Shown here: positions 1 to 64,000 of the stretch, one piece after another
How the letters are laid out: each line of letters begins with the position of its first letter
Position numbering within the stretch: position 1 is the first letter of the stretch
Source: Candidatus Multivoradales bacterium
GTDB taxonomy: Bacteria; Acidobacteriota; Thermoanaerobaculia; Multivoradales; J023
Length of the DNA stretch: 64,000 nt
Direction of reading: 5' to 3'
Assembly (NCBI GenBank): GCA_965248925.1
Contig: CBDFLE010000005.1
Span: 896,001-960,000 of the forward strand
Made by a program: the position numbers and the translations under genes
The notes under the pieces: generated by a model
Database searches by the model: none
Told to the model about the DNA's origin: nothing
Seen by the model: the letters and a program-made list of their open reading frames with translations, nothing else

Positions 1-1363
1 TCGACAGCTCCGGTGGCTCGTCTTGCAGCTCTCGGGATCGGTCCACGAGCAGCTCTTCGGCGCATGCTTGGCGGGTCAGCTCGGCGTAGGCGCTCAGCTG
101 CCGGGCGCTGATCTGCCGCCAGTCGTAGGTCGCTTCGACCAGGCATCGAGCGTTGCCGGCAAGTTCTGTCCCCAGCGCCTCATCATCCAGCAAATCGAGC
201 GTGGCTCGGGCAAACTCCGCCGCCTGCTCGGCGAGCAGCAGATGCTCCCCTGGCCGCTGCTCGATTCCCTCAGCCCCCAAGGCAGTCGAGACCACCGGCA
301 GGCCGCTGGCAAAGGCTTCGAGAATCTTAAGCCGGGTCCCGGAGCCAGCTCGCATCGGCACCGCCAGCAGCCTATGACTAGCATAGAGGGGCACCACATC
401 GCCGACTTCGCCCAGCACCCGCACACCGTCTCGGCCGTCCAGTTGTAGCACTGTGGCGGGTGGTCGGGCACCCACCACCGACAGTCGAGCACCGGGACGC
501 TGCTGCCGCACCAGAGGCCAGATCTCGGCGATCATCCAGTCGAGAGCATCGAGGTTGGGCAGATGGGGAAAGCTACCCAAGAAAAGCACATCGCGGCGTT
601 CACTCATCGCCAGAGAGGGATGAAAACGCTGGCAATCGACCCCATTCGGCACCACTACCAGCGGCTTGGAGCGCTCCACATGAGGCGCAAAGAAGTGCTG
701 ATCAACCGCGGACATGAAGTGCACTTGCCAGGACTGGTGAGCAGCCCTCACTTCGTGGCGGTAGAGGCGCAACTCGTCGAGCCACGACGCCTCGACCGCA
801 CCGATCTGTCGCCGGCGAGCCAGCGAGCGATAGGCTAGGTCGATCTCCACCAGCACCACTTCAGCCCGGCCGGCGGCAGCCGTCAGATGACCTAGCTCAC
901 TATACTCGAGTTGCAAAATGTCGATCTGGTGTGCCTGCACCAGCGCCGCCACCCTCTCGGCCAACAGCGGGTCGGAGAATGGCAGAGCCTCAGCCGGTCG
1001 CCAGCCCCAAGGATCGGCCGCCGGCTGGCCCGGAACCTGGTGAAAGAACACTCCGCGACACCAGGGCGCCAAAGCGCGCCGTTGCTCGGTATCGTCAGTG
1101 CCGCCAATCAAGATCAGCAGGTAGACATCGACCCGCTCGGCGGCTTCGCGAAGCAGATTGGTGATCCGTACAGCGCCGCCATGGATGGGTGGATGCAAGG
1201 AATACGGACACACCCACAGCAGACGAGATCGCTTGGACGGCACGCTGGGCGTCGCTCGCGGTCGCCGTTGTGGCCTCGGCAAATAGTTACGAAGCGCCCT
1301 CCGGCCTCCCCACCACAGTGCTAGCCAAGCTCTGCCGAAAAGCCTGCGAATAGCCTTATCCAC
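1..1363 (-). CDS. Glycosyltransferase family 4, partial (runs off the left window edge; absent from the ORF track)
   Basis: Manual translation from GTG at 1363 (GAGGA upstream) gives RLLWVCPYSLHPPIHGGAVR and, in the same frame, LAVPMRAGSGTRLKILEAFASGLPVVSTALGAEG. It is a paralogue of the GT4 domain in 6354..9476. Confidence 0.85.
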   Translation of the reverse strand, partial: MDKAIRRLFGRAWLALWWGGRRALRNYLPRPQRRPRATPSVPSKRSRLLWVCPYSLHPPIHGGAVRITNLLREAAERVDVYLLILIGGTDDTEQRRALAPWCRGVFFHQVPGQPAADPWGWRPAEALPFSDPLLAERVAALVQAHQIDILQLEYSELGHLTAAAGRAEVVLVEIDLAYRSLARRRQIGAVEASWLDELRLYRHEVRAAHQSWQVHFMSAVDQHFFAPHVERSKPLVVVPNGVDCQRFHPSLAMSERRDVLFLGSFPHLPNLDALDWMIAEIWPLVRQQRPGARLSVVGARPPATVLQLDGRDGVRVLGEVGDVVPLYASHRLLAVPMRAGSGTRLKILEAFASGLPVVSTALGAEGIEQRPGEHLLLAEQAAEFARATLDLLDDEALGTELAGNARCLVEATYDWRQISARQLSAYAELTRQACAEELLVDRSRELQDEPPELS

Positions 1364-1562
1364 CCGTCCTCAGCCGTCGTACAGGCCCAGCGCCTGGGGA
1401 ACCTGTCGTTCGAGGAGATCTTGAATCATCTAGGGTCTCTCCGCTGAATTTACCCGGAAGTATGCCTTGATAGTCGCACGGTAGGCGATCAACTGCGAGG
1501 GAATTCGCCCTCCCTATCGATCACCCCGCCTTGGTGACCGCTGTAGCCAGTATGCTCTTGCC

Positions 1563-2222
1563 ATGAGCAGAATCTCCTCTCCCTATCGCCTGATCATCTT
1601 CGACTGGGACGGTACCTTGCGCGACTCGGTCGGCACCATTGTCGGCTGCGCGCAAGCAGCTCTCGAAGAACTCGGCTTGGGGGCCGACCCCGACGGCATC
1701 CGCCAGACCATCGGTCTCGCTCTCGCCGCGGCCATTCCCAGTTGGTCGCCAGGGTTAGCCAGAGAACGAGTGGCGGCAGTACGCGAACGCTACATCCATC
1801 ATTGGATTCACCATTGGAACGATCGCGCCGAGTTCTTTGCCGGGGTCCCGGAACTGCTCGACCGCCTGGCCGAGCGTGACTTGCTGCTCGCCGTCGCCAC
1901 CGGCAAAGGCCGTCGCGGCCTCGATGTCGATATGCAGCGCTCGCAAGTCGAACAGCAGTTCCACGCCACCCGCACCAGCGACGACTGCGCCGCCAAGCCG
2001 GCGCCGCAGATGGTGTTGGAGATTCTGGACGAACTCGGCGTGCGAGCCGCTGATGCCTTGGTGGTCGGCGATACTACTCACGACTTGCAGATGGCCGCCA
2101 ATGCTGATGTCGATGCCCTGGCGGTCGCCGGAGGGGCGATGCCAGCCGAGGTCTTGCAGCCTCTAGCGCTCGATTGTCTAGCCAACGTCTGTGAGCTGGA
2201 TCGCTGGCTGGATCGCAGATAA
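1563..2222 (+). CDS. HAD-superfamily hydrolase (phosphoglycolate phosphatase-like)
   Basis: Motif I FDWDGTL, motif II VATGK, motif III KP and motif IV VGDTTHD. TATGCT lies 6 nt before the ATG, suggesting a leaderless mRNA. Confidence 0.9.
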   Translation: MSRISSPYRLIIFDWDGTLRDSVGTIVGCAQAALEELGLGADPDGIRQTIGLALAAAIPSWSPGLARERVAAVRERYIHHWIHHWNDRAEFFAGVPELLDRLAERDLLLAVATGKGRRGLDVDMQRSQVEQQFHATRTSDDCAAKPAPQMVLEILDELGVRAADALVVGDTTHDLQMAANADVDALAVAGGAMPAEVLQPLALDCLANVCELDRWLDRR

Positions 2223-2497
2223 AAAAACCAGGTCTACGGTGAATAAGCGACCACCTATAGCCGTACTCAGAATTACCGTTTGACAAGCTACCGACAAGAC
2301 AATAAGGTACCACAAGCGCGTAATGGTTAGCCTTTCTTCAATATATGTAAGCCTTCGAATCTTGTACATTAAGTAATTGATTTTCTAGCAATTTTAGAGG
2401 GCTTGAGTCACAGCCGCTCCGATGCTGAGCGTACAATAGGAGAGAACTCTGGCACAGGAGTTCCCTCATTTATTCTCTTAACTCAAGTAGGTGAAAA

Positions 2498-5400
2498 ATG
2501 GTATCCAGCAACTTCGGTCGATCCTCTGCCAGGACTCTCTGTTTGCTCCTATTGCTGACTTGTTCGCCATTGACCTCGGCGGCAGAGCAGCCCACCAAAC
2601 CTTCGTCCGATGAGGAGCGACATTCCCAACACCAGCATAGCCTTGCGGAACTACCTCTTCTGGTCCTTGGCGCGGACAGTTTCTCTCCGCCAGAAGACGA
2701 GATCCAAGACCCGCCAGGGGAAAGCTCGAGCAAAGCCCAGGCGACTACTTTTCATACTGCCGCCGGGCACAGCGGTAGTGGGCAGCCGGCCCCCCAGAGC
2801 CATCTATCGGTCGGCAGCAGTACCAGCTATCGAATCCTGCTCGATCTCCCCGACGATGAGTCGGTTCTGGCAGCCTATGGCGCGGGCCTAGAAACCGCCA
2901 GTCGAAGCCGCCAAGAATATCTGGTAGCCGATTGGATCTTGGAGCAACTTCTCGACCGCGCGTTCGATGTAGAGCTACTGGGAGGAGTGACCACGCATAC
3001 TTTTGTCCGGCCGAACCTCGGCGAGCTGGCGCGCCCTGGAACTGACGGCTTCCCTGCAATTGTCACCCGCGGTACTTCGAATTTCACCATCGGCAGCGGC
3101 ACCGTCAATGATCCGATCCCTGATCAGGGCTTTACTTGGCGCTGGGTACGAGTCGGCGGCGGTAGCACGGCACCGACAGGTTCCACGACCACCAACCTCG
3201 AGTACCGCCTCAGGATTCACAAGGATTCCGATCCCGGATCGATCTACTGCGGCGACTTTGAGATTTACCTGTCATCGAGCGCCAGGGGAGGGGCGGTCGC
3301 AGAGCATCTGGTCTACAACAATCTAGGAGCCCGCACCGACGGCGGTTTCGATGACGACGCCGCTGACGACGCCGATATCTATATCAACTTCCGCGATAGC
3401 AGCTACTTCAATGGCGAAGATCCGAACCAGCAGTGGTATGTCTATATCCGCGACACCCTCGCCCAGGACACGGGTTTTCTTCAATACATCGAGTTCAGAG
3501 TTCATTGGCAAGCACCAGCAGTGGATCTGGTGGCGACCGATGTTTACTTCAGAAGTCAACCGCAAAATGGGGGCACCCTCGTCTCCAGTCCGGCAGTTGG
3601 CCAGCAGCTCTACGCCCATTTCGCCTATACGGTCAGCGCCTCTAGTAGCGTTCCCGACACCAACTGGCGGCTGGAGTTGCCGCTGAGTTCGCAGACCCTT
3701 TGCACCTTTTCCGGAACCGAACCCGCAGGTCCCAGAGTTGGTTGGTGCAACTCCCCTTGGACAGTCAGCGCTGGCACCCACAGTCTCCACGGCGAGCTGG
3801 ACTATCTCAATCTAGTCGATGAAACTAACGAGAACAACAACGAGCGGTTTCAGAACTACATCGTTAGCAGCTCGGAGCCCGACATTAGGATCGCCCCTTT
3901 GTCGCTCAGTTTTGGTAGCAGTAGTGGAATACCGATCTTCATGGAGCTAGATTGGATGGCGACCGGCAGCCACTCCCACCGGCCCTCCCAATCGGTAGTC
4001 GATTCGGTGATCGCTAGCTTCGCCGCCGCCGGTTTTGACTTGACTGTCGATATCAGCAACTCGATCCCTCACCAAGCAACCATCGATATCACTACAAGCC
4101 CCTCCCAATCGCCGGACGTTCTAGCAATCATCGCCAACCACTTCGATCACGAGGCCGACAACCGCTACTTCTACAGCCTGTGGGTTCACAACTACAGCCG
4201 CAACGGTGCATCCACCTCGAGTTCCGGCATAGGCGACCTACCGGGCCGCGTTCATCTAGTCTCGCTGGGTTCCTTCACCGGGCAGGTGGGAACCTCCAGC
4301 CACCAATCGGGAACTCTTATCCACGAATTCGGCCACAACCTCGGCCAGAAACATGGCGGTTCCGATCACGAGAACTACAAGCCGAACTACCTCAGTTCGA
4401 TGAACTACCACTACCAGCTCCGTGGCATAGCAACTTCTTTAATCAGCCTTAATCTCACCAACGACGCCACGGGTTTCCGTGAGTTCGACTACTCCTATGG
4501 CGACCAGAGTCCGCTGAATGAGAACGCGCTCGACGAAGGTGTCGGCATCGGCCTTGGCCTGGCGGTAGATTGGGATTGTGACGGAAACATCGAGAACTCG
4601 GTTGCCAAAGATATACAAACATCCAATTGGTGCCTGGCAGACAGTTTTCGTTCGACTATTCGGGACTTCGACAACTGGGCGAATGTCAACCTGTTTCTGC
4701 GAAACGCTGCTAGCCCCAGGATCGAACCGAACGCACAACCGTCGCTGCCCTGCATAGGATGGGAAGAATTCTCGGCCAGCTTGCGGCAGGCTGGGCCAGG
4801 CAATGTGCTGCCAAGATCTACTCCAAGCCAGCAGACAGCCGTCCGAGGCAGCTCGCAAGTCTTCACCATCTTCAATGACGGCGATGCTTCACTGACTGTC
4901 ACTAGTATAGCCTTGGACTCTCCGGCCTCTTGGATTTCCTGGTCCCCAGCAGGCGGATTTACCATTCCCCAAGGAGCCTCGCGACAAGTTTCGGTAACTG
5001 TCGATCTGGCCAACGCTCCCACCGGCAACACGACGCGGCGGCTGTTGGTACATTCAAATGACCCCGACGAGAGCCCCTATCCAGGGGGCATTTTCCTCCA
5101 GATCAGCAGACCGACCAGCGCGCCGGATCTGGTGGTCGAATCGCCATCCGTCAGTGCTTCGCTGTTGGCGCCGGGGCAATCCTATACTCTGAGCCTGACC
5201 ACTAAGAACCAAGGCAACGCCACCTCCCCCTCGATCAGCGGCGGGCTTCACTACTTGTTGTCGAGCAACCCGTCGATCACTCTTGCAGATCTTGAAATGT
5301 CTACCGACTCCGTCAGTTCCCTGGCTCCTGGTCAGACCGATCCGGATTCTGATGTCAGTTCGGCACCTTCGGTTCCCGGGACCTACTGGGTGGGAGGCTG

Positions 5401-6199
5401 TGTAGACACGGTCGCAGGAGAGAGCACCACCACCAATCAATGCTCCGTAGGGGTTCAAATCACAGTGCAGCCGCCAGCGGGCAACGCACCCAATGTCGGC
5501 GTCTATCGTAGCGGCACTTGGGTGCTGGACAGTGACGGCAATCAAAGTTGGAGTGCTGGGGTCGACGCCGTTTTCGGATTCGGCCAGCCCACTGACCGAG
5601 CGGTGGCCGGAGATTGGAATGGCAACGGCGTCGACCATGCGGGGATCTTTCGCAGCGGACTGTGGATACTCGATATTGACGGTAGTCAGAGCTGGACTCC
5701 CGGAGTCGATGTCGTATTCGGTTTCGGCCAGCCGACCGATCTGCCAATCGTCGGCGACTGGAACGGCGACGGTAGGGATCAGGTAGGGATATTTCGTGCC
5801 GGTCTGTGGATTCTGGACTCCGATGGGAACCGCGGCTGGACCCCGGGGGTCGACGCGGTGTTCACCTACGGCATCGCGGCAGATCTGCCCGTGAGCGGAG
5901 ACTGGAATGCGACGGGTGCCGACCGAGTGGGAATCTTCCGTCAGGGAACCTGGGTCCTGGATAGTGACGGAAACCACCGCTATACCGCTGGGGTTGATGC
6001 CGTTTTTGGATTCGGCGGCGCAGCGAATCTACCCGTGACTGGCGATTGGAATGACGACGGGGTCGACGATCCGGGCTTGTTCAGCTCCGGAACTTGGATC
6101 TTGGATAGTGACGGAAGTCGCAATTGGACTCCCGGCATCGATTCTGTATTCGGCTACGGCAGAGCGGCCGATCAGCCGCTTGTCGGCAACTGGCCCTGA
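2498..6199 (+). CDS. Large secreted multidomain protein: metzincin-type Zn peptidase, CARDB/Ig-like domains and C-terminal FG-GAP-like repeats
   Basis: Signal peptide (LCLLLLLTCSPLTSAA); HEFGHNLGQKH (HExxHxxGxxH); CARDB-like DLV...ETNENNN and PDLVV...ESTTTNQC; about five ~47-aa GDWNGxG repeats. Confidence 0.8.
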   Translation: MVSSNFGRSSARTLCLLLLLTCSPLTSAAEQPTKPSSDEERHSQHQHSLAELPLLVLGADSFSPPEDEIQDPPGESSSKAQATTFHTAAGHSGSGQPAPQSHLSVGSSTSYRILLDLPDDESVLAAYGAGLETASRSRQEYLVADWILEQLLDRAFDVELLGGVTTHTFVRPNLGELARPGTDGFPAIVTRGTSNFTIGSGTVNDPIPDQGFTWRWVRVGGGSTAPTGSTTTNLEYRLRIHKDSDPGSIYCGDFEIYLSSSARGGAVAEHLVYNNLGARTDGGFDDDAADDADIYINFRDSSYFNGEDPNQQWYVYIRDTLAQDTGFLQYIEFRVHWQAPAVDLVATDVYFRSQPQNGGTLVSSPAVGQQLYAHFAYTVSASSSVPDTNWRLELPLSSQTLCTFSGTEPAGPRVGWCNSPWTVSAGTHSLHGELDYLNLVDETNENNNERFQNYIVSSSEPDIRIAPLSLSFGSSSGIPIFMELDWMATGSHSHRPSQSVVDSVIASFAAAGFDLTVDISNSIPHQATIDITTSPSQSPDVLAIIANHFDHEADNRYFYSLWVHNYSRNGASTSSSGIGDLPGRVHLVSLGSFTGQVGTSSHQSGTLIHEFGHNLGQKHGGSDHENYKPNYLSSMNYHYQLRGIATSLISLNLTNDATGFREFDYSYGDQSPLNENALDEGVGIGLGLAVDWDCDGNIENSVAKDIQTSNWCLADSFRSTIRDFDNWANVNLFLRNAASPRIEPNAQPSLPCIGWEEFSASLRQAGPGNVLPRSTPSQQTAVRGSSQVFTIFNDGDASLTVTSIALDSPASWISWSPAGGFTIPQGASRQVSVTVDLANAPTGNTTRRLLVHSNDPDESPYPGGIFLQISRPTSAPDLVVESPSVSASLLAPGQSYTLSLTTKNQGNATSPSISGGLHYLLSSNPSITLADLEMSTDSVSSLAPGQTDPDSDVSSAPSVPGTYWVGGCVDTVAGESTTTNQCSVGVQITVQPPAGNAPNVGVYRSGTWVLDSDGNQSWSAGVDAVFGFGQPTDRAVAGDWNGNGVDHAGIFRSGLWILDIDGSQSWTPGVDVVFGFGQPTDLPIVGDWNGDGRDQVGIFRAGLWILDSDGNRGWTPGVDAVFTYGIAADLPVSGDWNATGADRVGIFRQGTWVLDSDGNHRYTAGVDAVFGFGGAANLPVTGDWNDDGVDDPGLFSSGTWILDSDGSRNWTPGIDSVFGYGRAADQPLVGNWP

Positions 6200-6353
6200 T
6201 CAATCCATCAACGTGGAAGAGCCACCGAATAGTACTCGGTGGCTCTTCCACAGGCCCCAAACAAGGAAGATCGCCGAGGCTAGAAAGCTATGGCCGGGGA
6301 AACGAAACCCAACTGGCCCGCCCGCTGAGCAGCAGAGACCGCAAGCTGCGGTC

Positions 6354-9300
6354 CTAGTGCAGCACCTGCCGCCCGAAGTGGTTGCCCCACCACAGCGCGA
6401 CCGGTCGCAGCATGGGAAAGAGCAGCGCCGCCGGTCGCCAGGCGCGACCGCGAAGCAAGCCCTTGGCTAGCTCTAGCCAAACCCGACCGATGAGCAGGTC
6501 GTGCGCTAGGTCTTTGGCGCTGTAACTCTCGCCCAGCAGGCGCCAGCCAAAACCCTCGCTGTAGCACCGCCGCACAAGCGAGCGTAGATCGTAGTCGTGG
6601 GTGTGCAGCACCGCTGCCTGGTGAGCGCTGTCGATCCGTAAACCAGCTTCGGTGGCGCGCCGCTGCCATTTCTTGTCTTCCATGATCTCTGCATAGCCGA
6701 AGGGCAGCTGGCGCCAGACCTCGGTGCGCAGGGCGGCGTTGACGGTCGAGAAACCCACCCCCGCGAAGCGCTCGATCCAGCCCTCGGACTCGCGAGTGAA
6801 ATAAAACCGCTGACCGCAGGAATCCCAGAAGAAACGGGCGACGCCACTGCCCTGCTCGAATTCTCGAATGCCCCCCTGGACCGCCGCCGGAGGATCCTCA
6901 GCAAACAACGGCGCGGTGAGGCCATCGAGCCAATTTTGGTCGGCTGGAACCGCGTCCTGGTTGAGGAAAACGATGACCTCTCCCCGGGCCAGAGCCGCAC
7001 CACGGTCGCGGGTCAGTCCGTGGTTGAAAGTGCTGCGATCAATCGGCTGAATGCGCACCCCATGGCGACGCATGGTTTCCAAGTCAGCAGCGCTCGAACC
7101 TGAATCGACACAAATCACTTCCCAACTGCGTGGGCATTGCTGCTCGGTGATCGCTTGCAGACTGCGCTCGAACAACTCGCCACCGTTTAGAGTTGGATAG
7201 ACGATCGAGATGTCGACCCGATCACTGGCGGCGGCAGACTCGGCGGCAAACCGGGCGATCTCCACCGCCGGTGCCGGCGGCGGTTGCTCCGGTAGCAGCT
7301 GATGCAGCGCGGCCAGATGGACAGCGGCGGAATGGCGCCAGTCATGGCGCTCTTTGACCCACCGCGAGGCAGCGCCGGCTAGCTTGGCACCCAATTCGCG
7401 GTCGTCGAGCAAGCGGAGGATCGCCGCGGCGAAAGCGGGAGCCGCATCGGCGATCAAAAGATGCTCGTCGGCGCTGCAATCGATACCTTCCGCGCCCAGG
7501 GTGGTCGAAACTGCTGGGATCTCGGCAGCGAAGGCCTCGAACAACTTCAAGCGGGTGCCGGAGCCTGCCCGAATCGGCACCGCCAATACCCGGTGGCGGT
7601 GGTAAAAGGGCCGCAGCTCGGGCACCGCTCCGAGCGCCGCGACCCCTTCGCGCCGACCGTGGGCGCGCACTTCCTCGGGCATTTCGGCGCCGACCAAGGT
7701 CAGCTCGGCGCTGCCGTTGCCCTGCCGCACCAGCGGCCACACCTCGGCCATGAACCAAGTCACAGCATCCACATTGGGCAGGTTCTGATAGTTGCCGACA
7801 ATCAAGATACCGTTCCGCTCGAGGGGTGGCTGCGGCGGGCGGTAGAAAGCACAATCGACCGCGTTGGGCACGACCACGATCCGGCGTCCACCATCGCCTA
7901 AGAAGGAGGCCAAGTAGGCACCATCGTCCGCCGACATGGCGTGTACTTGGTCAACTTGCCGGCAAGACCTCACCTCATGCCGCAGCATGCGCATCCAGTC
8001 ACCATGGCTAGCGCCGAAAGCCCGACTGTCGGGATAGCGACGGTGAAAACCCAAGCTGCGGCGGCGGCGGAAGGAGCGGAAGGTGACGTCTTCTTCGACC
8101 AGCAAGACCGCTACCTCGGGCACCACTCGGCGATACGAGGCCAACTCTGTATTCTCCAGATGCAGCACTTCGATTCCCTGGCAATAAACTAAGTCGCGAA
8201 TCTTCTCCGCCACCCGATGCGAGCCGAAGAGACGAGAATTGGGCGGCTCCAGGGTCCACCAGGGATGCTCGAACGATGGTTCCCAATGATGTTGGTGGAC
8301 CACCACCCCCAGGGCTTCTAGAGCACTTCGCTGCTCATCCCCTGGCTCACGATCGAAAATCAACAGGTGGATATCCGCGTCTTCGGCGAGCAGCCGGATC
8401 AGGTTGTAGAGCCGCACCGCGCCGCCATGATTCGGCGGGTAGATGCGGTAGGGCATGACGATCAGCAAGCGAGGACGGCGCTGTCGATCGACCACCGGCG
8501 GCGGCAGGGCGACCGCCGCCGGAGTGCCGAGAAAACGGCGTAGTGCCGCCGCGACTCGGGTGCTGGTGGTATCGAACCACAACCACAGCCACAAGCCGAG
8601 GCGGCCGGCTGGTCGCAGGGTCGCAGCCACCAAAGTGCCGCACAGACCGAGCAGGACCAACGGCCGGCGCAACAACCCAAGGAAAATGGCCAGCGCTCTC
8701 CCTAACCCGCGGCGTAGCTGGCCCCACTTTTGCCACGAGCGATAAAAGCGCGATTGGTGGATCGCCGTCAGCTCTTGCTGCTGCGCTGCCAGAGTCTGCC
8801 GCAGGCCCTGCTCCTCGGCGGATAAGATGCGGGCGTAGCGTGGATCGCGAATCGGCTGGCACCACCACTGGCCGAGCCCTGGCGGCGGCTCGCCTTCCCA
8901 AACCTCGACTCTTTCAAAGCCGCCATCACCCAGGTGCAAACGACCGCGCAGGCCAAGGTGGGTGAGGAGCTCGCCGCGGGCAGTGGCACTGCCGACGCTC
9001 AGCTTGTCGGCCCGGTCGAACAGCCAGCCCAGTCCGGCCCACCAGCGGTAGCACCCCGCAGCATCCACCTCGGCGGTCGGCGCCGCCGCTAACCAATCTG
9101 TTGTCGAGGCCGATAGATCGACCCACAGAGGACGCAGCGCCACCACCTGAGCCGCCACTACCGCCGGCAGCAGGCCAATTCCGCCGATGGCATCCGGCTG
9201 CGCTTGGTGCAGAACTTGGTCGAGCCGCTCGGGATGTTCGAAAAAGCTGCTCGGCACCTGGCAGACCCGCAATCCTTCGCGCGGCGACAGTGCATCGGCG

Positions 9301-9476
9301 GCGGCCTCTTCCGCCGCCGCGTAGACCACGGTCAGTCGGTATCCGGCAGCGAGCAGCGCATCGACCGCTTGCCGCAGGCGCCCGGCTTCTGGCGACTGGG
9401 CTGGGTCGTCCAACCAAGCCAAGGCTGCTGGCTGCTGGCAGAAGAGCAAGAAGCTCGAGCGATCTTCTTCACTCAC
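6354..9476 (-). CDS. Fused GT4 + GT2 glycosyltransferase
   Basis: GT4 motif VPIRAGSGTRLKLFEAFAA; C-terminal GT2 (rhamnosyltransferase-like) VDSGSS...FNHGLTRD...FLNQDAVP...ED. Confidence 0.9.
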   Translation of the reverse strand: MSEEDRSSFLLFCQQPAALAWLDDPAQSPEAGRLRQAVDALLAAGYRLTVVYAAAEEAAADALSPREGLRVCQVPSSFFEHPERLDQVLHQAQPDAIGGIGLLPAVVAAQVVALRPLWVDLSASTTDWLAAAPTAEVDAAGCYRWWAGLGWLFDRADKLSVGSATARGELLTHLGLRGRLHLGDGGFERVEVWEGEPPPGLGQWWCQPIRDPRYARILSAEEQGLRQTLAAQQQELTAIHQSRFYRSWQKWGQLRRGLGRALAIFLGLLRRPLVLLGLCGTLVAATLRPAGRLGLWLWLWFDTTSTRVAAALRRFLGTPAAVALPPPVVDRQRRPRLLIVMPYRIYPPNHGGAVRLYNLIRLLAEDADIHLLIFDREPGDEQRSALEALGVVVHQHHWEPSFEHPWWTLEPPNSRLFGSHRVAEKIRDLVYCQGIEVLHLENTELASYRRVVPEVAVLLVEEDVTFRSFRRRRSLGFHRRYPDSRAFGASHGDWMRMLRHEVRSCRQVDQVHAMSADDGAYLASFLGDGGRRIVVVPNAVDCAFYRPPQPPLERNGILIVGNYQNLPNVDAVTWFMAEVWPLVRQGNGSAELTLVGAEMPEEVRAHGRREGVAALGAVPELRPFYHRHRVLAVPIRAGSGTRLKLFEAFAAEIPAVSTTLGAEGIDCSADEHLLIADAAPAFAAAILRLLDDRELGAKLAGAASRWVKERHDWRHSAAVHLAALHQLLPEQPPPAPAVEIARFAAESAAASDRVDISIVYPTLNGGELFERSLQAITEQQCPRSWEVICVDSGSSAADLETMRRHGVRIQPIDRSTFNHGLTRDRGAALARGEVIVFLNQDAVPADQNWLDGLTAPLFAEDPPAAVQGGIREFEQGSGVARFFWDSCGQRFYFTRESEGWIERFAGVGFSTVNAALRTEVWRQLPFGYAEIMEDKKWQRRATEAGLRIDSAHQAAVLHTHDYDLRSLVRRCYSEGFGWRLLGESYSAKDLAHDLLIGRVWLELAKGLLRGRAWRPAALLFPMLRPVALWWGNHFGRQVLH

Positions 9477-10272
9477 CCCGAATTCCCCTCTTGCCTCGCG
9501 TTAGCTCCTCCAGCTCTCGCCGCGCCAACTCATCCAAAGCCGGGCTGTGGTAGAGACCGCGGTACCTGGCCCAGCCCATCCGACCCAGATCGCCGAGCAT
9601 CTGCAACGAGTCCACCACCAAGCGCACCGATGAAGTCTCGTTGGCCCGCAGGCGAACCGGAATGCGCTTGATGTCGAGATGGTGAATCAGCGCCATGTAG
9701 ACCAACTCGACATCAAAAGCGAAGCGCTCCACCCGACCGCGGCGGAACAGCTCCTCGGCGATATCGGCGCGAAACGCCTTCAAACCGCATTGGGTGTCGA
9801 AGAATCCACCGGTCACTACGCGGCCGACTAAGGAGGAAAATACCCGCGAAGCCAGCCGCCGCCGCCAACCAAGATCCTCGGCGTAGCGCGATCCTGGCAA
9901 GGTACGGTCGCCGATCACCATGTGAAATCCCCTTTGCAGAATCAGCTCCGCCGCCAGCAACAGAGGTTCTACCCCGTAGGGTAGATCGGCATCGGTGAAC
10001 AGCCGCACCCGTCCGCGAGCGGCCAGCATGCCAGTTCGCACCGCCGCCCCCTTGCCGGCATTGTCCGGCAAAGCGAGCAGGCGCACTTGCACCCCGTCGC
10101 ACCACGGTCCGTTCACCAGGTCACCGCCGCCATCGTCGACCACGAGAACTTCGAAACTCTCTCCACGAGCGCTCAACACCTCCTGTAAGTGAGCTGCGGA
10201 AGCCATCGCCAGGACACCGGTGCGGTAGCACGGTAAGATGATCGACAGCTGAGGTGAAGGAGAGGATTTCAT
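9469..10272 (-). CDS. GT2 polyprenol-phosphate glycosyltransferase (DPM/DPG synthase-like)
   Basis: LSIILPCY, VVDDG, NAGKGAAVRTG, FTDADL, DTQCGLKAF, FAFDVE. Confidence 0.9.
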   Translation of the reverse strand: MKSSPSPQLSIILPCYRTGVLAMASAAHLQEVLSARGESFEVLVVDDGGGDLVNGPWCDGVQVRLLALPDNAGKGAAVRTGMLAARGRVRLFTDADLPYGVEPLLLAAELILQRGFHMVIGDRTLPGSRYAEDLGWRRRLASRVFSSLVGRVVTGGFFDTQCGLKAFRADIAEELFRRGRVERFAFDVELVYMALIHHLDIKRIPVRLRANETSSVRLVVDSLQMLGDLGRMGWARYRGLYHSPALDELARRELEELTRGKRGIRGE

Positions 10273-10283
10273 CGCTCAGCAAC

Positions 10284-13049
10284 CTAGTCCAGATAGCCCA
10301 AGGCCTGCAACCTAGCCCGCAACTCGGGATCGACCGTCGACGGCTCCGGCCCTGGATCGTTGACTTCCCCCCGCCAGCTGAGTTCGATACCGTGTTCCGG
10401 CGCCGCTTCCTCGGCTGCCAGGGTTCGCACCTGCCGCCCCTCGATGGCTAAACGCAAGGGCCGGCTGGCAAGCTCTGCCGGCGAGGTCTCGATAGCAAAA
10501 TGGCCGCGGCGTTGCCCCTCGATCTTCAAGGACCCTCGCATGACGATCGGCTCGACCGCCCGCGGCAGCCACAGAGTTAGCCGCTCGCCGGATTCGAGGG
10601 TGAAGCGCAGTCGACCGTCTCGCCACCTGACACTGTCGCTCAGGGAAGTGGTTTTGACCGCCATCAAGCTCACCGCCCGGCTGTTCAAGACCCCACTCAA
10701 GAGGCCAGGCCCAGCGTTTCGCAGCTCGACGGCCAAACCGCGGTAGCTCGACTCCAACAACCCGGTGACTTCCTCTCGCAGAGCGGCCAAACCGGCCTCG
10801 GTAGGCGCCAGGTTGTTGAGTTCGGAAGCATCGCCAGCCAGACGGTAGACCTCCTCGCGGCGGCTCGACTCGGGCCATGGGGAATCGCCGAAAATGTACT
10901 TGAAGCGCCCGCCGTCACGCACTGCCAAACCTAGATTATTAAGTCCGTTGTAGCTGATCGCTCGCCGCGGGTGCCGTTGCCCGGCAGGATCACCCATCAG
11001 CAACGGCACCAGGGAGCGCCCGTCCGCCGGTGGCAATTCGAGACCGGCCAGCTCGATCAGAGTCGGCGCCAGATCGATCTGCCGTACCTGCCGCTCGACC
11101 CGAGCCGACCCCCGTTCGAGATTCGGCGTGGCAATGACCAGCGGCACCATGAGGTTGTCATCATAGAGATTGCCGTGGCCGGCGGAACTGTGCTCACCCA
11201 AGGCTTCGCCATGATCAGAAGTCAGCACCACCACCGTCGACTCGCTCAGACCGAGCTGGTCGAGGCGTTCGAGCAGCCGGCCGATGGCAGCGTCGGTGTA
11301 GGCCAAGCCACTATCATAGAAGGTCTGCACCAAATCGCTGTCCGCAGCGAAGTTCAGCGGCCTCTCCTTGCTGTCGAGGCGATGCACGAACTGGCGCCGA
11401 GCCATCCACCCGTCATCGGCCCGTTCGGGCAGCGGCTCGGGAACAACTTCCACCTTCTCCATCCCTTCAGGACCACCGAACTGCCTGAAGTAGGGTTGCC
11501 GTGCGCGATAGGGGTCGTGGACTTCGTAAGTGTGGAAAAAGAGCAAGAACGGCCGCCGCTCAGCCAGCCGCGGCAGCCATTCGAGAGCTTCTTCCAGACT
11601 GCTGGTTAGCCGGTTCTCTGGCTTCGCGGTGCCAAATGCATAGCGATATCTGTCAAAGCCCTGGGCAAAGCCAAAACGCGGATGCAGAAAACCACCGCCG
11701 GTGATCGCCACCGTGGCATAGCCGGCGTCGCGCAGAGTTTCGGCCAACAACCGCAGACTGAGCGGCGCGCTACGTTTGTGATTAACCCCATGGTTGAGTG
11801 GGTTCAACCCGGAAAGCATCGAAATGTGCGCCGGCAGCGTCCACGGTGCCGCCGCCACTACTTGCTCAAAGGTCACCCCCCGGCGCCGCGCCCAGCGGTC
11901 GATATTCGGCGTCGTCTGCCGCGGGTAGCCGTAGAGGGAGAGATGGTCCGCGCGCAGGGTGTCGATCGAGATCAGCACCACGTTAGGAGGCACCGTGCGC
12001 TCCGTTCCTCTAGCGTTCTTGATCCGTTGGCCAGGGCGGCTCGCGGTGTAGATCTCGGGATGGCCCCAAGCTGGCAATCCGTGCCGGGGATCCACCGGTT
12101 GGGTGGGCGAGGCAACAAAAAGCAGCTCGATCTGGCGCCCCTCCCAGGCCGCCAGATCGACCTCATGATCCTGCCACTTCCCTTTCTGCGCCGGACCCAC
12201 ACGACCTTCGAAGAGCACCGTTTCCTGGCCTTCGAAAGAGGCCGAAACGGTGTAGATCACTCGTTGCAACCAGCTGGTCGGCGCCGAAAAAGCAAAACGC
12301 AACTTGGCACCAGCAGCCACCGTCAGAGAATGGCGCAGAGGAATGTCCGGCACCACCAACCAGGCGTTGCGCAGCTCCCCCACTCGATTGACCTTGCGCG
12401 GTCGGGAGATCAGCTCGGCCAAGCCCTCGCCGGCCAGCTGATAGCGCCAAGCGACCAACTGCCGCAAGCGAGTCTGCTGTCCTGGCATGGCGGTCTGTTC
12501 GATTGCCAGCTGGCGAATCCTGCCGCGCCAGGCGACGTCTTGAGCCAGGTCGAAATAGAACACCCGGCGACCGGTTTCGCCCACCCCTTCGCGGGCGCGC
12601 AGCGAAATGCTGCGCCTACTATCCAACTCCTGCCCCGGCCCGGCCCATAACAGCCGCACCCGGCTCGACCGAAGACCGCTGAGGCCAATCTCCAGCCGGT
12701 CCACCTCGGCGGCATCGAAATCGACTTGCCGCACCAGCCGGGCTTGCTCAGTGGAGTGCGATATGGAGACCATCGCCCCAAAACGAAACTGCCAACCCGG
12801 CTCGAGCCCCTCGATCTGCCAATCTTCGAGTTCCTGCGAACTCGCGAAGCTCCAGCGGAAGGCCTCTATTGGCAGCGAAAAATCCGCCAGGTCAAGAACC
12901 TCCTGGGGATCTTCGGGGATCAAGCGTTCGAGATGCCTCGCGGGGACCTCGCCCGGCCCACCACAAGCAGCAGCCAGACCGCCGACGATCAGGACAGCCG
13001 CCAGCACTCCCTGCGAGCCGGCTGCAACTTGGCGAGAACTCCAGCTCAC
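10284..13049 (-). CDS. Sulfatase-like (alkaline phosphatase superfamily) hydrolase/transferase, probable lipoprotein
   Basis: Lipobox-like LAAAC; ISIDTLRADHL, PWTLPAH, FHTYEVHDPY, TSDHGE; C-terminal LQALGYL. Confidence 0.85.
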   Translation of the reverse strand: MSWSSRQVAAGSQGVLAAVLIVGGLAAACGGPGEVPARHLERLIPEDPQEVLDLADFSLPIEAFRWSFASSQELEDWQIEGLEPGWQFRFGAMVSISHSTEQARLVRQVDFDAAEVDRLEIGLSGLRSSRVRLLWAGPGQELDSRRSISLRAREGVGETGRRVFYFDLAQDVAWRGRIRQLAIEQTAMPGQQTRLRQLVAWRYQLAGEGLAELISRPRKVNRVGELRNAWLVVPDIPLRHSLTVAAGAKLRFAFSAPTSWLQRVIYTVSASFEGQETVLFEGRVGPAQKGKWQDHEVDLAAWEGRQIELLFVASPTQPVDPRHGLPAWGHPEIYTASRPGQRIKNARGTERTVPPNVVLISIDTLRADHLSLYGYPRQTTPNIDRWARRRGVTFEQVVAAAPWTLPAHISMLSGLNPLNHGVNHKRSAPLSLRLLAETLRDAGYATVAITGGGFLHPRFGFAQGFDRYRYAFGTAKPENRLTSSLEEALEWLPRLAERRPFLLFFHTYEVHDPYRARQPYFRQFGGPEGMEKVEVVPEPLPERADDGWMARRQFVHRLDSKERPLNFAADSDLVQTFYDSGLAYTDAAIGRLLERLDQLGLSESTVVVLTSDHGEALGEHSSAGHGNLYDDNLMVPLVIATPNLERGSARVERQVRQIDLAPTLIELAGLELPPADGRSLVPLLMGDPAGQRHPRRAISYNGLNNLGLAVRDGGRFKYIFGDSPWPESSRREEVYRLAGDASELNNLAPTEAGLAALREEVTGLLESSYRGLAVELRNAGPGLLSGVLNSRAVSLMAVKTTSLSDSVRWRDGRLRFTLESGERLTLWLPRAVEPIVMRGSLKIEGQRRGHFAIETSPAELASRPLRLAIEGRQVRTLAAEEAAPEHGIELSWRGEVNDPGPEPSTVDPELRARLQALGYLD

Positions 13050-14509
13050 AAGTAACCCAAAGCGCGAATGGCCGCTTCTTGCTCGGCGCTGAGGTCCTGC
13101 GGCTCGGGCTGCGGGAATTGCTGCGACAGCCGGTTGCCGCGCCGCAAGCGCTGTTCAATCAAGGCGGTCAGGCGGGCGACATCGGCGGGCCGCTCGGCCG
13201 CCAAGTCATGGCTTTCTGTCGGATCGCTGCGCAGGTCATAGAGTTCCGCCCGGTCGACACGCAAGATCAACTTCAAGCCGTCGGTATCGATCATCGTCCG
13301 ATCACGACCATACTCACAGTAGACTGGCCGCAAATTGGCGCTACCGCCACGGACCGCCGCCGCCAGGCTAGAACCTGTCCACTGCTCCGCCGCTTCGATT
13401 CCAGCCAACTCGGCCAAGGTTGGCGGCAAATCGGTGAGTTCCAGCCAACCAGCTACTCGGCGCGGGGTAGCGGTTGGCGCCTTGATCACCAGCGGCACAT
13501 GGATATTTTCCTGGTAGAGATCGTGGTGAAAGAAGCCGCCATGCTCGAAAAAAGCCTCGCCATGGTCGGCCACCACGGCAATCACCGTATCGCCCCCGAG
13601 ACCATCCAGAGCGGCGAGCAAGCGACCCAACTGAGCGTCCCAATAGGTGATCTCTGCATCGTAAAGCGCCAACAAGCGTCGCAAGTCGCCGGCACCGAGC
13701 GCTTTCTCACCTTTGTCGAAGGGCACGATCTGGCCATGATTGCCGTTCAATTGACTACTGCTCTCGGGATCCAGCCAGCGCTCGAAATAGGGCGTGGGAG
13801 CGCGGTAGGAAGCGTGTACATCCATGTAGTGCAGATAGAGGAAAAACGGCCGCTCGGGGTCGCGCTCAGCACTGAGCCAAGCGAGAATCCGATCGGTCAA
13901 CTGCTGGCCGCTGTCACCATGCTCCTTGGGCTTTTGACCGATGAAATGAAAAGCATCGAAACCCTGATCGAAGCCCCGACCGGCATTGATCACGTCGGAC
14001 TTGACCACCGCCACTGTTTGATAGCCCGCCGCCTGGAACCGTTCGGCCAATGTATCGTGCGCCAAGGACATGGCGTCGAGCTGCACCGCCGCCACATCGC
14101 CGTCGCCGAAGCCGGCGTGCTTCTTCGGGTCAATGAAGCGTCGCACCCGGTGGGCCTGCGGATCGACACCGGTGAACAACGAAGCCACCGACGGCACCGT
14201 CCAGGCAGTCTGGCTGATCACTTGCTCGAACACCGTGCCGCTGGCCGCCAGCCGATCCAGATGCGGCGTGGTGGAACGCTGATCGAAACCATACGGCCCT
14301 AGCCGGTCGGCGCGCATGGCATCGGAAAGAATCACCACCACGTTGGCCGCAGCCACCGTACCGCCAGATGGCTGCGGCCCGCTGGGCGCACAGCCACCGC
14401 CGATCAGCAAGACCAGCAGAGTCGCGAGGAGTCCGCATACTGACAGTCGAGAGTTGCGCGCACGAGCCTCGAGCCGTCGCGAGTTTGCGTTCTTGCCGCT
14501 CTTTAACAT
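13046..14509 (-). CDS. Sulfatase-like hydrolase/transferase, probable lipoprotein (start placed at ATG 14509)
   Basis: Hydrophobic LLATLLVLLIGGGC; SDAMRADRL, AWTVPSV, HYMDVH, ADHGE; ends IRALGYL. The longer track ORF overlaps the upstream gene. Confidence 0.8.
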   Translation of the reverse strand: MLKSGKNANSRRLEARARNSRLSVCGLLATLLVLLIGGGCAPSGPQPSGGTVAAANVVVILSDAMRADRLGPYGFDQRSTTPHLDRLAASGTVFEQVISQTAWTVPSVASLFTGVDPQAHRVRRFIDPKKHAGFGDGDVAAVQLDAMSLAHDTLAERFQAAGYQTVAVVKSDVINAGRGFDQGFDAFHFIGQKPKEHGDSGQQLTDRILAWLSAERDPERPFFLYLHYMDVHASYRAPTPYFERWLDPESSSQLNGNHGQIVPFDKGEKALGAGDLRRLLALYDAEITYWDAQLGRLLAALDGLGGDTVIAVVADHGEAFFEHGGFFHHDLYQENIHVPLVIKAPTATPRRVAGWLELTDLPPTLAELAGIEAAEQWTGSSLAAAVRGGSANLRPVYCEYGRDRTMIDTDGLKLILRVDRAELYDLRSDPTESHDLAAERPADVARLTALIEQRLRRGNRLSQQFPQPEPQDLSAEQEAAIRALGYL

Positions 14510-14534
14510 CGTTATTCTGCCCTCCCCCCACCGC

Positions 14535-16487
14535 CTAACGGGGCCCCTCCTTCGAGGTAAGCTGGCGCAGCTCTTCTTCGGTCGCGGCGAGCTTGGCGTT
14601 GACTGCCGCCAGAGTGTCGACCAGTTGCAGATTCTGATCGCCCAAACCTTGCAAACGGGCATAAGTCTGGGCCAGTTCCTCATCACGTTGGTGCAGGCGG
14701 GAGACTTCACCTTCGATGCGCTGCTCGGCCTCTTGCTTGAACCCGCGCAGTCGCTCTTCAGCCTGCTGCAGTTCGCTTTCCGCCGCGGCCTCGAACCCTG
14801 GCTGGCGCGGCCACGGCCGACGCTCGCTGAAAGGCTCCAGCAGCAGCTTTTCGAAGCGAGCCGTGGCCTGTTCCTCGGAGTCAGTGCCCACTAGCCGCTG
14901 AAAGCTGACCTCTAGCTTGAGATCCGCTGCCAGATCCGCGGTCAAGCCAAGTCGGCCGCACAGCAGATCATAAAGCTCGCCCAAGCAGCGCATTTCGAGT
15001 CGGCGATGAAAGTAGTGCCAACAGCCCCCTAGCACCACCACGTTGCGCAGCACATGCCAGGAGCGGCGCATGTCGATGTCTTCGAGTTGCCATTCCAAGT
15101 CAAAGAGTTCATAAGTCGAGGGCCCTCGTTCGACCACCACCGCATTGGTTAAGACGGCGTCTAGGGCCCGGCCATCGAGCCCCGCGGAGGTTCCTGGCAG
15201 GTGGTCAGCTACCCAATTACAGAAACCGGTCAGACGGTCGACGAAAGCCTGCCAACGATCGAAGTAGAGCTCGCGCAGGAGTTCCAGGCGCAGACGCTTG
15301 CCGCGAGCTACCAAGACCAGACCTGGGGAACGCCAGCGAATGCGCGAGCCATCTGCCAACCGCCGTAGATCTGGGGGGGGTGGCGCAGCGGCCTGCTTGT
15401 CGGCCAGCAGCTTTCCCCGCGGATCGAGCAGCAATCGCGACACGGTTGGCCAGCGCCGGTCGCGGGAGTAGTGCCAGGCCAGAGTTTGGCAGCCCGCCTT
15501 CGCTAGATCCTCGGGCTCGGCGGTCAAGTGGCGCAGAATGTCGGAGTCTTCCAGACCACAGGCGGCGATCAAAAAGGAGTTGGCGTGCTCGACCAACAAG
15601 CCGTCACGAGCCAGCCCTTCGAGCACCAATTCGTCGGGCAGCAACTGACTACGCGCCTGGCCACCGGTCTCGGAGGTCTCGTAGCAAGCCAGGTCGGCGG
15701 CCAATCGCGGCGCTCGGCGAGCCAAGTCCGGCCGCAAGATCGATCGAGTCAACTTGTAGTCGGGGAAGGGCAAATACTCCTGCCGATGGCCGAGTCCAGC
15801 CCGCGTCAGACGCGCCGCTAGCTCGTGACGGCCGAAAGTTCGCGTCACCGGCGCGGCGGGATAGCCCGCCAAGCCATCGAACAGACAACCGCTGTGATCT
15901 TCCGCCGCACCGCACCAATACTTGACCCCTAGCCGATTCTCGATCGCTAGAAGCAACACCCCACCCGGTCGCAAATAGCCCCTTGCCCGCCGCAAGATGA
16001 AATCGAAGGCGTCGCCAGCCGGGTCGTCCACAGCCGCCTCGGCGGGCATCTCGACGTAGAGTTCGGCATACTCCAAGACACCGATCATCAGCACAACATC
16101 GAAATGTCGATCGCTGGCGAAATGCTCCATGCGAACGACTTCGCCACTCCAATTGTCCAAATCCCGCAGCCGGGCCGACAAGCCGGCAAAGCGTTCAGCG
16201 CTGGCTTCGACTACGGTCAACGAAGCGGCGCGCTCGGCTAACAAACGCGACACCGCTCCCATGCCGGCGCCCAATTCCAAAACGTCAAGACCGGAAAAAT
16301 CGAAATGCCGCAATAGCTGGCTGCGTTCAGCCGCTAGGTGGTAGCGCAGAGGCCAGCTGCGGCCCTGTTCCTCGGCGGCGATCTGCACCTCCGAACCTAG
16401 TTGGTCGGCAGCTTGGATCAGCTCCACCACGCGGCGCTCGACCGCGGCACCGTCGGAGTAGTCGAATGACTTCGGCATAGGGCGCAT
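14535..16487 (-). CDS. Class I SAM methyltransferase with kinase-like middle region and C-terminal coiled coil
   Basis: VLELGAGMGA SAM motif; IGVLEY, AIENRLG, PFPDYK; LDAVLTN...FDLEW; heptad-rich C-terminus. Confidence 0.8.
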   Translation of the reverse strand: MRPMPKSFDYSDGAAVERRVVELIQAADQLGSEVQIAAEEQGRSWPLRYHLAAERSQLLRHFDFSGLDVLELGAGMGAVSRLLAERAASLTVVEASAERFAGLSARLRDLDNWSGEVVRMEHFASDRHFDVVLMIGVLEYAELYVEMPAEAAVDDPAGDAFDFILRRARGYLRPGGVLLLAIENRLGVKYWCGAAEDHSGCLFDGLAGYPAAPVTRTFGRHELAARLTRAGLGHRQEYLPFPDYKLTRSILRPDLARRAPRLAADLACYETSETGGQARSQLLPDELVLEGLARDGLLVEHANSFLIAACGLEDSDILRHLTAEPEDLAKAGCQTLAWHYSRDRRWPTVSRLLLDPRGKLLADKQAAAPPPPDLRRLADGSRIRWRSPGLVLVARGKRLRLELLRELYFDRWQAFVDRLTGFCNWVADHLPGTSAGLDGRALDAVLTNAVVVERGPSTYELFDLEWQLEDIDMRRSWHVLRNVVVLGGCWHYFHRRLEMRCLGELYDLLCGRLGLTADLAADLKLEVSFQRLVGTDSEEQATARFEKLLLEPFSERRPWPRQPGFEAAAESELQQAEERLRGFKQEAEQRIEGEVSRLHQRDEELAQTYARLQGLGDQNLQLVDTLAAVNAKLAATEEELRQLTSKEGPR

Positions 16488-16561
16488 CTTAGCCGCTGCA
16501 GAGGGTGAGGGGCGAGTCGGTATCGCATGCTAAGCTGCCCGCCGCTCGTACCCGTAAACCG

Positions 16562-18022
16562 ATGAAAACAGCCGCTAGCAACAGACCCGCCAACGCCCCG
16601 CACGCCGCGTCTGCTCAACCTTTGGTCCTTGGCACCGCCAGGTACCGCGGTGGCTGGCTCGCTACCACGGGGCTGGCCTATTCCTTCGCCCTGGCCCTCA
16701 GTCTAGGCTGTGGCGACACCCAGACCACGGCCCCCGAGGTCGCGCTGCCCGCCGCTCCGCACCCGATTATCGTCCTCGACATCGACACCCTGCGCGCCGA
16801 TCGGCTCGGCACCTACGGCTACGACGGCTATACCAGCCCGACCATCGATCAGTTGGCCGCGCAGGGTGTGGTCTTCGAATGGACCTTCAGCCAAGCCCCC
16901 AACACCGGCCCTTCGCAGGCCTCGATCCTCACCGGCCTCTACCCCTCGACCCACGGCAAGATCGCCGACGAGGACCAGATACCGCAGTCGGTGGAGACTC
17001 TGGCCGAAGCCCTGCGGCGGCACGGTTACAGCGCCGCGGCCTTCGTCGATGGTGGTTTCATGAGCGCTGAGTTCGGGGGCGATCAGGGCTTTGAGCCCTA
17101 CAACGACAGCCGCGGCGGCGGGCTGAAGAAGATCGGCCCCAAAGTCGACCGCTGGCTCGCCGAGCACGCCGAGGAAGACTTCTTCCTGCTGATCCACACC
17201 TACGACGTCCACACACCTTACGCTCCGCCGCAGGATTATCAAGATCGCTTCACCGCCGGCCTTGCGGCGCCCACCCCAGGATTCGCACCGAGCCCCAAAG
17301 AGCTGGAAGCGATCCGCCTGTCGCGCTACAGCGGCGAGCCGCGGCAGCTGTCCGCCAATGATCTGGCCTGGGCATCGGCGCTTTACGACGCCGGCATTCG
17401 CTGGGTGGACGACTGGCTAAAAGGATTCCTCGAACGGCTCGAGCGCCTCGGCTTGCTTGATCGCGCCACCCTGGTGGTGATCTCGGACCATGGCGAGGAA
17501 TTCCAAGAACACGGCTCAGTGCTACACGAAAAGCTCTACTCGACGGTCACCCGCGTACCCTTGATCTTGCGCCCACCTGGCGGCATCGCCGGACGGCGAA
17601 TTAGCGCCGTGGTCCAGACAATCGATCTGATGCCGACCCTGCTGGAGCTAGCAGGTGCGGCGCCAGTGGCGGGAGTACAAGGCAGCAGCCTGCTGCCGTT
17701 GATTCGCGGCGAGCAGACGGCAGGTGCCCGGCTGGCGGTCAGCGAGTCGCCCTTCTTTGGCCAGCGCCGGGCGATCACGGTGGGCGACTACCGCTTGCTG
17801 TGGACCCGTTCCAGCGAGCAGATCGAACTCTACCGATTCCGCGACGACCGCGCCGAAGCCACCGACTTAACCCAGGCCGAGCCCGAACAGGCGGCGCGAC
17901 TGCGCCAAGGTCTCGCCGGCTGGCAGCAGATGGTCGACCAAAGCCACATCCACAGCGCCGAGTCCAGCCGGCCCGCGGCCGAGACCCTTGAGCAACTGCG
18001 CGCTCTAGGCTACCTCCAATAG
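16562..18022 (+). CDS. Sulfatase-like hydrolase/transferase, probable lipoprotein (start uncertain)
   Basis: LALSLGC lipobox-like; IDTLRADRL, PNTGPSQ, HTYDVHTPY, SDHGEE; ends LRALGYLQ. Confidence 0.85.
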   Translation: MKTAASNRPANAPHAASAQPLVLGTARYRGGWLATTGLAYSFALALSLGCGDTQTTAPEVALPAAPHPIIVLDIDTLRADRLGTYGYDGYTSPTIDQLAAQGVVFEWTFSQAPNTGPSQASILTGLYPSTHGKIADEDQIPQSVETLAEALRRHGYSAAAFVDGGFMSAEFGGDQGFEPYNDSRGGGLKKIGPKVDRWLAEHAEEDFFLLIHTYDVHTPYAPPQDYQDRFTAGLAAPTPGFAPSPKELEAIRLSRYSGEPRQLSANDLAWASALYDAGIRWVDDWLKGFLERLERLGLLDRATLVVISDHGEEFQEHGSVLHEKLYSTVTRVPLILRPPGGIAGRRISAVVQTIDLMPTLLELAGAAPVAGVQGSSLLPLIRGEQTAGARLAVSESPFFGQRRAITVGDYRLLWTRSSEQIELYRFRDDRAEATDLTQAEPEQAARLRQGLAGWQQMVDQSHIHSAESSRPAAETLEQLRALGYLQ

Positions 18023-18058
18023 ACCAATCGGTGGTCCGCGGAGCCGAACCCAAAACAG

Positions 18059-19930
18059 ATGCCGGTCTTACCCCAGTTCTTCCACCGACTCTTAGCGCCT
18101 CCGCTGCGTTCCATCAAGCGGCGCCTCGCCGAACGCAGCTATCACCGGGCCCTACGCCAAGGGCAAGCCGCCGGCGCCTACGTCTATCGCTTCGTCACCA
18201 CCGGGGCGCGGGGCGACGCCGGCATCGAGGTGCGACTGCGAGCCGAGGCCTGTACGCCGACAGCAGCAACCCGTTGGTGTGCCCAGCAGACTCTGGTCGA
18301 ACTCCAGGTAGTGGGTCTCGAGAACAACGGCCAAGTAGCCTGGCGGGTCGACGCCGGCGGCCCGGTGGACGAGCCGGAAGCCCTGCCGGCCAAATGGTTT
18401 CTGGCCCCCGGCGAGCTGCCGGACTTCTATCCCGCACTGCTGGAGTCTGCGTGGCTGGTAGCGGCCGGTGAGGTGCTCGACGCGGTCATCCTGGGAGAAC
18501 GCCTGGAGCTGCCCGAGGCCACCGAGGTCAGCGCAATCAGGATCCCTGAGCTACGCCGAGTGAGCTTGTTACGCGCCGCCGCTTGGTCCTACCAGCCCCA
18601 CTCCGACCAGGTGCAGCCGACGAGGAAACAGCTGTTAGTCAAGCAGATCGGTGCTGCCGGAGTGGCTGCAGAATCCCGCGCAGCCGAGTGCTGGACCACC
18701 ACTCGCCGGGGTCCTTATCTGGGCACCCACAACTTTGGGCCGGTGCTCGAGGTTGGCGTCCGTGACGCCGCCGCGACACCGCGGCGGCAACAATCCTTCT
18801 CCAAGCCCGTGCTGCTAGTGAGCAACTGCTTCCTGGCCCGCGGCGGCGCCGAGCACACCCTCTTCGAAACCCTGAGGGCATTGCAGGAGCGCTTCGAGAT
18901 CGCCATCGTCACCCTGGCCCCGCACCGCCCCGAGTTGGGCGACCGGCGAGAGGATTTCCGCCAGATCACCGAACGCATCTACTGCCTCGGCGATCTGGCC
19001 CACCCGGCGGCGATGTATGGCATGTTGCTATCACTAATCGACTCCCTCGGCGTCGAAGTGCTTTACAACGCCAACGGCACTACTTTGTTTTATCAGTATG
19101 CGCCACGGCTCAAGGCCGACCGTCCCGGTCTGCGCATTCTCGACCACCTGTACGATCACCTGCACGGCTACATCGAACACTACAGCCGGGCTCTGCTCGA
19201 CACGGTAGATGCCTGCGTCGCCGAAAACCGTCGTATCGCCGAGACCCTGGCTGCCGAACACGGTTGGCCGCGGCAGCGGGCGCCGGTGATCTGGCCTTGC
19301 GGCCGCCGCCGCGACGCCTTCCCCAGCACCGATCAGATCGCTGCCGTGCGCCGCCGCATTCGCCAACAGCTGAAAGTAGCCAACGACGACCTGCTGATCC
19401 TCACCGCCGCCCGCATGCACCCACAGAAACGGCCCATCGACCTGGTCCACCTGGCGCGAAGGGTCCGCGATCTGCGGCAGGTGCATTTCTTGGTAGTTGG
19501 CGGTGGCGAGTTGTCGGATCAGGTCGATCAGGAGATCAGCAACGATCCGGGAATCAACCTGCGGCGTCTGCCCTTCCGCAGCGACATCCCTGAGCTGATC
19601 ATCGCCGCCGATGTCGGCTGCCTGGTGTCGGAATACGAAGGTCTACCGGTGTTCATGCTCGAATGCCTGCAAGCCGGCCGGCCATTCCTGGGTACCGACG
19701 TGGGGGAGATGGGCTATGTGCTGCGCACCACTGGCGCCGGCCTAGTGACCGATCAGCCCGGCGACTTGGCGTCGCTGGAAGACCATGTGCGCAACCTGTG
19801 CGACCCGGAGTTGTGGTCTGAGTTGGCGCAGAAGGCGAGGGTGGCCGGGAATCGTTTCGACGTCGAGCACTGTGCCGAGCGCTATGCGGCAGTGTTCCTG
19901 GGTCAGGATCTAGTGCCGGAGGAGATCTGA
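18059..19930 (+). CDS. Glycosyltransferase family 4
   Basis: LARGGAE, ARMHPQKRP, SEYEGLPVFMLE, TDVG. Confidence 0.88.
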   Translation: MPVLPQFFHRLLAPPLRSIKRRLAERSYHRALRQGQAAGAYVYRFVTTGARGDAGIEVRLRAEACTPTAATRWCAQQTLVELQVVGLENNGQVAWRVDAGGPVDEPEALPAKWFLAPGELPDFYPALLESAWLVAAGEVLDAVILGERLELPEATEVSAIRIPELRRVSLLRAAAWSYQPHSDQVQPTRKQLLVKQIGAAGVAAESRAAECWTTTRRGPYLGTHNFGPVLEVGVRDAAATPRRQQSFSKPVLLVSNCFLARGGAEHTLFETLRALQERFEIAIVTLAPHRPELGDRREDFRQITERIYCLGDLAHPAAMYGMLLSLIDSLGVEVLYNANGTTLFYQYAPRLKADRPGLRILDHLYDHLHGYIEHYSRALLDTVDACVAENRRIAETLAAEHGWPRQRAPVIWPCGRRRDAFPSTDQIAAVRRRIRQQLKVANDDLLILTAARMHPQKRPIDLVHLARRVRDLRQVHFLVVGGGELSDQVDQEISNDPGINLRRLPFRSDIPELIIAADVGCLVSEYEGLPVFMLECLQAGRPFLGTDVGEMGYVLRTTGAGLVTDQPGDLASLEDHVRNLCDPELWSELAQKARVAGNRFDVEHCAERYAAVFLGQDLVPEEI

Positions 19931-19962
19931 GTCAGCCATCCCCACGGCCCCAGGCACAGCCC

Positions 19963-21780
19963 TTGAGAAGGCGCCTCGTTGGCTGGCTGTGGGACCACAG
20001 TCAGCTCTTCCGGCGACCGGCGAGACGCTTGCGGCAGCAGCTTTCCGTGGCTGCCTATTGGCTGCGCCACCGACTCGGCAGCAGCCAGCCACCAAGGGTG
20101 CTCTGCGTCGTCAGCGACCCGGCATCTGCCAGTGCCGGGCAGCTCGCCCATCCGGTTGTCCGCATCGCAGCGGATTCTGCCGAGATCTTGGTGAGCTTTG
20201 TCGCCCAGCAGACCGAGACTTCCATCGCCATCGAGTCGACCCGCGCCGCCAGCTATGTCTTGACCTTGGCCAAGGAGCCGACCTCCCTACCGGCCACCTT
20301 TCTCGAGTCCCTGCTCCTAGCGGTCGCTGCCGAGGATCTCTGTTGGGCCACCGGCGGCTGGGCGGGGCCCGCCCAAGCCAATGCGCCGGCAGGCGGGCTA
20401 AAGCTGGCTGCCGCCGTGGACAGTGCCAGCGCTACCCTCAGCCGCTTGCCAACCGCCAAGCCAAGCGCCGCACCAGAGGTTTATGGCCGGACCGTGCCGC
20501 ATATCACTTCGGCCTTGAATCTCGAGCTTATGCAACCTCTGGCGGCGCTACCTCTGCCTCGATCGGGGGCCTATCTGCTGCGCGATGATCAAGTCGCCGG
20601 GCGGATGGTGACCCAGCCAGTCTACGATCTCGCCGAGCGACTAGGTCGCTTGCCCACTCACGAAGGGCCGCCGACCGCCCTGTTGCTGCTGCCCTTCCTC
20701 GCTGTTGGCGGCGCCGAGAGCTTGCTCTTTGAGTTGCTCGAAGGTTGGGTCGGGCGCTACCGCATCCTGGTAGTCACCACCGAGCCCCACCGCGCCGAAC
20801 TCGGCCAAACGGTCGATCGCTGCCGCGCCCTGACCCCCCACGTCTACACCCTTGGCGACTGGCTACCCCGCGCCGCTTTGGCCGGCGCCTTGGCCCATCT
20901 GCTACGCCGCTGGCGGGTTAGTAGCCTGATGTCGTGGAATGGCACGGTAGCGTTCTACGACCTCGCCGGCGAGCTGCGCGCCGGCTGTCCCGGCCTGCGC
21001 CTGATCGATCAACACTTCAACCACCGCGGCGGTTGGATCGAGCGCATGACCCCGCGCCGCTTCGCCAAACTCGACGCCAGCGTAGCGGTCAATCAACCCA
21101 CGGCCCGAGCATTGCGCGAGCAGCACGGCGGCCCGCCGGAGAAGGTACGGCTGATTCACCATGGCGTCCGCCTGCCCAGGATCCGTTCAGCCGCCGAAAT
21201 CAGCCAGCGCAAGCAGCACCACCGCGAGCTCTTCGGCGTGCCCCAAGAAGCGCTAGTAGTGGGCACTTTCGTTCGCATGCATGCCCAGAAACGGCCCCTT
21301 GACGTACTCGCCTTGGCCCACCGCCTGCGGCACCGAGGAGTCTGGTTCGTACTCGCCGGTGGCGGCCCCTTGGACGCGGAGATCGACCGTGAGCTGGCTC
21401 GCCGGCCGGCTGACAACTTGCTGCGACTGCCGATGCAGGAAGACGTCGAGCCGCTCTACGCGATGGTCGACTTATGTCTCTCGACCTCGGATTTCGAGGG
21501 TCTGCCGGTATTCTTGCTCGACGCCCTGGCCCGGTCCTTGCCAGCGGTAGCCACCGCCGTTGGCGATGTACCCCTGCTGCTCGGTGATGGCGGCGGCCTG
21601 CTGGTGGACGAACCAGGGAATCTCGACGCCTTGGAAACAGCTCTATGCTCTCTCCTCGACCCCACTGAGCGCCAGCGGCGGGGTGCTATCGGCCGCGCCA
21701 CAGTGGCCGAGCGATTCGGTCTACAACGCTACCGCGAGGCTTACGAAGAACTGCTCTTCCCCGAGGGAGAGCAAGCGTGA
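19963..21780 (+). CDS. Glycosyltransferase family 4
   Basis: LAVGGAE, RMHAQKRP, SDFEGLPVFLLD, TAVGD; paralogue of the preceding gene. Confidence 0.88.
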   Translation: MRRRLVGWLWDHSQLFRRPARRLRQQLSVAAYWLRHRLGSSQPPRVLCVVSDPASASAGQLAHPVVRIAADSAEILVSFVAQQTETSIAIESTRAASYVLTLAKEPTSLPATFLESLLLAVAAEDLCWATGGWAGPAQANAPAGGLKLAAAVDSASATLSRLPTAKPSAAPEVYGRTVPHITSALNLELMQPLAALPLPRSGAYLLRDDQVAGRMVTQPVYDLAERLGRLPTHEGPPTALLLLPFLAVGGAESLLFELLEGWVGRYRILVVTTEPHRAELGQTVDRCRALTPHVYTLGDWLPRAALAGALAHLLRRWRVSSLMSWNGTVAFYDLAGELRAGCPGLRLIDQHFNHRGGWIERMTPRRFAKLDASVAVNQPTARALREQHGGPPEKVRLIHHGVRLPRIRSAAEISQRKQHHRELFGVPQEALVVGTFVRMHAQKRPLDVLALAHRLRHRGVWFVLAGGGPLDAEIDRELARRPADNLLRLPMQEDVEPLYAMVDLCLSTSDFEGLPVFLLDALARSLPAVATAVGDVPLLLGDGGGLLVDEPGNLDALETALCSLLDPTERQRRGAIGRATVAERFGLQRYREAYEELLFPEGEQA

Positions 21781-22751
21781 GCCAGCAACTGCCCTCGGTG
21801 TCGGTGGTCATTCCGTCCTACAACCACGCCGCCTACATTGAAGACGCGATCGACAGCGTGTTCGAACAGCAAATCGATGGACTCCAGCTGGTGGTGATCG
21901 ACGACGGTTCCTCAGACAACAGCCTGGAACTTATGCAGCGCTACCGCCAGCGGCCCGGTTTCGAGTTCTACCCGCAAGCCAACCAAGGAGCCCATGCGGC
22001 GCTCAACCGCGGCATCGAGCTGACCCATGGCGAGCTGATCCTGATCCTCAACTCCGACGACAGCTGGGACCCGGGCCGTATCGCCGACCTGCGCCAACGT
22101 TTCGCCGCCCACAAGGAGCTGGTCCTGGCGGCGAGCTGGCTGCGGGTAGTCGACGGTCAGGGGGAGACCCTGGCGATCAAACAGGCCTTCCACAATCTGC
22201 CCCCATGGTCGCCACCTCGACCTGGCCCTCAGCTCAGCGAGTCTGGTGAGCCCTCCTTGGCGCTGCTCGAAAGCAACTACATTTCGACCACCTCGAACGT
22301 CGCCTTCCGGCGCCAAGTTTGGCGGCAAGGTGTCCGCTTCCAGGCCCTACGCTACGCTCATGATTGGGACTTCGTACTTGCTGCTTGCCAGGTCGGTGAG
22401 CTAGAGATTCTCGAACAGCCTTCGGTGCGCTACCGCGTGCATGGCAAGAACACCATCCGAGAAGGCACTGACCTGGGCAAGGGCCTGATGCGCTTCGAGA
22501 TCCTCTGGTCGGTGGCCCGGCATGCCAACGCCCTGATCGAGCGCTGGGCGGCGAAGGGTTACGATCGGGCTGAACTCGAAAGGCGCCTGTGGACCTCGGC
22601 CCCGCGCTTTGGCAACGATGCATTGTTCGCCCAGCTCCTCGCTCTGCGCGGCGGCGCGCGCCATCCGGGTTCGGCCTACGACGCCCTGATCCGCCAGGAC
22701 CACCCCTTCCGCGATGCCGCGGTAAGACAGCTGGCGGCAGCGGCTGATTGA
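21777..22751 (+). CDS. Glycosyltransferase family 2
   Basis: VSVVIPSYNH, IDDGSSD, NQGAHAALNRG, LNSDD, HDWDF; GTGA overlap with the upstream gene. Confidence 0.9.
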   Translation: MSQQLPSVSVVIPSYNHAAYIEDAIDSVFEQQIDGLQLVVIDDGSSDNSLELMQRYRQRPGFEFYPQANQGAHAALNRGIELTHGELILILNSDDSWDPGRIADLRQRFAAHKELVLAASWLRVVDGQGETLAIKQAFHNLPPWSPPRPGPQLSESGEPSLALLESNYISTTSNVAFRRQVWRQGVRFQALRYAHDWDFVLAACQVGELEILEQPSVRYRVHGKNTIREGTDLGKGLMRFEILWSVARHANALIERWAAKGYDRAELERRLWTSAPRFGNDALFAQLLALRGGARHPGSAYDALIRQDHPFRDAAVRQLAAAAD

Positions 22752-22991
22752 GGCCTGCAAGTCTCCCCGGCAGCGACTCGCCATTCAGGAGCCTCCCCCT
22801 GTCGTCTTTGGGGGGGTATGGGAAGACAATTCCGACACATTCGCCCCACGAGCGGAATGTGTCAATGAAAGTGAGACACTTTCTTCTGGGAATTAGTACG
22901 GAATCGGTAGTGGCTCCGGCACCATCTTGAAATGGGCTTCAGAGAACGGATTGTCGTTGCTCGTGTAGGGCCGGTTCAGCGACCGTGTCAT

Positions 22992-23675
22992 TCAGAGATC
23001 GGCCAGCAGTAGAGCCACCGGCTTGGATGCCATGCTCGAACCGCGGTCCGAGTGCAAGGTAAGTCGATCTCGCTCAACACCTTGCTTGTCAACACCTTGC
23101 TTGTCAACACCTTGCTTGTCAACACCTTGCTTCTCAACACTGTCGGCAATCAACCGCTTCGCGAGTCCTCCGGACTCGCGGCAGGCGAGCATCCAGCCGG
23201 CGATGTAGCGGCTGAAGACCTCCAGAATTACGTAAAGGTAGTAGTAGGTCCACTTCACCGGGCCATTGAGCTTGGTGATGTCCCACGACCACACCTCGTT
23301 CGGCCCTGTGGCCAGCAGTTCGGGCTTGGTGTAGTTGGGATGACGCCGCTGACGGCGTCGCTCGCGCAGCTCGCCCTCAGACTCCAGGACCCGGTACATG
23401 GTGCGCACCGAGCAGATATGGCGCTGATCCTCGTCCAGCAGCGCCGCCCAGACTTGACGCGGCGAGCGGTCGACGAAGCGCTCCGAGTGCAACACATCGA
23501 GGACCTCCTGGCGTTCAGCGGGCGTCAATGCCAGCGGCGGTCGAGGCCGCGTCGATAGCTGCGGCCCTGCGCCCTGCTGCCGACGGCGGCGATAGAAAGT
23601 GGCTCTGGGGACCGCCAAGGCGGCGCAGGCTGCCTGCACCCCCACCATCTCGGCCAGCGGCGCCACAGCGCTCAT
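22992..23675 (-). pseudogene. Truncated IS3 transposase OrfB
   Basis: Matches 42808..43929 but stops after LLADL and carries a GVDKQ expansion. Confidence 0.88.
23074..23140. repeat. 15-bp tandem repeat (TCAACACCTTGCTTG), about 4.5 copies
   Basis: Directly visible; encodes (GVDKQ)3 extra relative to the intact IS3 copies. Confidence 0.95.
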
Positions 23676-23700
23676 GACTGGCTCTCACTCGGCTCGATCC

Positions 23701-24135
23701 CTAGCAGCCGGGAAAGTTTTTTTGGACATCGATGATCGTCTCGGCTTTGTACAGCTGATGCTTGAGCCGGGCAATCTCACGCTCAAGCTCCGCGACGCGG
23801 CGGGCCTCAGCAGCGACCGGCCGACGCTTGCGACCGCGCTTCTTCGACAAACCGGCCAGAGCACTGGCATCGCGTTGCTGGCGCCAATTCGATAGTAGAG
23901 ATGAATACAGACCCTCCCGGCGGAGCAGGGCGCCAATCTCGCCGGGCTTGCTACAGGCGTCGGCAGCCTGGACGATGCTCAGCTTGTACGACGCGCTGTA
24001 CCGACGCCGCTTCGCCTTCTCAGTTACCTCTGGATCTCGTCGGTCAGCGCTCATATCTCGCAGCTCGTGGCTTGGACTCGCCCTGGTGATTGCTCTCCAC
24101 GCCCTCACTAATTTCTCGGTACGGCAGTGTCTCAC
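23701..24135 (-). pseudogene. IS3 OrfA with frameshifted C-terminus
   Basis: Matches 42347..42811 but ends NFPGC because one A is lost. Confidence 0.8.
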
Positions 24136-24153
24136 TTACATTGGCACAGAGGG

Positions 24154-24197
24154 CCGTGGCAGTACAGGGTGGAGATGGTAAGCTTGTGCTCGGTCAT
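24154..24197 (-). pseudogene. 5' stub of a SymE-like gene cut by the IS3 element
   Basis: AGGAGG then ATG ACC GAG CAC AAG CTT ACC ATC TCC ACC CTG TAC (MTEHKLTISTLY), matching MTEHKLTISALY at 31659. Confidence 0.85.
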
Positions 24198-24377
24198 TGG
24201 GAATCCTCCTCTTCCGGAGAGCCGCCGGAACCCTGTCAACAGGGAATATGCGCTCTACGTGACTTTCCTGAACTTCATTTACGGTCTATGTGGATATACG
24301 TTATACGAGTATTTCAAACAAGAGGATATCCACCCTCGCCCACCGAAAACGAAAACTGCCCTTAGAATTGGGGAACG

Positions 24378-24749
24378 ATGCCGAGGAAAAAGCAGCCACC
24401 CACCGACTTTGGACATCGCCTGCCTGCCATCCGCAAGGCCAAAGGCTTCACCCAGGTTCAGCTTGCAGATGTGACCGGGACCACCCAGCGGGCGATCTCC
24501 TACTACGAAACGGAGGCCGGCTATCCACCGATGCCGGCGGTCGTCGCTCTGGCCCAGGCCCTCGGTGTTTCTGCCGATGAGTTGATGGGTCTCAAACAGC
24601 CCCAGGTCGACCTGCTCCAGGACGATCCCGAAACCCGCAGGATGTGGAAGAAGTTTCAGCAGGTCCGGACTCTGCCCGAGAGGGACCAACGAGCCGTAAT
24701 TCGGCTCGTCAATTCGCTTGCCTCAGCGAGTCAGCCCGCCACGGAGTAG
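24378..24749 (+). CDS. XRE-family HTH regulator (allele A)
   Basis: IRKAKGFTQVQLADVTGTTQRAISYYE...LAQALGVSADELMG. Confidence 0.9.
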   Translation: MPRKKQPPTDFGHRLPAIRKAKGFTQVQLADVTGTTQRAISYYETEAGYPPMPAVVALAQALGVSADELMGLKQPQVDLLQDDPETRRMWKKFQQVRTLPERDQRAVIRLVNSLASASQPATE

Positions 24750-24836
24750 GCTACGTCTGCTCTTTCGCTGGGGTTTTTCATGAGAACCCGGCCGAAGGCG
24801 AATCTCAAGAAACGGTCGATACCGGACCCCACGAAG

Positions 24837-25067
24837 TTACGCTTCGTCTCGAAGATGTAGATCGACGTTGATAGCGCACTCTTTCACGGTCCGCACAGCC
24901 GTTTTCCAATCCGCCCAAACAGCGGGATCAGCTGTCCCTTCATCCTGCAAGAGGCTCATACCTCCAAGCAGGGCGCCGAGATCGTCCGACTCGGTGCGTT
25001 GGTAGATCTCTTCGAGGAAAGCGAACATCGCGGCATAGGCTTCCCGTGTAGTTAAAGTATCCCCCAT
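24837..25067 (-). CDS. Putative immunity protein for toxin A
   Basis: Small acidic ORF immediately downstream of toxin A, with GGAG before ATG 25067. Confidence 0.75.
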   Translation of the reverse strand: MGDTLTTREAYAAMFAFLEEIYQRTESDDLGALLGGMSLLQDEGTADPAVWADWKTAVRTVKECAINVDLHLRDEA

Positions 25068-25075
25068 TGCCACTC

Positions 25076-26161
25076 CTATTGGCCCGACAGGCCGGTTGTT
25101 GAGTCAAAGATTCGCGGTGTCTGGTTCAACCCGCCGTTTTTGATGACTCCATTGCGGCTCTGGACCCAAACCTGAGTGCCGTCGTCCAGTGTTCGTGCAG
25201 ACCAGACATTACCGAACTTGTCCGTTCCAAGGGCCGTTGAAGCGTCATCTGCGACCCCTTGCAGGAGCTTTCGGTTTGCTGGCGTGTCAGCGAGGTGACC
25301 AGGGGCGTCTCGGAAAATGTGCTTGATCTGACCAGGCTTACTGGGAAACCTCGCTGCCCCCCTTGGTACTCCGCGCGATCCCCGCTGAAAGACCTTACCA
25401 AGTCGAGCAAAGACAGCAGACAGCTTTGACCCAACATTAGGAAGTGCTTTTCGAGTAGCAGCGACAACAAGAGTCGTCTCGTCGACCGGCGAGAGAAGAC
25501 TGACGGCAAACAGCGCCCCCATACCTCGAGCATTGATGTTCTCGATGTATTGCTCCTGGGTGATCTCGCCCCGCATCAAGCGCTGTATATCTTGTTCGAG
25601 AGCCATCGCCGCACGGCTTTCTCGCCCATTGGAGTCGATCTCGTTGATCGGGTTGTTGGCCCCGTAGGTATAGCGGTTCCAGCTTCCAGGCGCGCTGACC
25701 TTGGCGGACCTCGCCGGATCGACACTCAAGAACCGCCCTAGCACTGGGCTACAATACCGAGCGTGCATGTAGTCCAGCTCGCTCCTCGCCCCGGTCCCGG
25801 TCTTGTCCCGCTCATGGCCAGTGAATTTCAGCTGAATCTCGTCAGCCTCCGCGCTGGTCGCCTCTTGACCAAAGGGAAAGTAGTTGTGCAACGCCACCTG
25901 CTGTCCGCCTCGGGTGAAGGGGACAGCCCGACGCGGTTTCCAGCTTGAGAGCTGGTAACCCTCTATGCCTGTTCTACTTAAGCCTCGCTCGGCCCTACTG
26001 CCGGCGGGGTCTTGGTGCTCGAAGGTCCAGAGGCGAGTTTCGGCGTAGCTCGACTCGGAGATCGGCGCGATCGCTGTTGCCGGCATCGTCACCGCCAGGA
26101 GCGCGACGACCAGCCCGAGCGCCATCGTCCAAGTGCTTCTTCCTTTAGCTGCCTGCCTCAT
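25076..26161 (-). CDS. Mini-Rhs toxin A: constant leader + Rhs-associated core + variable C-terminal domain
   Basis: Core YFPFG...KFTGHERD...LDYMHARY...GRFLSVDP...NRYTYGANNPINEIDSNG, then a unique tip (HIFRDAPGHLADTPANR...). Confidence 0.85.
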   Translation of the reverse strand: MRQAAKGRSTWTMALGLVVALLAVTMPATAIAPISESSYAETRLWTFEHQDPAGSRAERGLSRTGIEGYQLSSWKPRRAVPFTRGGQQVALHNYFPFGQEATSAEADEIQLKFTGHERDKTGTGARSELDYMHARYCSPVLGRFLSVDPARSAKVSAPGSWNRYTYGANNPINEIDSNGRESRAAMALEQDIQRLMRGEITQEQYIENINARGMGALFAVSLLSPVDETTLVVAATRKALPNVGSKLSAVFARLGKVFQRGSRGVPRGAARFPSKPGQIKHIFRDAPGHLADTPANRKLLQGVADDASTALGTDKFGNVWSARTLDDGTQVWVQSRNGVIKNGGLNQTPRIFDSTTGLSGQ

Positions 26162-26618
26162 GCCGGGCCATTCTACGCCGCGGGTGGCGCTCGAAGACAG
26201 CGGCTAAAGGAGGAAGGGTGGTTGGTGCGGAGGCGGGATGCGGTTTTCTTAGGCCGCTTTCTTCGGGCAGTGGGTGTTTTCTTAGGTCGTTTTCGTCGGG
26301 CTGGTCGTCGGAGCGAGCGCGGGTCTTTCCGGCAGTTTGGTGCCGGCGGCGCAGCCGCCAAACCAATCTGCACGTTGGGGGCGTGGTGGCGGCGGGGCCG
26401 GAGCCGAGCACGGCGACCGCAGGGCGCCGCGCGCAGGGTACGGAGGCCACGACGCAGGGCGGGTCTTGGGAGGAGGATGGGGAGCCCCCTTGAGGGGGCG
26501 GACGGGGCCGGGCCGAGCCGTCGCAGTGCTGGCTGGTGGATCTCGGCAAGGAGGCCCGGAGCGGGGCGTGGTTCCGAAGCCGCTGACCATCGCAGGCTCG
26601 CGGAGTGCTCACCCCAAG

Positions 26619-26644
26619 TTTCCATAATGCACGCGTTATGGAAA
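26619..26644. other. dif/cer-like palindrome TTTCCATAA-tgcacgcg-TTATGGAAA, a candidate tyrosine recombinase site (also 34473..34498, 43971..43996, 53295..53320, 63884..63909)
   Basis: Perfect 9-bp inverted arms with an 8-bp spacer and a CATAA/TTATG core as in Xer sites; identical in all five copies. Confidence 0.7.
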
Positions 26645-27052
26645 GGCCGTAGGCCCGGAGCCGGGGCGTGTGAGGGCCAGGTCGGATAGGGCGCGCACTA
26701 TCGGACAGCGACCCATGCAAGCCGCGTGACACCTGGGAGGTCCGAGGAGGGGCCCAGGTGGCGCGCGGCTTGCGGAGCGGCTGGCCCGTGCCCGGAGGGA
26801 GCGCAGCGACCGGAGGGACACACGCCCCGGCGGAGCTTGGGGCGAGCTTTCGGAGACTCTTTTCTTGGACTACCTGAAGCCTCGCTCCGGGCCGGTGATC
26901 GGAGGGCTCAGGTGGTGGATCGCAGATGCTCGGGCCGGGGCGGGCAGGGGTGACAAAACAAACACCGCCGAGGGCTGCGTGGCCCGCGAGCGGAGGACGG
27001 CGCAGCCGGCCGCAGCGCGGGACCCGCAGACCCGGACCGCTTCGGGCGGGGG

Positions 27053-28126
27053 TCAGTCCTCCGCCTCGGTCTCGACTACATCGAGTAAGTCCTCGGCGGT
27101 CACTTCATCGCTGCCGTCTTCTTCTGTCGGCGGTGCCACCCGCCGCCCTAGCTTCGCGCCCGGATGGGTTGCCGAGTGGATCGACTTCAGTTTGCGGATC
27201 GATACCTGAGTGTAAATCTGCGTCGTCTCCAGCTTGGCATGGCCGAGCATCTGCTGAATGAAGCGGATATCCGCACCACCTTCGAGCATCAGCGTCGCCA
27301 TCGTGTGGCGGAAGAGATGGCAAGCGCCCGACTTGCCGAGATCGGCGGCGAGCACGTAGCCGCGCACCAGCTGACTCATTCGCGACGGAGCAAACGGCGT
27401 CCCCTGGTTGGTGAGAAAGAGCGTCCCGCCGTCCGGCTCGACCATCAGCGACGGCCGTACCTCAGTGACGTAGCGATCGATCCAGGCCAGCGCCCGCTCG
27501 CCGATCGGGATCATCCAGTCTTTCCGCCCCTTGCCCTGGCGCACCATCACCGTTCCGCGTTCGATGTCGAGATCGTAACGGCCGAGGCCGATCAGCTCAG
27601 CCCGGCGCATGCCGGTCGAGTAGAAGACTTCAAGGATCGTCCGGTCGCGCATCCCGAGTGGGTCGGCGGTGTCGGGCTGGTTGAGCACCTGGTCGGCTTC
27701 CGAGGCGGTCAGCACCGCCGCCGGCAACCGGTGCTCCAGCTTCGGCAGCTCCAGCTCCGAGGCCGGGTTGTAGAGCAGGTGGTTGGCCCGAGTCGCCCAC
27801 TTGAAGAAAGCCCGCACCGGCACCAGCCGCGAGTGCTGCGCCCGGAAAGACAGCGGCCGCCCGTCCCCAGGCTTGCGGTAGTGGTAGAGCCACCTGGCGT
27901 AGCGCTCCAGGATCGGCTTGGTCACTTCCGACGGCCGCGACACCCCACGCTCTTCACACCATGCGATGAGAAACGAGAGGTATAGATGCCGGTTCTCAAC
28001 GGTTCGTGGAGAGTAGTTCTTGATCGCCATCCACTCCAGGTACTGACCCGCCATCACCGCGAAGCCCCGAGGGTCGGTTGGATTGCCCGGCAAGAGGCGG
28101 ATCTTGCGCTCGCCACGGCGCGGCAT
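27053..28126 (-). CDS. Tyrosine recombinase (XerC/D-like), unit B1
   Basis: Catalytic set TGMRRAEL, GKG, HLFRH, LGHA, TQIYT; ATG overlaps the primase stop (TGATG). Confidence 0.95.
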   Translation of the reverse strand: MPRRGERKIRLLPGNPTDPRGFAVMAGQYLEWMAIKNYSPRTVENRHLYLSFLIAWCEERGVSRPSEVTKPILERYARWLYHYRKPGDGRPLSFRAQHSRLVPVRAFFKWATRANHLLYNPASELELPKLEHRLPAAVLTASEADQVLNQPDTADPLGMRDRTILEVFYSTGMRRAELIGLGRYDLDIERGTVMVRQGKGRKDWMIPIGERALAWIDRYVTEVRPSLMVEPDGGTLFLTNQGTPFAPSRMSQLVRGYVLAADLGKSGACHLFRHTMATLMLEGGADIRFIQQMLGHAKLETTQIYTQVSIRKLKSIHSATHPGAKLGRRVAPPTEEDGSDEVTAEDLLDVVETEAED

Positions 28127-31100
28127 CAGGGCCCCTCGACCGCCGCCGAGCCGCCGGTACGACGCCCAGATTTACGACATGACGGGCCGTTTTCTCGCAC
28201 CCCCTTATATGCGTTTTTTGCCGAAACCCCACGATTTCCGGCCGAAGTCGTTGATTCTGCTTGGGAAACTGCACCCCGACCACCCCCCGACACCCCCCCG
28301 ACTTGGGGCCGACTTGGCCCCGACTTCTCAGCTTCAGACCCCGACTTCTTTTCGTCGTACCTGAGTGTTTCGACCTCGATCAGCCCCGGCAGTCGCGGCC
28401 GCTCCGGTTCGTCGCTGGCCACGTAAACCAGCTCGTAGACAAAGCTCTGCCCCCGCCCGCCCTGATGCACCAGCAGATACTCAAACTCCTCAAGACGGCG
28501 TAGGTGCAGCTTCAGCTGCGTATTGCCCCAGCCGGTGTGCTCGCGCACCGCCCGCCGGCTGAAACGGTAGTCCGGCCGATCCATCGCCAGCGCCTCACAG
28601 GCTTCGCTGACCATCTCGTCGATCAGCCCCAGCAGGCGCCGCGTCTGCGGCGGCAGCTCATCGAGCGAGCGCCCCAAGACTTCGTGCGCCAGGCGGTTGG
28701 CTGTCTCGATGTCTGTGGCCACCACTTCGACGTACTCCACCTCTCGCCCGTCGACCACCGCCAGCTTCACCTCTCGCTGGTATTGATGCAAAAGAGCAAT
28801 CACGTCGATCAGCGTCAGGTACTTCTCGTGGTCCCGGCGGGTGCGGATTTGCGTATCGAGAAAGGTAAGTTCCGGAGCAAAGGGATTGACCACCGCCAGC
28901 GGCCGCAGCAGCCGCTGCGCGTTCTGGTGCAGCGCCATCACCCCGTCGCGCCGGGTGCGCGAGAGTAGCCCCTCCAGCGTCCGCCGCTGCCGCTGCAGCC
29001 GGTGAATCGCCCGCGTCTGCTCTCGCGCCTCGTCCACCGAGAGCACCAAGCAGCGATTCAAAAGCTCTTCATCGATGTCGATTGCCGTGGTCGTCAAGAA
29101 GATCATCACCGGCCCTTCGACGTGGTACTCGTGCGTCACCAGCTTGCCCGTTGAAGCATCCTTGCCGGTCGAGGCAATCGTCAGCTCGCCCTCCGACTGA
29201 AGCAGCTTCAAGGCGTAGCTAGCCCGCTCGGCCCCCTCCTCCTCGACGATCGCCAGGATCTTGTGCTGCAGATCCGTTTCGCCCATGTAGAACAGCGATT
29301 GCCCGGTCATCGCCGAGTACTTCACTTGCTGCTCACCTGGCATCAGCGACAGCACCGCCTCCATCAGCGCCGACTTGCCGGCCGCCGAGCTCGACTGCAC
29401 CACCACCGCCAAAGGCCGATCCAGAAAGCGCGAGGTGGCCGCCATATAGCCCATGAGCTTGTTGGTTTCCTCGCCCACCACCCCGCAGCGCTCGAAGTCC
29501 GCGAGGATGCGCACCAAGAGATCTGGTGAGCGCAGCAGCTCAAGCGCCGCTTCCTTCTCTCCCTCTGACAGCTCCACCGCCGTCGACTGCGGCTCGAGTG
29601 CTGAGCGGATCTGCTCGTCCTGCAGCTCCTCGAGCTTCAGCAGCACCTTGCCCAGATCCTTCTTGACCACCTTCTCATCGACCCCCAGTTCAGCGGCTGC
29701 CGCCCGCTGAAACACCGCGCGCGGCCGCGCAGCGTAGAGATCGAAGGTATCGACGTGGAAGGCGTCGCCGCGCGACGCCAAAACATTGACCTTGAGCACG
29801 TCGTAAGCCAGGTTCTTCGGCAGACCGCGAATCCTGTAGCGACGATCGCCCAGCGACAGCACCACCTCCTGATCGCGCACTTCCGCCGGCATATCTGGCG
29901 GAGGCGGGGCGGGCAATGGGGAGGCTTCGGCCGGGGCGACCGGCGCCAATACCGCCTCTGCGGCGGTATTAGGCCGTGTCGATTGCTCTGCCGGCGGTGC
30001 CAATGAGCCCACTATGGGCTCGTTGCCCAGTTTCACGTCGGGCGCCTTGCCTTTCCCGAGCCACTGTGCTTTGCGGATCACCACCCCCAGCGACTTCGCG
30101 GCTGGCGTCACCTTCAGCGCATATTCGTTGGCGTCCATGCCGCGCGGAAAGTGAATGCGATAGGCGTCGATCCCGGCACCCACCAGCTTCTCGGCCAGCT
30201 TCCCGGCGGCCTTCTCGCCGGCATCGTCCCGGTCGTAGGCGATCAGCACCCGCTCGACTCCGTGGCCACCGAAGGCTGCCAGCATCTCCGCGGTGAAACC
30301 CTGGATGCCGTAGGCGCTGGTGACGTTGCGGTAGCCCGCGCACCAGAAGGTCAGAGCGTCGATCAGCGACTCGCAAAGGATGATCTCGGTCGAGGCCACC
30401 AGAGCTTCCGCATTGAAGATCCCTCGATGCGGACCCGGCAGATAGAGATGCAAGGGTGTCCCCTTGCGAAGATTCAGTGTGATCTTTCGGCCGTAGATCT
30501 CCACCACCTGGCCTGTTGAATCGAAGACCGGAAAGACGATCGAGCCATTGAAGTGCTCATGACCCGACTTGCGCAGCACGCCGAGCTTCTGCAATCGACC
30601 CCGCATCTCCTTACCCGCCTTCAGCTGCTTCGATGGCAGTCGATAGCCCAGCGTCCGGTTGGCGAAGCCAAGCCTGAAATGCTCGATCATCTCCGGGTGC
30701 TTCAGCCCTCTGCTCTCCAGATAAGCCAGCGCCTCCGGGCTCTCCTTCAAAGCCTCGTGGTAGTAGCCGACGACCTGACCGAGTAGCTCCGCGTCCTCTG
30801 CTTCCGCCACCACCGGCGAAGGCAGGGCCGGCGCCGAAGGCAACGCCTCTGCGACCGCCTCCGCCGGCAGATCCGAGCGCAGCAGCTCGACCGCGTGGCG
30901 AAACGAAACCCCGCGATCTCGCATCACCCAATCGATCACCGACCCGCCCGCCTGGCAGGCGCCCAGGCAATGCCACAGATTCTTCTTCGGCGAGATCACC
31001 AGCGACGGCTCGCGGTCGTCGTGAAACGGGCAGAGCCCCAGCAGGTCCGCCCCGTGGCGTTTCAGTTTCACCCCACGGGCCAGGGCCAGGCGCTCCACCG

Positions 31101-31149
31101 ATACTTCTCGCTTTAGTCGCTCTACCTCGGCTTCTGGAATCCTGCTCAC
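28126..31149 (-). CDS. DnaG-like primase (CHC2 Zn finger + TOPRIM) fused to a P-loop NTPase/helicase-like domain, unit B1
   Basis: CPFHDD...WHCLGAC; CESLIDAL...YDRDDAG; SSSAAGKS (Walker A-like), LAIVEEE (Walker B-like), EELLNR. Start reassigned to GTG 31149 (GTGA overlap). Confidence 0.9.
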   Translation of the reverse strand: MSRIPEAEVERLKREVSVERLALARGVKLKRHGADLLGLCPFHDDREPSLVISPKKNLWHCLGACQAGGSVIDWVMRDRGVSFRHAVELLRSDLPAEAVAEALPSAPALPSPVVAEAEDAELLGQVVGYYHEALKESPEALAYLESRGLKHPEMIEHFRLGFANRTLGYRLPSKQLKAGKEMRGRLQKLGVLRKSGHEHFNGSIVFPVFDSTGQVVEIYGRKITLNLRKGTPLHLYLPGPHRGIFNAEALVASTEIILCESLIDALTFWCAGYRNVTSAYGIQGFTAEMLAAFGGHGVERVLIAYDRDDAGEKAAGKLAEKLVGAGIDAYRIHFPRGMDANEYALKVTPAAKSLGVVIRKAQWLGKGKAPDVKLGNEPIVGSLAPPAEQSTRPNTAAEAVLAPVAPAEASPLPAPPPPDMPAEVRDQEVVLSLGDRRYRIRGLPKNLAYDVLKVNVLASRGDAFHVDTFDLYAARPRAVFQRAAAAELGVDEKVVKKDLGKVLLKLEELQDEQIRSALEPQSTAVELSEGEKEAALELLRSPDLLVRILADFERCGVVGEETNKLMGYMAATSRFLDRPLAVVVQSSSAAGKSALMEAVLSLMPGEQQVKYSAMTGQSLFYMGETDLQHKILAIVEEEGAERASYALKLLQSEGELTIASTGKDASTGKLVTHEYHVEGPVMIFLTTTAIDIDEELLNRCLVLSVDEAREQTRAIHRLQRQRRTLEGLLSRTRRDGVMALHQNAQRLLRPLAVVNPFAPELTFLDTQIRTRRDHEKYLTLIDVIALLHQYQREVKLAVVDGREVEYVEVVATDIETANRLAHEVLGRSLDELPPQTRRLLGLIDEMVSEACEALAMDRPDYRFSRRAVREHTGWGNTQLKLHLRRLEEFEYLLVHQGGRGQSFVYELVYVASDEPERPRLPGLIEVETLRYDEKKSGSEAEKSGPSRPQVGGVSGGGRGAVSQAESTTSAGNRGVSAKNAYKGVRENGPSCRKSGRRTGGSAAVEGP

Positions 31150-31370
31150 TGTGCCGCCCCCGACTCCACCGGAGTAAGCACCAAACGATCCTGCTCGACC
31201 TCCACCCGCAGCCTCTCCCCGCAGCGAAACCCCGCCGCTTCTAGCCAAGCACCCCGCATCCGCACAAACGGCACAAGCCGCACCGAGCACGGGCCGTTGA
31301 CGTAGTGCGGCGCACGGGGCTCGTGCAGGGTAGAGATCGTCAGATATCGCTCAGCTCTCGGCTCAGACAC
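31146..31370 (-). CDS. SymE-like (AbrB-fold) small protein 2, allele B
   Basis: VPFVRMRGAWLEAAGFRCGERLRVEVEQDRLVL. Confidence 0.85.
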   Translation of the reverse strand: MSEPRAERYLTISTLHEPRAPHYVNGPCSVRLVPFVRMRGAWLEAAGFRCGERLRVEVEQDRLVLTPVESGAAQ

Positions 31371-31659
31371 AGGCCACTCCCGCCAGGCGACCCGCCGAGA
31401 CCTCCTCGATCCGGCCGATCTGATCCGCCGGCACCCACACCACCGGCTGCATTTCCCTCTCCTCCTCGCCCTCTTCCACCCGCGTCACCACCAAACGCCC
31501 GTCACCCACGACGTCCACCCGCACCTGGGCTCCAGGATAGAAGCCGGCGTCGCGCATCCACAGCCCCGCCAGCTGCAGCAGCGGTAGCTGCGCGGACTTG
31601 GGGAAGGCGTGCCAACCGTGGCGGTACAGGGCGGAGATGGTTAGCTTGTGCTCGGTCAT
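31363..31659 (-). CDS. SymE-like small protein 1, allele B
   Basis: LPLLQLAGLWMRDAGFYPGAQVRVDV; GGAGG ribosome-binding site. Confidence 0.8.
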   Translation of the reverse strand: MTEHKLTISALYRHGWHAFPKSAQLPLLQLAGLWMRDAGFYPGAQVRVDVVGDGRLVVTRVEEGEEEREMQPVVWVPADQIGRIEEVSAGRLAGVACV

Positions 31660-31828
31660 CGGTCTGCCTCCAAATTTCTTCAGTTAACTCAGATGCAACT
31701 CATCTGTGCTCTACAGTACCAATCGGTTGCATTGGTGTCAAGCCTGCAATGTCTTGACGCATACCTTCGGGTTGCCTAGAATTAACTCAGGACGGAAAAA
31801 GGCGTACAAGAAAGGACTGGAAGGTTCT
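31660..31828. promoter_or_regulatory. Divergent symE/xre control region with operator-like inverted repeats
   Basis: AT-richer segment containing CAGATG-caact-CATCTG (31690..31706) and ACCAAT-cggttgc-ATTGGT (31718..31736). Confidence 0.55.
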
Positions 31829-32200
31829 ATGAGCCAAGAAAGCGGCACGATCAAGACACGGTTCGGCAAGCGAGTTCTTGAGCTACGCAAGACTCGCAGC
31901 TGGAAGCAAGACGAGCTTGGCAAAAAGCTCGGCACTTCGGGCGTCGTCATCGGGCGCTACGAGCGAGGCGAGGTGATGCCGTCGATCAAGGTGGCTCAGA
32001 AGATGGCCGAAGTCTTTGGTGTGACGCTCGACTATTTGGTGGGTGAGCAGGAGGTTCCCAATCTGCTCACCCAAAGCGAAATGGTCGAACGGTGGATGAC
32101 TCTCGACGCTTTGGCGACGAGCGACCGGGACCGTATCCTCTACGTCGTCGACTCGCTCATTAGGGAAGCCAAGACCCGCCAGGCTTTCGGCGCCTCTTGA
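31829..32200 (+). CDS. XRE-family HTH regulator (allele B)
   Basis: ELRKTRSWKQDELGKKLGTSGVVIGRYERGEVMPS; start at MSQES. Confidence 0.9.
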   Translation: MSQESGTIKTRFGKRVLELRKTRSWKQDELGKKLGTSGVVIGRYERGEVMPSIKVAQKMAEVFGVTLDYLVGEQEVPNLLTQSEMVERWMTLDALATSDRDRILYVVDSLIREAKTRQAFGAS

Positions 32201-32499
32201 TCCAATATAGACGGAAACCCGGCTCTCACCGGGCTCGATTAATACAGCTCGCTGATTTCAGTTGGCTTGCGGCGAAACGCCTTCTGGCACCTCCGCAGCA
32301 GGCCGATGGACTCATCCGAGACGCACGTACCCGGCAGTCCTACGCCGCTACTTGAGCCCAGATGCACGAAAGCCCGGCATCAGCCGGACTTTCTGCGAAA
32401 CGGTTGGCACCTGGCCGCTCAGTGAGTCGAAGCTTCGTAAACCCAAGCCTTCTTGCTTCGGCTTTGAGAGCCATCATCGGCCTCAGCCCAGGTAGAACC

Positions 32500-32937
32500 T
32501 CAAGGCAACTCAGCAGCCTGAGCAGACTCTGATGAAGATCGAACAAAGAGCTGGATATACGACCCTACGCTTCCTGAATCCTCATCGAGGGTATTCGGAT
32601 CGAACTCGACCCCTGATCTGACGAGCATCTCTTCGAGGTCTTCGAGCAGATGCGAATGAGCCATGTACAGATCTACAGAAAGATCTAGGTGCCCCTTGAG
32701 TTCCTCAAACCTCATATTTGGGGAAAGCTTGTTCTCTGGAATACCTAGCTCGTGGGCTACAAACCTTCTTCCGTCTAGGATCTTGCTAGAGCTACTTGCC
32801 ACGAGCCTAGGTGGAAAGTGAGAGAGAAAGTCATTCTTGTCAATCGCTGGCAGTCGTTTGATACGAGAGCGCTTCAATCCCCTGCTGGCAATCCAGTAGA
32901 GCGCCATTGCCAAAAGAATCCACCACCACAAATCCAT
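32500..32937 (-). CDS. Putative immunity protein B with N-terminal transmembrane helix
   Basis: Directly downstream of toxin B; GGAGG RBS; MDLWWWILLAMALYWIA; lower GC. Confidence 0.75.
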   Translation of the reverse strand: MDLWWWILLAMALYWIASRGLKRSRIKRLPAIDKNDFLSHFPPRLVASSSSKILDGRRFVAHELGIPENKLSPNMRFEELKGHLDLSVDLYMAHSHLLEDLEEMLVRSGVEFDPNTLDEDSGSVGSYIQLFVRSSSESAQAAELP

Positions 32938-32959
32938 TTTTATAGCCTCCCGGTTTCAG

Positions 32960-34015
32960 CTAGAAAGCGCAGTTTGCCAGAGTTCCGATGTTGTAGTAGC
33001 CAACGAACACGGTAGCTGGCGTGGCAACAAACGACACGGCCCGGCCCCCGGCGCGGACAGCGCCCGAGGCCGATCTTGCTACCGCGGAGTTTGGGAAAGC
33101 CCTCTTAAGGGGAGATCCGACAAGTGCTCTTCCTGGGTTAGTCAAGGGGTCTGTTGCTTTCGGGACCCTGAAAGGCGGCAGTAAACGCTTCGGAAAAGCT
33201 GAACCGAAAACTACCGCACCGGCATTGATCCTATTCTTCCGCACGCACCGTGAATAGTCTACGCCGTCAATAGGCAAGCTAGCCAGAGCGCGATCATGTA
33301 ACGCAAGCGGTGCCGGGTCAGGGCGACTGGATACTTCAATGAAAGCCAAGAGGGTAGGGAAAACATCTACCGAGGATTCTCCATCGCCACCCTCGGCGCT
33401 GTCGACTACGTCAATCCGCTCGCCACAGATCACAGTCTGCGAACCGTCTTCGCTGGTTTGAGTAACGCACTCCGGGTCAAGACCATCCGGGTCGACCAGG
33501 TTTAGAGGGTTGTTCACTACATAAGAGTAGCGATTCCAAGATTGTGGGATTGGCGCAGTTCCGTTTACTGGATCAATACTCAAGAACCTCCCCACCACCG
33601 GACTGCAATGCCGAGCGTGCATGTAGTCCAGCTCGCTACGGCTGCCTGTGCCGGTCTTATCCCTCTCATGGCCGGTAAACTTCAGCCCAATCTCATCAGC
33701 ACCAGCGTTAGTCGCCTCTTGACCGAACGGGTAATAGTTGTGCAACGCCACCTGCTGACCACCTCGGGTGAAGGGGACAGCCCGACGCGGTTTCCAGCTT
33801 GAGAGCTGGTAACCCTCTATGCCTGTTCTACTTAAGCCTCGCTCGGCCCTACTGCCGGCGGGGTCTTGGTGCTCGAAGGTCCAGAGGCGAGTTTCGGCGT
33901 AGCTCGACTCGGAGATCGGCGCGATCGCTGTTGCCGGCATCGTCACCGCCAGGAGCGCGACGACCAGCCCGAGCGCCATCGTCCAAGTGCTTCTTCCTTT
34001 AGCTGCCTGCCTCAT
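32960..34015 (-). CDS. Mini-Rhs toxin B
   Basis: Same leader; Rhs core ending NNPLNLVDPDG; unique tip with a hydrophobic C-terminus. Confidence 0.85.
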   Translation of the reverse strand: MRQAAKGRSTWTMALGLVVALLAVTMPATAIAPISESSYAETRLWTFEHQDPAGSRAERGLSRTGIEGYQLSSWKPRRAVPFTRGGQQVALHNYYPFGQEATNAGADEIGLKFTGHERDKTGTGSRSELDYMHARHCSPVVGRFLSIDPVNGTAPIPQSWNRYSYVVNNPLNLVDPDGLDPECVTQTSEDGSQTVICGERIDVVDSAEGGDGESSVDVFPTLLAFIEVSSRPDPAPLALHDRALASLPIDGVDYSRCVRKNRINAGAVVFGSAFPKRLLPPFRVPKATDPLTNPGRALVGSPLKRAFPNSAVARSASGAVRAGGRAVSFVATPATVFVGYYNIGTLANCAF

Positions 34016-34906
34016 GCCGGGCCATTCTACGCCGCGGGTGGCGCTCGAAGACAGCGGCTAAAGGAGGAAGGGTGGTTGGTGCGGAGGCGGGATGCGGTTT
34101 TCTTAGGCCGCTTTCTTCGGGCAGTGGGTGTTTTCTTAGGTCGTTTTCGTCGGGCTGGTCGTCGGAGCGAGCGCGGGTCTTTCCGGCAGTTTGGTGCCGG
34201 CGGCGCAGCCGCCAAACCAATCTGCACGTTGGGGGCGTGGTGGCGGCGGGGCCGGAGCCGAGCACGGCGACCGCAGGGCGCCGCGCGCAGGGTACGGAGG
34301 CCACGACGCAGGGCGGGTCTTGGGAGGAGGATGGGGAGCCCCCTTGAGGGGGCGGACGGGGCCGGGCCGAGCCGTCGCAGTGCTGGCTGGTGGATCTCGG
34401 CAAGGAGGCCCGGAGCGGGGCGTGGTTCCGAAGCCGCTGACCATCGCAGGCTCGCGGAGTGCTCACCCCAAGTTTCCATAATGCACGCGTTATGGAAAGG
34501 CCGTAGGCCCGGAGCCGGGGCGTGTGAGGGCCAGGTCGGATAGGGCGCGCACTATCGGACAGCGACCCATGCAAGCCGCGTGACACCTGGGAGGTCCGAG
34601 GAGGGGCCCAGGTGGCGCGCGGCTTGCGGAGCGGCTGGCCCGTGCCCGGAGGGAGCGCAGCGACCGGAGGGACACACGCCCCGGCGGAGCTTGGGGCGAG
34701 CTTTCGGAGACTCTTTTCTTGGACTACCTGAAGCCTCGCTCCGGGCCGGTGATCGGAGGGCTCAGGTGGTGGATCGCAGATGCTCGGGCCGGGGCGGGCA
34801 GGGGTGACAAAACAAACACCGCCGAGGGCTGCGTGGCCCGCGAGCGGAGGACGGCGCAGCCGGCCGCAGCGCGGGACCCGCAGACCCGGACCGCTTCGGG
34901 CGGGGG

Positions 34907-35980
34907 TCAGTCCTCCGCCTCGGTCTCGACTACATCGAGTAAGTCCTCGGCGGTCACTTCATCGCTGCCGTCTTCTTCTGTCGGCGGTGCCACCCGCCGC
35001 CCTAGCTTCGCGCCCGGATGGGTTGCCGAGTGGATCGACTTCAGTTTGCGGATCGATACCTGAGTGTAAATCTGCGTCGTCTCCAGCTTGGCATGGCCGA
35101 GCATCTGCTGAATGAAGCGGATATCCGCACCACCTTCGAGCATCAGCGTCGCCATCGTGTGGCGGAAGAGATGGCAAGCGCCCGACTTGCCGAGATCGGC
35201 GGCGAGCACGTAGCCGCGCACCAGCTGACTCATTCGCGACGGAGCAAACGGCGTCCCCTGGTTGGTGAGAAAGAGCGTCCCGCCGTCCGGCTCGACCATC
35301 AGCGACGGCCGTACCTCAGTGACGTAGCGATCGATCCAGGCCAGCGCCCGCTCGCCGATCGGGATCATCCAGTCTTTCCGCCCCTTGCCCTGGCGCACCA
35401 TCACCGTTCCGCGTTCGATGTCGAGATCGTAACGGCCGAGGCCGATCAGCTCAGCCCGGCGCATGCCGGTCGAGTAGAAGACTTCAAGGATCGTCCGGTC
35501 GCGCATCCCGAGTGGGTCGGCGGTGTCGGGCTGGTTGAGCACCTGGTCGGCTTCCGAGGCGGTCAGCACCGCCGCCGGCAACCGGTGCTCCAGCTTCGGC
35601 AGCTCCAGCTCCGAGGCCGGGTTGTAGAGCAGGTGGTTGGCCCGAGTCGCCCACTTGAAGAAAGCCCGCACCGGCACCAGCCGCGAGTGCTGCGCCCGGA
35701 AAGACAGCGGCCGCCCGTCCCCAGGCTTGCGGTAGTGGTAGAGCCACCTGGCGTAGCGCTCCAGGATCGGCTTGGTCACTTCCGACGGCCGCGACACCCC
35801 ACGCTCTTCACACCATGCGATGAGAAACGAGAGGTATAGATGCCGGTTCTCAACGGTTCGTGGAGAGTAGTTCTTGATCGCCATCCACTCCAGGTACTGA
35901 CCCGCCATCACCGCGAAGCCCCGAGGGTCGGTTGGATTGCCCGGCAAGAGGCGGATCTTGCGCTCGCCACGGCGCGGCAT
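34907..35980 (-). CDS. Tyrosine recombinase, unit B2
   Basis: Protein identical to 27053..28126. Confidence 0.95.
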   Translation of the reverse strand: MPRRGERKIRLLPGNPTDPRGFAVMAGQYLEWMAIKNYSPRTVENRHLYLSFLIAWCEERGVSRPSEVTKPILERYARWLYHYRKPGDGRPLSFRAQHSRLVPVRAFFKWATRANHLLYNPASELELPKLEHRLPAAVLTASEADQVLNQPDTADPLGMRDRTILEVFYSTGMRRAELIGLGRYDLDIERGTVMVRQGKGRKDWMIPIGERALAWIDRYVTEVRPSLMVEPDGGTLFLTNQGTPFAPSRMSQLVRGYVLAADLGKSGACHLFRHTMATLMLEGGADIRFIQQMLGHAKLETTQIYTQVSIRKLKSIHSATHPGAKLGRRVAPPTEEDGSDEVTAEDLLDVVETEAED

Positions 35981-38900
35981 CAGGGCCCCTCGACCGCCGC
36001 CGAGCCGCCGGTACGACGCCCAGATTTACGACATGACGGGCCGTTTTCTCGCACCCCCTTATATGCGTTTTTTGCCGAAACCCCACGATTTCCGGCCGAA
36101 GTCGTTGATTCTGCTTGGGAAACTGCACCCCGACCACCCCCCGACACCCCCCCGACTTGGGGCCGACTTGGCCCCGACTTCTCAGCTTCAGACCCCGACT
36201 TCTTTTCGTCGTACCTGAGTGTTTCGACCTCGATCAGCCCCGGCAGTCGCGGCCGCTCCGGTTCGTCGCTGGCCACGTAAACCAGCTCGTAGACAAAGCT
36301 CTGCCCCCGCCCGCCCTGATGCACCAGCAGATACTCAAACTCCTCAAGACGGCGTAGGTGCAGCTTCAGCTGCGTATTGCCCCAGCCGGTGTGCTCGCGC
36401 ACCGCCCGCCGGCTGAAACGGTAGTCCGGCCGATCCATCGCCAGCGCCTCACAGGCTTCGCTGACCATCTCGTCGATCAGCCCCAGCAGGCGCCGCGTCT
36501 GCGGCGGCAGCTCATCGAGCGAGCGCCCCAAGACTTCGTGCGCCAGGCGGTTGGCTGTCTCGATGTCTGTGGCCACCACTTCGACGTACTCCACCTCTCG
36601 CCCGTCGACCACCGCCAGCTTCACCTCTCGCTGGTATTGATGCAAAAGAGCAATCACGTCGATCAGCGTCAGGTACTTCTCGTGGTCCCGGCGGGTGCGG
36701 ATTTGCGTATCGAGAAAGGTAAGTTCCGGAGCAAAGGGATTGACCACCGCCAGCGGCCGCAGCAGCCGCTGCGCGTTCTGGTGCAGCGCCATCACCCCGT
36801 CGCGCCGGGTGCGCGAGAGTAGCCCCTCCAGCGTCCGCCGCTGCCGCTGCAGCCGGTGAATCGCCCGCGTCTGCTCTCGCGCCTCGTCCACCGAGAGCAC
36901 CAAGCAGCGATTCAAAAGCTCTTCATCGATGTCGATTGCCGTGGTCGTCAAGAAGATCATCACCGGCCCTTCGACGTGGTACTCGTGCGTCACCAGCTTG
37001 CCCGTTGAAGCATCCTTGCCGGTCGAGGCAATCGTCAGCTCGCCCTCCGACTGAAGCAGCTTCAAGGCGTAGCTAGCCCGCTCGGCCCCCTCCTCCTCGA
37101 CGATCGCCAGGATCTTGTGCTGCAGATCCGTTTCGCCCATGTAGAACAGCGATTGCCCGGTCATCGCCGAGTACTTCACTTGCTGCTCACCTGGCATCAG
37201 CGACAGCACCGCCTCCATCAGCGCCGACTTGCCGGCCGCCGAGCTCGACTGCACCACCACCGCCAAAGGCCGATCCAGAAAGCGCGAGGTGGCCGCCATA
37301 TAGCCCATGAGCTTGTTGGTTTCCTCGCCCACCACCCCGCAGCGCTCGAAGTCCGCGAGGATGCGCACCAAGAGATCTGGTGAGCGCAGCAGCTCAAGCG
37401 CCGCTTCCTTCTCTCCCTCTGACAGCTCCACCGCCGTCGACTGCGGCTCGAGTGCTGAGCGGATCTGCTCGTCCTGCAGCTCCTCGAGCTTCAGCAGCAC
37501 CTTGCCCAGATCCTTCTTGACCACCTTCTCATCGACCCCCAGTTCAGCGGCTGCCGCCCGCTGAAACACCGCGCGCGGCCGCGCAGCGTAGAGATCGAAG
37601 GTATCGACGTGGAAGGCGTCGCCGCGCGACGCCAAAACATTGACCTTGAGCACGTCGTAAGCCAGGTTCTTCGGCAGACCGCGAATCCTGTAGCGACGAT
37701 CGCCCAGCGACAGCACCACCTCCTGATCGCGCACTTCCGCCGGCATATCTGGCGGAGGCGGGGCGGGCAATGGGGAGGCTTCGGCCGGGGCGACCGGCGC
37801 CAATACCGCCTCTGCGGCGGTATTAGGCCGTGTCGATTGCTCTGCCGGCGGTGCCAATGAGCCCACTATGGGCTCGTTGCCCAGTTTCACGTCGGGCGCC
37901 TTGCCTTTCCCGAGCCACTGTGCTTTGCGGATCACCACCCCCAGCGACTTCGCGGCTGGCGTCACCTTCAGCGCATATTCGTTGGCGTCCATGCCGCGCG
38001 GAAAGTGAATGCGATAGGCGTCGATCCCGGCACCCACCAGCTTCTCGGCCAGCTTCCCGGCGGCCTTCTCGCCGGCATCGTCCCGGTCGTAGGCGATCAG
38101 CACCCGCTCGACTCCGTGGCCACCGAAGGCTGCCAGCATCTCCGCGGTGAAACCCTGGATGCCGTAGGCGCTGGTGACGTTGCGGTAGCCCGCGCACCAG
38201 AAGGTCAGAGCGTCGATCAGCGACTCGCAAAGGATGATCTCGGTCGAGGCCACCAGAGCTTCCGCATTGAAGATCCCTCGATGCGGACCCGGCAGATAGA
38301 GATGCAAGGGTGTCCCCTTGCGAAGATTCAGTGTGATCTTTCGGCCGTAGATCTCCACCACCTGGCCTGTTGAATCGAAGACCGGAAAGACGATCGAGCC
38401 ATTGAAGTGCTCATGACCCGACTTGCGCAGCACGCCGAGCTTCTGCAATCGACCCCGCATCTCCTTACCCGCCTTCAGCTGCTTCGATGGCAGTCGATAG
38501 CCCAGCGTCCGGTTGGCGAAGCCAAGCCTGAAATGCTCGATCATCTCCGGGTGCTTCAGCCCTCTGCTCTCCAGATAAGCCAGCGCCTCCGGGCTCTCCT
38601 TCAAAGCCTCGTGGTAGTAGCCGACGACCTGACCGAGTAGCTCCGCGTCCTCTGCTTCCGCCACCACCGGCGAAGGCAGGGCCGGCGCCGAAGGCAACGC
38701 CTCTGCGACCGCCTCCGCCGGCAGATCCGAGCGCAGCAGCTCGACCGCGTGGCGAAACGAAACCCCGCGATCTCGCATCACCCAATCGATCACCGACCCG
38801 CCCGCCTGGCAGGCGCCCAGGCAATGCCACAGATTCTTCTTCGGCGAGATCACCAGCGACGGCTCGCGGTCGTCGTGAAACGGGCAGAGCCCCAGCAGGT

Positions 38901-39003
38901 CCGCCCCGTGGCGTTTCAGTTTCACCCCACGGGCCAGGGCCAGGCGCTCCACCGATACTTCTCGCTTTAGTCGCTCTACCTCGGCTTCTGGAATCCTGCT
39001 CAC
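35980..39003 (-). CDS. Primase/P-loop fusion, unit B2
   Basis: Protein identical to unit B1. Confidence 0.9.
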   Translation of the reverse strand: MSRIPEAEVERLKREVSVERLALARGVKLKRHGADLLGLCPFHDDREPSLVISPKKNLWHCLGACQAGGSVIDWVMRDRGVSFRHAVELLRSDLPAEAVAEALPSAPALPSPVVAEAEDAELLGQVVGYYHEALKESPEALAYLESRGLKHPEMIEHFRLGFANRTLGYRLPSKQLKAGKEMRGRLQKLGVLRKSGHEHFNGSIVFPVFDSTGQVVEIYGRKITLNLRKGTPLHLYLPGPHRGIFNAEALVASTEIILCESLIDALTFWCAGYRNVTSAYGIQGFTAEMLAAFGGHGVERVLIAYDRDDAGEKAAGKLAEKLVGAGIDAYRIHFPRGMDANEYALKVTPAAKSLGVVIRKAQWLGKGKAPDVKLGNEPIVGSLAPPAEQSTRPNTAAEAVLAPVAPAEASPLPAPPPPDMPAEVRDQEVVLSLGDRRYRIRGLPKNLAYDVLKVNVLASRGDAFHVDTFDLYAARPRAVFQRAAAAELGVDEKVVKKDLGKVLLKLEELQDEQIRSALEPQSTAVELSEGEKEAALELLRSPDLLVRILADFERCGVVGEETNKLMGYMAATSRFLDRPLAVVVQSSSAAGKSALMEAVLSLMPGEQQVKYSAMTGQSLFYMGETDLQHKILAIVEEEGAERASYALKLLQSEGELTIASTGKDASTGKLVTHEYHVEGPVMIFLTTTAIDIDEELLNRCLVLSVDEAREQTRAIHRLQRQRRTLEGLLSRTRRDGVMALHQNAQRLLRPLAVVNPFAPELTFLDTQIRTRRDHEKYLTLIDVIALLHQYQREVKLAVVDGREVEYVEVVATDIETANRLAHEVLGRSLDELPPQTRRLLGLIDEMVSEACEALAMDRPDYRFSRRAVREHTGWGNTQLKLHLRRLEEFEYLLVHQGGRGQSFVYELVYVASDEPERPRLPGLIEVETLRYDEKKSGSEAEKSGPSRPQVGGVSGGGRGAVSQAESTTSAGNRGVSAKNAYKGVRENGPSCRKSGRRTGGSAAVEGP

Positions 39004-39224
39004 TGTGCCGCCCCCGACTCCACCGGAGTAAGCACCAAACGATCCTGCTCGACCTCCACCCGCAGCCTCTCCCCGCAGCGAAACCCCGCCGCTTCTAGCC
39101 AAGCACCCCGCATCCGCACAAACGGCACAAGCCGCACCGAGCACGGGCCGTTGACGTAGTGCGGCGCACGGGGCTCGTGCAGGGTAGAGATCGTCAGATA
39201 TCGCTCAGCTCTCGGCTCAGACAC
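39000..39224 (-). CDS. SymE-like protein 2, allele B
   Basis: Identical to 31146..31370. Confidence 0.85.
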   Translation of the reverse strand: MSEPRAERYLTISTLHEPRAPHYVNGPCSVRLVPFVRMRGAWLEAAGFRCGERLRVEVEQDRLVLTPVESGAAQ

Positions 39225-39513
39225 AGGCCACTCCCGCCAGGCGACCCGCCGAGACCTCCTCGATCCGGCCGATCTGATCCGCCGGCACCCACACCACCGG
39301 CTGCATTTCCCTCTCCTCCTCGCCCTCTTCCACCCGCGTCACCACCAAACGCCCGTCACCCACGACGTCCACCCGCACCTGGGCTCCAGGATAGAAGCCG
39401 GCGTCGCGCATCCACAGCCCCGCCAGCTGCAGCAGCGGTAGCTGCGCGGACTTGGGGAAGGCGTGCCAACCGTGGCGGTACAGGGCGGAGATGGTTAGCT
39501 TGTGCTCGGTCAT
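39217..39513 (-). CDS. SymE-like protein 1, allele B
   Basis: Identical to 31363..31659. Confidence 0.8.
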   Translation of the reverse strand: MTEHKLTISALYRHGWHAFPKSAQLPLLQLAGLWMRDAGFYPGAQVRVDVVGDGRLVVTRVEEGEEEREMQPVVWVPADQIGRIEEVSAGRLAGVACV

Positions 39514-39682
39514 CGGTCTGCCTCCAAATTTCTTCAGTTAACTCAGATGCAACTCATCTGTGCTCTACAGTACCAATCGGTTGCATTGGTGTCAAGCCTG
39601 CAATGTCTTGACGCATACCTTCGGGTTGCCTAGAATTAACTCAGGACGGAAAAAGGCGTACAAGAAAGGACTGGAAGGTTCT

Positions 39683-40054
39683 ATGAGCCAAGAAAGCGGC
39701 ACGATCAAGACACGGTTCGGCAAGCGAGTTCTTGAGCTACGCAAGACTCGCAGCTGGAAGCAAGACGAGCTTGGCAAAAAGCTCGGCACTTCGGGCGTCG
39801 TCATCGGGCGCTACGAGCGAGGCGAGGTGATGCCGTCGATCAAGGTGGCTCAGAAGATGGCCGAAGTCTTTGGTGTGACGCTCGACTATTTGGTGGGTGA
39901 GCAGGAGGTTCCCAATCTGCTCACCCAAAGCGAAATGGTCGAACGGTGGATGACTCTCGACGCTTTGGCGACGAGCGACCGGGACCGTATCCTCTACGTC
40001 GTCGACTCGCTCATTAGGGAAGCCAAGACCCGCCAGGCTTTCGGCGCCTCTTGA
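39683..40054 (+). CDS. XRE regulator, allele B
   Basis: Identical to 31829..32200. Confidence 0.9.
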   Translation: MSQESGTIKTRFGKRVLELRKTRSWKQDELGKKLGTSGVVIGRYERGEVMPSIKVAQKMAEVFGVTLDYLVGEQEVPNLLTQSEMVERWMTLDALATSDRDRILYVVDSLIREAKTRQAFGAS

Positions 40055-40353
40055 TCCAATATAGACGGAAACCCGGCTCTCACCGGGCTCGATTAATACA
40101 GCTCGCTGATTTCAGTTGGCTTGCGGCGAAACGCCTTCTGGCACCTCCGCAGCAGGCCGATGGACTCATCCGAGACGCACGTACCCGGCAGTCCTACGCC
40201 GCTACTTGAGCCCAGATGCACGAAAGCCCGGCATCAGCCGGACTTTCTGCGAAACGGTTGGCACCTGGCCGCTCAGTGAGTCGAAGCTTCGTAAACCCAA
40301 GCCTTCTTGCTTCGGCTTTGAGAGCCATCATCGGCCTCAGCCCAGGTAGAACC

Positions 40354-40791
40354 TCAAGGCAACTCAGCAGCCTGAGCAGACTCTGATGAAGATCGAACAA
40401 AGAGCTGGATATACGACCCTACGCTTCCTGAATCCTCATCGAGGGTATTCGGATCGAACTCGACCCCTGATCTGACGAGCATCTCTTCGAGGTCTTCGAG
40501 CAGATGCGAATGAGCCATGTACAGATCTACAGAAAGATCTAGGTGCCCCTTGAGTTCCTCAAACCTCATATTTGGGGAAAGCTTGTTCTCTGGAATACCT
40601 AGCTCGTGGGCTACAAACCTTCTTCCGTCTAGGATCTTGCTAGAGCTACTTGCCACGAGCCTAGGTGGAAAGTGAGAGAGAAAGTCATTCTTGTCAATCG
40701 CTGGCAGTCGTTTGATACGAGAGCGCTTCAATCCCCTGCTGGCAATCCAGTAGAGCGCCATTGCCAAAAGAATCCACCACCACAAATCCAT
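40354..40791 (-). CDS. Putative immunity protein B (copy 2)
   Basis: Identical to 32500..32937. Confidence 0.75.
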   Translation of the reverse strand: MDLWWWILLAMALYWIASRGLKRSRIKRLPAIDKNDFLSHFPPRLVASSSSKILDGRRFVAHELGIPENKLSPNMRFEELKGHLDLSVDLYMAHSHLLEDLEEMLVRSGVEFDPNTLDEDSGSVGSYIQLFVRSSSESAQAAELP

Positions 40792-40813
40792 TTTTATAGC
40801 CTCCCGGTTTCAG

Positions 40814-41869
40814 CTAGAAAGCGCAGTTTGCCAGAGTTCCGATGTTGTAGTAGCCAACGAACACGGTAGCTGGCGTGGCAACAAACGACACGGCCCGGCC
40901 CCCGGCGCGGACAGCGCCCGAGGCCGATCTTGCTACCGCGGAGTTTGGGAAAGCCCTCTTAAGGGGAGATCCGACAAGTGCTCTTCCTGGGTTAGTCAAG
41001 GGGTCTGTTGCTTTCGGGACCCTGAAAGGCGGCAGTAAACGCTTCGGAAAAGCTGAACCGAAAACTACCGCACCGGCATTGATCCTATTCTTCCGCACGC
41101 ACCGTGAATAGTCTACGCCGTCAATAGGCAAGCTAGCCAGAGCGCGATCATGTAACGCAAGCGGTGCCGGGTCAGGGCGACTGGATACTTCAATGAAAGC
41201 CAAGAGGGTAGGGAAAACATCTACCGAGGATTCTCCATCGCCACCCTCGGCGCTGTCGACTACGTCAATCCGCTCGCCACAGATCACAGTCTGCGAACCG
41301 TCTTCGCTGGTTTGAGTAACGCACTCCGGGTCAAGACCATCCGGGTCGACCAGGTTTAGAGGGTTGTTCACTACATAAGAGTAGCGATTCCAAGATTGTG
41401 GGATTGGCGCAGTTCCGTTTACTGGATCAATACTCAAGAACCTCCCCACCACCGGACTGCAATGCCGAGCGTGCATGTAGTCCAGCTCGCTACGGCTGCC
41501 TGTGCCGGTCTTATCCCTCTCATGGCCGGTAAACTTCAGCCCAATCTCATCAGCACCAGCGTTAGTCGCCTCTTGACCGAACGGGTAATAGTTGTGCAAC
41601 GCCACCTGCTGACCACCTCGGGTGAAGGGGACAGCCCGACGCGGTTTCCAGCTTGAGAGCTGGTAACCCTCTATGCCTGTTCTACTTAAGCCTCGCTCGG
41701 CCCTACTGCCGGCGGGGTCTTGGTGCTCGAAGGTCCAGAGGCGAGTTTCGGCGTAGCTCGACTCGGAGATCGGCGCGATCGCTGTTGCCGGCATCGTCAC
41801 CGCCAGGAGCGCGACGACCAGCCCGAGCGCCATCGTCCAAGTGCTTCTTCCTTTAGCTGCCTGCCTCAT
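40814..41869 (-). CDS. Mini-Rhs toxin B (copy 2)
   Basis: Identical to 32960..34015. Confidence 0.85.
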   Translation of the reverse strand: MRQAAKGRSTWTMALGLVVALLAVTMPATAIAPISESSYAETRLWTFEHQDPAGSRAERGLSRTGIEGYQLSSWKPRRAVPFTRGGQQVALHNYYPFGQEATNAGADEIGLKFTGHERDKTGTGSRSELDYMHARHCSPVVGRFLSIDPVNGTAPIPQSWNRYSYVVNNPLNLVDPDGLDPECVTQTSEDGSQTVICGERIDVVDSAEGGDGESSVDVFPTLLAFIEVSSRPDPAPLALHDRALASLPIDGVDYSRCVRKNRINAGAVVFGSAFPKRLLPPFRVPKATDPLTNPGRALVGSPLKRAFPNSAVARSASGAVRAGGRAVSFVATPATVFVGYYNIGTLANCAF

Positions 41870-42346
41870 GCCGGGCCATTCTACGCCGCGGGTGGCGCTC
41901 GAAGACAGCGGCTAAAGGAGGAAGGGTGGTTGGTGCGGAGGCGGGATGCGGTTTTCTTAGGCCGCTTTCTTCGGGCAGTGGGTGTTTTCTTAGGTCGTTT
42001 TCGTCGGGCTGGTCGTCGGAGCGAGCGCGGGTCTTTCCGGCAGTTTGGTGCCGGCGGCGCAGCCGCCAAACCAATCTGCACGTTGGGGGCGTGGTGGCGG
42101 CGGGGCCGGAGCCGAGCACGGCGACCGCAGGGCGCCGCGCGCAGGGTACGGAGGCCACGACGCAGGGCGGGTCTTGGGAGGAGGATGGGGAGCCCCCTTG
42201 AGGGGGCGGACGGGGCCCGGCCGAGCCGTCGCAGTGCTGGCTGGTGGATCTCGGCAAGGAGGCCCGGAGCGGGGCGTGGTTCCGAAGCCGCTGACCATCG
42301 CAGGCTCGCGGAGTGCTCACCCCAAGTTCCCTCTGTGCCAATGTAG

Positions 42347-42811
42347 GTGAGACACTCCCGTACCGATAAATTAGTGAGGGCGTGGAGAGCAAACACCATG
42401 GCGAGTCCAAGCCACGAGCTGCGAGATATGAGTGCTGACCGACCAGATCCCGAGGTAACTGAGAAGGCGAAGCGGCGGCGGTACAGCGCGTCGTACAAGC
42501 TGAGCATCGTCCAGGCCGCCGACGCCTGTAGCAAAGCCGGCGAGATTGGCGCCCTGCTTCGCCAGGAGGGTCTGTATTCCTCGCTACTGTCGACGTGGCG
42601 CCGTCAGCGCGACACGGGAGCTCTGGCCGGTCTGTCGAAGAAGCGCGGTCGCAAGCGTCGACCGGTCTCTGCCGAGGCCCGCCGCGTCGCGGAGCTTGAG
42701 CGTGAGAATGCCCGGCTCAAGCATCAGCTGTACAAAGCCGAGACGATCATCGATGTCCAAAAAAAACTTTCCCGGCTGCTAGGGATCGAGCCGAGCGAGA
42801 GCCAGCCATGA
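42347..42811 (+). CDS. IS3 transposase OrfA (start may be downstream)
   Basis: KRRRYSASYKLSIV HTH, leucine-zipper-like ELERENARLK, A8 slippery site at 42759..42766. Confidence 0.85.
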   Translation: MRHSRTDKLVRAWRANTMASPSHELRDMSADRPDPEVTEKAKRRRYSASYKLSIVQAADACSKAGEIGALLRQEGLYSSLLSTWRRQRDTGALAGLSKKRGRKRRPVSAEARRVAELERENARLKHQLYKAETIIDVQKKLSRLLGIEPSESQP

Positions 42812-43929
42812 GCGCTGTGGCGCCGCTGGCCGAGACGGTGGGGGTGCAAGCAGCCTGCGTCGCCTTGGCGGTCCCCAGAGCCACTTTCTATCGCCGCCGT
42901 CGGCAGCAGAGCGCAGGGCCGCAGCTATCAACGCGGCCTCGACCGCCGCTGGCATTGACGCCCGCTGAACGCCAGGAGGTCCTCGATGTGTTGCACTCGG
43001 AGCGCTTCGTCGACCGCTCGCCGCGTCAAGTCTGGGCGGCGCTGCTGGACGAGGATCAGCGCCATATCTGCTCGGTGCGCACCATGTACCGGGTCCTGGA
43101 GTCTGAGGGCGAGCTGCGCGAGCGACGCCGTCAGCGGCGTCATCCCAACTACACCAAGCCCGAACTGCTGGCCACAGGGCCGAACGAGGTGTGGTCGTGG
43201 GACATCACCAAGCTCAAGGGCCCGGTGAAGTGGACCCACTACTACCTTTACGTAATTCTGGACGTCTTCAGCCGCTACATCGTCGGCTGGATGCTCGCCT
43301 GCCGCGAGTCCGGAGGGCTCGCGAAGCGGTTGATCGCCGACAGTGTTGAGAAGCAAGGTGTTGAGCGAGATCGACTTACCTTGCACTCGGACCGCGGTTC
43401 GAGCATGACATCCAAGCCAGTGGCTCTACTGCTGGCCGATCTCGGGATGACACGGTCGCTGAACCGGCCCTACACGAGCAACGACAATCCGTTCTCTGAG
43501 GCCCAGTTCAAGACGCTCAAGTACCATCCGAGCTTTCCCGACCGCTTCGGATCACTGGAAGATGCACGAGCATTCTGCCGCTCGTTCATCGGCTGGTACA
43601 ACACGCAGCACTACCACACAGGACTCGGCTTGTTGACGCCAGAGACCGTCCACTACGGCCTCACGGCCTCAGTACTGGAGCAACGTCGAGAAGTCCTCGC
43701 CGCCGCCTCAGCCGCTCATCCAAGCCGCTTCAAGCGGCGAGCGCCGGCTTTGCCGGAGCCCAGTGACAAGGTCTGGATCAACCCGCCGACCACCGCCGCC
43801 AGCACTGACCCAGTCGATACCGAGAACGTAGTGACACACCGCGTACACAACGACGCACCAGGCGAGACCCCTGGCTGCGCGCCCTCGCTGAAAGCGATGG
43901 TGCCGGAGCCACTACCGATTCCGTACTAA
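42808..43929 (+). CDS. IS3 transposase OrfB (DDE integrase core)
   Basis: WSWDIT, HSDRGS, NPFSEAQFKTLK; -1 frame relative to orfA. Confidence 0.92.
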   Translation: MSAVAPLAETVGVQAACVALAVPRATFYRRRRQQSAGPQLSTRPRPPLALTPAERQEVLDVLHSERFVDRSPRQVWAALLDEDQRHICSVRTMYRVLESEGELRERRRQRRHPNYTKPELLATGPNEVWSWDITKLKGPVKWTHYYLYVILDVFSRYIVGWMLACRESGGLAKRLIADSVEKQGVERDRLTLHSDRGSSMTSKPVALLLADLGMTRSLNRPYTSNDNPFSEAQFKTLKYHPSFPDRFGSLEDARAFCRSFIGWYNTQHYHTGLGLLTPETVHYGLTASVLEQRREVLAAASAAHPSRFKRRAPALPEPSDKVWINPPTTAASTDPVDTENVVTHRVHNDAPGETPGCAPSLKAMVPEPLPIPY

Positions 43930-44411
43930 TTCCCAGAAGAAAGTGTCTCACTTTCATTGACACATTCCGGTTTCCATAATGCACGCGTTATGGAAAGGCC
44001 GTAGGCCCGGAGCCGGGGCGTGTGAGGGCCAGGTCGGATAGGGCGCGCACTATCGGACAGCGACCCATGCAAGCCGCGTGACATCTGGGAGGTCCGAGGA
44101 GGGGCCCAGGTGGCGCGCGGCTTGCGGAGCGGCTGGCCCGTGCCCGGAGGGAGCGCAGCGACCGGAGGGACACACGCCCCGGCGGAGCTTGGGGCGAGCT
44201 TTCGGAGACTCTTTTCTTGGACTACCTGAAGCCTCGCTCCGGGCCGGTGATCGGAGGGCTCAGGTGGTGGATCGCAGATGCTCGGGCCGGGGCGGGCAGG
44301 GGTGACAAAACAAACACCGCCGAGGGCTGCGTGGCCCGCGAACGGAGGACGGCGCAGCCGGCCGCAGCGCGGGACGCGCAGACCCGGACCGCTTCGGGTG
44401 GCGGGCGGGGG

Positions 44412-45485
44412 TCAGTCCTCCGCCTCGGTCTCGACTACATCGAGTAAGTCCTCGGCGGTCACTTCATCGCTGCCGTCTTCTTCTGTCGGCGGTGCCACCC
44501 GCCGCCCTAGCTTCGCGCCCGGATGGGTTGCCGAGTGGATCGACTTCAGTTTGCGGATCGATACCTGAGTGTAAATCTGCGTCGTCTCCAGCTTGGCATG
44601 GCCGAGCATCTGCTGAATGAAGCGGATATCCGCACCACCTTCGAGCATCAGCGTCGCCATCGTGTGGCGGAAGAGATGGCAAGCGCCCGACTTGCCGAGA
44701 TCGGCGGCGAGCACGTAGCCGCGCACCAGCTGACTCATTCGCGACGGAGCAAACGGCGTCCCCTGGTTGGTGAGAAAGAGCGTCCCGCCGTCCGGCTCGA
44801 CCATCAGCGACGGCCGTACCTCAGTGACGTAGCGATCGATCCAGGCCAGCGCCCGCTCGCCGATCGGGATCATCCAGTCTTTCCGCCCCTTGCCCTGGCG
44901 CACCATCACCGTTCCGCGTTCGATGTCGAGATCGTAACGGCCGAGGCCGATCAGCTCAGCCCGGCGCATGCCGGTCGAGTAGAAGACTTCAAGGATCGTC
45001 CGGTCGCGCATCCCGAGCGGGTCGACGGTGTCGGGCTGGTTGAGCACCTGGTCGGCTTCAGAGGCGGTCAGCACCGCCGCCGGCAGCCGGTGCTCCAGCT
45101 TCGGTAGCTCCAGCTCCGAGGCCGGGTTGTAGAGCAGGTGGTTGGCCCGAGTCGCCCACTTGAAGAAAGCCCGCACCGGCACCAGCCGCGAGTGCTGCGC
45201 CCGGAAAGACAGCGGCCGCCCGTCCCCAGGCTTGCGGTAGTGGTAGAGCCACCTGGCGTAGCGCTCCAGGATCGGCTTGGTCACTTCCGACGGCCGCGAC
45301 ACCCCACGCTCTTCACACCATGCGATGAGAAACGAGAGGTATAGATGCCGGTTCTCAACGGTTCGTGGAGAGTAGTTCTTGATCGCCATCCACTCCAGGT
45401 ACTGGCCGGCCATCACCGCGAAACCCCGAGGGTCGGTTGGATTGCCCGGCAAGAGGCGGATCTTGCGCTCGCCACGGCGCGGCAT
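44412..45485 (-). CDS. Tyrosine recombinase, unit C1
   Basis: One amino-acid difference (DTVDP vs DTADP) from the B units. Confidence 0.95.
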   Translation of the reverse strand: MPRRGERKIRLLPGNPTDPRGFAVMAGQYLEWMAIKNYSPRTVENRHLYLSFLIAWCEERGVSRPSEVTKPILERYARWLYHYRKPGDGRPLSFRAQHSRLVPVRAFFKWATRANHLLYNPASELELPKLEHRLPAAVLTASEADQVLNQPDTVDPLGMRDRTILEVFYSTGMRRAELIGLGRYDLDIERGTVMVRQGKGRKDWMIPIGERALAWIDRYVTEVRPSLMVEPDGGTLFLTNQGTPFAPSRMSQLVRGYVLAADLGKSGACHLFRHTMATLMLEGGADIRFIQQMLGHAKLETTQIYTQVSIRKLKSIHSATHPGAKLGRRVAPPTEEDGSDEVTAEDLLDVVETEAED

Positions 45486-48400
45486 CAGGCCCCCTCGACC
45501 GCCGCCGAGCCGCCGGTACGACGCCCAGGTTTACGACATGACGGGCCGTTTTCTCGCTCCCCCTTATATGCGTTTTTTGCCGAAACTCCACGATTTCCGG
45601 CCGAAGTTGTTGATTCTGCTTGGGAAACTGCACCCCGACCACCCCCCGACACCCCCCCGACTTGGGGCCGACTTGGCCCCGACTTCTCAGCTTCAGACCC
45701 CGACTTCTTTTCGTCGTACCTGAGTGTTTCGACCTCGATCAGCCCCGGCAGTCGCGGCCGCTCCGGCTCGTCGCTGGCCACGTAAACCAGCTCGTAGACA
45801 AAGCTCTGCCCCCGCCCGCCCTGATGCACCAGCAGATACTCAAACTCCTCAAGACGGCGTAGGTGCAGCTTCAGCTGCGTATTGCCCCAGCCGGTGTGCT
45901 CGCGCACCGCCCGCCGGCTGAAACGGTAGTCCGGCCGATCCATCGCCAGCGCCTCACAGGCTTCGCTGACCATCTCGTCGATCAGCCCCAGCAGGCGCCG
46001 CGTCTGCGGCGGCAGCTCATCGAGCGAGCGCCCCAAGACTTCGTGCGCCAGGCGGTTGGCTGTCTCGATGTCTGTGGCCACCACTTCGACGTACTCCACC
46101 TCTCGCCCGTCGACCACCGCCAGCTTCACCTCTCGCTGGTATTGATGCAAAAGAGCAATCACGTCGATCAGCGTCAGGTACTTCTCGTGGTCCCGGCGGG
46201 TGCGGATTTGCGTATCGAGAAAGGTAAGTTCCGGAGCAAAGGGATTGACCACCGCCAGCGGCCGCAGCAGCCGCTGCGCGTTCTGGTGCAGCGCCATCAC
46301 CCCGTCGCGCCGGGTGCGCGAGAGTAGCCCCTCCAGCGTCCGCCGCTGCCGCTGCAGCCGGTGAATCGCCCGCGTCTGCTCTCGCGCCTCGTCCACCGAG
46401 AGCACCAAGCAGCGATTCAAAAGCTCTTCATCGATGTCGATTGCCGTGGTCGTCAAGAAGATCATCACCGGCCCTTCGACGTGGTACTCGTGCGTCACCA
46501 GCTTGCCCGTTGAAGCATCCTTGCCGGTCGAGGCAATCGTCAGCTCGCCCTCCGACTGAAGCAGCTTCAAGGCGTAGCTAGCCCGCTCGGCCCCCTCCTC
46601 CTCGACGATCGCCAGGATCTTGTGCTGCAGATCCGTTTCGCCCATGTAGAACAGCGATTGCCCGGTCATCGCCGAGTACTTCACTTGCTGCTCACCTGGC
46701 ATCAGCGACAGCACCGCCTCCATCAGCGCCGACTTACCGGCCGCTGAGCTGGACTGCACCACCACCGCCAGCGGCCGTTCCAGGAAACGCGAGGTCGACG
46801 CCAGGTAGCCCATCAGCTTGTTGACCTCCTCGCCCACCACCCCGCAGCGCTCGAAGTCCGCGAGGATGCGCACCAAGAGATCTGGTGAGCGCAGCAGCTC
46901 AAGCGCCGCTTCCTTCTCTCCCTCTGACAGCTCCACCGCCGTCGACTGCGGCTCGAGTGCTGAGCGGATCTGCTCGTCCTGCAGCTCCTCGAGCTTCAGC
47001 AGCACCTTGCCCAGATCCTTCTTGACCACCTGCTCCTCGACCCCCAGCTCAGCGGCTGCCGCCCGCTGAAACACCGCCCGCGGCCGCGCCGCGTAGAGAT
47101 CGAAAGTGTCGACGTGGAAGGCGTCGCCCCGCGACGCCAGGACGTTGACCTTGAGCACGTCGTAGGCCAGATTCTTCGGCAGACCGCGAATGCGGTAGCG
47201 GCGATCGCCGAGCGACAAGACCACCTCCTGGTCGCGCACCTCAGCCGGCATATCTGGCGGAGGCGGTGCGGGCAGTGGGGAGGCTTCGGCCGGGGCGGGC
47301 AGTGCCAATACCGCCTCTCCGGCGGTATTCGATGATGTCAGCTGCTCTGTTGGTGGAGCCATTACCGCCTCTGCGGCTGTGTTTGGCCGTACCGTTGGCG
47401 CGATTAGGCCAGCTGTTGGCCCAAACCCCGGTTTCACGCCCGGCGGCTTGCCTTTGCCGAGCCACTGTGCTTTGCGGATCACCACCCCCAGCGACTTCGC
47501 CGCCGGGGTCACCTTCAGCGCGTACTCGTTGGCATCCATGCCACGCGGAAATTGGATTCGGTAGCAGTCGATCCCGGCACCCACCAGCTTCTCGGCCAGC
47601 TTCCCGGCGGCCTTCTCGCCGGCATCGTCACGGTCGTAGGCGATCAGCACCCGCTCGACTCCGTGGCCACCGAAGGCTGCCAGCATCTCCGCGGTGAAAC
47701 CCTGGATGCCGTAGGCGCTGGTGACGTTACGGTAACCCGCACACCAGAAAGTCAGAGCGTCGATCAGCGACTCGCAGAGGATGATCTCGGTCGAGGCCAC
47801 CAGAGCTTCCGCATTAAAGATCCCTCGATGTGGACCCGGCAGATAGAGATGCAAGGGCGTCCCCTTGCGAAGATTCAGTGTGATCTTGCGCCCGTAGATC
47901 TCCACCACCCGGCCACCCTTGAAGACCGGAAAGACGATCGAGCCGTTGAAGTGCTCATGACCCGACTTGCGCAGCACGCCGAGCTTCTGCAATCGACCCC
48001 GCATCTCCTTACCCGCCTTCAGCTGCTTCGATGGCAGTCGATAGCCCAGCGTCCGGTTGGCGAAGCCAAGCCTGAAATGCTCGATCATCTCCGGGTGCTT
48101 CAGCCCTCTGCTCTCCAGATAAGCCAGCGCCTCCGGGCTCTCCTTCAAAGCCTCGTGGTAGTAGCCGACGACCTGGCCGAGCAGCTCCGCGTCCTCGACG
48201 TCCGCCACCACCGGCGAAGGCAGAGCCGGCGCCGAAGGCCGCGCCTCAGTGACCGCCGCCGCCGGCAGATCCGAGCGCAGCAGCTCGACCGCGTGGCGAA
48301 ACGAAACCCCGCGATCTCGCATCACCCAATCGATCACCGAGCCACCCGCCTGGCAGGCGCCCAGGCAGTGCCACAGGTTCTTCTTCGGTGAAATGACGAG

Positions 48401-48547
48401 AGAGGGCTCCTTGTCGTCGTGAAACGGACAGAGGCCGAGTAGATCTGCCCCGTGCCGCTTCAGCTTCACCCCCCGAGCCTGGGCCAGGCGCTCTACCGAC
48501 ACCTCTCGCTTTAGCCGCTCCACCTCCGCTTCCGGAATCCTGCTCAC
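45485..48547 (-). CDS. Primase/P-loop fusion, unit C1
   Basis: Same motifs with a longer Pro/Ala linker; GTG start at VSRIPEAE. Confidence 0.9.
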   Translation of the reverse strand: MSRIPEAEVERLKREVSVERLAQARGVKLKRHGADLLGLCPFHDDKEPSLVISPKKNLWHCLGACQAGGSVIDWVMRDRGVSFRHAVELLRSDLPAAAVTEARPSAPALPSPVVADVEDAELLGQVVGYYHEALKESPEALAYLESRGLKHPEMIEHFRLGFANRTLGYRLPSKQLKAGKEMRGRLQKLGVLRKSGHEHFNGSIVFPVFKGGRVVEIYGRKITLNLRKGTPLHLYLPGPHRGIFNAEALVASTEIILCESLIDALTFWCAGYRNVTSAYGIQGFTAEMLAAFGGHGVERVLIAYDRDDAGEKAAGKLAEKLVGAGIDCYRIQFPRGMDANEYALKVTPAAKSLGVVIRKAQWLGKGKPPGVKPGFGPTAGLIAPTVRPNTAAEAVMAPPTEQLTSSNTAGEAVLALPAPAEASPLPAPPPPDMPAEVRDQEVVLSLGDRRYRIRGLPKNLAYDVLKVNVLASRGDAFHVDTFDLYAARPRAVFQRAAAAELGVEEQVVKKDLGKVLLKLEELQDEQIRSALEPQSTAVELSEGEKEAALELLRSPDLLVRILADFERCGVVGEEVNKLMGYLASTSRFLERPLAVVVQSSSAAGKSALMEAVLSLMPGEQQVKYSAMTGQSLFYMGETDLQHKILAIVEEEGAERASYALKLLQSEGELTIASTGKDASTGKLVTHEYHVEGPVMIFLTTTAIDIDEELLNRCLVLSVDEAREQTRAIHRLQRQRRTLEGLLSRTRRDGVMALHQNAQRLLRPLAVVNPFAPELTFLDTQIRTRRDHEKYLTLIDVIALLHQYQREVKLAVVDGREVEYVEVVATDIETANRLAHEVLGRSLDELPPQTRRLLGLIDEMVSEACEALAMDRPDYRFSRRAVREHTGWGNTQLKLHLRRLEEFEYLLVHQGGRGQSFVYELVYVASDEPERPRLPGLIEVETLRYDEKKSGSEAEKSGPSRPQVGGVSGGGRGAVSQAESTTSAGNRGVSAKNAYKGERENGPSCRKPGRRTGGSAAVEGA

Positions 48548-48549
48548 CC

Positions 48550-48771
48550 CTACCGCCCTCCCCAAGCCGGCGTCTCATCGTCGAGCTCTCGCCGCACCAC
48601 CTGCAGCCGCCCATCTTGCCCCGACACCCGCACCCCATCCCCAGGAGCAAATCCCGCCTCTGCCAGCCACGAGCCCACCAGCAGCAGGAGCGGCGATGGC
48701 CGCTCCAGAGCCGGCGGCGCCGGCCAACCGGGGCGATAGAAGCCCGACACCCGAAGTTTCTGTTCAGACAT
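48550..48771 (-). CDS. SymE-like protein 2, allele C
   Basis: MSEQKLRV...PLLLLVGSWLAEAGFAPGDGVRV. Confidence 0.8.
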   Translation of the reverse strand: MSEQKLRVSGFYRPGWPAPPALERPSPLLLLVGSWLAEAGFAPGDGVRVSGQDGRLQVVRRELDDETPAWGGR

Positions 48772-48976
48772 CCGCTGGCTCCACCACCAGGCGATCCGAC
48801 TCGACCACCACCCGCACCTTCGAGCCAATCTCAAATCCCGCCGATTCCAGCCACCGGCCTGAGAGCCGCAGGAAGGGCACCGGATGCTGTCGCCGAGACT
48901 GGCGTAGTGAGCGATAGCCCGAAGGGAATGATGAGGCTGGGTAGAGGCTAGAGACGGTCAAAGTGCGGTCGATCAT
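48764..48976 (-). CDS. SymE-like protein 1, allele C
   Basis: GGAGGAGG RBS; VPFLRLSGRWLESAGFEIGSKVRVVVESDRLVV. Confidence 0.85.
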   Translation of the reverse strand: MIDRTLTVSSLYPASSFPSGYRSLRQSRRQHPVPFLRLSGRWLESAGFEIGSKVRVVVESDRLVVEPADV

Positions 48977-49091
48977 GGGTTCCTCCTCCGGGCGGTGCAG
49001 GCCGCCGTAAACTGTCAATGGACTCTTTCGTCATGATTATTATAGACTAATAAGTACTGACAATACAAGACACAAGAGAGGAGAACCTACA
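48977..49091. promoter_or_regulatory. Divergent symE/xre control region, allele C
   Basis: AT-rich palindrome GTCA-tga-TTATTA-tagac-TAATAA-gtac-TGAC (49030..49061). Confidence 0.55.
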
Positions 49092-49481
49092 ATGACCTTG
49101 CAGGCCAATACCATCGCCGAGGTCGCTATGGATCAGTTCGCTGGAAGACTACGAGAGCATAGGGAGAGCCGGAAGTTGACCCAGGCTCGGCTAGCTGAGC
49201 TTCTGGAGGTCAGCCCTAGAGTCTACAACCGCTGGGAAACCGCTGCCGCGGCGCCCCGCCTAGACACTGTCGTCAGGATTGCTGACATCTTAGAGGTCAG
49301 TATCGATGAACTAGTCGGACGCAAGGAACCTCAGGAGCCGCAGTTCCGGCTCCACAACCCCAAGCTTCATCAGCTGTACCAGGAAATCGACCGCCTCTCT
49401 GACGAGGACCAGCAGGCCCTCGTCATCCTCCTCGACTCCCTCGTCAAGCGGTCGCAGATGGGGCAGGTTCTGGCGGGCTGA
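49092..49481 (+). CDS. XRE regulator, allele C
   Basis: RLREHRESRKLTQARLAELLEVSPRVYNRWE...LEVSIDELVG. Confidence 0.9.
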   Translation: MTLQANTIAEVAMDQFAGRLREHRESRKLTQARLAELLEVSPRVYNRWETAAAAPRLDTVVRIADILEVSIDELVGRKEPQEPQFRLHNPKLHQLYQEIDRLSDEDQQALVILLDSLVKRSQMGQVLAG

Positions 49482-49549
49482 AAGCCCTTCTCGTTTCACG
49501 GGCCTACGCAACACGACTGGCGCTGACGAAAAGGCTCAGATACACAGTA

Positions 49550-49567
49550 GCCCGGCCAAAGCCGGGC
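49550..49567. terminator. Hairpin between convergent xre and immunity genes
   Basis: GCCCGGC-caaa-GCCGGGC; an analogous CCCGG-ctctca-CCGGG lies at 32218..32233. Confidence 0.4.
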
Positions 49568-49608
49568 CCCTATGAAACGGCCTGGGCCTTTTCCGGTCGC
49601 CTCGACCG

Positions 49609-50136
49609 CTATGGAGCCATCCGCCTAAGAGTCGGCTCCAACCAAGTGGCGTTCGCGTTGTCGGACCAGGCGTCACGCAGCATGCGAATATCATCTGCCC
49701 ATCCCTGGTAGTGATCGTCGAGCGCAGTCATGAAAGCCTTGGTACCGCCAATCACCGCATGCATTTCGTGTGAGATCAAGACCCCCCAGCGCCCGTCTTT
49801 GGAGTACAAGGCATTTTCCAACGTTAGGTGCCGGTCACAATACTCTTGATATGAGGGAATGCTGCATGACCAATGCCCCCACTCTCTGTCGAGAAAAGCA
49901 AGTTCTTCGGACTCGACGACCGACAGGAAGAAGGTTCTCTCGCCAACTCTTTGAATGGCGCCTAAGACGGCCGAATACTGTTCTATGGTCAGATGGCATC
50001 CGTCCGTCGGATAGAAGACACGGCCAACTTCGAACTCCTGGCCGAAAGGCCATGTGAACGCATCATTGGTCTTGAAAACACGTCGCCAAGCTGACCGTAT
50101 CGCCGGTAGATCGGTTGTTTCAATCACGCCAGTCAT
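49609..50136 (-). CDS. Putative immunity protein C
   Basis: ATG 1 nt after the toxin C stop; 175 aa; lower GC. Confidence 0.75.
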   Translation of the reverse strand: MTGVIETTDLPAIRSAWRRVFKTNDAFTWPFGQEFEVGRVFYPTDGCHLTIEQYSAVLGAIQRVGERTFFLSVVESEELAFLDREWGHWSCSIPSYQEYCDRHLTLENALYSKDGRWGVLISHEMHAVIGGTKAFMTALDDHYQGWADDIRMLRDAWSDNANATWLEPTLRRMAP

Positions 50137-50137
50137 C

Positions 50138-51193
50138 TCACTGCTCCAGGAACTTGATTTTGCGGAGACCCTTTTCAATCCCGTGAACATCTACGGTCGG
50201 TGGCCCGCCACTCTTCGACGTCGCTCGGAACGTCACCGTCGCCCCATTAGGCCCACGCGCAGTGAAGATGCCCGGTCTGACTTCTGTCACCGGGTTCGAC
50301 CCCCTCAAGTTGTCGAATAGCTTGCGAGCGTCGCCCGCGTCCCCGGCAACTTCTCGAATGCCCTTGCTCTTGCCCGCGCGCCCAAGAGAAGTCAGTCCCC
50401 CCCTTGCGCCCGCTCTTGCTGCGCCAGCAGCAGCAGCTGATTTTTTCAGTTTCTTTGCATTTCTAACGGCTCCTACGAGTTTCACTCCCCTACCGGCAAC
50501 CTTCAAGAGTCCTAGACCTGTGGCACCGGCCACAGCCCCAGTGACGAAAGCCCCGGCTACGCCTGTTGTGAGCTCTTCTCCTGAAAGCGCGTTGCTCGCA
50601 ATTTGAATCCCAACATCTACGACTCCGCCAAGAAATGCAGTTACCAGAAAGCCAAGCCTTCCGTCAGGGTCTACCTGGTTGATTGGACTGTTGCTCACGT
50701 AAGAGAAGCGATTCCAACTCTGTGGTGAGGACCGGCTACCCAGAGATGGATCGACACTCAAGAACCGCCCCACCACCGGGCTGCAATGCCGAGCATGCAT
50801 ATAGTCCAGCTCGCTCCTCACCCCGGTCCCGGTCTTGTCTCGCTCGTGCCCGGTGAACTTCAGCACAACCTCATCTTGTGCGGCGCTGGTCGCCTCTTGA
50901 CCAAACGGGTAGTAGTTGTGCAACGCCACCTGCTGTCCGCCTCGGGTGAAGGGGACAGCCCGACGCGGTTTCCAGCTTGAGAGCTGGTAACCCTCTATGC
51001 CTGTTCTACTTAAGCCTCGCTCGGCCCTACTGCCGGCGGGGTCTTGGTGCTCGAAGGTCCAGAGGCGAGTTTCGGCGTAGCTCGACTCGGAGATCGGCGC
51101 GATCGCTGTTGCCGGCATCGTCACCGCCAGGAGCGCGACGACCAGCCCGAGCGCCATCGTCCAAGTGCTTCTTCCTTTAGCTGCCTGCCTCAT
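50138..51193 (-). CDS. Mini-Rhs toxin C
   Basis: Same leader; core ending NSPINQVDPDG; Gly/Ala hydrophobic linker, then a basic tip (VTFRATSKSGGPPTVDV...KIKF). Confidence 0.85.
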   Translation of the reverse strand: MRQAAKGRSTWTMALGLVVALLAVTMPATAIAPISESSYAETRLWTFEHQDPAGSRAERGLSRTGIEGYQLSSWKPRRAVPFTRGGQQVALHNYYPFGQEATSAAQDEVVLKFTGHERDKTGTGVRSELDYMHARHCSPVVGRFLSVDPSLGSRSSPQSWNRFSYVSNSPINQVDPDGRLGFLVTAFLGGVVDVGIQIASNALSGEELTTGVAGAFVTGAVAGATGLGLLKVAGRGVKLVGAVRNAKKLKKSAAAAGAARAGARGGLTSLGRAGKSKGIREVAGDAGDARKLFDNLRGSNPVTEVRPGIFTARGPNGATVTFRATSKSGGPPTVDVHGIEKGLRKIKFLEQ

Positions 51194-51670
51194 GCCGGGC
51201 CATTCTACGCCGCGGGTGGCGCTCGAAGACAGCGGCTAAAGGAGGAAGGGTGGTTGGTGCGGAGGCGGGATGCGGTTTTCTTAGGCCGCTTTCTTCGGGC
51301 AGTGGGTGTTTTCTTAGGTCGTTTTCGTCGGGCTGGTCGTCGGAGCGAGCGCGGGTCTTTCCGGCAGTTTGGTGCCGGCGGCGCAGCCGCCAAACCAATC
51401 TGCACGTTGGGGGCGTGGTGGCGGCGGGGCCGGAGCCGAGCACGGCGACCGCAGGGCGCCGCGCGCAGGGTACGGAGGCCACGACGCAGGGCGGGTCTTG
51501 GGAGGAGGATGGGGAGCCCCCTTGAGGGGGCGGACGGGGCCGGGCCGAGCCGTCGCAGTGCTGGCTGGTGGATCTCGGCAAGGAGGCCCGGAGCGGGGCG
51601 TGGTTCCGAAGCCGCTGACCATCGCAGGCTCGCGGAGTGCTCACCCCAAGTTCCCTCTGTGCCAATGTAG

Positions 51671-52135
51671 GTGAGACACTCCCGTACCGATAAATTAGTG
51701 AGGGCGTGGAGAGCAAACACCATGGCGAGTCCAAGCCACGAGCTGCGAGATATGAGTGCTGACCGACCAGATCCCGAGGTAACTGAGAAGGCGAAGCGGC
51801 GGCGGTACAGCGCGTCGTACAAGCTGAGCATCGTCCAGGCCGCCGACGCCTGTAGCAAAGCCGGCGAGATTGGCGCCCTGCTTCGCCGGGAGGGTCTGTA
51901 TTCCTCACTCCTATCGAAGTGGCGCCAGCAACGCGATGCCAGTGCTCTGGCCGGTCTGTCGAAGAAGCGCGGTCGCAAGCGTCGACCGGTCTCTGCCGAG
52001 GCCCGCCGCGTCGCGGAGCTTGAGCGTGAGAATGCCCGGCTCAAGCATCAGCTGTACAAAGCCGAGACGATCATCGATGTCCAAAAAAAACTTTCCCGGC
52101 TGCTAGGGATCGAGCCGAGCGAGAGCCAGCCATGA
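51671..52135 (+). CDS. IS3 transposase OrfA
   Basis: As 42347..42811 except for a short divergent patch. Confidence 0.85.
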   Translation: MRHSRTDKLVRAWRANTMASPSHELRDMSADRPDPEVTEKAKRRRYSASYKLSIVQAADACSKAGEIGALLRREGLYSSLLSKWRQQRDASALAGLSKKRGRKRRPVSAEARRVAELERENARLKHQLYKAETIIDVQKKLSRLLGIEPSESQP

Positions 52136-53253
52136 GCGCTGTGGCGCCGCTGGCCGAGACGGTGGGGGTGCAAGCAGCCTGCGTCGCCTTGGCGGTCCCC
52201 AGAGCCACTTTCTATCGCCGCCGTCGGCAGCAGAGCGCAGGGCCGCAGCTATCAACGCGGCCTCGACCGCCGCTGGCATTGACGCCCGCTGAACGCCAGG
52301 AGGTCCTCGATGTGTTGCACTCGGAGCGCTTCGTCGACCGCTCGCCGCGTCAAGTCTGGGCGGCGCTGCTGGACGAGGATCAGCGCCATATCTGCTCGGT
52401 GCGCACCATGTACCGGGTCCTGGAGTCTGAGGGCGAGCTGCGCGAGCGACGCCGTCAGCGGCGTCATCCCAACTACACCAAGCCCGAACTGCTGGCCACA
52501 GGGCCGAACGAGGTGTGGTCGTGGGACATCACCAAGCTCAAGGGCCCGGTGAAGTGGACCCACTACTACCTTTACGTAATTCTGGACGTCTTCAGCCGCT
52601 ACATCGTCGGCTGGATGCTCGCCTGCCGCGAGTCCGGAGGGCTCGCGAAGCGGTTGATCGCCGACAGTGTTGAGAAGCAAGGTGTTGAGCGAGATCGACT
52701 TACCTTGCACTCGGACCGCGGTTCGAGCATGACATCCAAGCCAGTGGCTCTACTGCTGGCCGATCTCGGGATGACACGGTCGCTGAACCGGCCCTACACG
52801 AGCAACGACAATCCGTTCTCTGAGGCCCAGTTCAAGACGCTCAAGTACCATCCGAGCTTTCCCGACCGCTTCGGATCACTGGAAGATGCACGAGCATTCT
52901 GCCGCTCGTTCATCGGCTGGTACAACACGCAGCACTACCACACAGGACTCGGCTTGTTGACGCCAGAGACCGTCCACTACGGCCTCACGGCCTCAGTACT
53001 GGAGCAACGTCGAGAAGTCCTCGCCGCCGCCTCAGCCGCTCATCCAAGCCGCTTCAAGCGGCGAGCGCCGGCTTTGCCGGAGCCCAGTGACAAGGTCTGG
53101 ATCAACCCGCCGACCACCGCCGCCAGCACTGACCCAGTCGATACCGAGAACGTAGTGACACACCGCGTACACAACGACGCACCAGGCGAGACCCCTGGCT
53201 GCGCGCCCTCGCTGAAAGCGATGGTGCCGGAGCCACTACCGATTCCGTACTAA
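52132..53253 (+). CDS. IS3 transposase OrfB
   Basis: Protein identical to 42808..43929. Confidence 0.92.
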   Translation: MSAVAPLAETVGVQAACVALAVPRATFYRRRRQQSAGPQLSTRPRPPLALTPAERQEVLDVLHSERFVDRSPRQVWAALLDEDQRHICSVRTMYRVLESEGELRERRRQRRHPNYTKPELLATGPNEVWSWDITKLKGPVKWTHYYLYVILDVFSRYIVGWMLACRESGGLAKRLIADSVEKQGVERDRLTLHSDRGSSMTSKPVALLLADLGMTRSLNRPYTSNDNPFSEAQFKTLKYHPSFPDRFGSLEDARAFCRSFIGWYNTQHYHTGLGLLTPETVHYGLTASVLEQRREVLAAASAAHPSRFKRRAPALPEPSDKVWINPPTTAASTDPVDTENVVTHRVHNDAPGETPGCAPSLKAMVPEPLPIPY

Positions 53254-53892
53254 TTCCCAGAAGAAAGTGTCTCACTTTCATTGACACATTCCGGTTTCCA
53301 TAATGCACGCGTTATGGAAAGGCCGTAGGCCCGGAGCCGGGGCGTGTGAGGGCCAGGTCGGATAGGGCGCGCACTATCGGACAGCGACCCATGCAAGCCG
53401 CGTGACATCTGGGAGGTCCGAGGAGGGGCCCAGGTGGCGCGCGGCTTGCGGAGCGGCTGGCCCGTGCCCGGAGGGAGCGCAGCGACCGGAGGGACACACG
53501 CCCCGGCGGAGCTTGGGGCGAGCTTTCGGAGACTCTTTGCCTATTCCGACGAAACTGACCAGCCATTCCGATCGAAACCGACCACTTGTCGGAGCGAAGC
53601 GACGCTGGCGCTCTCCTCAGTTGTAAGTGTCCACTTTCGCTGTAGCTGGAGCCCTCCTTCCGGCTCTTCTTCTTGATTGATTGTATTCAAATAACCCGTC
53701 GTCGGGGCTGTGCGTAGCTGTGGGAAACGCAGGTTGGGGGGCAGGGGGGCGTTTTCCAAGCGGTTGTGGGAATCGCAGAGCGATTTCCACAACCGCGGCA
53801 GCTTCCACAGTCCATCTTGGGTCGGGTCCGGATCGGGCCGCAGGCCCGCTGATGGGTCAGGATCGGCGATCGCTTCAGCATGCTCTTGGATC

Positions 53893-54657
53893 TCACCTTG
53901 CCTCTCGCTGGGCGGCCTTGCGAATACCGCCGGCTCTCTTCGCCCGCATGGAGTCACCGTCCACCGCGAGCTTGTAGGCGCCGTGGACAATGCGATCGAG
54001 GATGGCGTCGGCCAAGGTCGGATCGCCGATGACCTCGTACCAGCTCTCAACCGGTAGCTGGGAGGTCACCAGCGTGGAGCGGTTGCCGTAGCGGTCCTCA
54101 AGAATCTCGAGCAGGTCGCGCCGCTCGCTGGCCCCGATCGGCGCCAGCCCCCAGTCGTCGAGGATGAGCAGGTCTGTGCGAGCATAGCTCTTGAGCAGCT
54201 TCTCGTAGCTACCATCACCCCGCGCGATGGCGAGCTGGCGAAACAGCCTCGGCACCCGCAGGTACAAAGCGGTGTAACCCTCCCGACATGCCTTGTGCGC
54301 GAAGGCGCAGGCGAGAAAGGTCTTGCCCACCCCGGCCTTGCCGGTGATCAGCACGTTGAGATGCTCGGCGATCCACTGGCACGAGGCCAGGCGCAGGATC
54401 TGGCCTTTGTCCAGGCCCCTCTTGGCTCGCCAGTCGATGTCTTCGATGGCCGCCTGCTCGCGCAGCTTGGCTTTTCGCAACCGCGCTATCAAGCGGCGGC
54501 TGGATCGCTCGGTCGCTTCGCGCTCGACCAGCAGCCCGAGGCGCTCTTCGAAGGAGAGCTCTGAGACATCGACCATCGACAGCTGCTCCTCAAAGGCTTT
54601 GGCCATACCGTGGAGCTTGAGCGCGGCGAGTTGATCGAGCGTCGCGTGCCTCAGCAT
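53893..54657 (-). CDS. istB: IS21 helper AAA+ ATPase
   Basis: GKAGVGKT Walker A, LLILDDWG, TSQLP, ADAILDRIVH; start MLRHAT overlaps the istA end. Confidence 0.95.
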   Translation of the reverse strand: MLRHATLDQLAALKLHGMAKAFEEQLSMVDVSELSFEERLGLLVEREATERSSRRLIARLRKAKLREQAAIEDIDWRAKRGLDKGQILRLASCQWIAEHLNVLITGKAGVGKTFLACAFAHKACREGYTALYLRVPRLFRQLAIARGDGSYEKLLKSYARTDLLILDDWGLAPIGASERRDLLEILEDRYGNRSTLVTSQLPVESWYEVIGDPTLADAILDRIVHGAYKLAVDGDSMRAKRAGGIRKAAQREAR

Positions 54658-56225
54658 GGCGGCGTCTCCTCGCGGCGCGCGGCACTGTAGTAGCTGGCGC
54701 CGCGGACGTTGCGGTGCTCGATCGGCGCCGTCACTTCGGTGGGCTCGGGCGCTGCTTGCTGGTCCAGGCCGCTCTTCAGGATCGACTTCACGCTCTTGTA
54801 GGACAGGCCGTGAATGGCGAGCGCGCGGCGGCACGCAGCCTCCAAACGATTGGCACCATAGGTCTTGCCCAGGCGCATCAGCCCCAGACACGAGCGAAAG
54901 CCGTGCTGAGGATGGGAGCGGTTAAGCATGATGGTCTCCACCAGTTCGGCCGTCGCCTGGCCTGTTTTCGCCGCCCAGCTGATCAGCCGTGTCGGTGTCC
55001 ACTCCAGGTACGCCTGGTGCGCTTTGGGCATGTGCTCGCTTTGGGTCGTGTGCCGGCCCCGACACCGATTCCGGCGATGAGCAGCCACACGCTTGCCGCG
55101 ATCGAGCACCTCCACCAGTTGCGCCGTCGCCCGCAGATCGAGCTGCTTCTTGATCAGCTGGTACGGCACACTGTAATAGTGGCCCTCGAACTCGACGTGG
55201 TAGTCCGGGGCAACGCGTACCTTCTTCCATTCGGCAAGCTCGTAGGGCTGGAGCGGCAAAGCACCCAGAGCAGGACGATCGACCTGCTCGAACAGCGCTC
55301 GGCGCGAGACGCCCAACACCTTCAGCGGACGGTCGTTAAGCTCGACCAGAAGCTTCGCGATGCTCTCGTTGAGCTCTCGCAGGCTGAAGAACTGCTGGTT
55401 ACGCAGCCGGGCCAGAATCCAGCGCTCCACTTGCAATACACCGTTTTCGACCTTCGCCTTGTCTTGGGGCTTCCTCACCCGCGCCGGCACCACCGCCACG
55501 CCGTAGTGCTCGGCCAACTCCGCGTAGGTGCGATTGATCTCCGGCTCGTAGCGGCACGGGCTGGTCACGCCGCTCTTCAGATTGTCCGGCACCACCAGCT
55601 CGCTCACCCCGCCCAGAGCCGCGAAGGTCCGCACATGAGAGCCGAGCCAGTCCTCCAGGCCCTGGCTCCACGTTGCCTCGGCATAGGTGTAGTTGCTCGC
55701 CCCCAGCACCGCCACGAAGATCTGCGCTTCGCGCTCTTTGCCAGTCGCCGGGTCGATCACCCTCACGGTCTGTCCGGCGTAGTCGACGAACAGCTTCTCG
55801 CCCGCCCGGTAGGCTTGGCGCAGGCACACATCCAGGCGACCTTCCCAGATCCGGTACAGCTGACAGAAGCGGCTGAAACCGTAGCCGTCGGGATGGTCCT
55901 CCCGGTACTCTTGCCACAGCAGCGACAGGGTTACGCCCTTCTTCTTCAGCTCGCCATGCACCTTGGTCCAGTCGGGCAAGGCTCGCTGACTACCCCTCCG
56001 AAGCGGCTGCGGCCGAGGGTACAGGCGTTGCTCCAGCTCAGCGTCGCTCAAAGCTGCTACTTGCTCCCAGCTCAGGCCTTCAACCTTGGCTCGCAGCAGG
56101 TAGTTGCACACCGTCCCGTGGCCCAGCCGAACCGACCGTCCGATCTGGCGGTGCGACAGGCCATGCTGCCATTTCAGTCTCAGTACCTCGCGTATCTTGC
56201 GCATCGATGTCCTCACTCTCGGCAT
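54651..56225 (-). CDS. istA: IS21 DDE transposase
   Basis: N-terminal HTH, FVDYAG, VPDNLKSGV, PQDKAKVE, YSVPY. Confidence 0.95.
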   Translation of the reverse strand: MPRVRTSMRKIREVLRLKWQHGLSHRQIGRSVRLGHGTVCNYLLRAKVEGLSWEQVAALSDAELEQRLYPRPQPLRRGSQRALPDWTKVHGELKKKGVTLSLLWQEYREDHPDGYGFSRFCQLYRIWEGRLDVCLRQAYRAGEKLFVDYAGQTVRVIDPATGKEREAQIFVAVLGASNYTYAEATWSQGLEDWLGSHVRTFAALGGVSELVVPDNLKSGVTSPCRYEPEINRTYAELAEHYGVAVVPARVRKPQDKAKVENGVLQVERWILARLRNQQFFSLRELNESIAKLLVELNDRPLKVLGVSRRALFEQVDRPALGALPLQPYELAEWKKVRVAPDYHVEFEGHYYSVPYQLIKKQLDLRATAQLVEVLDRGKRVAAHRRNRCRGRHTTQSEHMPKAHQAYLEWTPTRLISWAAKTGQATAELVETIMLNRSHPQHGFRSCLGLMRLGKTYGANRLEAACRRALAIHGLSYKSVKSILKSGLDQQAAPEPTEVTAPIEHRNVRGASYYSAARREETPPC

Positions 56226-56644
56226 CCAATCCTCCTTTCAAGGAGGCTGGAATACCCCAATTGTGAGGAGCGCGCTACCGTCGAACTCCGCCGTGGCCAG
56301 GATTCCGATCCAATCTGACCACCCATTCCGATCGACCCGGAAAAGTGGTCACTTTCGATCGGAATCGATGGTCAGATTCCGTTGGAATCACTGGTCACTT
56401 TCAATCGGAATCGGTGGTCGGTTTCCGTCGGTGCAGGCAGACTCTTTTCTTGGACTACCTGAAGCCTCGCTCCGGGCCGGTGATCGGAGGGCTCAGGTGG
56501 TGGATCGCAGATGCTCGGGCCGGGGCGGGCAGGGGTGACAAAACAAACACCGCCGAGGGCTGCGTGGCCCGCGAACGGAGGACGGCGCAGCCGGCCGCAG
56601 CGCGGGACGCGCAGACCCGGACCGCTTCGGGTGGCGGGCGGGGG

Positions 56645-57718
56645 TCAGTCCTCCGCCTCGGTCTCGACTACATCGAGTAAGTCCTCGGCGGTCACTTCAT
56701 CGCTGCCGTCTTCTTCTGTCGGCGGTGCCACCCGCCGCCCTAGCTTCGCGCCCGGATGGGTTGCCGAGTGGATCGACTTCAGTTTGCGGATCGATACCTG
56801 AGTGTAAATCTGCGTCGTCTCCAGCTTGGCATGGCCGAGCATCTGCTGAATGAAGCGGATATCCGCACCACCTTCGAGCATCAGCGTCGCCATCGTGTGG
56901 CGGAAGAGATGGCAAGCGCCCGACTTGCCGAGATCGGCGGCGAGCACGTAGCCGCGCACCAGCTGACTCATTCGCGACGGAGCAAACGGCGTCCCCTGGT
57001 TGGTGAGAAAGAGCGTCCCGCCGTCCGGCTCGACCATCAGCGACGGCCGTACCTCAGTGACGTAGCGATCGATCCAGGCCAGCGCCCGCTCGCCGATCGG
57101 GATCATCCAGTCTTTCCGCCCCTTGCCCTGGCGCACCATCACCGTTCCGCGTTCGATGTCGAGATCGTAACGGCCGAGGCCGATCAGCTCAGCCCGGCGC
57201 ATGCCGGTCGAGTAGAAGACTTCAAGGATCGTCCGGTCGCGCATCCCGAGCGGGTCGACGGTGTCGGGCTGGTTGAGCACCTGGTCGGCTTCAGAGGCGG
57301 TCAGCACCGCCGCCGGCAGCCGGTGCTCCAGCTTCGGTAGCTCCAGCTCCGAGGCCGGGTTGTAGAGCAGGTGGTTGGCCCGAGTCGCCCACTTGAAGAA
57401 AGCCCGCACCGGCACCAGCCGCGAGTGCTGCGCCCGGAAAGACAGCGGCCGCCCGTCCCCAGGCTTGCGGTAGTGGTAGAGCCACCTGGCGTAGCGCTCC
57501 AGGATCGGCTTGGTCACTTCCGACGGCCGCGACACCCCACGCTCTTCACACCATGCGATGAGAAACGAGAGGTATAGATGCCGGTTCTCAACGGTTCGTG
57601 GAGAGTAGTTCTTGATCGCCATCCACTCCAGGTACTGGCCGGCCATCACCGCGAAACCCCGAGGGTCGGTTGGATTGCCCGGCAAGAGGCGGATCTTGCG
57701 CTCGCCACGGCGCGGCAT
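56645..57718 (-). CDS. Tyrosine recombinase, unit C2
   Basis: Identical to 44412..45485. Confidence 0.95.
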   Translation of the reverse strand: MPRRGERKIRLLPGNPTDPRGFAVMAGQYLEWMAIKNYSPRTVENRHLYLSFLIAWCEERGVSRPSEVTKPILERYARWLYHYRKPGDGRPLSFRAQHSRLVPVRAFFKWATRANHLLYNPASELELPKLEHRLPAAVLTASEADQVLNQPDTVDPLGMRDRTILEVFYSTGMRRAELIGLGRYDLDIERGTVMVRQGKGRKDWMIPIGERALAWIDRYVTEVRPSLMVEPDGGTLFLTNQGTPFAPSRMSQLVRGYVLAADLGKSGACHLFRHTMATLMLEGGADIRFIQQMLGHAKLETTQIYTQVSIRKLKSIHSATHPGAKLGRRVAPPTEEDGSDEVTAEDLLDVVETEAED

Positions 57719-60700
57719 CAGGCCCCCTCGACCGCCGCCGAGCCGCCGGTACGACGCCCAGGTTTACGACATGACGGGCCGTTTTCTCGCTCCCCCTTAT
57801 ATGCGTTTTTTGCCGAAACTCCACGATTTCCGGCCGAAGTTGTTGATTCTGCTTGGGAAACTGCACCCCGACCACCCCCCGACACCCCCCCGACTTGGGG
57901 CCGACTTGGCCCCGACTTCTCAGCTTCAGACCCCGACTTCTTTTCGTCGTACCTGAGTGTTTCGACCTCGATCAGCCCCGGCAGTCGCGGCCGCTCCGGC
58001 TCGTCGCTGGCCACGTAAACCAGCTCGTAGACAAAGCTCTGCCCCCGCCCGCCCTGATGCACCAGCAGATACTCAAACTCCTCAAGACGGCGTAGGTGCA
58101 GCTTCAGCTGCGTATTGCCCCAGCCGGTGTGCTCGCGCACCGCCCGCCGGCTGAAACGGTAGTCCGGCCGATCCATCGCCAGCGCCTCACAGGCTTCGCT
58201 GACCATCTCGTCGATCAGCCCCAGCAGGCGCCGCGTCTGCGGCGGCAGCTCATCGAGCGAGCGCCCCAAGACTTCGTGCGCCAGGCGGTTGGCTGTCTCG
58301 ATGTCTGTGGCCACCACTTCGACGTACTCCACCTCTCGCCCGTCGACCACCGCCAGCTTCACCTCTCGCTGGTATTGATGCAAAAGAGCAATCACGTCGA
58401 TCAGCGTCAGGTACTTCTCGTGGTCCCGGCGGGTGCGGATTTGCGTATCGAGAAAGGTAAGTTCCGGAGCAAAGGGATTGACCACCGCCAGCGGCCGCAG
58501 CAGCCGCTGCGCGTTCTGGTGCAGCGCCATCACCCCGTCGCGCCGGGTGCGCGAGAGTAGCCCCTCCAGCGTCCGCCGCTGCCGCTGCAGCCGGTGAATC
58601 GCCCGCGTCTGCTCTCGCGCCTCGTCCACCGAGAGCACCAAGCAGCGATTCAAAAGCTCTTCATCGATGTCGATTGCCGTGGTCGTCAAGAAGATCATCA
58701 CCGGCCCTTCGACGTGGTACTCGTGCGTCACCAGCTTGCCCGTTGAAGCATCCTTGCCGGTCGAGGCAATCGTCAGCTCGCCCTCCGACTGAAGCAGCTT
58801 CAAGGCGTAGCTAGCCCGCTCGGCCCCCTCCTCCTCGACGATCGCCAGGATCTTGTGCTGCAGATCCGTTTCGCCCATGTAGAACAGCGATTGCCCGGTC
58901 ATCGCCGAGTACTTCACTTGCTGCTCACCTGGCATCAGCGACAGCACCGCCTCCATCAGCGCCGACTTACCGGCCGCTGAGCTGGACTGCACCACCACCG
59001 CCAGCGGCCGTTCCAGGAAACGCGAGGTCGACGCCAGGTAGCCCATCAGCTTGTTGACCTCCTCGCCCACCACCCCGCAGCGCTCGAAGTCCGCGAGGAT
59101 GCGCACCAAGAGATCTGGTGAGCGCAGCAGCTCAAGCGCCGCTTCCTTCTCTCCCTCTGACAGCTCCACCGCCGTCGACTGCGGCTCGAGTGCTGAGCGG
59201 ATCTGCTCGTCCTGCAGCTCCTCGAGCTTCAGCAGCACCTTGCCCAGATCCTTCTTGACCACCTGCTCCTCGACCCCCAGCTCAGCGGCTGCCGCCCGCT
59301 GAAACACCGCCCGCGGCCGCGCCGCGTAGAGATCGAAAGTGTCGACGTGGAAGGCGTCGCCCCGCGACGCCAGGACGTTGACCTTGAGCACGTCGTAGGC
59401 CAGATTCTTCGGCAGACCGCGAATGCGGTAGCGGCGATCGCCGAGCGACAAGACCACCTCCTGGTCGCGCACCTCAGCCGGCATATCTGGCGGAGGCGGT
59501 GCGGGCAGTGGGGAGGCTTCGGCCGGGGCGGGCAGTGCCAATACCGCCTCTCCGGCGGTATTCGATGATGTCAGCTGCTCTGTTGGTGGAGCCATTACCG
59601 CCTCTGCGGCTGTGTTTGGCCGTACCGTTGGCGCGATTAGGCCAGCTGTTGGCCCAAACCCCGGTTTCACGCCCGGCGGCTTGCCTTTGCCGAGCCACTG
59701 TGCTTTGCGGATCACCACCCCCAGCGACTTCGCCGCCGGGGTCACCTTCAGCGCGTACTCGTTGGCATCCATGCCACGCGGAAATTGGATTCGGTAGCAG
59801 TCGATCCCGGCACCCACCAGCTTCTCGGCCAGCTTCCCGGCGGCCTTCTCGCCGGCATCGTCACGGTCGTAGGCGATCAGCACCCGCTCGACTCCGTGGC
59901 CACCGAAGGCTGCCAGCATCTCCGCGGTGAAACCCTGGATGCCGTAGGCGCTGGTGACGTTACGGTAACCCGCACACCAGAAAGTCAGAGCGTCGATCAG
60001 CGACTCGCAGAGGATGATCTCGGTCGAGGCCACCAGAGCTTCCGCATTAAAGATCCCTCGATGTGGACCCGGCAGATAGAGATGCAAGGGCGTCCCCTTG
60101 CGAAGATTCAGTGTGATCTTGCGCCCGTAGATCTCCACCACCCGGCCACCCTTGAAGACCGGAAAGACGATCGAGCCGTTGAAGTGCTCATGACCCGACT
60201 TGCGCAGCACGCCGAGCTTCTGCAATCGACCCCGCATCTCCTTACCCGCCTTCAGCTGCTTCGATGGCAGTCGATAGCCCAGCGTCCGGTTGGCGAAGCC
60301 AAGCCTGAAATGCTCGATCATCTCCGGGTGCTTCAGCCCTCTGCTCTCCAGATAAGCCAGCGCCTCCGGGCTCTCCTTCAAAGCCTCGTGGTAGTAGCCG
60401 ACGACCTGGCCGAGCAGCTCCGCGTCCTCGACGTCCGCCACCACCGGCGAAGGCAGAGCCGGCGCCGAAGGCCGCGCCTCAGTGACCGCCGCCGCCGGCA
60501 GATCCGAGCGCAGCAGCTCGACCGCGTGGCGAAACGAAACCCCGCGATCTCGCATCACCCAATCGATCACCGAGCCACCCGCCTGGCAGGCGCCCAGGCA
60601 GTGCCACAGGTTCTTCTTCGGTGAAATGACGAGAGAGGGCTCCTTGTCGTCGTGAAACGGACAGAGGCCGAGTAGATCTGCCCCGTGCCGCTTCAGCTTC

Positions 60701-60780
60701 ACCCCCCGAGCCTGGGCCAGGCGCTCTACCGACACCTCTCGCTTTAGCCGCTCCACCTCCGCTTCCGGAATCCTGCTCAC
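57718..60780 (-). CDS. Primase/P-loop fusion, unit C2
   Basis: Identical to unit C1. Confidence 0.9.
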   Translation of the reverse strand: MSRIPEAEVERLKREVSVERLAQARGVKLKRHGADLLGLCPFHDDKEPSLVISPKKNLWHCLGACQAGGSVIDWVMRDRGVSFRHAVELLRSDLPAAAVTEARPSAPALPSPVVADVEDAELLGQVVGYYHEALKESPEALAYLESRGLKHPEMIEHFRLGFANRTLGYRLPSKQLKAGKEMRGRLQKLGVLRKSGHEHFNGSIVFPVFKGGRVVEIYGRKITLNLRKGTPLHLYLPGPHRGIFNAEALVASTEIILCESLIDALTFWCAGYRNVTSAYGIQGFTAEMLAAFGGHGVERVLIAYDRDDAGEKAAGKLAEKLVGAGIDCYRIQFPRGMDANEYALKVTPAAKSLGVVIRKAQWLGKGKPPGVKPGFGPTAGLIAPTVRPNTAAEAVMAPPTEQLTSSNTAGEAVLALPAPAEASPLPAPPPPDMPAEVRDQEVVLSLGDRRYRIRGLPKNLAYDVLKVNVLASRGDAFHVDTFDLYAARPRAVFQRAAAAELGVEEQVVKKDLGKVLLKLEELQDEQIRSALEPQSTAVELSEGEKEAALELLRSPDLLVRILADFERCGVVGEEVNKLMGYLASTSRFLERPLAVVVQSSSAAGKSALMEAVLSLMPGEQQVKYSAMTGQSLFYMGETDLQHKILAIVEEEGAERASYALKLLQSEGELTIASTGKDASTGKLVTHEYHVEGPVMIFLTTTAIDIDEELLNRCLVLSVDEAREQTRAIHRLQRQRRTLEGLLSRTRRDGVMALHQNAQRLLRPLAVVNPFAPELTFLDTQIRTRRDHEKYLTLIDVIALLHQYQREVKLAVVDGREVEYVEVVATDIETANRLAHEVLGRSLDELPPQTRRLLGLIDEMVSEACEALAMDRPDYRFSRRAVREHTGWGNTQLKLHLRRLEEFEYLLVHQGGRGQSFVYELVYVASDEPERPRLPGLIEVETLRYDEKKSGSEAEKSGPSRPQVGGVSGGGRGAVSQAESTTSAGNRGVSAKNAYKGERENGPSCRKPGRRTGGSAAVEGA

Positions 60781-60782
60781 CC

Positions 60783-61004
60783 CTACCGCCCTCCCCAAGC
60801 CGGCGTCTCATCGTCGAGCTCTCGCCGCACCACCTGCAGCCGCCCATCTTGCCCCGACACCCGCACCCCATCCCCAGGAGCAAATCCCGCCTCTGCCAGC
60901 CACGAGCCCACCAGCAGCAGGAGCGGCGATGGCCGCTCCAGAGCCGGCGGCGCCGGCCAACCGGGGCGATAGAAGCCCGACACCCGAAGTTTCTGTTCAG
61001 ACAT
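60783..61004 (-). CDS. SymE-like protein 2, allele C
   Basis: Identical to 48550..48771. Confidence 0.8.
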   Translation of the reverse strand: MSEQKLRVSGFYRPGWPAPPALERPSPLLLLVGSWLAEAGFAPGDGVRVSGQDGRLQVVRRELDDETPAWGGR

Positions 61005-61209
61005 CCGCTGGCTCCACCACCAGGCGATCCGACTCGACCACCACCCGCACCTTCGAGCCAATCTCAAATCCCGCCGATTCCAGCCACCGGCCTGAGAGCC
61101 GCAGGAAGGGCACCGGATGCTGTCGCCGAGACTGGCGTAGTGAGCGATAGCCCGAAGGGAATGATGAGGCTGGGTAGAGGCTAGAGACGGTCAAAGTGCG
61201 GTCGATCAT
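60997..61209 (-). CDS. SymE-like protein 1, allele C
   Basis: Identical to 48764..48976. Confidence 0.85.
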   Translation of the reverse strand: MIDRTLTVSSLYPASSFPSGYRSLRQSRRQHPVPFLRLSGRWLESAGFEIGSKVRVVVESDRLVVEPADV

Positions 61210-61324
61210 GGGTTCCTCCTCCGGGCGGTGCAGGCCGCCGTAAACTGTCAATGGACTCTTTCGTCATGATTATTATAGACTAATAAGTACTGACAATACA
61301 AGACACAAGAGAGGAGAACCTACA

Positions 61325-61714
61325 ATGACCTTGCAGGCCAATACCATCGCCGAGGTCGCTATGGATCAGTTCGCTGGAAGACTACGAGAGCATAGGGAGA
61401 GCCGGAAGTTGACCCAGGCTCGGCTAGCTGAGCTTCTGGAGGTCAGCCCTAGAGTCTACAACCGCTGGGAAACCGCTGCCGCGGCGCCCCGCCTAGACAC
61501 TGTCGTCAGGATTGCTGACATCTTAGAGGTCAGTATCGATGAACTAGTCGGACGCAAGGAACCTCAGGAGCCGCAGTTCCGGCTCCACAACCCCAAGCTT
61601 CATCAGCTGTACCAGGAAATCGACCGCCTCTCTGACGAGGACCAGCAGGCCCTCGTCATCCTCCTCGACTCCCTCGTCAAGCGGTCGCAGATGGGGCAGG
61701 TTCTGGCGGGCTGA
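61325..61714 (+). CDS. XRE regulator, allele C
   Basis: Identical to 49092..49481. Confidence 0.9.
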   Translation: MTLQANTIAEVAMDQFAGRLREHRESRKLTQARLAELLEVSPRVYNRWETAAAAPRLDTVVRIADILEVSIDELVGRKEPQEPQFRLHNPKLHQLYQEIDRLSDEDQQALVILLDSLVKRSQMGQVLAG

Positions 61715-61841
61715 AAGCCCTTCTCGTTTCACGGGCCTACGCAACACGACTGGCGCTGACGAAAAGGCTCAGATACACAGTAGCCCGGCCAAAGCCGGGC
61801 CCCTATGAAACGGCCTGGGCCTTTTCCGGTCGCCTCGACCG

Positions 61842-62369
61842 CTATGGAGCCATCCGCCTAAGAGTCGGCTCCAACCAAGTGGCGTTCGCGTTGTCGGACC
61901 AGGCGTCACGCAGCATGCGAATATCATCTGCCCATCCCTGGTAGTGATCGTCGAGCGCAGTCATGAAAGCCTTGGTACCGCCAATCACCGCATGCATTTC
62001 GTGTGAGATCAAGACCCCCCAGCGCCCGTCTTTGGAGTACAAGGCATTTTCCAACGTTAGGTGCCGGTCACAATACTCTTGATATGAGGGAATGCTGCAT
62101 GACCAATGCCCCCACTCTCTGTCGAGAAAAGCAAGTTCTTCGGACTCGACGACCGACAGGAAGAAGGTTCTCTCGCCAACTCTTTGAATGGCGCCTAAGA
62201 CGGCCGAATACTGTTCTATGGTCAGATGGCATCCGTCCGTCGGATAGAAGACACGGCCAACTTCGAACTCCTGGCCGAAAGGCCATGTGAACGCATCATT
62301 GGTCTTGAAAACACGTCGCCAAGCTGACCGTATCGCCGGTAGATCGGTTGTTTCAATCACGCCAGTCAT
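61842..62369 (-). CDS. Putative immunity protein C (copy 2)
   Basis: Identical to 49609..50136. Confidence 0.75.
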   Translation of the reverse strand: MTGVIETTDLPAIRSAWRRVFKTNDAFTWPFGQEFEVGRVFYPTDGCHLTIEQYSAVLGAIQRVGERTFFLSVVESEELAFLDREWGHWSCSIPSYQEYCDRHLTLENALYSKDGRWGVLISHEMHAVIGGTKAFMTALDDHYQGWADDIRMLRDAWSDNANATWLEPTLRRMAP

Positions 62370-62370
62370 C

Positions 62371-63426
62371 TCACTGCTCCAGGAACTTGATTTTGCGGAG
62401 ACCCTTTTCAATCCCGTGAACATCTACGGTCGGTGGCCCGCCACTCTTCGACGTCGCTCGGAACGTCACCGTCGCCCCATTAGGCCCACGCGCAGTGAAG
62501 ATGCCCGGTCTGACTTCTGTCACCGGGTTCGACCCCCTCAAGTTGTCGAATAGCTTGCGAGCGTCGCCCGCGTCCCCGGCAACTTCTCGAATGCCCTTGC
62601 TCTTGCCCGCGCGCCCAAGAGAAGTCAGTCCCCCCCTTGCGCCCGCTCTTGCTGCGCCAGCAGCAGCAGCTGATTTTTTCAGTTTCTTTGCATTTCTAAC
62701 GGCTCCTACGAGTTTCACTCCCCTACCGGCAACCTTCAAGAGTCCTAGACCTGTGGCACCGGCCACAGCCCCAGTGACGAAAGCCCCGGCTACGCCTGTT
62801 GTGAGCTCTTCTCCTGAAAGCGCGTTGCTCGCAATTTGAATCCCAACATCTACGACTCCGCCAAGAAATGCAGTTACCAGAAAGCCAAGCCTTCCGTCAG
62901 GGTCTACCTGGTTGATTGGACTGTTGCTCACGTAAGAGAAGCGATTCCAACTCTGTGGTGAGGACCGGCTACCCAGAGATGGATCGACACTCAAGAACCG
63001 CCCCACCACCGGGCTGCAATGCCGAGCATGCATATAGTCCAGCTCGCTCCTCACCCCGGTCCCGGTCTTGTCTCGCTCGTGCCCGGTGAACTTCAGCACA
63101 ACCTCATCTTGTGCGGCGCTGGTCGCCTCTTGACCAAACGGGTAGTAGTTGTGCAACGCCACCTGCTGTCCGCCTCGGGTGAAGGGGACAGCCCGACGCG
63201 GTTTCCAGCTTGAGAGCTGGTAACCCTCTATGCCTGTTCTACTTAAGCCTCGCTCGGCCCTACTGCCGGCGGGGTCTTGGTGCTCGAAGGTCCAGAGGCG
63301 AGTTTCGGCGTAGCTCGACTCGGAGATCGGCGCGATCGCTGTTGCCGGCATCGTCACCGCCAGGAGCGCGACGACCAGCCCGAGCGCCATCGTCCAAGTG
63401 CTTCTTCCTTTAGCTGCCTGCCTCAT
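62371..63426 (-). CDS. Mini-Rhs toxin C (copy 2)
   Basis: Identical to 50138..51193. Confidence 0.85.
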   Translation of the reverse strand: MRQAAKGRSTWTMALGLVVALLAVTMPATAIAPISESSYAETRLWTFEHQDPAGSRAERGLSRTGIEGYQLSSWKPRRAVPFTRGGQQVALHNYYPFGQEATSAAQDEVVLKFTGHERDKTGTGVRSELDYMHARHCSPVVGRFLSVDPSLGSRSSPQSWNRFSYVSNSPINQVDPDGRLGFLVTAFLGGVVDVGIQIASNALSGEELTTGVAGAFVTGAVAGATGLGLLKVAGRGVKLVGAVRNAKKLKKSAAAAGAARAGARGGLTSLGRAGKSKGIREVAGDAGDARKLFDNLRGSNPVTEVRPGIFTARGPNGATVTFRATSKSGGPPTVDVHGIEKGLRKIKFLEQ

Positions 63427-64000
63427 GCCGGGCCATTCTACGCCGCGGGTGGCGCTCGAAGACAGCGGCTAAAGGAGGAAGGGTGGTTGGTGCGGAGGCG
63501 GGATGCGGTTTTCTTAGGCCGCTTTCTTCGGGCAGTGGGTGTTTTCTTAGGTCGTTTTCGTCGGGCTGGTCGTCGGAGCGAGCGCGGGTCTTTCCGGCAG
63601 TTTGGTGCCGGCGGCGCAGCCGCCAAACCAATCTGCACGTTGGGGGCGTGGTGGCGGCGGGGCCGGAGCCGAGCACGGCGACCGCAGGGCGCCGCGCGCA
63701 GGGTACGGAGGCCACGACGCAGGGCGGGTCTTGGGAGGAGGATGGGGAGCCCCCTTGAGGGGGCGGACGGGTCCGGGCCGAGCCGTCGCAGTGCAAGTCG
63801 GTGGATCTCGGCAAGGAGGCCAAGAGCGGGGCGTGCTTCCGAAGCCGCTGACCTTCGACGGCCACCAACGTGCTCGCCCCAAGTTTCCATAATGCACGCG
63901 TTATGGAAAGGCCGTAGGCCCGGAGCCGGGGCGTGTGAGGGCCAGGTCGGATAGGGCGCGCACTATCGGACAGCGACCCATGCAAGCCGCGTGACATCTG

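Follow-up and report, generated by a model that had tools for sequence, protein, structure and literature searches.

Tandem primase- and recombinase-encoding units behind an rhs gene: probable small mobile elements that carry replacement toxin tips

The stretch of 64,000 nucleotides analysed here (the window) carries on its minus strand, at 25916-64000, a head-to-tail array in which four units are complete and a fifth begins. These units are probably integrated copies of a small mobile element, able to replicate and to integrate by itself, whose cargo would re-arm an rhs gene through the junction between leader and cargo. This reading is carried by the common anatomy of the units, their in-frame fusions to Rhs sequence, the sharpness of the junction, the association with polymorphic-toxin genes at several loci and in several phyla, and a relative recorded as a circular plasmid.

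The repeat analysis gave five copies with start-to-start spacings of 7854, 7854, 9324 and 12233 bp. The two longer units, E3 and E4, carry an IS3-family insertion, and E4 also an IS21-family insertion. The lengths of E3 and E4 without these insertions being 7683 and 7692 bp, the size of about 7.7-7.9 kb given in the initial annotation is correct (7854 bp for E1 and E2, about 7.69 kb for E3 and E4 before the insertions are added). The payload order announced there, A (orphan), B, B, C, C along the window array, was also recovered, as was the gene content, assigned here by Pfam and NCBIfam profile searches of the unit ORFs. On the minus strand each unit reads: Rhs core and toxin tip, small ORF, divergent xre gene, two symE genes, DnaG-type primase-NTPase, XerC-type recombinase, spacer of about 0.9 kb, signal-peptide leader. 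E1 and E2, phased at the junction, are 100.00% identical over 7854 nt; E3 and E4 are 100% identical over 6742 nt and 99.46% identical over 2591 nt. The left edge of the array, at 24154, adjoins a truncated, inverted IS3-family copy; the intact copy matched the HTH_Tnp_1 and rve families. The features are the following:

22925-24153, strand not assigned: truncated, inverted IS3-family copy, left bound of the array; 95.6-96.5% identical, inverted, to 42329-43364 and 51653-52688
24378-24749, plus: xre-type HTH gene of the distal orphan cassette A (HTH_3, E 8.9e-12)
24837-25073, minus: putative immunity gene A by position, a 78-aa ORF right after tip A; no family match
25076-25915, minus: cargo A, Rhs-associated core from TRGGQQ and toxin tip A (TIGR03696 at aa 94-179)
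25900-25927, minus: candidate 28-bp recombination site, an 11-6-11 imperfect palindrome at the leader/cargo junction
33754-33781, 41608-41635, 50932-50959, 63165-63192: further copies of the candidate 28-bp site
25916-33769, minus: element E1, 7854 bp (ORFs and family matches)
25916-26161, minus: E1 leader
26162-27052, minus: E1 spacer
26619-26644, strand not assigned: AT-rich near-perfect palindrome in the spacer, candidate origin or operator
About 26631-26704: sole part of the spacer that relatives conserve, with about 80% identity over 64-76 nt to genomes G016 and G009
27053-28126, minus: E1 XerC-type recombinase
28126-31149, minus: E1 primase-NTPase
31146-31370 and 31363-31659, minus: E1 SymE-family ORFs
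31706-32200, plus: E1 xre
32500-32937, minus: E1 putative immunity B
32960-33769, minus: E1 cargo B, core and tip
33770-41623, minus: element E2, 7854 bp, with the E1 parts shifted by 7854
34907-35980, minus: E2 recombinase
35980-39003, minus: E2 primase
39560-40054, plus: E2 xre
40354-40791, minus: E2 putative immunity B
40814-41623, minus: E2 cargo B
41624-50947, minus: element E3, 9324 bp
41624-41869, minus: E3 leader
42329-43969: IS3-family insertion in E3
44412-45485, minus: E3 recombinase
45485-48565, minus: E3 primase
About 48574-48982, minus: E3 diverged SymE-like ORFs
49092-49481, plus: E3 xre
49609-50190, minus: E3 putative immunity C
50138-50947, minus: E3 cargo C
50948-63180, minus: element E4, 12233 bp, E3-like, with the same IS3-family insertion and an IS21-family insertion
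51653-53293: IS3-family insertion in E4
53539-56438: IS21-family insertion in E4
56645-57718, minus: E4 recombinase
57718-60798, minus: E4 primase
61325-61714, plus: E4 xre
61842-62423, minus: E4 putative immunity C
62371-63180, minus: E4 cargo C
63181-64000, minus: start of element E5, leader (63181-63426) and spacer, running on past the window

The recombinase matched Phage_integrase (PF00589, E 3e-37) and the XerC-type profile NF002331 (427.7 bits, cutoff 371) and thus combines the catalytic domain with an above-cutoff Xer-family match, as expected of a Xer-type tyrosine recombinase. An integron was considered and rejected, the integron-integrase profile TIGR02249 reaching 101 bits for a cutoff of 265 and each unit having its own recombinase and primase. 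The primase comprises a CHC2 zinc finger, Toprim and DnaG_N, followed by a long C-terminal NTPase part, and its C-terminus clusters with the plasmid replication-protein domain PF27228. Two SymE_toxin-family ORFs and a divergent HTH_3 (xre) gene complete the set in each unit. No capsid, conjugation or relaxase family was matched among the unit ORFs tested in Pfam or PHROGs, in line with the absence of such genes remarked on earlier. The spacer contains no ORF conserved in relatives. The IS3-family copy of E3 and E4 is inserted at the spacer palindrome, and the homology of E1 to these units breaks at 26620.

The ORFs formed by leader, core and tip measure 351-361 aa in the units of the window and consist of a signal-peptide leader, a TIGR03696 core at aa 94-179 and a variable tip; a small ORF follows. 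TIGR03696 was detected in the ORFs of A, B and C above its 32.5-bit cutoff (E 7e-17 to 4e-16). Cargo A is in frame with the E1 leader, the whole ORF spanning 25076-26161. The border of Rhs core and toxin is known to carry an autocleavage motif, PxxxxDPxGL; the corresponding borders are ...NPLNLVDPDGL for tip B, ...NPINEIDSNGR for tip A and ...NPINEIDPNGR for the tip fused to rhs. Tips A, B and C had no match in Pfam, and the small ORFs of 78, 145 and 193 aa that follow them, which found no family in Pfam and NCBIfam, are putative immunity genes by position; the presumed toxic and immunity functions of the cargo are likewise read from position. Classical orphan rhs-CT sequences have no translation start and need recombination with the main gene. 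Such a silent state was rejected here: all 12 main-type displaced cassettes are open ORFs of 365-381 aa, and the five of the window have an ATG start followed by a hydrophobic, signal-like leader. Only this lineage has the signal-peptide leader.

The junction of leader and core is sharp. Pairwise comparison of 12 leader copies gives 100.0% identity over the 240-nt leader in all 66 pairs, and a mean of 87.7% (range 81.5-100) over the following 200 nt of core. Variation begins within 20 nt of the junction, with the step in identity at one fixed base in 12/12 copies. The 20-nt junction word has 5 exact matches in the window, for 0.00 expected by chance. In the source genome (G000) the arms of the candidate site match at 9 of 11 positions, or 8 of 11 with cargo B, a palindrome that taken alone is not significant (6 with at least 9/11 matches in 8.1 kb, for 2.25 expected in shuffles). 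In the related genome G016, where 4 tandem units follow a full-length rhs, the sequence common to rhs and leader at the junction is only 11 nt long; it forms the centre of the unit's only perfect 11-6-11 palindrome, a dif-like arrangement. The same site occurs in G009 with an arm match of 8/11. At three junctions of Fluviicoccus keumensis 18 nt are shared and the flanks differ on both sides. The junctions of E. coli and P. aeruginosa showed no comparable palindrome, and neither did most other lineages. Where junctions of the P. aeruginosa plasmid or of E. coli are compared with one another, homology sets in abruptly at the junction itself; sequence downstream is shared or similar, and these junctions are therefore compatible with homologous recombination too.

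A full-length minus-strand rhs gene had been predicted to the right of 64000, and it is present. The array continues past the window through E5-E7 (C5:959181-988852, rhs included) and ends in a 1685-aa rhs at C5:983795-988852 (L002:3795-8852), minus strand, upstream of the cassettes and in the same orientation, with YD_repeat_2x and, at aa 1412-1497, TIGR03696. It joins the array as foreseen: homology between the leader ORFs and the full-length rhs begins at TRGGQQVALHNY. Counting recombinases at least 80% identical, the genome holds 14 elements at six rhs loci, all in the 3' arrays of rhs genes and each flanked by Rhs-core ORFs. The recombinase match is full length in 13 of the 14 (C4b matches residues 1-355), and the primase is unbroken in 13 of the 14, that of E7 being split by an insertion; IS insertions occur in E3, E4 and E7. 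Two elements at different rhs loci, C5_E6 and C6b_F1, are 100.00% identical over 7542 nt, for rhs bodies that are 97.5% identical. The identical tract common to these loci reaches beyond the junction, 651 nt upstream into rhs, which suggests that this transfer took place by homologous recombination. This genome also shows reshuffling of cargo and xre modules among backbones.

Relatives were searched for in other bacteria, and the expected neighbourhood of primase, recombinase, xre and Rhs core does recur across phyla. We found 563 primase relatives in genome contigs and kept 79 loci. Among these loci, an Rhs core lies upstream in 26 of the 49 and downstream in 24 of the 41 testable positions, so that about half of the testable flanks have no Rhs core as judged by a narrow HMM. 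TIGR03696 was present in 18 of 30 mechanically picked upstream ORFs and absent from 12. The primase relatives share 50-66% identity across phyla, and their tree is only partly congruent with phylum. On a P. aeruginosa plasmid the same kind of element follows TpsA2, a TpsA/CdiA-type gene; on the Ralstonia Po82 megaplasmid it follows rhs; and among 5426 complete E. coli genomes, 60 carry it in T6SS vgrG-rhs loci. Unit content at one locus differs between the E. coli strains MP1, R12 and A36. For the one-unit difference between R12 and MP1 the crossover lies about 700 nt upstream of the junction, in repeated backbone; judged from sequence, this gain or loss maps to homologous recombination in the backbone. 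The record NZ_CP072857.1, submitted as a circular plasmid of 11,289 bp, carries one relative, with genes for XerC, primase, HTH, SymE, a nuclease-toxin and immunity. Four one-unit contigs have terminal overlaps of 122-141 nt, compatible with a circle or a tandem array. None of the 201 matching phage records had a relative covering at least 80% of the primase.

The mechanism that we propose is as follows. The backbone comprises a repressor-like xre gene, one or two SymE/AbrB-fold genes, a DnaG-type primase fused to a plasmid-type replication NTPase, a XerC-type recombinase and a mostly non-coding spacer, with a short signal-peptide leader in this lineage; the cargo consists of the last part of an rhs gene, from TRGGQQ in the core through the toxin tip, together with a putative immunity gene. 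When the element is circular, a single ORF would run from leader into cargo, and the junction of the two would serve as attP. Crossover by the recombinase between attP and the corresponding point of a chromosomal rhs ORF would leave both sides in frame, and the full-length Rhs would thereby gain the core, tip and immunity of the element, the previous tip and immunity landing, still translatable, behind its leader. The tandem array could then grow as such events recur, as copies integrate anew and as units recombine by homology. We infer excision, circular replication, the recombinase site and passage from cell to cell. No circle, excision product or empty site was seen in the contigs of the four runs holding the locus, and their single joint that goes back (13453 to 5108 of L104, with a 30-nt side) is not at the predicted junction. 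The earlier proposal of tip-swapping by an integrative element is partly supported: its core agrees with the rhs at the array end, the sharp junction with its perfect palindrome in a relative, the position of 14/14 elements in rhs 3' arrays, the gene neighbourhood recurring across phyla and the circular-plasmid relative. Its chronological archive is not supported as a strict order, the two most distal elements showing 100% identity. The arrays are, moreover, reshaped by homologous recombination.

That last process might account for more. Plasmid-like circles or plain repeats could spread by RecA-dependent homologous recombination through the rhs sequence that they carry, the XerC-type enzyme merely resolving multimers or excising circles, without choosing rhs as target. 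The first 200 nt to 3 kb of the cargo are indeed homologous to rhs (in G000, in a diverged G000 element, in Ralstonia and in others), and the 651-nt entry into rhs, the R12/MP1 backbone crossover and the reshuffled modules all fit this route. We nevertheless judge it unlikely: rhs and leader of G016 and G009 share only the 11 nt, inside the 11-6-11 palindrome that is perfect in G016, where different toxins join, and the Fluviicoccus junctions only their 18 nt. The fixed base of the leader/core step in the 12 G000 copies argues against it as well. The abrupt homology in the P. aeruginosa plasmid and in E. coli, where the downstream sequence is shared or similar, is compatible with either route.

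Could the array instead be a fossil, a once-mobile element fixed beside rhs, amplified by unequal crossing-over alone, now immobile and with no role in toxin exchange? The lack of a circle in the contigs of the four runs, the IS insertions in E3, E4 and E7 and the documented array changes by homologous recombination would agree with it. It is very improbable in view of the nearly complete set of intact recombinases and primases, of copies 100% identical at two loci whose rhs bodies differ by 2.5%, of the identity and partly incongruent tree of primases across phyla, of the relative deposited as a circular plasmid and of the variable unit content of E. coli strains. A phage satellite of the P4 or PICI kind, needing a helper phage for transfer, with the toxin cassette as accessory cargo and rhs as a mere attachment site, would explain the integrase, primase-NTPase and divergent repressor, the size of 7-8 kb, like that of satellite cores, and the lack of transfer genes in the units. 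We give it hardly any credence: no packaging, capsid-remodelling or terminase family was found among the unit ORFs in Pfam or PHROGs, the phage records gave no match at 80% primase coverage, and the cargo is always an in-frame fusion to the target gene, which is more than the use of an attachment site. Integrated mobile elements that re-arm rhs remain our preferred reading.

Rhs and CdiA toxins have long been known to change their C-terminal warheads and to leave displaced orphan cassettes behind, and we know of no vehicle named so far that brings the new tips; our literature search found none. At somewhat short of even confidence, we put forward that a family of self-replicating, XerC-encoding integrative mini-plasmids, distributed across phyla, is this missing vehicle for Rhs and TpsA/CdiA proteins. 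The elements would insert in frame at a short dif-like site, re-arm toxin and immunity, keep the old pair, spread selfishly by killing the non-carrier and leave orphan arrays behind. The presence of relatives at toxin genes in many phyla, E. coli included, may explain how new warheads are acquired. If this is true, toxin exchange is an active, element-encoded process with a definable site and enzyme, in which a mobile element completes a host protein in frame; it would explain how kin-discrimination loci can turn over quickly, and might yield a tool for replacing domains in frame in a programmable way. Tractable strains such as the commensal E. coli MP1 and R12, Fluviicoccus keumensis DSM 105135 and Massilia frigida CCM 8695 lend themselves to testing the process. 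A new reading would also follow for the SymE and XerC genes found in annotations next to Rhs loci, which a passage of PMC7764402 interprets as toxin-antitoxin modules. The literature search returned no description of such elements; overlap is possible with Martinkus et al. 2026, known to us through a citing sentence that mentions Xer-linked poly-immunity arrays at Rhs loci of Xenorhabdus and Photorhabdus.

Among known systems, the closest in layout are the arrays of Rhs C-terminal displacement, reportedly described with their orphan rhs-CT/immunity cassettes by Jackson et al. 2009: a full-length rhs is likewise followed by displaced core-tip/immunity cassettes in the same orientation. To our knowledge the published displacement model names no vehicle for the incoming tips. 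Here, unlike in published orphan rhs-CT arrays, a complete recombinase and primase element lies between successive cassettes, and the displaced tips have, in this lineage, their own start codon and signal peptide. Koskiniemi et al. (2014, PMC3967940) reportedly treat such arrays as well. In arrays of this kind, homologous recombination between cores can re-arm the main gene.

Recombinase-associated immunity arrays, among them the polyimmunity loci adjoining XerC/D in Zhang et al. (2012, PMC3482391) and the rAID of Bacteroidales, said to have been described by Ross et al. 2019, also place Xer-type tyrosine recombinases beside arrays of toxin-immunity genes, with recombination proposed to accumulate the genes. 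As far as the passages describing them go, they hold immunity genes without a primase or an in-frame toxin fusion, whereas every unit of the window brings a replication gene and a recombinase of its own and retains the toxin. With integrons the units share a tyrosine recombinase and a cassette array that grows downstream of one expression point, where the newest cassette can be the expressed one; unlike integrons, they have no single IntI/attI and no attC, each cassette has its own recombinase and replicase, and insertion is in frame inside an ORF.

IMEX elements act through the XerCD of their host, at the dif site of the chromosome. The 28-bp 11-6-11 architecture, a candidate site here, and the XerC-like enzyme recall Xer/dif and IMEX, but our elements encode their own enzyme and target toxin ORFs. 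The gonococcal genetic island is an example of IMEX given in a passage of PMC10210955. P4-like satellites, PICIs and integrative plasmids have in common with the units a core of integrase, primase/replicase and repressor, a variable cargo, and an integrated and, probably, a circular state. The units do hold the satellite gene set (integrase, primase/replicase, repressor), with helper-capsid hijacking genes absent in Pfam and PHROGs searches. They have no capsid or packaging functions that we could find, they target the coding 3' part of a polymorphic toxin gene instead of a tRNA or housekeeping gene, and their cargo completes the target protein. Shufflons, finally, switch C-termini by recombinase-driven inversion of resident segments. 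There too site-specific recombination alters the C-terminal part of a surface or secreted protein, but in the units described here the new segments would come on a mobile replicon and the old ones stay downstream.

The tandem array of primase-recombinase units with Rhs tips, first proposed in the initial annotation, is real. Self-comparison and profile matches recovered head-to-tail units spaced by 7854, 7854, 9324 and 12233 bp, and the payload order A, B, B, C, C was read correctly (A, B and C being cargo types made of an Rhs core, a toxin tip and a putative immunity ORF). The host genome comprises 7.98 Mb in 6 contigs with 62.5% G+C, the window corresponding to C5:896001-960000. We numbered the elements of the C5 array from E1, the most distal one, to E7, nearest to the full-length rhs; E1 to E4 and the start of E5 lie in the window. 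A unit has the following components.

Components of a unit, read on the minus strand
Leader-core-tip ORF, minus strand, 351-361 aa: signal-peptide-like leader, TIGR03696 at aa 94-179, variable tip
Small ORF, one per unit, minus-strand reading, after the tip ORF
xre gene, one per unit, divergent: HTH_3
SymE-family ORFs, two per unit, same orientation as the primase in the window units
Primase, one per unit, DnaG-type: CHC2 zinc finger, Toprim and DnaG_N, with a long C-terminal part
Tyrosine recombinase, one per unit, XerC-type: NF002331 at 427.7 bits for a cutoff of 371
Spacer, one per unit, about 0.9 kb

The C-terminal part of the primase clusters in the protein atlas with PF27228, a plasmid replication-protein domain, and no relative below E 0.5 was found for it among PDB sequences. 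Comparison of the spacer with relatives revealed no conserved ORF and a single conserved block of about 70 nt, adjoining an AT-rich palindrome. Window 24000-34500 had no Rfam hit when matches up to E 0.1 were admitted. Tips A, B and C and the small ORFs matched no Pfam or NCBIfam family significantly; the putative toxin and immunity functions of the cargo are assigned by position. The xre/symE/primase-N-terminal region is variable, its proteins being 27-49% identical when B-type units are compared with C-type ones. At window 40221-40248 and 32367-32394, the interval from xre to the immunity ORF contains a GC-rich inverted repeat that includes a T-run. The repeat has a counterpart in unit b of G016, the genome of a relative, at position 28684 of the joined loci L015-L017 (L016:8684), and is kept at 9/11 in the host genome and 10/11 in G016. 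The ~100-640 nt around this repeat recur beside other rhs tips (C6:1344023-1344663 and C6:4017229-4017613), and it may act as a terminator and as a second homology arm for cassette exchange.

The extra length of the third and fourth units comes from IS3-family insertions at window 42329-43969 (E3) and 51653-53293 (E4). This element, with HTH_Tnp_1 and rve ORFs, occupies an identical insertion point in both units, within the AT-rich spacer palindrome, and the E3/E4 duplication is therefore later than the insertion. Its transposase has about 30 tblastn hits in the genome. Also present in the window are:

Window 22925-24153, inverted: partial IS3-family copy, left of the array
Window 53539-56438: IS21-family insertion in E4, IstA-like protein of 524 aa and IstB of 332 aa

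The E7 primase is split by an insertion similar in size to the IS21-family one (C5:977236-980138), and each of the two IS21-family proteins has 34 tblastn hits in the genome. The left flank (window 1-22751) is a large glycosyltransferase/methyltransferase cluster for polysaccharide synthesis, unrelated to the array and followed by the truncated IS copy.

Beyond the window, the array continues with three more elements and ends, as predicted, at a full-length minus-strand rhs gene (C5:983795-988852, 1685 aa, YD repeats and core domain). Its homology with the leader ORFs starts at TRGGQQVALHNY. The cargo is fused in frame to the full-length rhs and the old cargo to the leader, 12/12 ORFs being open. 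The genome holds 49 core copies detected by tblastn, 17 of them within open frames 1400 aa or more in length, and 14 elements at six loci (7 on C5; 1, 3 and 1 on C6; 1 and 1 on C4). Two diverged elements, at loci C6c and C4b, are likewise bordered by Rhs-core ORFs, and their cargo starts well upstream of the core (C6c, about 480 aa; C4b, about 740 aa). A classical orphan array is found at C6:2440003-2457561, where a full-length rhs precedes six more core-tip cassettes, 1.3-2.6 kb apart, without primase or recombinase between them.

The element ends were placed by comparing the 12 main-type leader copies, the diverged C4b and C6c elements being left out. The 240-nt leader is 100.0% identical in 66/66 pairs, and the following 200 nt of core have a mean identity of 87.7% (range 81.5-100), the first variable columns lying at most 20 nt from the junction, that is, the leader/core border. 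From this drop in identity we deduced that the core is variable cargo and not a shared target; one element spans the interval between two successive leader/core junctions. A 20-nt junction word has 5 matches in the window for 0.00 expected. Once phased on the junction, E1 and E2 agree at every position of exactly 7854 nt (100.00% identity), and within the E3/E4 and E6/E7 pairs only insertions acquired later and a few bases set the copies apart. E6 also matches the first C6b element without a difference (100.00% over 7542 nt), C6b being another locus of this genome; the rhs bodies of the two loci are 97.5% identical. Identical or near-identical tandem pairs are very common, on C5 (B B, C C, A' A'), in G016 (L015-L016, a a b b) and in loci L047, L035, L045, L080, L086 and L088; they could arise from dimer integration or from re-integration beside the parent copy.

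A primase-alignment scan of one genome per species yielded at least 563 confirmed stretches, and 79 loci were kept. Among the matches listed, primase relatives share 35-68% identity (most 50-66%) and belong to Acidobacteriota, Pseudomonadota, Myxococcota, Actinomycetota, Chloroflexota, Gemmatimonadota and others. The search for primase, recombinase and Rhs-core synteny in other genomes, suggested at the outset, showed that it recurs in several phyla among these matches. A narrow core HMM, derived from the host genome and applied to the matches listed, placed a same-strand Rhs core upstream of the primase at 26/49 testable positions, 12 of them in ORFs of at least 800 aa, and downstream of the recombinase at 24/41. 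A survey restricted to 30 mechanically picked upstream ORFs, first in their array, out of 45 listed, returned TIGR03696 (18), RHS repeats (13) and PT-HINT (2), the remaining ones including one TraI relaxase and otherwise being varied. Tandem arrays are frequent in the relatives' loci among the matches listed.

We rejected a free mixing of phyla. In the primase tree, built on 68 rows with a C-terminal match above 480 residues, 13 label changes were counted for a minimum of 10 and a shuffled mean of 35.0, so that the tree is mostly phylum-clustered, with few exceptions. The case for inter-phylum transfer is therefore made by high identity and the few misplaced rows only. A signal-peptide leader was also discarded as a general feature, a strongly hydrophobic stretch being present in 1/38 displaced ORFs elsewhere; such leaders are confined to the lineage of the window.

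Several carriers are named organisms, among them the cultured Massilia frigida. In Fluviicoccus keumensis DSM 105135, two elements lie after an RHS protein of 2747 aa whose tip is a YwqJ-type deaminase. Each of them contains the deaminase tip together with genes for immunity and endonuclease V, and the array has a GH-E nuclease tip at its distal end. The endonuclease V genes (L047:8752-9501 and 15880-16629) lie in cargo with the YwqJ-type deaminase tip and a MORN-repeat ORF, and may protect, through repair, from a DNA deaminase toxin. On the Ralstonia solanacearum Po82 megaplasmid, the gene ahead of the element is an rhs of 1736 aa, and a direct repeat of 1081 nt is present. On a P. aeruginosa plasmid (L113) the gene in front of the element encodes a two-partner-secretion protein, TpsA2 (TpsA2/CdiA type), in place of rhs, so Rhs is not the only target, and on a Salmonella plasmid (L112) it is near a ShlB/FhaC gene. 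The Lonsdalea populi plasmid NZ_CP072857.1 (L110) was deposited as an 11,289-bp circle and consists of one and a half units, with nuclease toxins, immunity genes and a RelE/DinJ pair. In these gammaproteobacterial versions (L113, L112, L110), a RelE/ParE-type toxin-antitoxin pair directly follows xerC.

Among complete E. coli genomes, 60/5426 carry the element, at a median of 4 places each. Strain MP1 (L114) has two units after the rhs of a vgrG-rhs locus, R12 (L116) has one unit with proteins otherwise as in MP1, and A36 (L115) has different units in a different order. No empty E. coli site was found for the distal cassette, the 3 fetched loci each having at least one element and 2 more being primase-matched (6 genomes with the cassette). 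The E. coli SymE-family gene has the same orientation as the HTH gene and is divergent from the primase, unlike in the window; lone SymE genes in E. coli mark remnants beside Rhs fragments.

A candidate recombination site was sought at the junctions. G016 belongs to another genus, with a primase about 75% identical, and its full-length rhs is followed by four tandem units, two of type a and two of type b. In G016 the leader passes straight into the toxin after residues VPRG. Junctions with different left sides (rhs or leader) and different toxins have only 11 nt in common, which fall within GCTGTTCCCCT-GTCCCA-AGGGGAACAGC, a perfect 11-6-11 palindrome and the sole perfect one in the 7-kb unit. 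G009, a further relative's genome, has a homologue of this site matching at 8/11. The homologous place in the window elements is GCTGTCCCCTT-CACCCG-AGGCGGACAGC, matching at 9/11, or 8/11 with cargo B; taken alone this palindrome is not above chance, matches of at least 9/11 numbering 6 per 8.1 kb versus 2.25 in shuffles. The right arm stays similar while encoding Rhs core in the window but unrelated toxin starts in G016 and G009, which suggests selection on DNA.

In Fluviicoccus keumensis, 18 nt are common to three junctions whose flanks differ on both sides. The junctions of the P. aeruginosa plasmid and of E. coli MP1 are equally abrupt upstream, the downstream cargo being shared or similar. 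No palindrome of at least 9/11 was found at the P. aeruginosa junction, nor of at least 8/11 at the E. coli junctions, and the junctions of 12 other locus pairs gave two or three weak cases only, with no common rule. The G016 crossover word was rejected as a site in the host genome, where none of its 4 matches is at a tip junction. The arm pattern CCCCT(5-9 nt)AGGGG, tried as a general site, has 4 matches among the 79 loci, all in one locus; the arms are thus not conserved beyond the close lineage. The downstream end of unit homology falls in many lineages at a ...RF.S.DP motif, where protein conservation ends, and was therefore rejected as a recombination mark. Along the gene, the junction is located as follows.

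Location of the junction
Inside the YD shell: C6c, C4b, Ralstonia
At the core start: window elements
Mid-core: G011 (a relative's genome)
At DPIGL: E. coli
At the toxin start: G016, G009, Fluviicoccus

Homologous recombination also has to be weighed. The C5 and C6b loci have in common a mismatch-free tract made up of the element plus the 651 nt of rhs that precede the junction, and all 109 mismatches of their 8702-nt alignment lie upstream of this tract. Because the identical tract reaches 651 nt into rhs, the copy was moved or homogenised by homologous recombination. E. coli R12 and MP1 differ by one clean switch of backbone type about 700 nt upstream of the junction (156 diagnostic columns), which points to homologous recombination between repeats. 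The array had been envisaged as a chronological archive of toxin/immunity pairs. A strict order is rejected by this crossover and by the identical pair E1 and E2 at the distal end, so that array position gives no age.

Circular forms were considered from assembled data. The one-unit contigs L025, L048, L084 and L085 (7.6-8.1 kb, from metagenome bins) have terminal direct overlaps of 122-141 nt, which are compatible with a circle as well as with the collapse of a tandem array. Four runs with the solo-element locus L104, from one sample and study, are present as Logan contigs only. They contain short fragmented contigs with one joint that goes back on itself, with a 30-nt side and off the predicted junction. 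The unique cargo of L104 does not exceed the flank in depth, contig depth being unable to rank the parts.

The main idea of the initial annotation, that each tip travels on its own replicative, integrative element, survives several independent tests, mobility itself being what we propose. The genome combines this anatomy, in-frame fusions, a fixed junction and many intact, partly identical copies at multiple loci. Elsewhere, the association with polymorphic-toxin genes crosses phyla, and a relative was deposited as a plasmid. In the mechanism we propose, the unit would excise as a circle with its leader joined to its cargo, replicate by its own primase-NTPase and integrate at the junction site by its own XerC-type enzyme. 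The SymE/AbrB-fold proteins would work as regulators or as directionality factors, with Xre as the maintenance repressor. Different regulatory specificities may stem from the variable xre/symE/primase-N-terminal region, so that several element types could coexist. Retention of the displaced pair would leave the cell immune to the toxin still made by its kin.

No description of a primase and XerC element carrying toxin tips at Rhs or CdiA genes was found in the full-text literature, supplements aside. Zhang et al. 2012 (PMC3482391) place XerC/D next to polyimmunity loci, and a 2020 paper (PMC7764402) takes SymE genes adjoining an Rhs-type toxin as a toxin-antitoxin module. A 2026 preprint credits Martinkus et al. 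2026 (Curr Biol 36:176) with Xer-dependent systems beside Rhs-linked poly-immunity arrays; that article, or the supplements of published papers, could contain overlapping observations. The closest known systems are Rhs C-terminal displacement with orphan arrays, Xer-linked immunity arrays, integrons, IMEX elements and P4/PICI-like satellites. None of them has all the defining features together, and the element belongs with known kinds, as an integrative replicative element and as a case of Rhs tip displacement.

Follow-up and report, generated by a model that had tools for sequence, protein, structure and literature searches.

In the closest described system, the C-terminal displacement of Rhs proteins, displaced core-tip/immunity modules lie behind an rhs gene of full length, and new tips come in at the conserved core, according to the excerpted texts of Jackson et al. 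2009 (PMC2935791) and Steele et al. 2017 (PMC5727410). The model of 2009 postulated, and needed, a stable circular intermediate; the excerpted part of that paper knows of no integrase accompanying Rhs, and the corresponding part of Steele et al. 2017 mentioned no more than genes resembling integrases in the vicinity of Rhs loci. Ever since the displacement was described, the question has stood by what means polymorphic toxins gain new C-terminal toxin domains and trade them.

Features of the locus described below are also known singly from other mobile elements. P4-like and PICI satellites and tycheposons bring cargo together with integrase, primase and a regulator of the cI type and stand in tandem arrays at one site, e14 and phage 21 in icd use a tyrosine recombinase at an attachment site (att) inside an open reading frame (ORF) to which the element supplies a substitute gene end, and dif-type sites have an 11-6-11 layout. 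Integrases specific to dusA, as excerpted from PMC4482086, also act at an att within an ORF, the element supplying a substitute gene end and the frame being kept. XerC/D-type recombinases have been placed beside arrays of polymorphic-toxin immunity genes (polyimmunity loci) in the excerpted text of Zhang et al. 2012 (PMC3482391).

The window analysed here, by which we mean the whole 64-kb stretch of DNA, contains five copies of a junction that is likely to be the core attachment site of a 7.5–7.9 kb integrative element docking in frame into rhs toxin genes. As in a classical orphan array, an rhs gene of full length and modules of core fragment, tip and immunity gene were found; unlike the modules in the excerpted accounts of displacement, the displaced tips here are accompanied by a recombinase gene (0.9 kb away), a primase, a regulator and an 84-codon leader with an ATG start codon and a signal-peptide-like segment, and relatives of the element have a short fixed core at the junction. 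Integrase, primase, cI-like regulator, cargo and tandem arrays are shared with the satellites and tycheposons, but the target is a toxin ORF and not a tRNA gene, and neither capsid-redirecting nor packaging Pfam families were found among the ORFs scanned, several small ORFs being without assignment. The recombinase is Xer-like (NF002331 above cut-off) and the site has the 11-6-11 layout, whereas, in contrast to Xer/dif, a single recombinase is encoded by the element itself, whose target is toxin genes and not the dif site of the chromosome. Elements in dusA and icd give the gene an equivalent end back, with no change of function. Here a different toxin takes the place of the old end, which gains a 5' leader; integration as such would alter the phenotype. 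Polyimmunity loci, as excerpted, are immunity-only arrays with no att site, primase or in-frame toxin fusion described. A full-text search of the literature found no description of such an element.

Anatomy of the element and its junction

The gene order of the repeat unit is Rhs core plus toxin, candidate immunity gene, HTH regulator, primase of the DnaG type, Xer-like tyrosine recombinase, a non-coding stretch of about 0.9 kb and the leader (Table 1), the Rhs portion comprising the last ~95 codons of the Rhs core and the C-terminal toxin. Every unit has its own intact copy of the recombinase, in which the motifs GMRRAE, GKGRKD, HLFRH and LGH...TTQIYTQ (RKHRH-Y) were read, which we take to be the catalytic motifs of a tyrosine recombinase. 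The primase gene was directly upstream of the recombinase gene in 74 of 80 related loci. The three toxin tips and the candidate immunity proteins had no Pfam, NCBIfam or PDB-sequence match, and no excisionase was identified in the element. The two 26-nt direct repeats upstream of the leader are candidate protein-binding sites (arm-type or operator).

Two assignments were considered and rejected. The c1 tip was not taken as the original resident tip of the locus, since an element-type HTH gene and an IS3 remnant come after it, and it belongs to a truncated older element. The leader was not taken as a shortened rhs N-terminus, the signal peptide of full-length Rhs proteins being unrelated and the leader occurring only in element copies.

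Table 1. Coordinates of the features discussed, numbered from the first letter of the window
Feature	Position	Strand	Remarks
Proposed core attachment site, copy 1	25900..25927		11-6-11 dyad; aligned with relatives
Core site, copy 2	33754..33781		inter-element junction; toxin-side arm 8/11
Core site, copy 3	41608..41635		dyad 8/11
Core site, copy 4	50932..50959		
Core site, copy 5	63165..63192		
Invariant block	25908..26235		328 bp; no variation among 12 genome copies
Palindrome/hairpin within leader	25935..25960		arms of 11 bp with 1 mismatch; loop of 4 nt
Two 26-nt direct repeats (GTTTTCTTAGG...)	26243..26301		80–140 bp upstream of leader start
Element 1	25908..33761	-	7854 bp
Element 2	33762-41615		
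Element 3	41616-50939		IS3 inside at 42329-43969
Element 4	50940-63172		IS3 at 51653-53293, IS21 at 53539-56438
Element 5	starts 63173		
Leader, copy 1	25908..26161	-	84 codons; Sec-type signal-peptide-like N-terminus; in frame into Rhs core
Leader, repeats	33762-34015, 41616-41869, 50940-51193, 63173-63426		
Rhs-associated core and type-A C-terminal toxin domain	25076..25907	-	behind leader copy 1; core TIGR03696, ORF residues 94-179
Xer-like tyrosine recombinase, element 1	27053..28126	-	Phage_integrase 3e-37; NF002331 428 bits, cut-off 371
Recombinase, other copies	34907-35980, 44412-45485, 56645-57718		
DnaG-type primase	28126..31290	-	1054 aa; zinc ribbon and Toprim; ~650 C-terminal residues without family assignment
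Primase, other copies	35980-39144, 45485-48565, 57718-60798		
Type-specific HTH_3 (Cro/cI-like) regulator	31706..32200	+	divergent from primase gene
Type II HTH_3 regulators	49092-49481, 61325-61714		
Candidate immunity gene, toxin type B	32500..32937	-	23 bp past toxin stop; assigned by position only
HTH_3 regulator of truncated oldest unit	24378..24749	+	
IS3 remnant replacing rest of truncated oldest unit	22925-24153		

The motif CCTCGGGTGAAGGGG was matched exactly on the + strand at 25908, 33762, 41616, 50940 and 63173, and exact matching together with alignment confirmed these five positions as they stood in the sequence-only reading of this DNA; allowing up to one mismatch, there were 5 matches in the window against 0.03 expected from shuffles, and the genome holds 12 copies. 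The five window copies are identical from 25908 rightwards over the entire aligned stretch. Rightward identity had been claimed and is correct once the orientation is mended: the toxin ORFs are encoded by the minus strand, which puts the 5' leader to the right. In the 12 genome copies, none of the 328 columns adjoining the junction on the leader side varies, and variation sets in at the next base.

On the toxin side variation is first met at 25907 and 25904, which are third positions of Gly codons, and it becomes progressively denser moving left; the 190 bp adjoining the junction are still 82–93% alike between types, because the conserved Rhs core is encoded there. The junction described beforehand as sharp is therefore sharp on the leader side only. 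The protein differences quoted for the Rhs core (NYF vs NYY; SAEADEIQ / NAGADEIG / SAAQDEVV) were correct, and in none of the five window copies is the reading frame interrupted at the junction. The leader is fully invariant although the backbones of the elements diverge by 0–6.6%, and the attachment-site reading offers no explanation for this invariance.

Genome-wide, 12 leader copies and 39 Rhs-core ends were counted. A classical, element-free orphan array is also present, at C6:2444223-2456694. The elements, single or in arrays of 3 and 7, sit behind four different full-length rhs genes and at one codon position, I-T-R-G/G-Q-Q. A full-length rhs body stands at the upstream end of each array (C5:984644, C6:1342661, C6:3495919, C4:78746), and the four bodies are 96–97% alike over 4.2–4.9 kb with unrelated flanks, hence distinct loci. 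Among family-1 rhs sites (n = 16), 3 of 6 with the exact 10-mer were occupied, against 1 of 10 with variants of it, and unoccupied rhs sites carrying the exact core exist in the genome.

The dyad at the junction and its relatives

The junction, between 25907 and 25908, falls inside the dyad of copy 1, whose arms (25900-25910 and 25917-25927, 9/11 complementary) flank a central region at 25911-25916 that reads CACCCG on the coding strand; the short TCGGG...CCCGA inverted repeat pointed out earlier is present at the junction. Ten base pairs, TCACCCGAGG on the coding strand (+ strand 25908-25917), are common to leader and rhs, and are the only stretch that the leader shares with the rhs body before the junction. 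Dyads of this quality number about 14.5 per 64 kb by chance and 39 in the window, a count inflated by repeats, and the window dyad alone is not significant; since such quality is common by chance, the weight rests on conserved position.

A dyad with covarying arms recurs in related elements at the boundary of backbone and cargo, including tandem pairs, and its arm sequences vary between lineages yet remain complementary. Of 78 related loci, 24 have the pattern of a 9-bp arm, GYCSCA and a second arm at least 7/9 complementary on the recombinase strand and downstream of that gene; this amounts to 26 sites, whereas the opposite strand has 7 and the upstream control 3. The other 54 loci gave no site at this threshold. 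A leader ORF runs in frame through the dyad in 10 of 14 related sites.

In three other genomes (G016, a planctomycete isolate and a Microbulbifer isolate), attL, inter-element junction and attR share 11–17 bp only, with unrelated flanks, a short common core that points to site-specific recombination. In G016, which belongs to a different genus within the family, an rhs gene is followed by four elements in tandem; the three kinds of junction there have only GTCCCAAGGGG (11 bp) in common, and the inter-element site is a perfect 11-bp inverted repeat (11/11) around GTCCCA. In Allorhodopirellula solitaria CA85, TGCCCCAAACAGT (13 bp) occurs perfectly in only 3 copies genome-wide, 7101 bp apart and with unrelated flanks; attL lies inside an ORF open for at least 500 codons, and at attR a PT-HINT tip is retained behind a signal-peptide leader. 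In Microbulbifer variabilis a 14-mer occurs perfectly three times at a spacing of 6950 bp, the flanks being unrelated, and the shared core is 14–17 bp long. The genome studied here differs from these relatives in that a 10-bp core on the leader side is joined by ~190 bp of homologous Rhs core on the toxin side. Two inter-element sites were found in G042 (MFD03044 lineage), with no attL within 2 mismatches, a candidate upstream match falling in an IstB-like gene.

The cargo of related elements was surveyed by profile scans, a regular expression for the Rhs core motif (7 of 80 loci downstream of related recombinases) having been too narrow. An Rhs core match was obtained in 19 of 58 ORFs just downstream of related recombinases, and a Pfam scan of 60 downstream ORFs gave one each of CdiA_C, PT-HINT, Cytotoxic, AHH and RHS_repeat. 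In all, 226 relatives of the recombinase were confirmed. The primase-recombinase module was found in many phyla and on plasmids, and many relatives lie on contigs of 7–8 kb.

The suggestion of the sequence-only reading that the junction is a crossover point is thus supported by a tyrosine recombinase of the element's own ~0.9 kb away, by insertion into four rhs genes at one codon position, by the covarying dyad and by the cores of 11–17 bp in three genomes. Scattered breakpoints in homologues had been named as the observation that would speak against it; the homologues break at the same site, favouring att.

Alternatives: homologous exchange, host-owned switching and folded strands

The alternative that survives best, although we consider it improbable, is that homologous recombination acts alone: a small replicon or island would enter and leave rhs through crossovers that depend on RecA and may fall at any point of the ~190 bp of shared core, the junction being merely where the leader stops resembling rhs and the recombinase serving elsewhere, for example in multimer resolution. 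This is the mechanism proposed for rhs tips in the excerpted text of Jackson et al. 2009 (PMC2935791). The 200 bp of core adjoining the site form a mosaic with scattered breakpoints among the 16 copies compared, so homologous recombination or gene conversion acts there too, and could alone yield the same gross structure in this genome. Two degenerate leader copies, fused to other rhs positions, adjoin direct repeats of 2.4–3.1 kb, which looks like homologous integration. At C6:1342661, where attL is CACGCGCGG and attR is CACCCGAGG, attL retains the resident central sequence, a mismatch that is a misfit with exchange requiring an identical central region and that raises the idea of an exchange of single strands. 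Against homologous recombination as the only process stand the junctions of G016, Allorhodopirellula and Microbulbifer, whose shared sequence is too short for it and whose flanks are unrelated on both sides, together with a covarying dyad exactly at the boundary across phyla and a recombinase gene that always adjoins the boundary.

We regard as very unlikely that the system is owned by the host, the arrays having arisen by tandem duplication and a domesticated recombinase reshuffling stored tips within the locus, without horizontal mobility. Neighbouring units are indeed often identical pairs, no transfer or packaging genes were found among the ORFs scanned and the leader is invariant within the genome; however, two different rhs loci hold one and the same 7542-bp element (0 mismatches), at least 7 backbone variants coexist in the genome, and both the spread of the primase-recombinase module over phyla and plasmids and the many relatives on contigs of 7–8 kb speak for mobility.

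The 11-bp-arm palindrome noticed earlier at 25935-25960 is present and folds stably (-9.4 kcal/mol, z -4.5, 0 of 200 shuffles equally good). Its stem is retained in G016/L019 through three two-sided changes despite a different loop length (pairs in relatives were read by eye from the alignment, as loop-length differences put the automatic alignment out of register), and it is absent from L026 and both degenerate leader copies. With one other lineage keeping this hairpin and three copies having lost it, the two hairpins first put forward as key structures yield that role to another dyad, the one at the junction. Like integrons, the locus has exchangeable units arrayed beside a tyrosine recombinase, with cassette-like accumulation; unlike in integrons, the exchange takes place inside a gene and keeps the frame, recombinase, primase and regulator come with each single unit, and the integron-integrase models failed (TIGR02249 101 bits, cut-off 265; NF011946 70.6, cut-off 435). 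The other half of the earlier proposal, an attC-like site folded in single-stranded DNA or RNA and recognised as a structure for cassette exchange, can hardly be credited even though the dyad itself is foldable, since its fold is no better than shuffles (z -1.7; 12 of 200 as good), the recombinase is full-length and Xer-like with a score far below the integron-integrase cut-off, and units with their own recombinase and primase are unlike promoterless cassettes.

Proposed mechanism and implications

In the attachment-site reading, which we prefer, the excised circle would have the leader running across the site, in frame, into the core and toxin that belong to the element, and strand exchange by the recombinase would take place in the shared 10 bp inside the 11-6-11 dyad or at their toxin-side edge. 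Integration at the I-T-R-G/G-Q-Q codons of a chromosomal rhs gene would attach the arriving toxin tip to the large Rhs body, and would also set the leader, and probably a promoter, before the displaced tip and its immunity gene, so that the resulting leader fusion may be expressed and exported. Tandem arrays would be built by repeated integration, and if two sites of an array, whichever they are, recombined, the Rhs body would receive a different one of the stored tips. The element would also pass from cell to cell. Neither an excised circle nor a restored empty site was seen. A search for excision or empty-site joints at the single-element locus L004 (Logan contigs, one sample, short unitigs) gave no informative joint, the sole joint that goes back, from 12453 to 4108 with 30-letter sides, lying away from the att sites.

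The element fits the circular intermediate postulated for Rhs C-terminal displacement in the excerpted text of 2009. With tip, immunity gene, replication protein, recombinase and in-frame att, it would provide the intermediate, and the model can now be put to the test, the att sites being narrowed to ~30 bp and two cultured isolates carrying arrays. We lean, by a modest degree, towards a broader view, in which primase-recombinase elements are the long-postulated episomal carriers of tips: self-replicating and self-integrating in many phyla, they would dock in frame into polymorphic-toxin genes (Rhs, PT-HINT-bearing and others), re-arm the delivery protein and keep displaced tips expressed behind a portable leader. 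If this is true, each array is a recombinase-addressable library of toxins and immunities. Such elements would offer a natural in-frame domain-swapping recombination system and a case in which integration of a mobile element rewires a protein, where others interrupt it or merely restore it, and they would explain tandem orphan-toxin arrays and how toxin genes swap their ends.

Junction anatomy and the proposed att dyad

The 15-mer at which a sequence-only reading had proposed an attachment (att) site, or a structured ssDNA/RNA site, was found at exactly the five positions claimed for it, with no further occurrence in the window (5 matches, 0.03 expected), and both the identity of all five copies (c1-c5) from 25908 rightwards and the amino-acid differences quoted left of the junction were reproduced. 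The toxin ORFs lie on the minus strand, so what stands as "leader" to the right of the junction forms the gene's 5' end. This leader comprises 84 codons, with an N-terminus (MRQAAKGRSTWTMALGLVVALLAV...) that looks like a Sec signal peptide; residues 94-179 of the ORF cover all of TIGR03696, the Rhs-associated core domain (59-64 bits, cut-off 32.5), and the final ~170-180 residues were wholly different among three types (c1; c2 = c3; c4 = c5). The junction, described as sharp, is so on the leader side, but on the toxin side the next 190 bp are still 82-93% alike because the conserved core is encoded there, and real similarity is lost beyond a DPxG-type motif.

Sharpness was measured in an alignment of 12 elements of this genome. 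No position varied in the last 328 columns before the junction and only three places did in the last 600 (window 25908-26500 and 11 other copies), against an average of roughly 14 variable columns per 150 further out in the backbone (pairwise divergence 0-6.6%). Toxin-side variation began with the first column past the junction, positions 1, 4 and 10 being third codon positions. Concerted evolution beside the att site may explain the invariant leader end, as may a very strong constraint on sequences that serve as arm sites, promoter or origin.

Aligning leader ends of the window, of a genome from another genus of the family (G016) and of two related loci (L026, L019) revealed a dyad that contains the proposed junction (table). 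Dyads of 9/11 are expected by chance ~14.5 times per 64 kb, so the window dyad alone is unremarkable, and its weight lies in conserved place and covariation. The backbone/cargo boundary coincided with sites of the same form in three tandem pairs from other phyla. In 78 loci, a stretch of at most 1.9 kb following the recombinase was scanned for [9-bp arm]-GYCSCA-[arm, at least 7/9 complementary]. On the gene's strand 24 loci yielded 26 sites, compared with 7 sites on the opposite strand and 3 in upstream stretches of equal length; at this threshold 54 of the 78 loci had no site. Arm sequence varied by lineage with complementarity kept (CCCCTT/AAGGGG, CGCCTT/AAGGCG, CTGTA/AACAG).

At 10 of 14 dyad sites (two further sites being cut off by the locus end) one frame ran open over 30 or more codons ahead of the site and 60 or more beyond it, this leader frame being the one that starts with base 1 of the central hexamer; other frames were open to this extent only twice. 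Most such leaders carried a hydrophobic signal-like segment, even where the DNA was unalignable. Relative to the dyad, the reading frame of the window lineage was shifted by one base from that of G016, which suggests that the DNA site, rather than the peptide, is the primary constraint.

Both hairpins noted earlier exist, with qualifications. The TCGGG...CCCGA repeat pairs leader flank with dyad centre, which is not recombinase-type symmetry. The palindrome at 25935-25960 is real and stable, and G016 and L019 retain a 7-bp stem at this place, altered on both sides at three pairs (CCAGCT/AGCTGG to CCCGTC/GACGGG) and closed by a loop of 7 nt versus 4 nt in the window, but none was found in L026 or in two degenerate copies; it is possibly an accessory protein site or a transcript structure.

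Coordinates and form of features in the window, in this genome (contigs C4-C6) and in related elements
Feature	Location	Sequence or size	Remark
Toxin ORFs	25076-26161, 32960-34015, 40814-41869, 50138-51193, 62371-63426		minus strand
Dyad, window	25900-25927, centre 25911-25916 (+ coordinates)	GCTGTCCCCTT-CACCCG-AGGCGGACAGC	9/11
Dyad, G016		GCTGTTCCCCT-GTCCCA-AGGGGAACAGC	11/11
Dyad, L026		CTATCCCCTT-GTCCCA-AGGGGGGTAG	
Dyad, L019			similar
Boundary site, Allorhodopirellula		CTGTT-GCCCCA-AACAG	
Boundary site, MFD03044 (another lineage)		GTCCCGCTGTA-GCCGCA-AACAACGGGAC	
Boundary site, Microbulbifer			weaker
Non-coding stretch, recombinase to leader	features at 26136-26216, 26243-26301, 26619-26644, 26717-26773	0.9 kb	
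Two direct repeats	26243-26301	26 nt	non-coding stretch
Perfect palindrome		TTTCCATAATGC..GCGTTATGGAAA, 12-nt arms	non-coding stretch; kept in degenerate copies too
Inverted repeat		21-nt arms	non-coding stretch
Inverted repeat		17 nt	predicted pairing of 5' untranslated region with leader codons 4-9
HTH regulators	31706-32200, 49092-49481, 24378-24749		
Primase C-terminal part	28126-29400	~650 residues	
IS3 copies	42329-43969, 51653-53293		same position in elements 3 and 4
IS21-family copy	53539-56438		in element 4
Inverted IS3 remnant	22925-24153		truncates oldest unit
Multi-copy insertion	C5:977238-980138	2901 bp	in first element of array
Locus L001, holding a degenerate element	C4:250001-270000		
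Locus L002, holding a degenerate element	C6:3619001-3639000		

Site-specific or homologous integration

The genome (7.98 Mb, 6 contigs) contained 12 copies of the leader (293 bp) at 100% identity, two degenerate copies at 83-85%, and 39 Rhs-core ends of at least 150 bp. Seven such ends fall within 12.5 kb at C6:2444223-2456694, all after rhs-body sequence and none after a leader, which makes this stretch an orphan array of the classical kind, free of elements. The 12 elements fall into four groups: a tandem of seven on C5, whose lower part is in the window, a tandem of three on C6, and single elements on C6 and on C4. Each group is headed upstream by an rhs body open for 1176-1441 codons with its own unrelated signal peptide. 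The four bodies were joined to elements at one position (...CAGATCACCCGAGG before the joint, NGGNCAGCAG after it) and were 96-97% alike over 4.2-4.9 kb with differing flanks, and are therefore four separate loci, not one duplicated segment. Before the junction, leader and rhs body have only TCACCCGAGG in common. The exact 10-mer was present at 6 of 16 rhs sites of the family, three of them occupied, and variants at the other 10, one occupied, all small numbers.

Such a structure could also arise if a circle carrying leader, core and toxin recombined homologously with an rhs gene at any point of the core they share, and the Rhs cores were indeed mosaics among the 16 copies compared. This genome by itself does not discriminate between site-specific and homologous integration. 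The relatives bear on this choice. A search of 41 related genomes located a second array in G016, with four tandem elements behind an rhs gene (protein identity 82% for the recombinase, 72-74% for the primase); its attL (toxin-gene body/element joint), inter-element junctions and attR (leader/displaced-tip joint) had only GTCCCAAGGGG in common, flanked on the left by rhs or leader and on the right by three unrelated sequences. Insertion there was in the toxin region, ~145 codons past the core, displacing an end of just a few codons. In Allorhodopirellula solitaria CA85 the 13-mer TGCCCCAAACAGT occurred perfectly three times genome-wide, spaced by 7101 bp and with unrelated flanks; attL lies inside an ORF that stays open for 500 codons or more, and the attR leader, whose signal peptide (MKAAKEKILFMLVIASALLVCAPAIA...) is of textbook form, runs into a 359-codon tip (C-terminal toxin end) with a PT-HINT domain. 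In Microbulbifer variabilis SaN7-12 a 14-mer was perfect three times, 6950 bp apart with unrelated flanks, the elements (L122-L124; G043 C8:9501, 16451, 23401) standing in tandem at a 14-17 bp core; this core is outside any long ORF, so in-frame toxin targeting is not universal in the element family. Homologous recombination requires more than the 11-17 bp shared here, the kind of core that tyrosine recombinases leave behind, and the comparison with relatives supports site-specific recombination.

Some findings count against so simple a picture. At C6:1342661, CACGCGCGG in attL faces CACCCGAGG in attR, which would fit a homologous event; alternatively, by analogy with Xer-dependent phage integration, strands may have been exchanged at the toxin-side edge of the centre before replication. 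In the degenerate elements L001 and L002 (leader identity 84-86%) the leader ORF is broken by a stop or frameshift, and the leader end abuts YD-repeat parts of a second rhs family. Direct repeats of 2.4 kb and 3.1 kb, which take in toxin and downstream DNA, flank these elements, and a similar short motif (TCGCCGAGG) was found at one junction and none at the other. No circle or empty site was seen in the assembled contigs of the one sample, which held no informative joint.

Element content, breadth and meaning

By self-comparison the units measure 7854 bp, and more where insertion sequences landed; IS3 and IS21 copies break up two units of the window. The c1 tip was ruled out as the original gene end: it is followed by an HTH gene like that of the other units and by the IS3 remnant, so c1 is part of a truncated older unit. 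Outside the array, 2498-22751 holds glycosyltransferases, three sulfatase-family proteins, a methyltransferase and a 1233-aa CARDB-containing protein, and is probably a surface-polysaccharide locus.

Each element encodes, on the toxin's strand, a 357-aa tyrosine recombinase (Phage_integrase, 3e-37; NCBIfam 'XerC' subfamily NF002331, 428 bits, cut-off 371) with catalytic motifs and a 1026-1054 aa primase protein, of which residues 1-390 are a DnaG-type primase. The C-terminal part matched no family confidently (weak DUF5906/P-loop hint, E 0.008) and may be a helicase or initiator part; it is conserved from end to end in 74 of 80 relatives. An HTH_3 regulator in divergent orientation sits between primase and cargo. 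These regulators share 25-34% identity between element types beside primase genes 92-98% identical in DNA, a pattern resembling that of type-specific repressors. No excisionase was recognised in the element.

The recombinase had 226 confirmed relatives in a species-representative genome collection; locus counts are based on 80 of them, from Acidobacteriota, Myxococcota, Planctomycetota, Verrucomicrobiota, Actinobacteria and Gammaproteobacteria. Many were on contigs of ~7-8 kb, the size of one element (L019, L025, L028, L030, L041, L059, L068, L077 and others), which collapsed tandem repeats or free circles could explain. The primase was directly upstream of the recombinase in 74 of the 80, and three of the six loci without a match have too little upstream sequence. 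Among the longer downstream same-strand ORFs, 19 of 58 matched the Rhs core (profile entry at positions 1 to 56 of 76), and a Pfam scan of 60 gave one match each to CdiA_C, PT-HINT, Cytotoxic, AHH and RHS_repeat. A Janthinobacterium plasmid is annotated, in order, with a giant FG-GAP-repeat protein, small ORF, antitoxin, HTH, toprim protein, 'XerC', small ORFs and an Imm26 immunity protein.

A full-text search of openly accessible literature found no description of a primase- and recombinase-carrying integrative element with an att site in frame in an rhs or polymorphic-toxin gene. The 2009 model of rhs tip displacement called for a stable circular intermediate, and its authors knew of no integrase accompanying Rhs (Jackson et al. 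2009, PMC2935791). A later study placed integrase-like genes near Rhs loci of bee-gut bacteria without settling their role (Steele et al. 2017, PMC5727410), and another reports XerC/D genes adjoining polyimmunity loci (Zhang et al. 2012, PMC3482391).

With relatives sharing 11-17 bp cores between unrelated flanks, and the dyad in a conserved place, the att interpretation is supported, its anatomy corrected. Tyrosine-recombinase integrative elements are a known kind; this one would have a new class of target and a new consequence of integration, whereby the toxin domain is replaced in frame and the displaced one re-headed.
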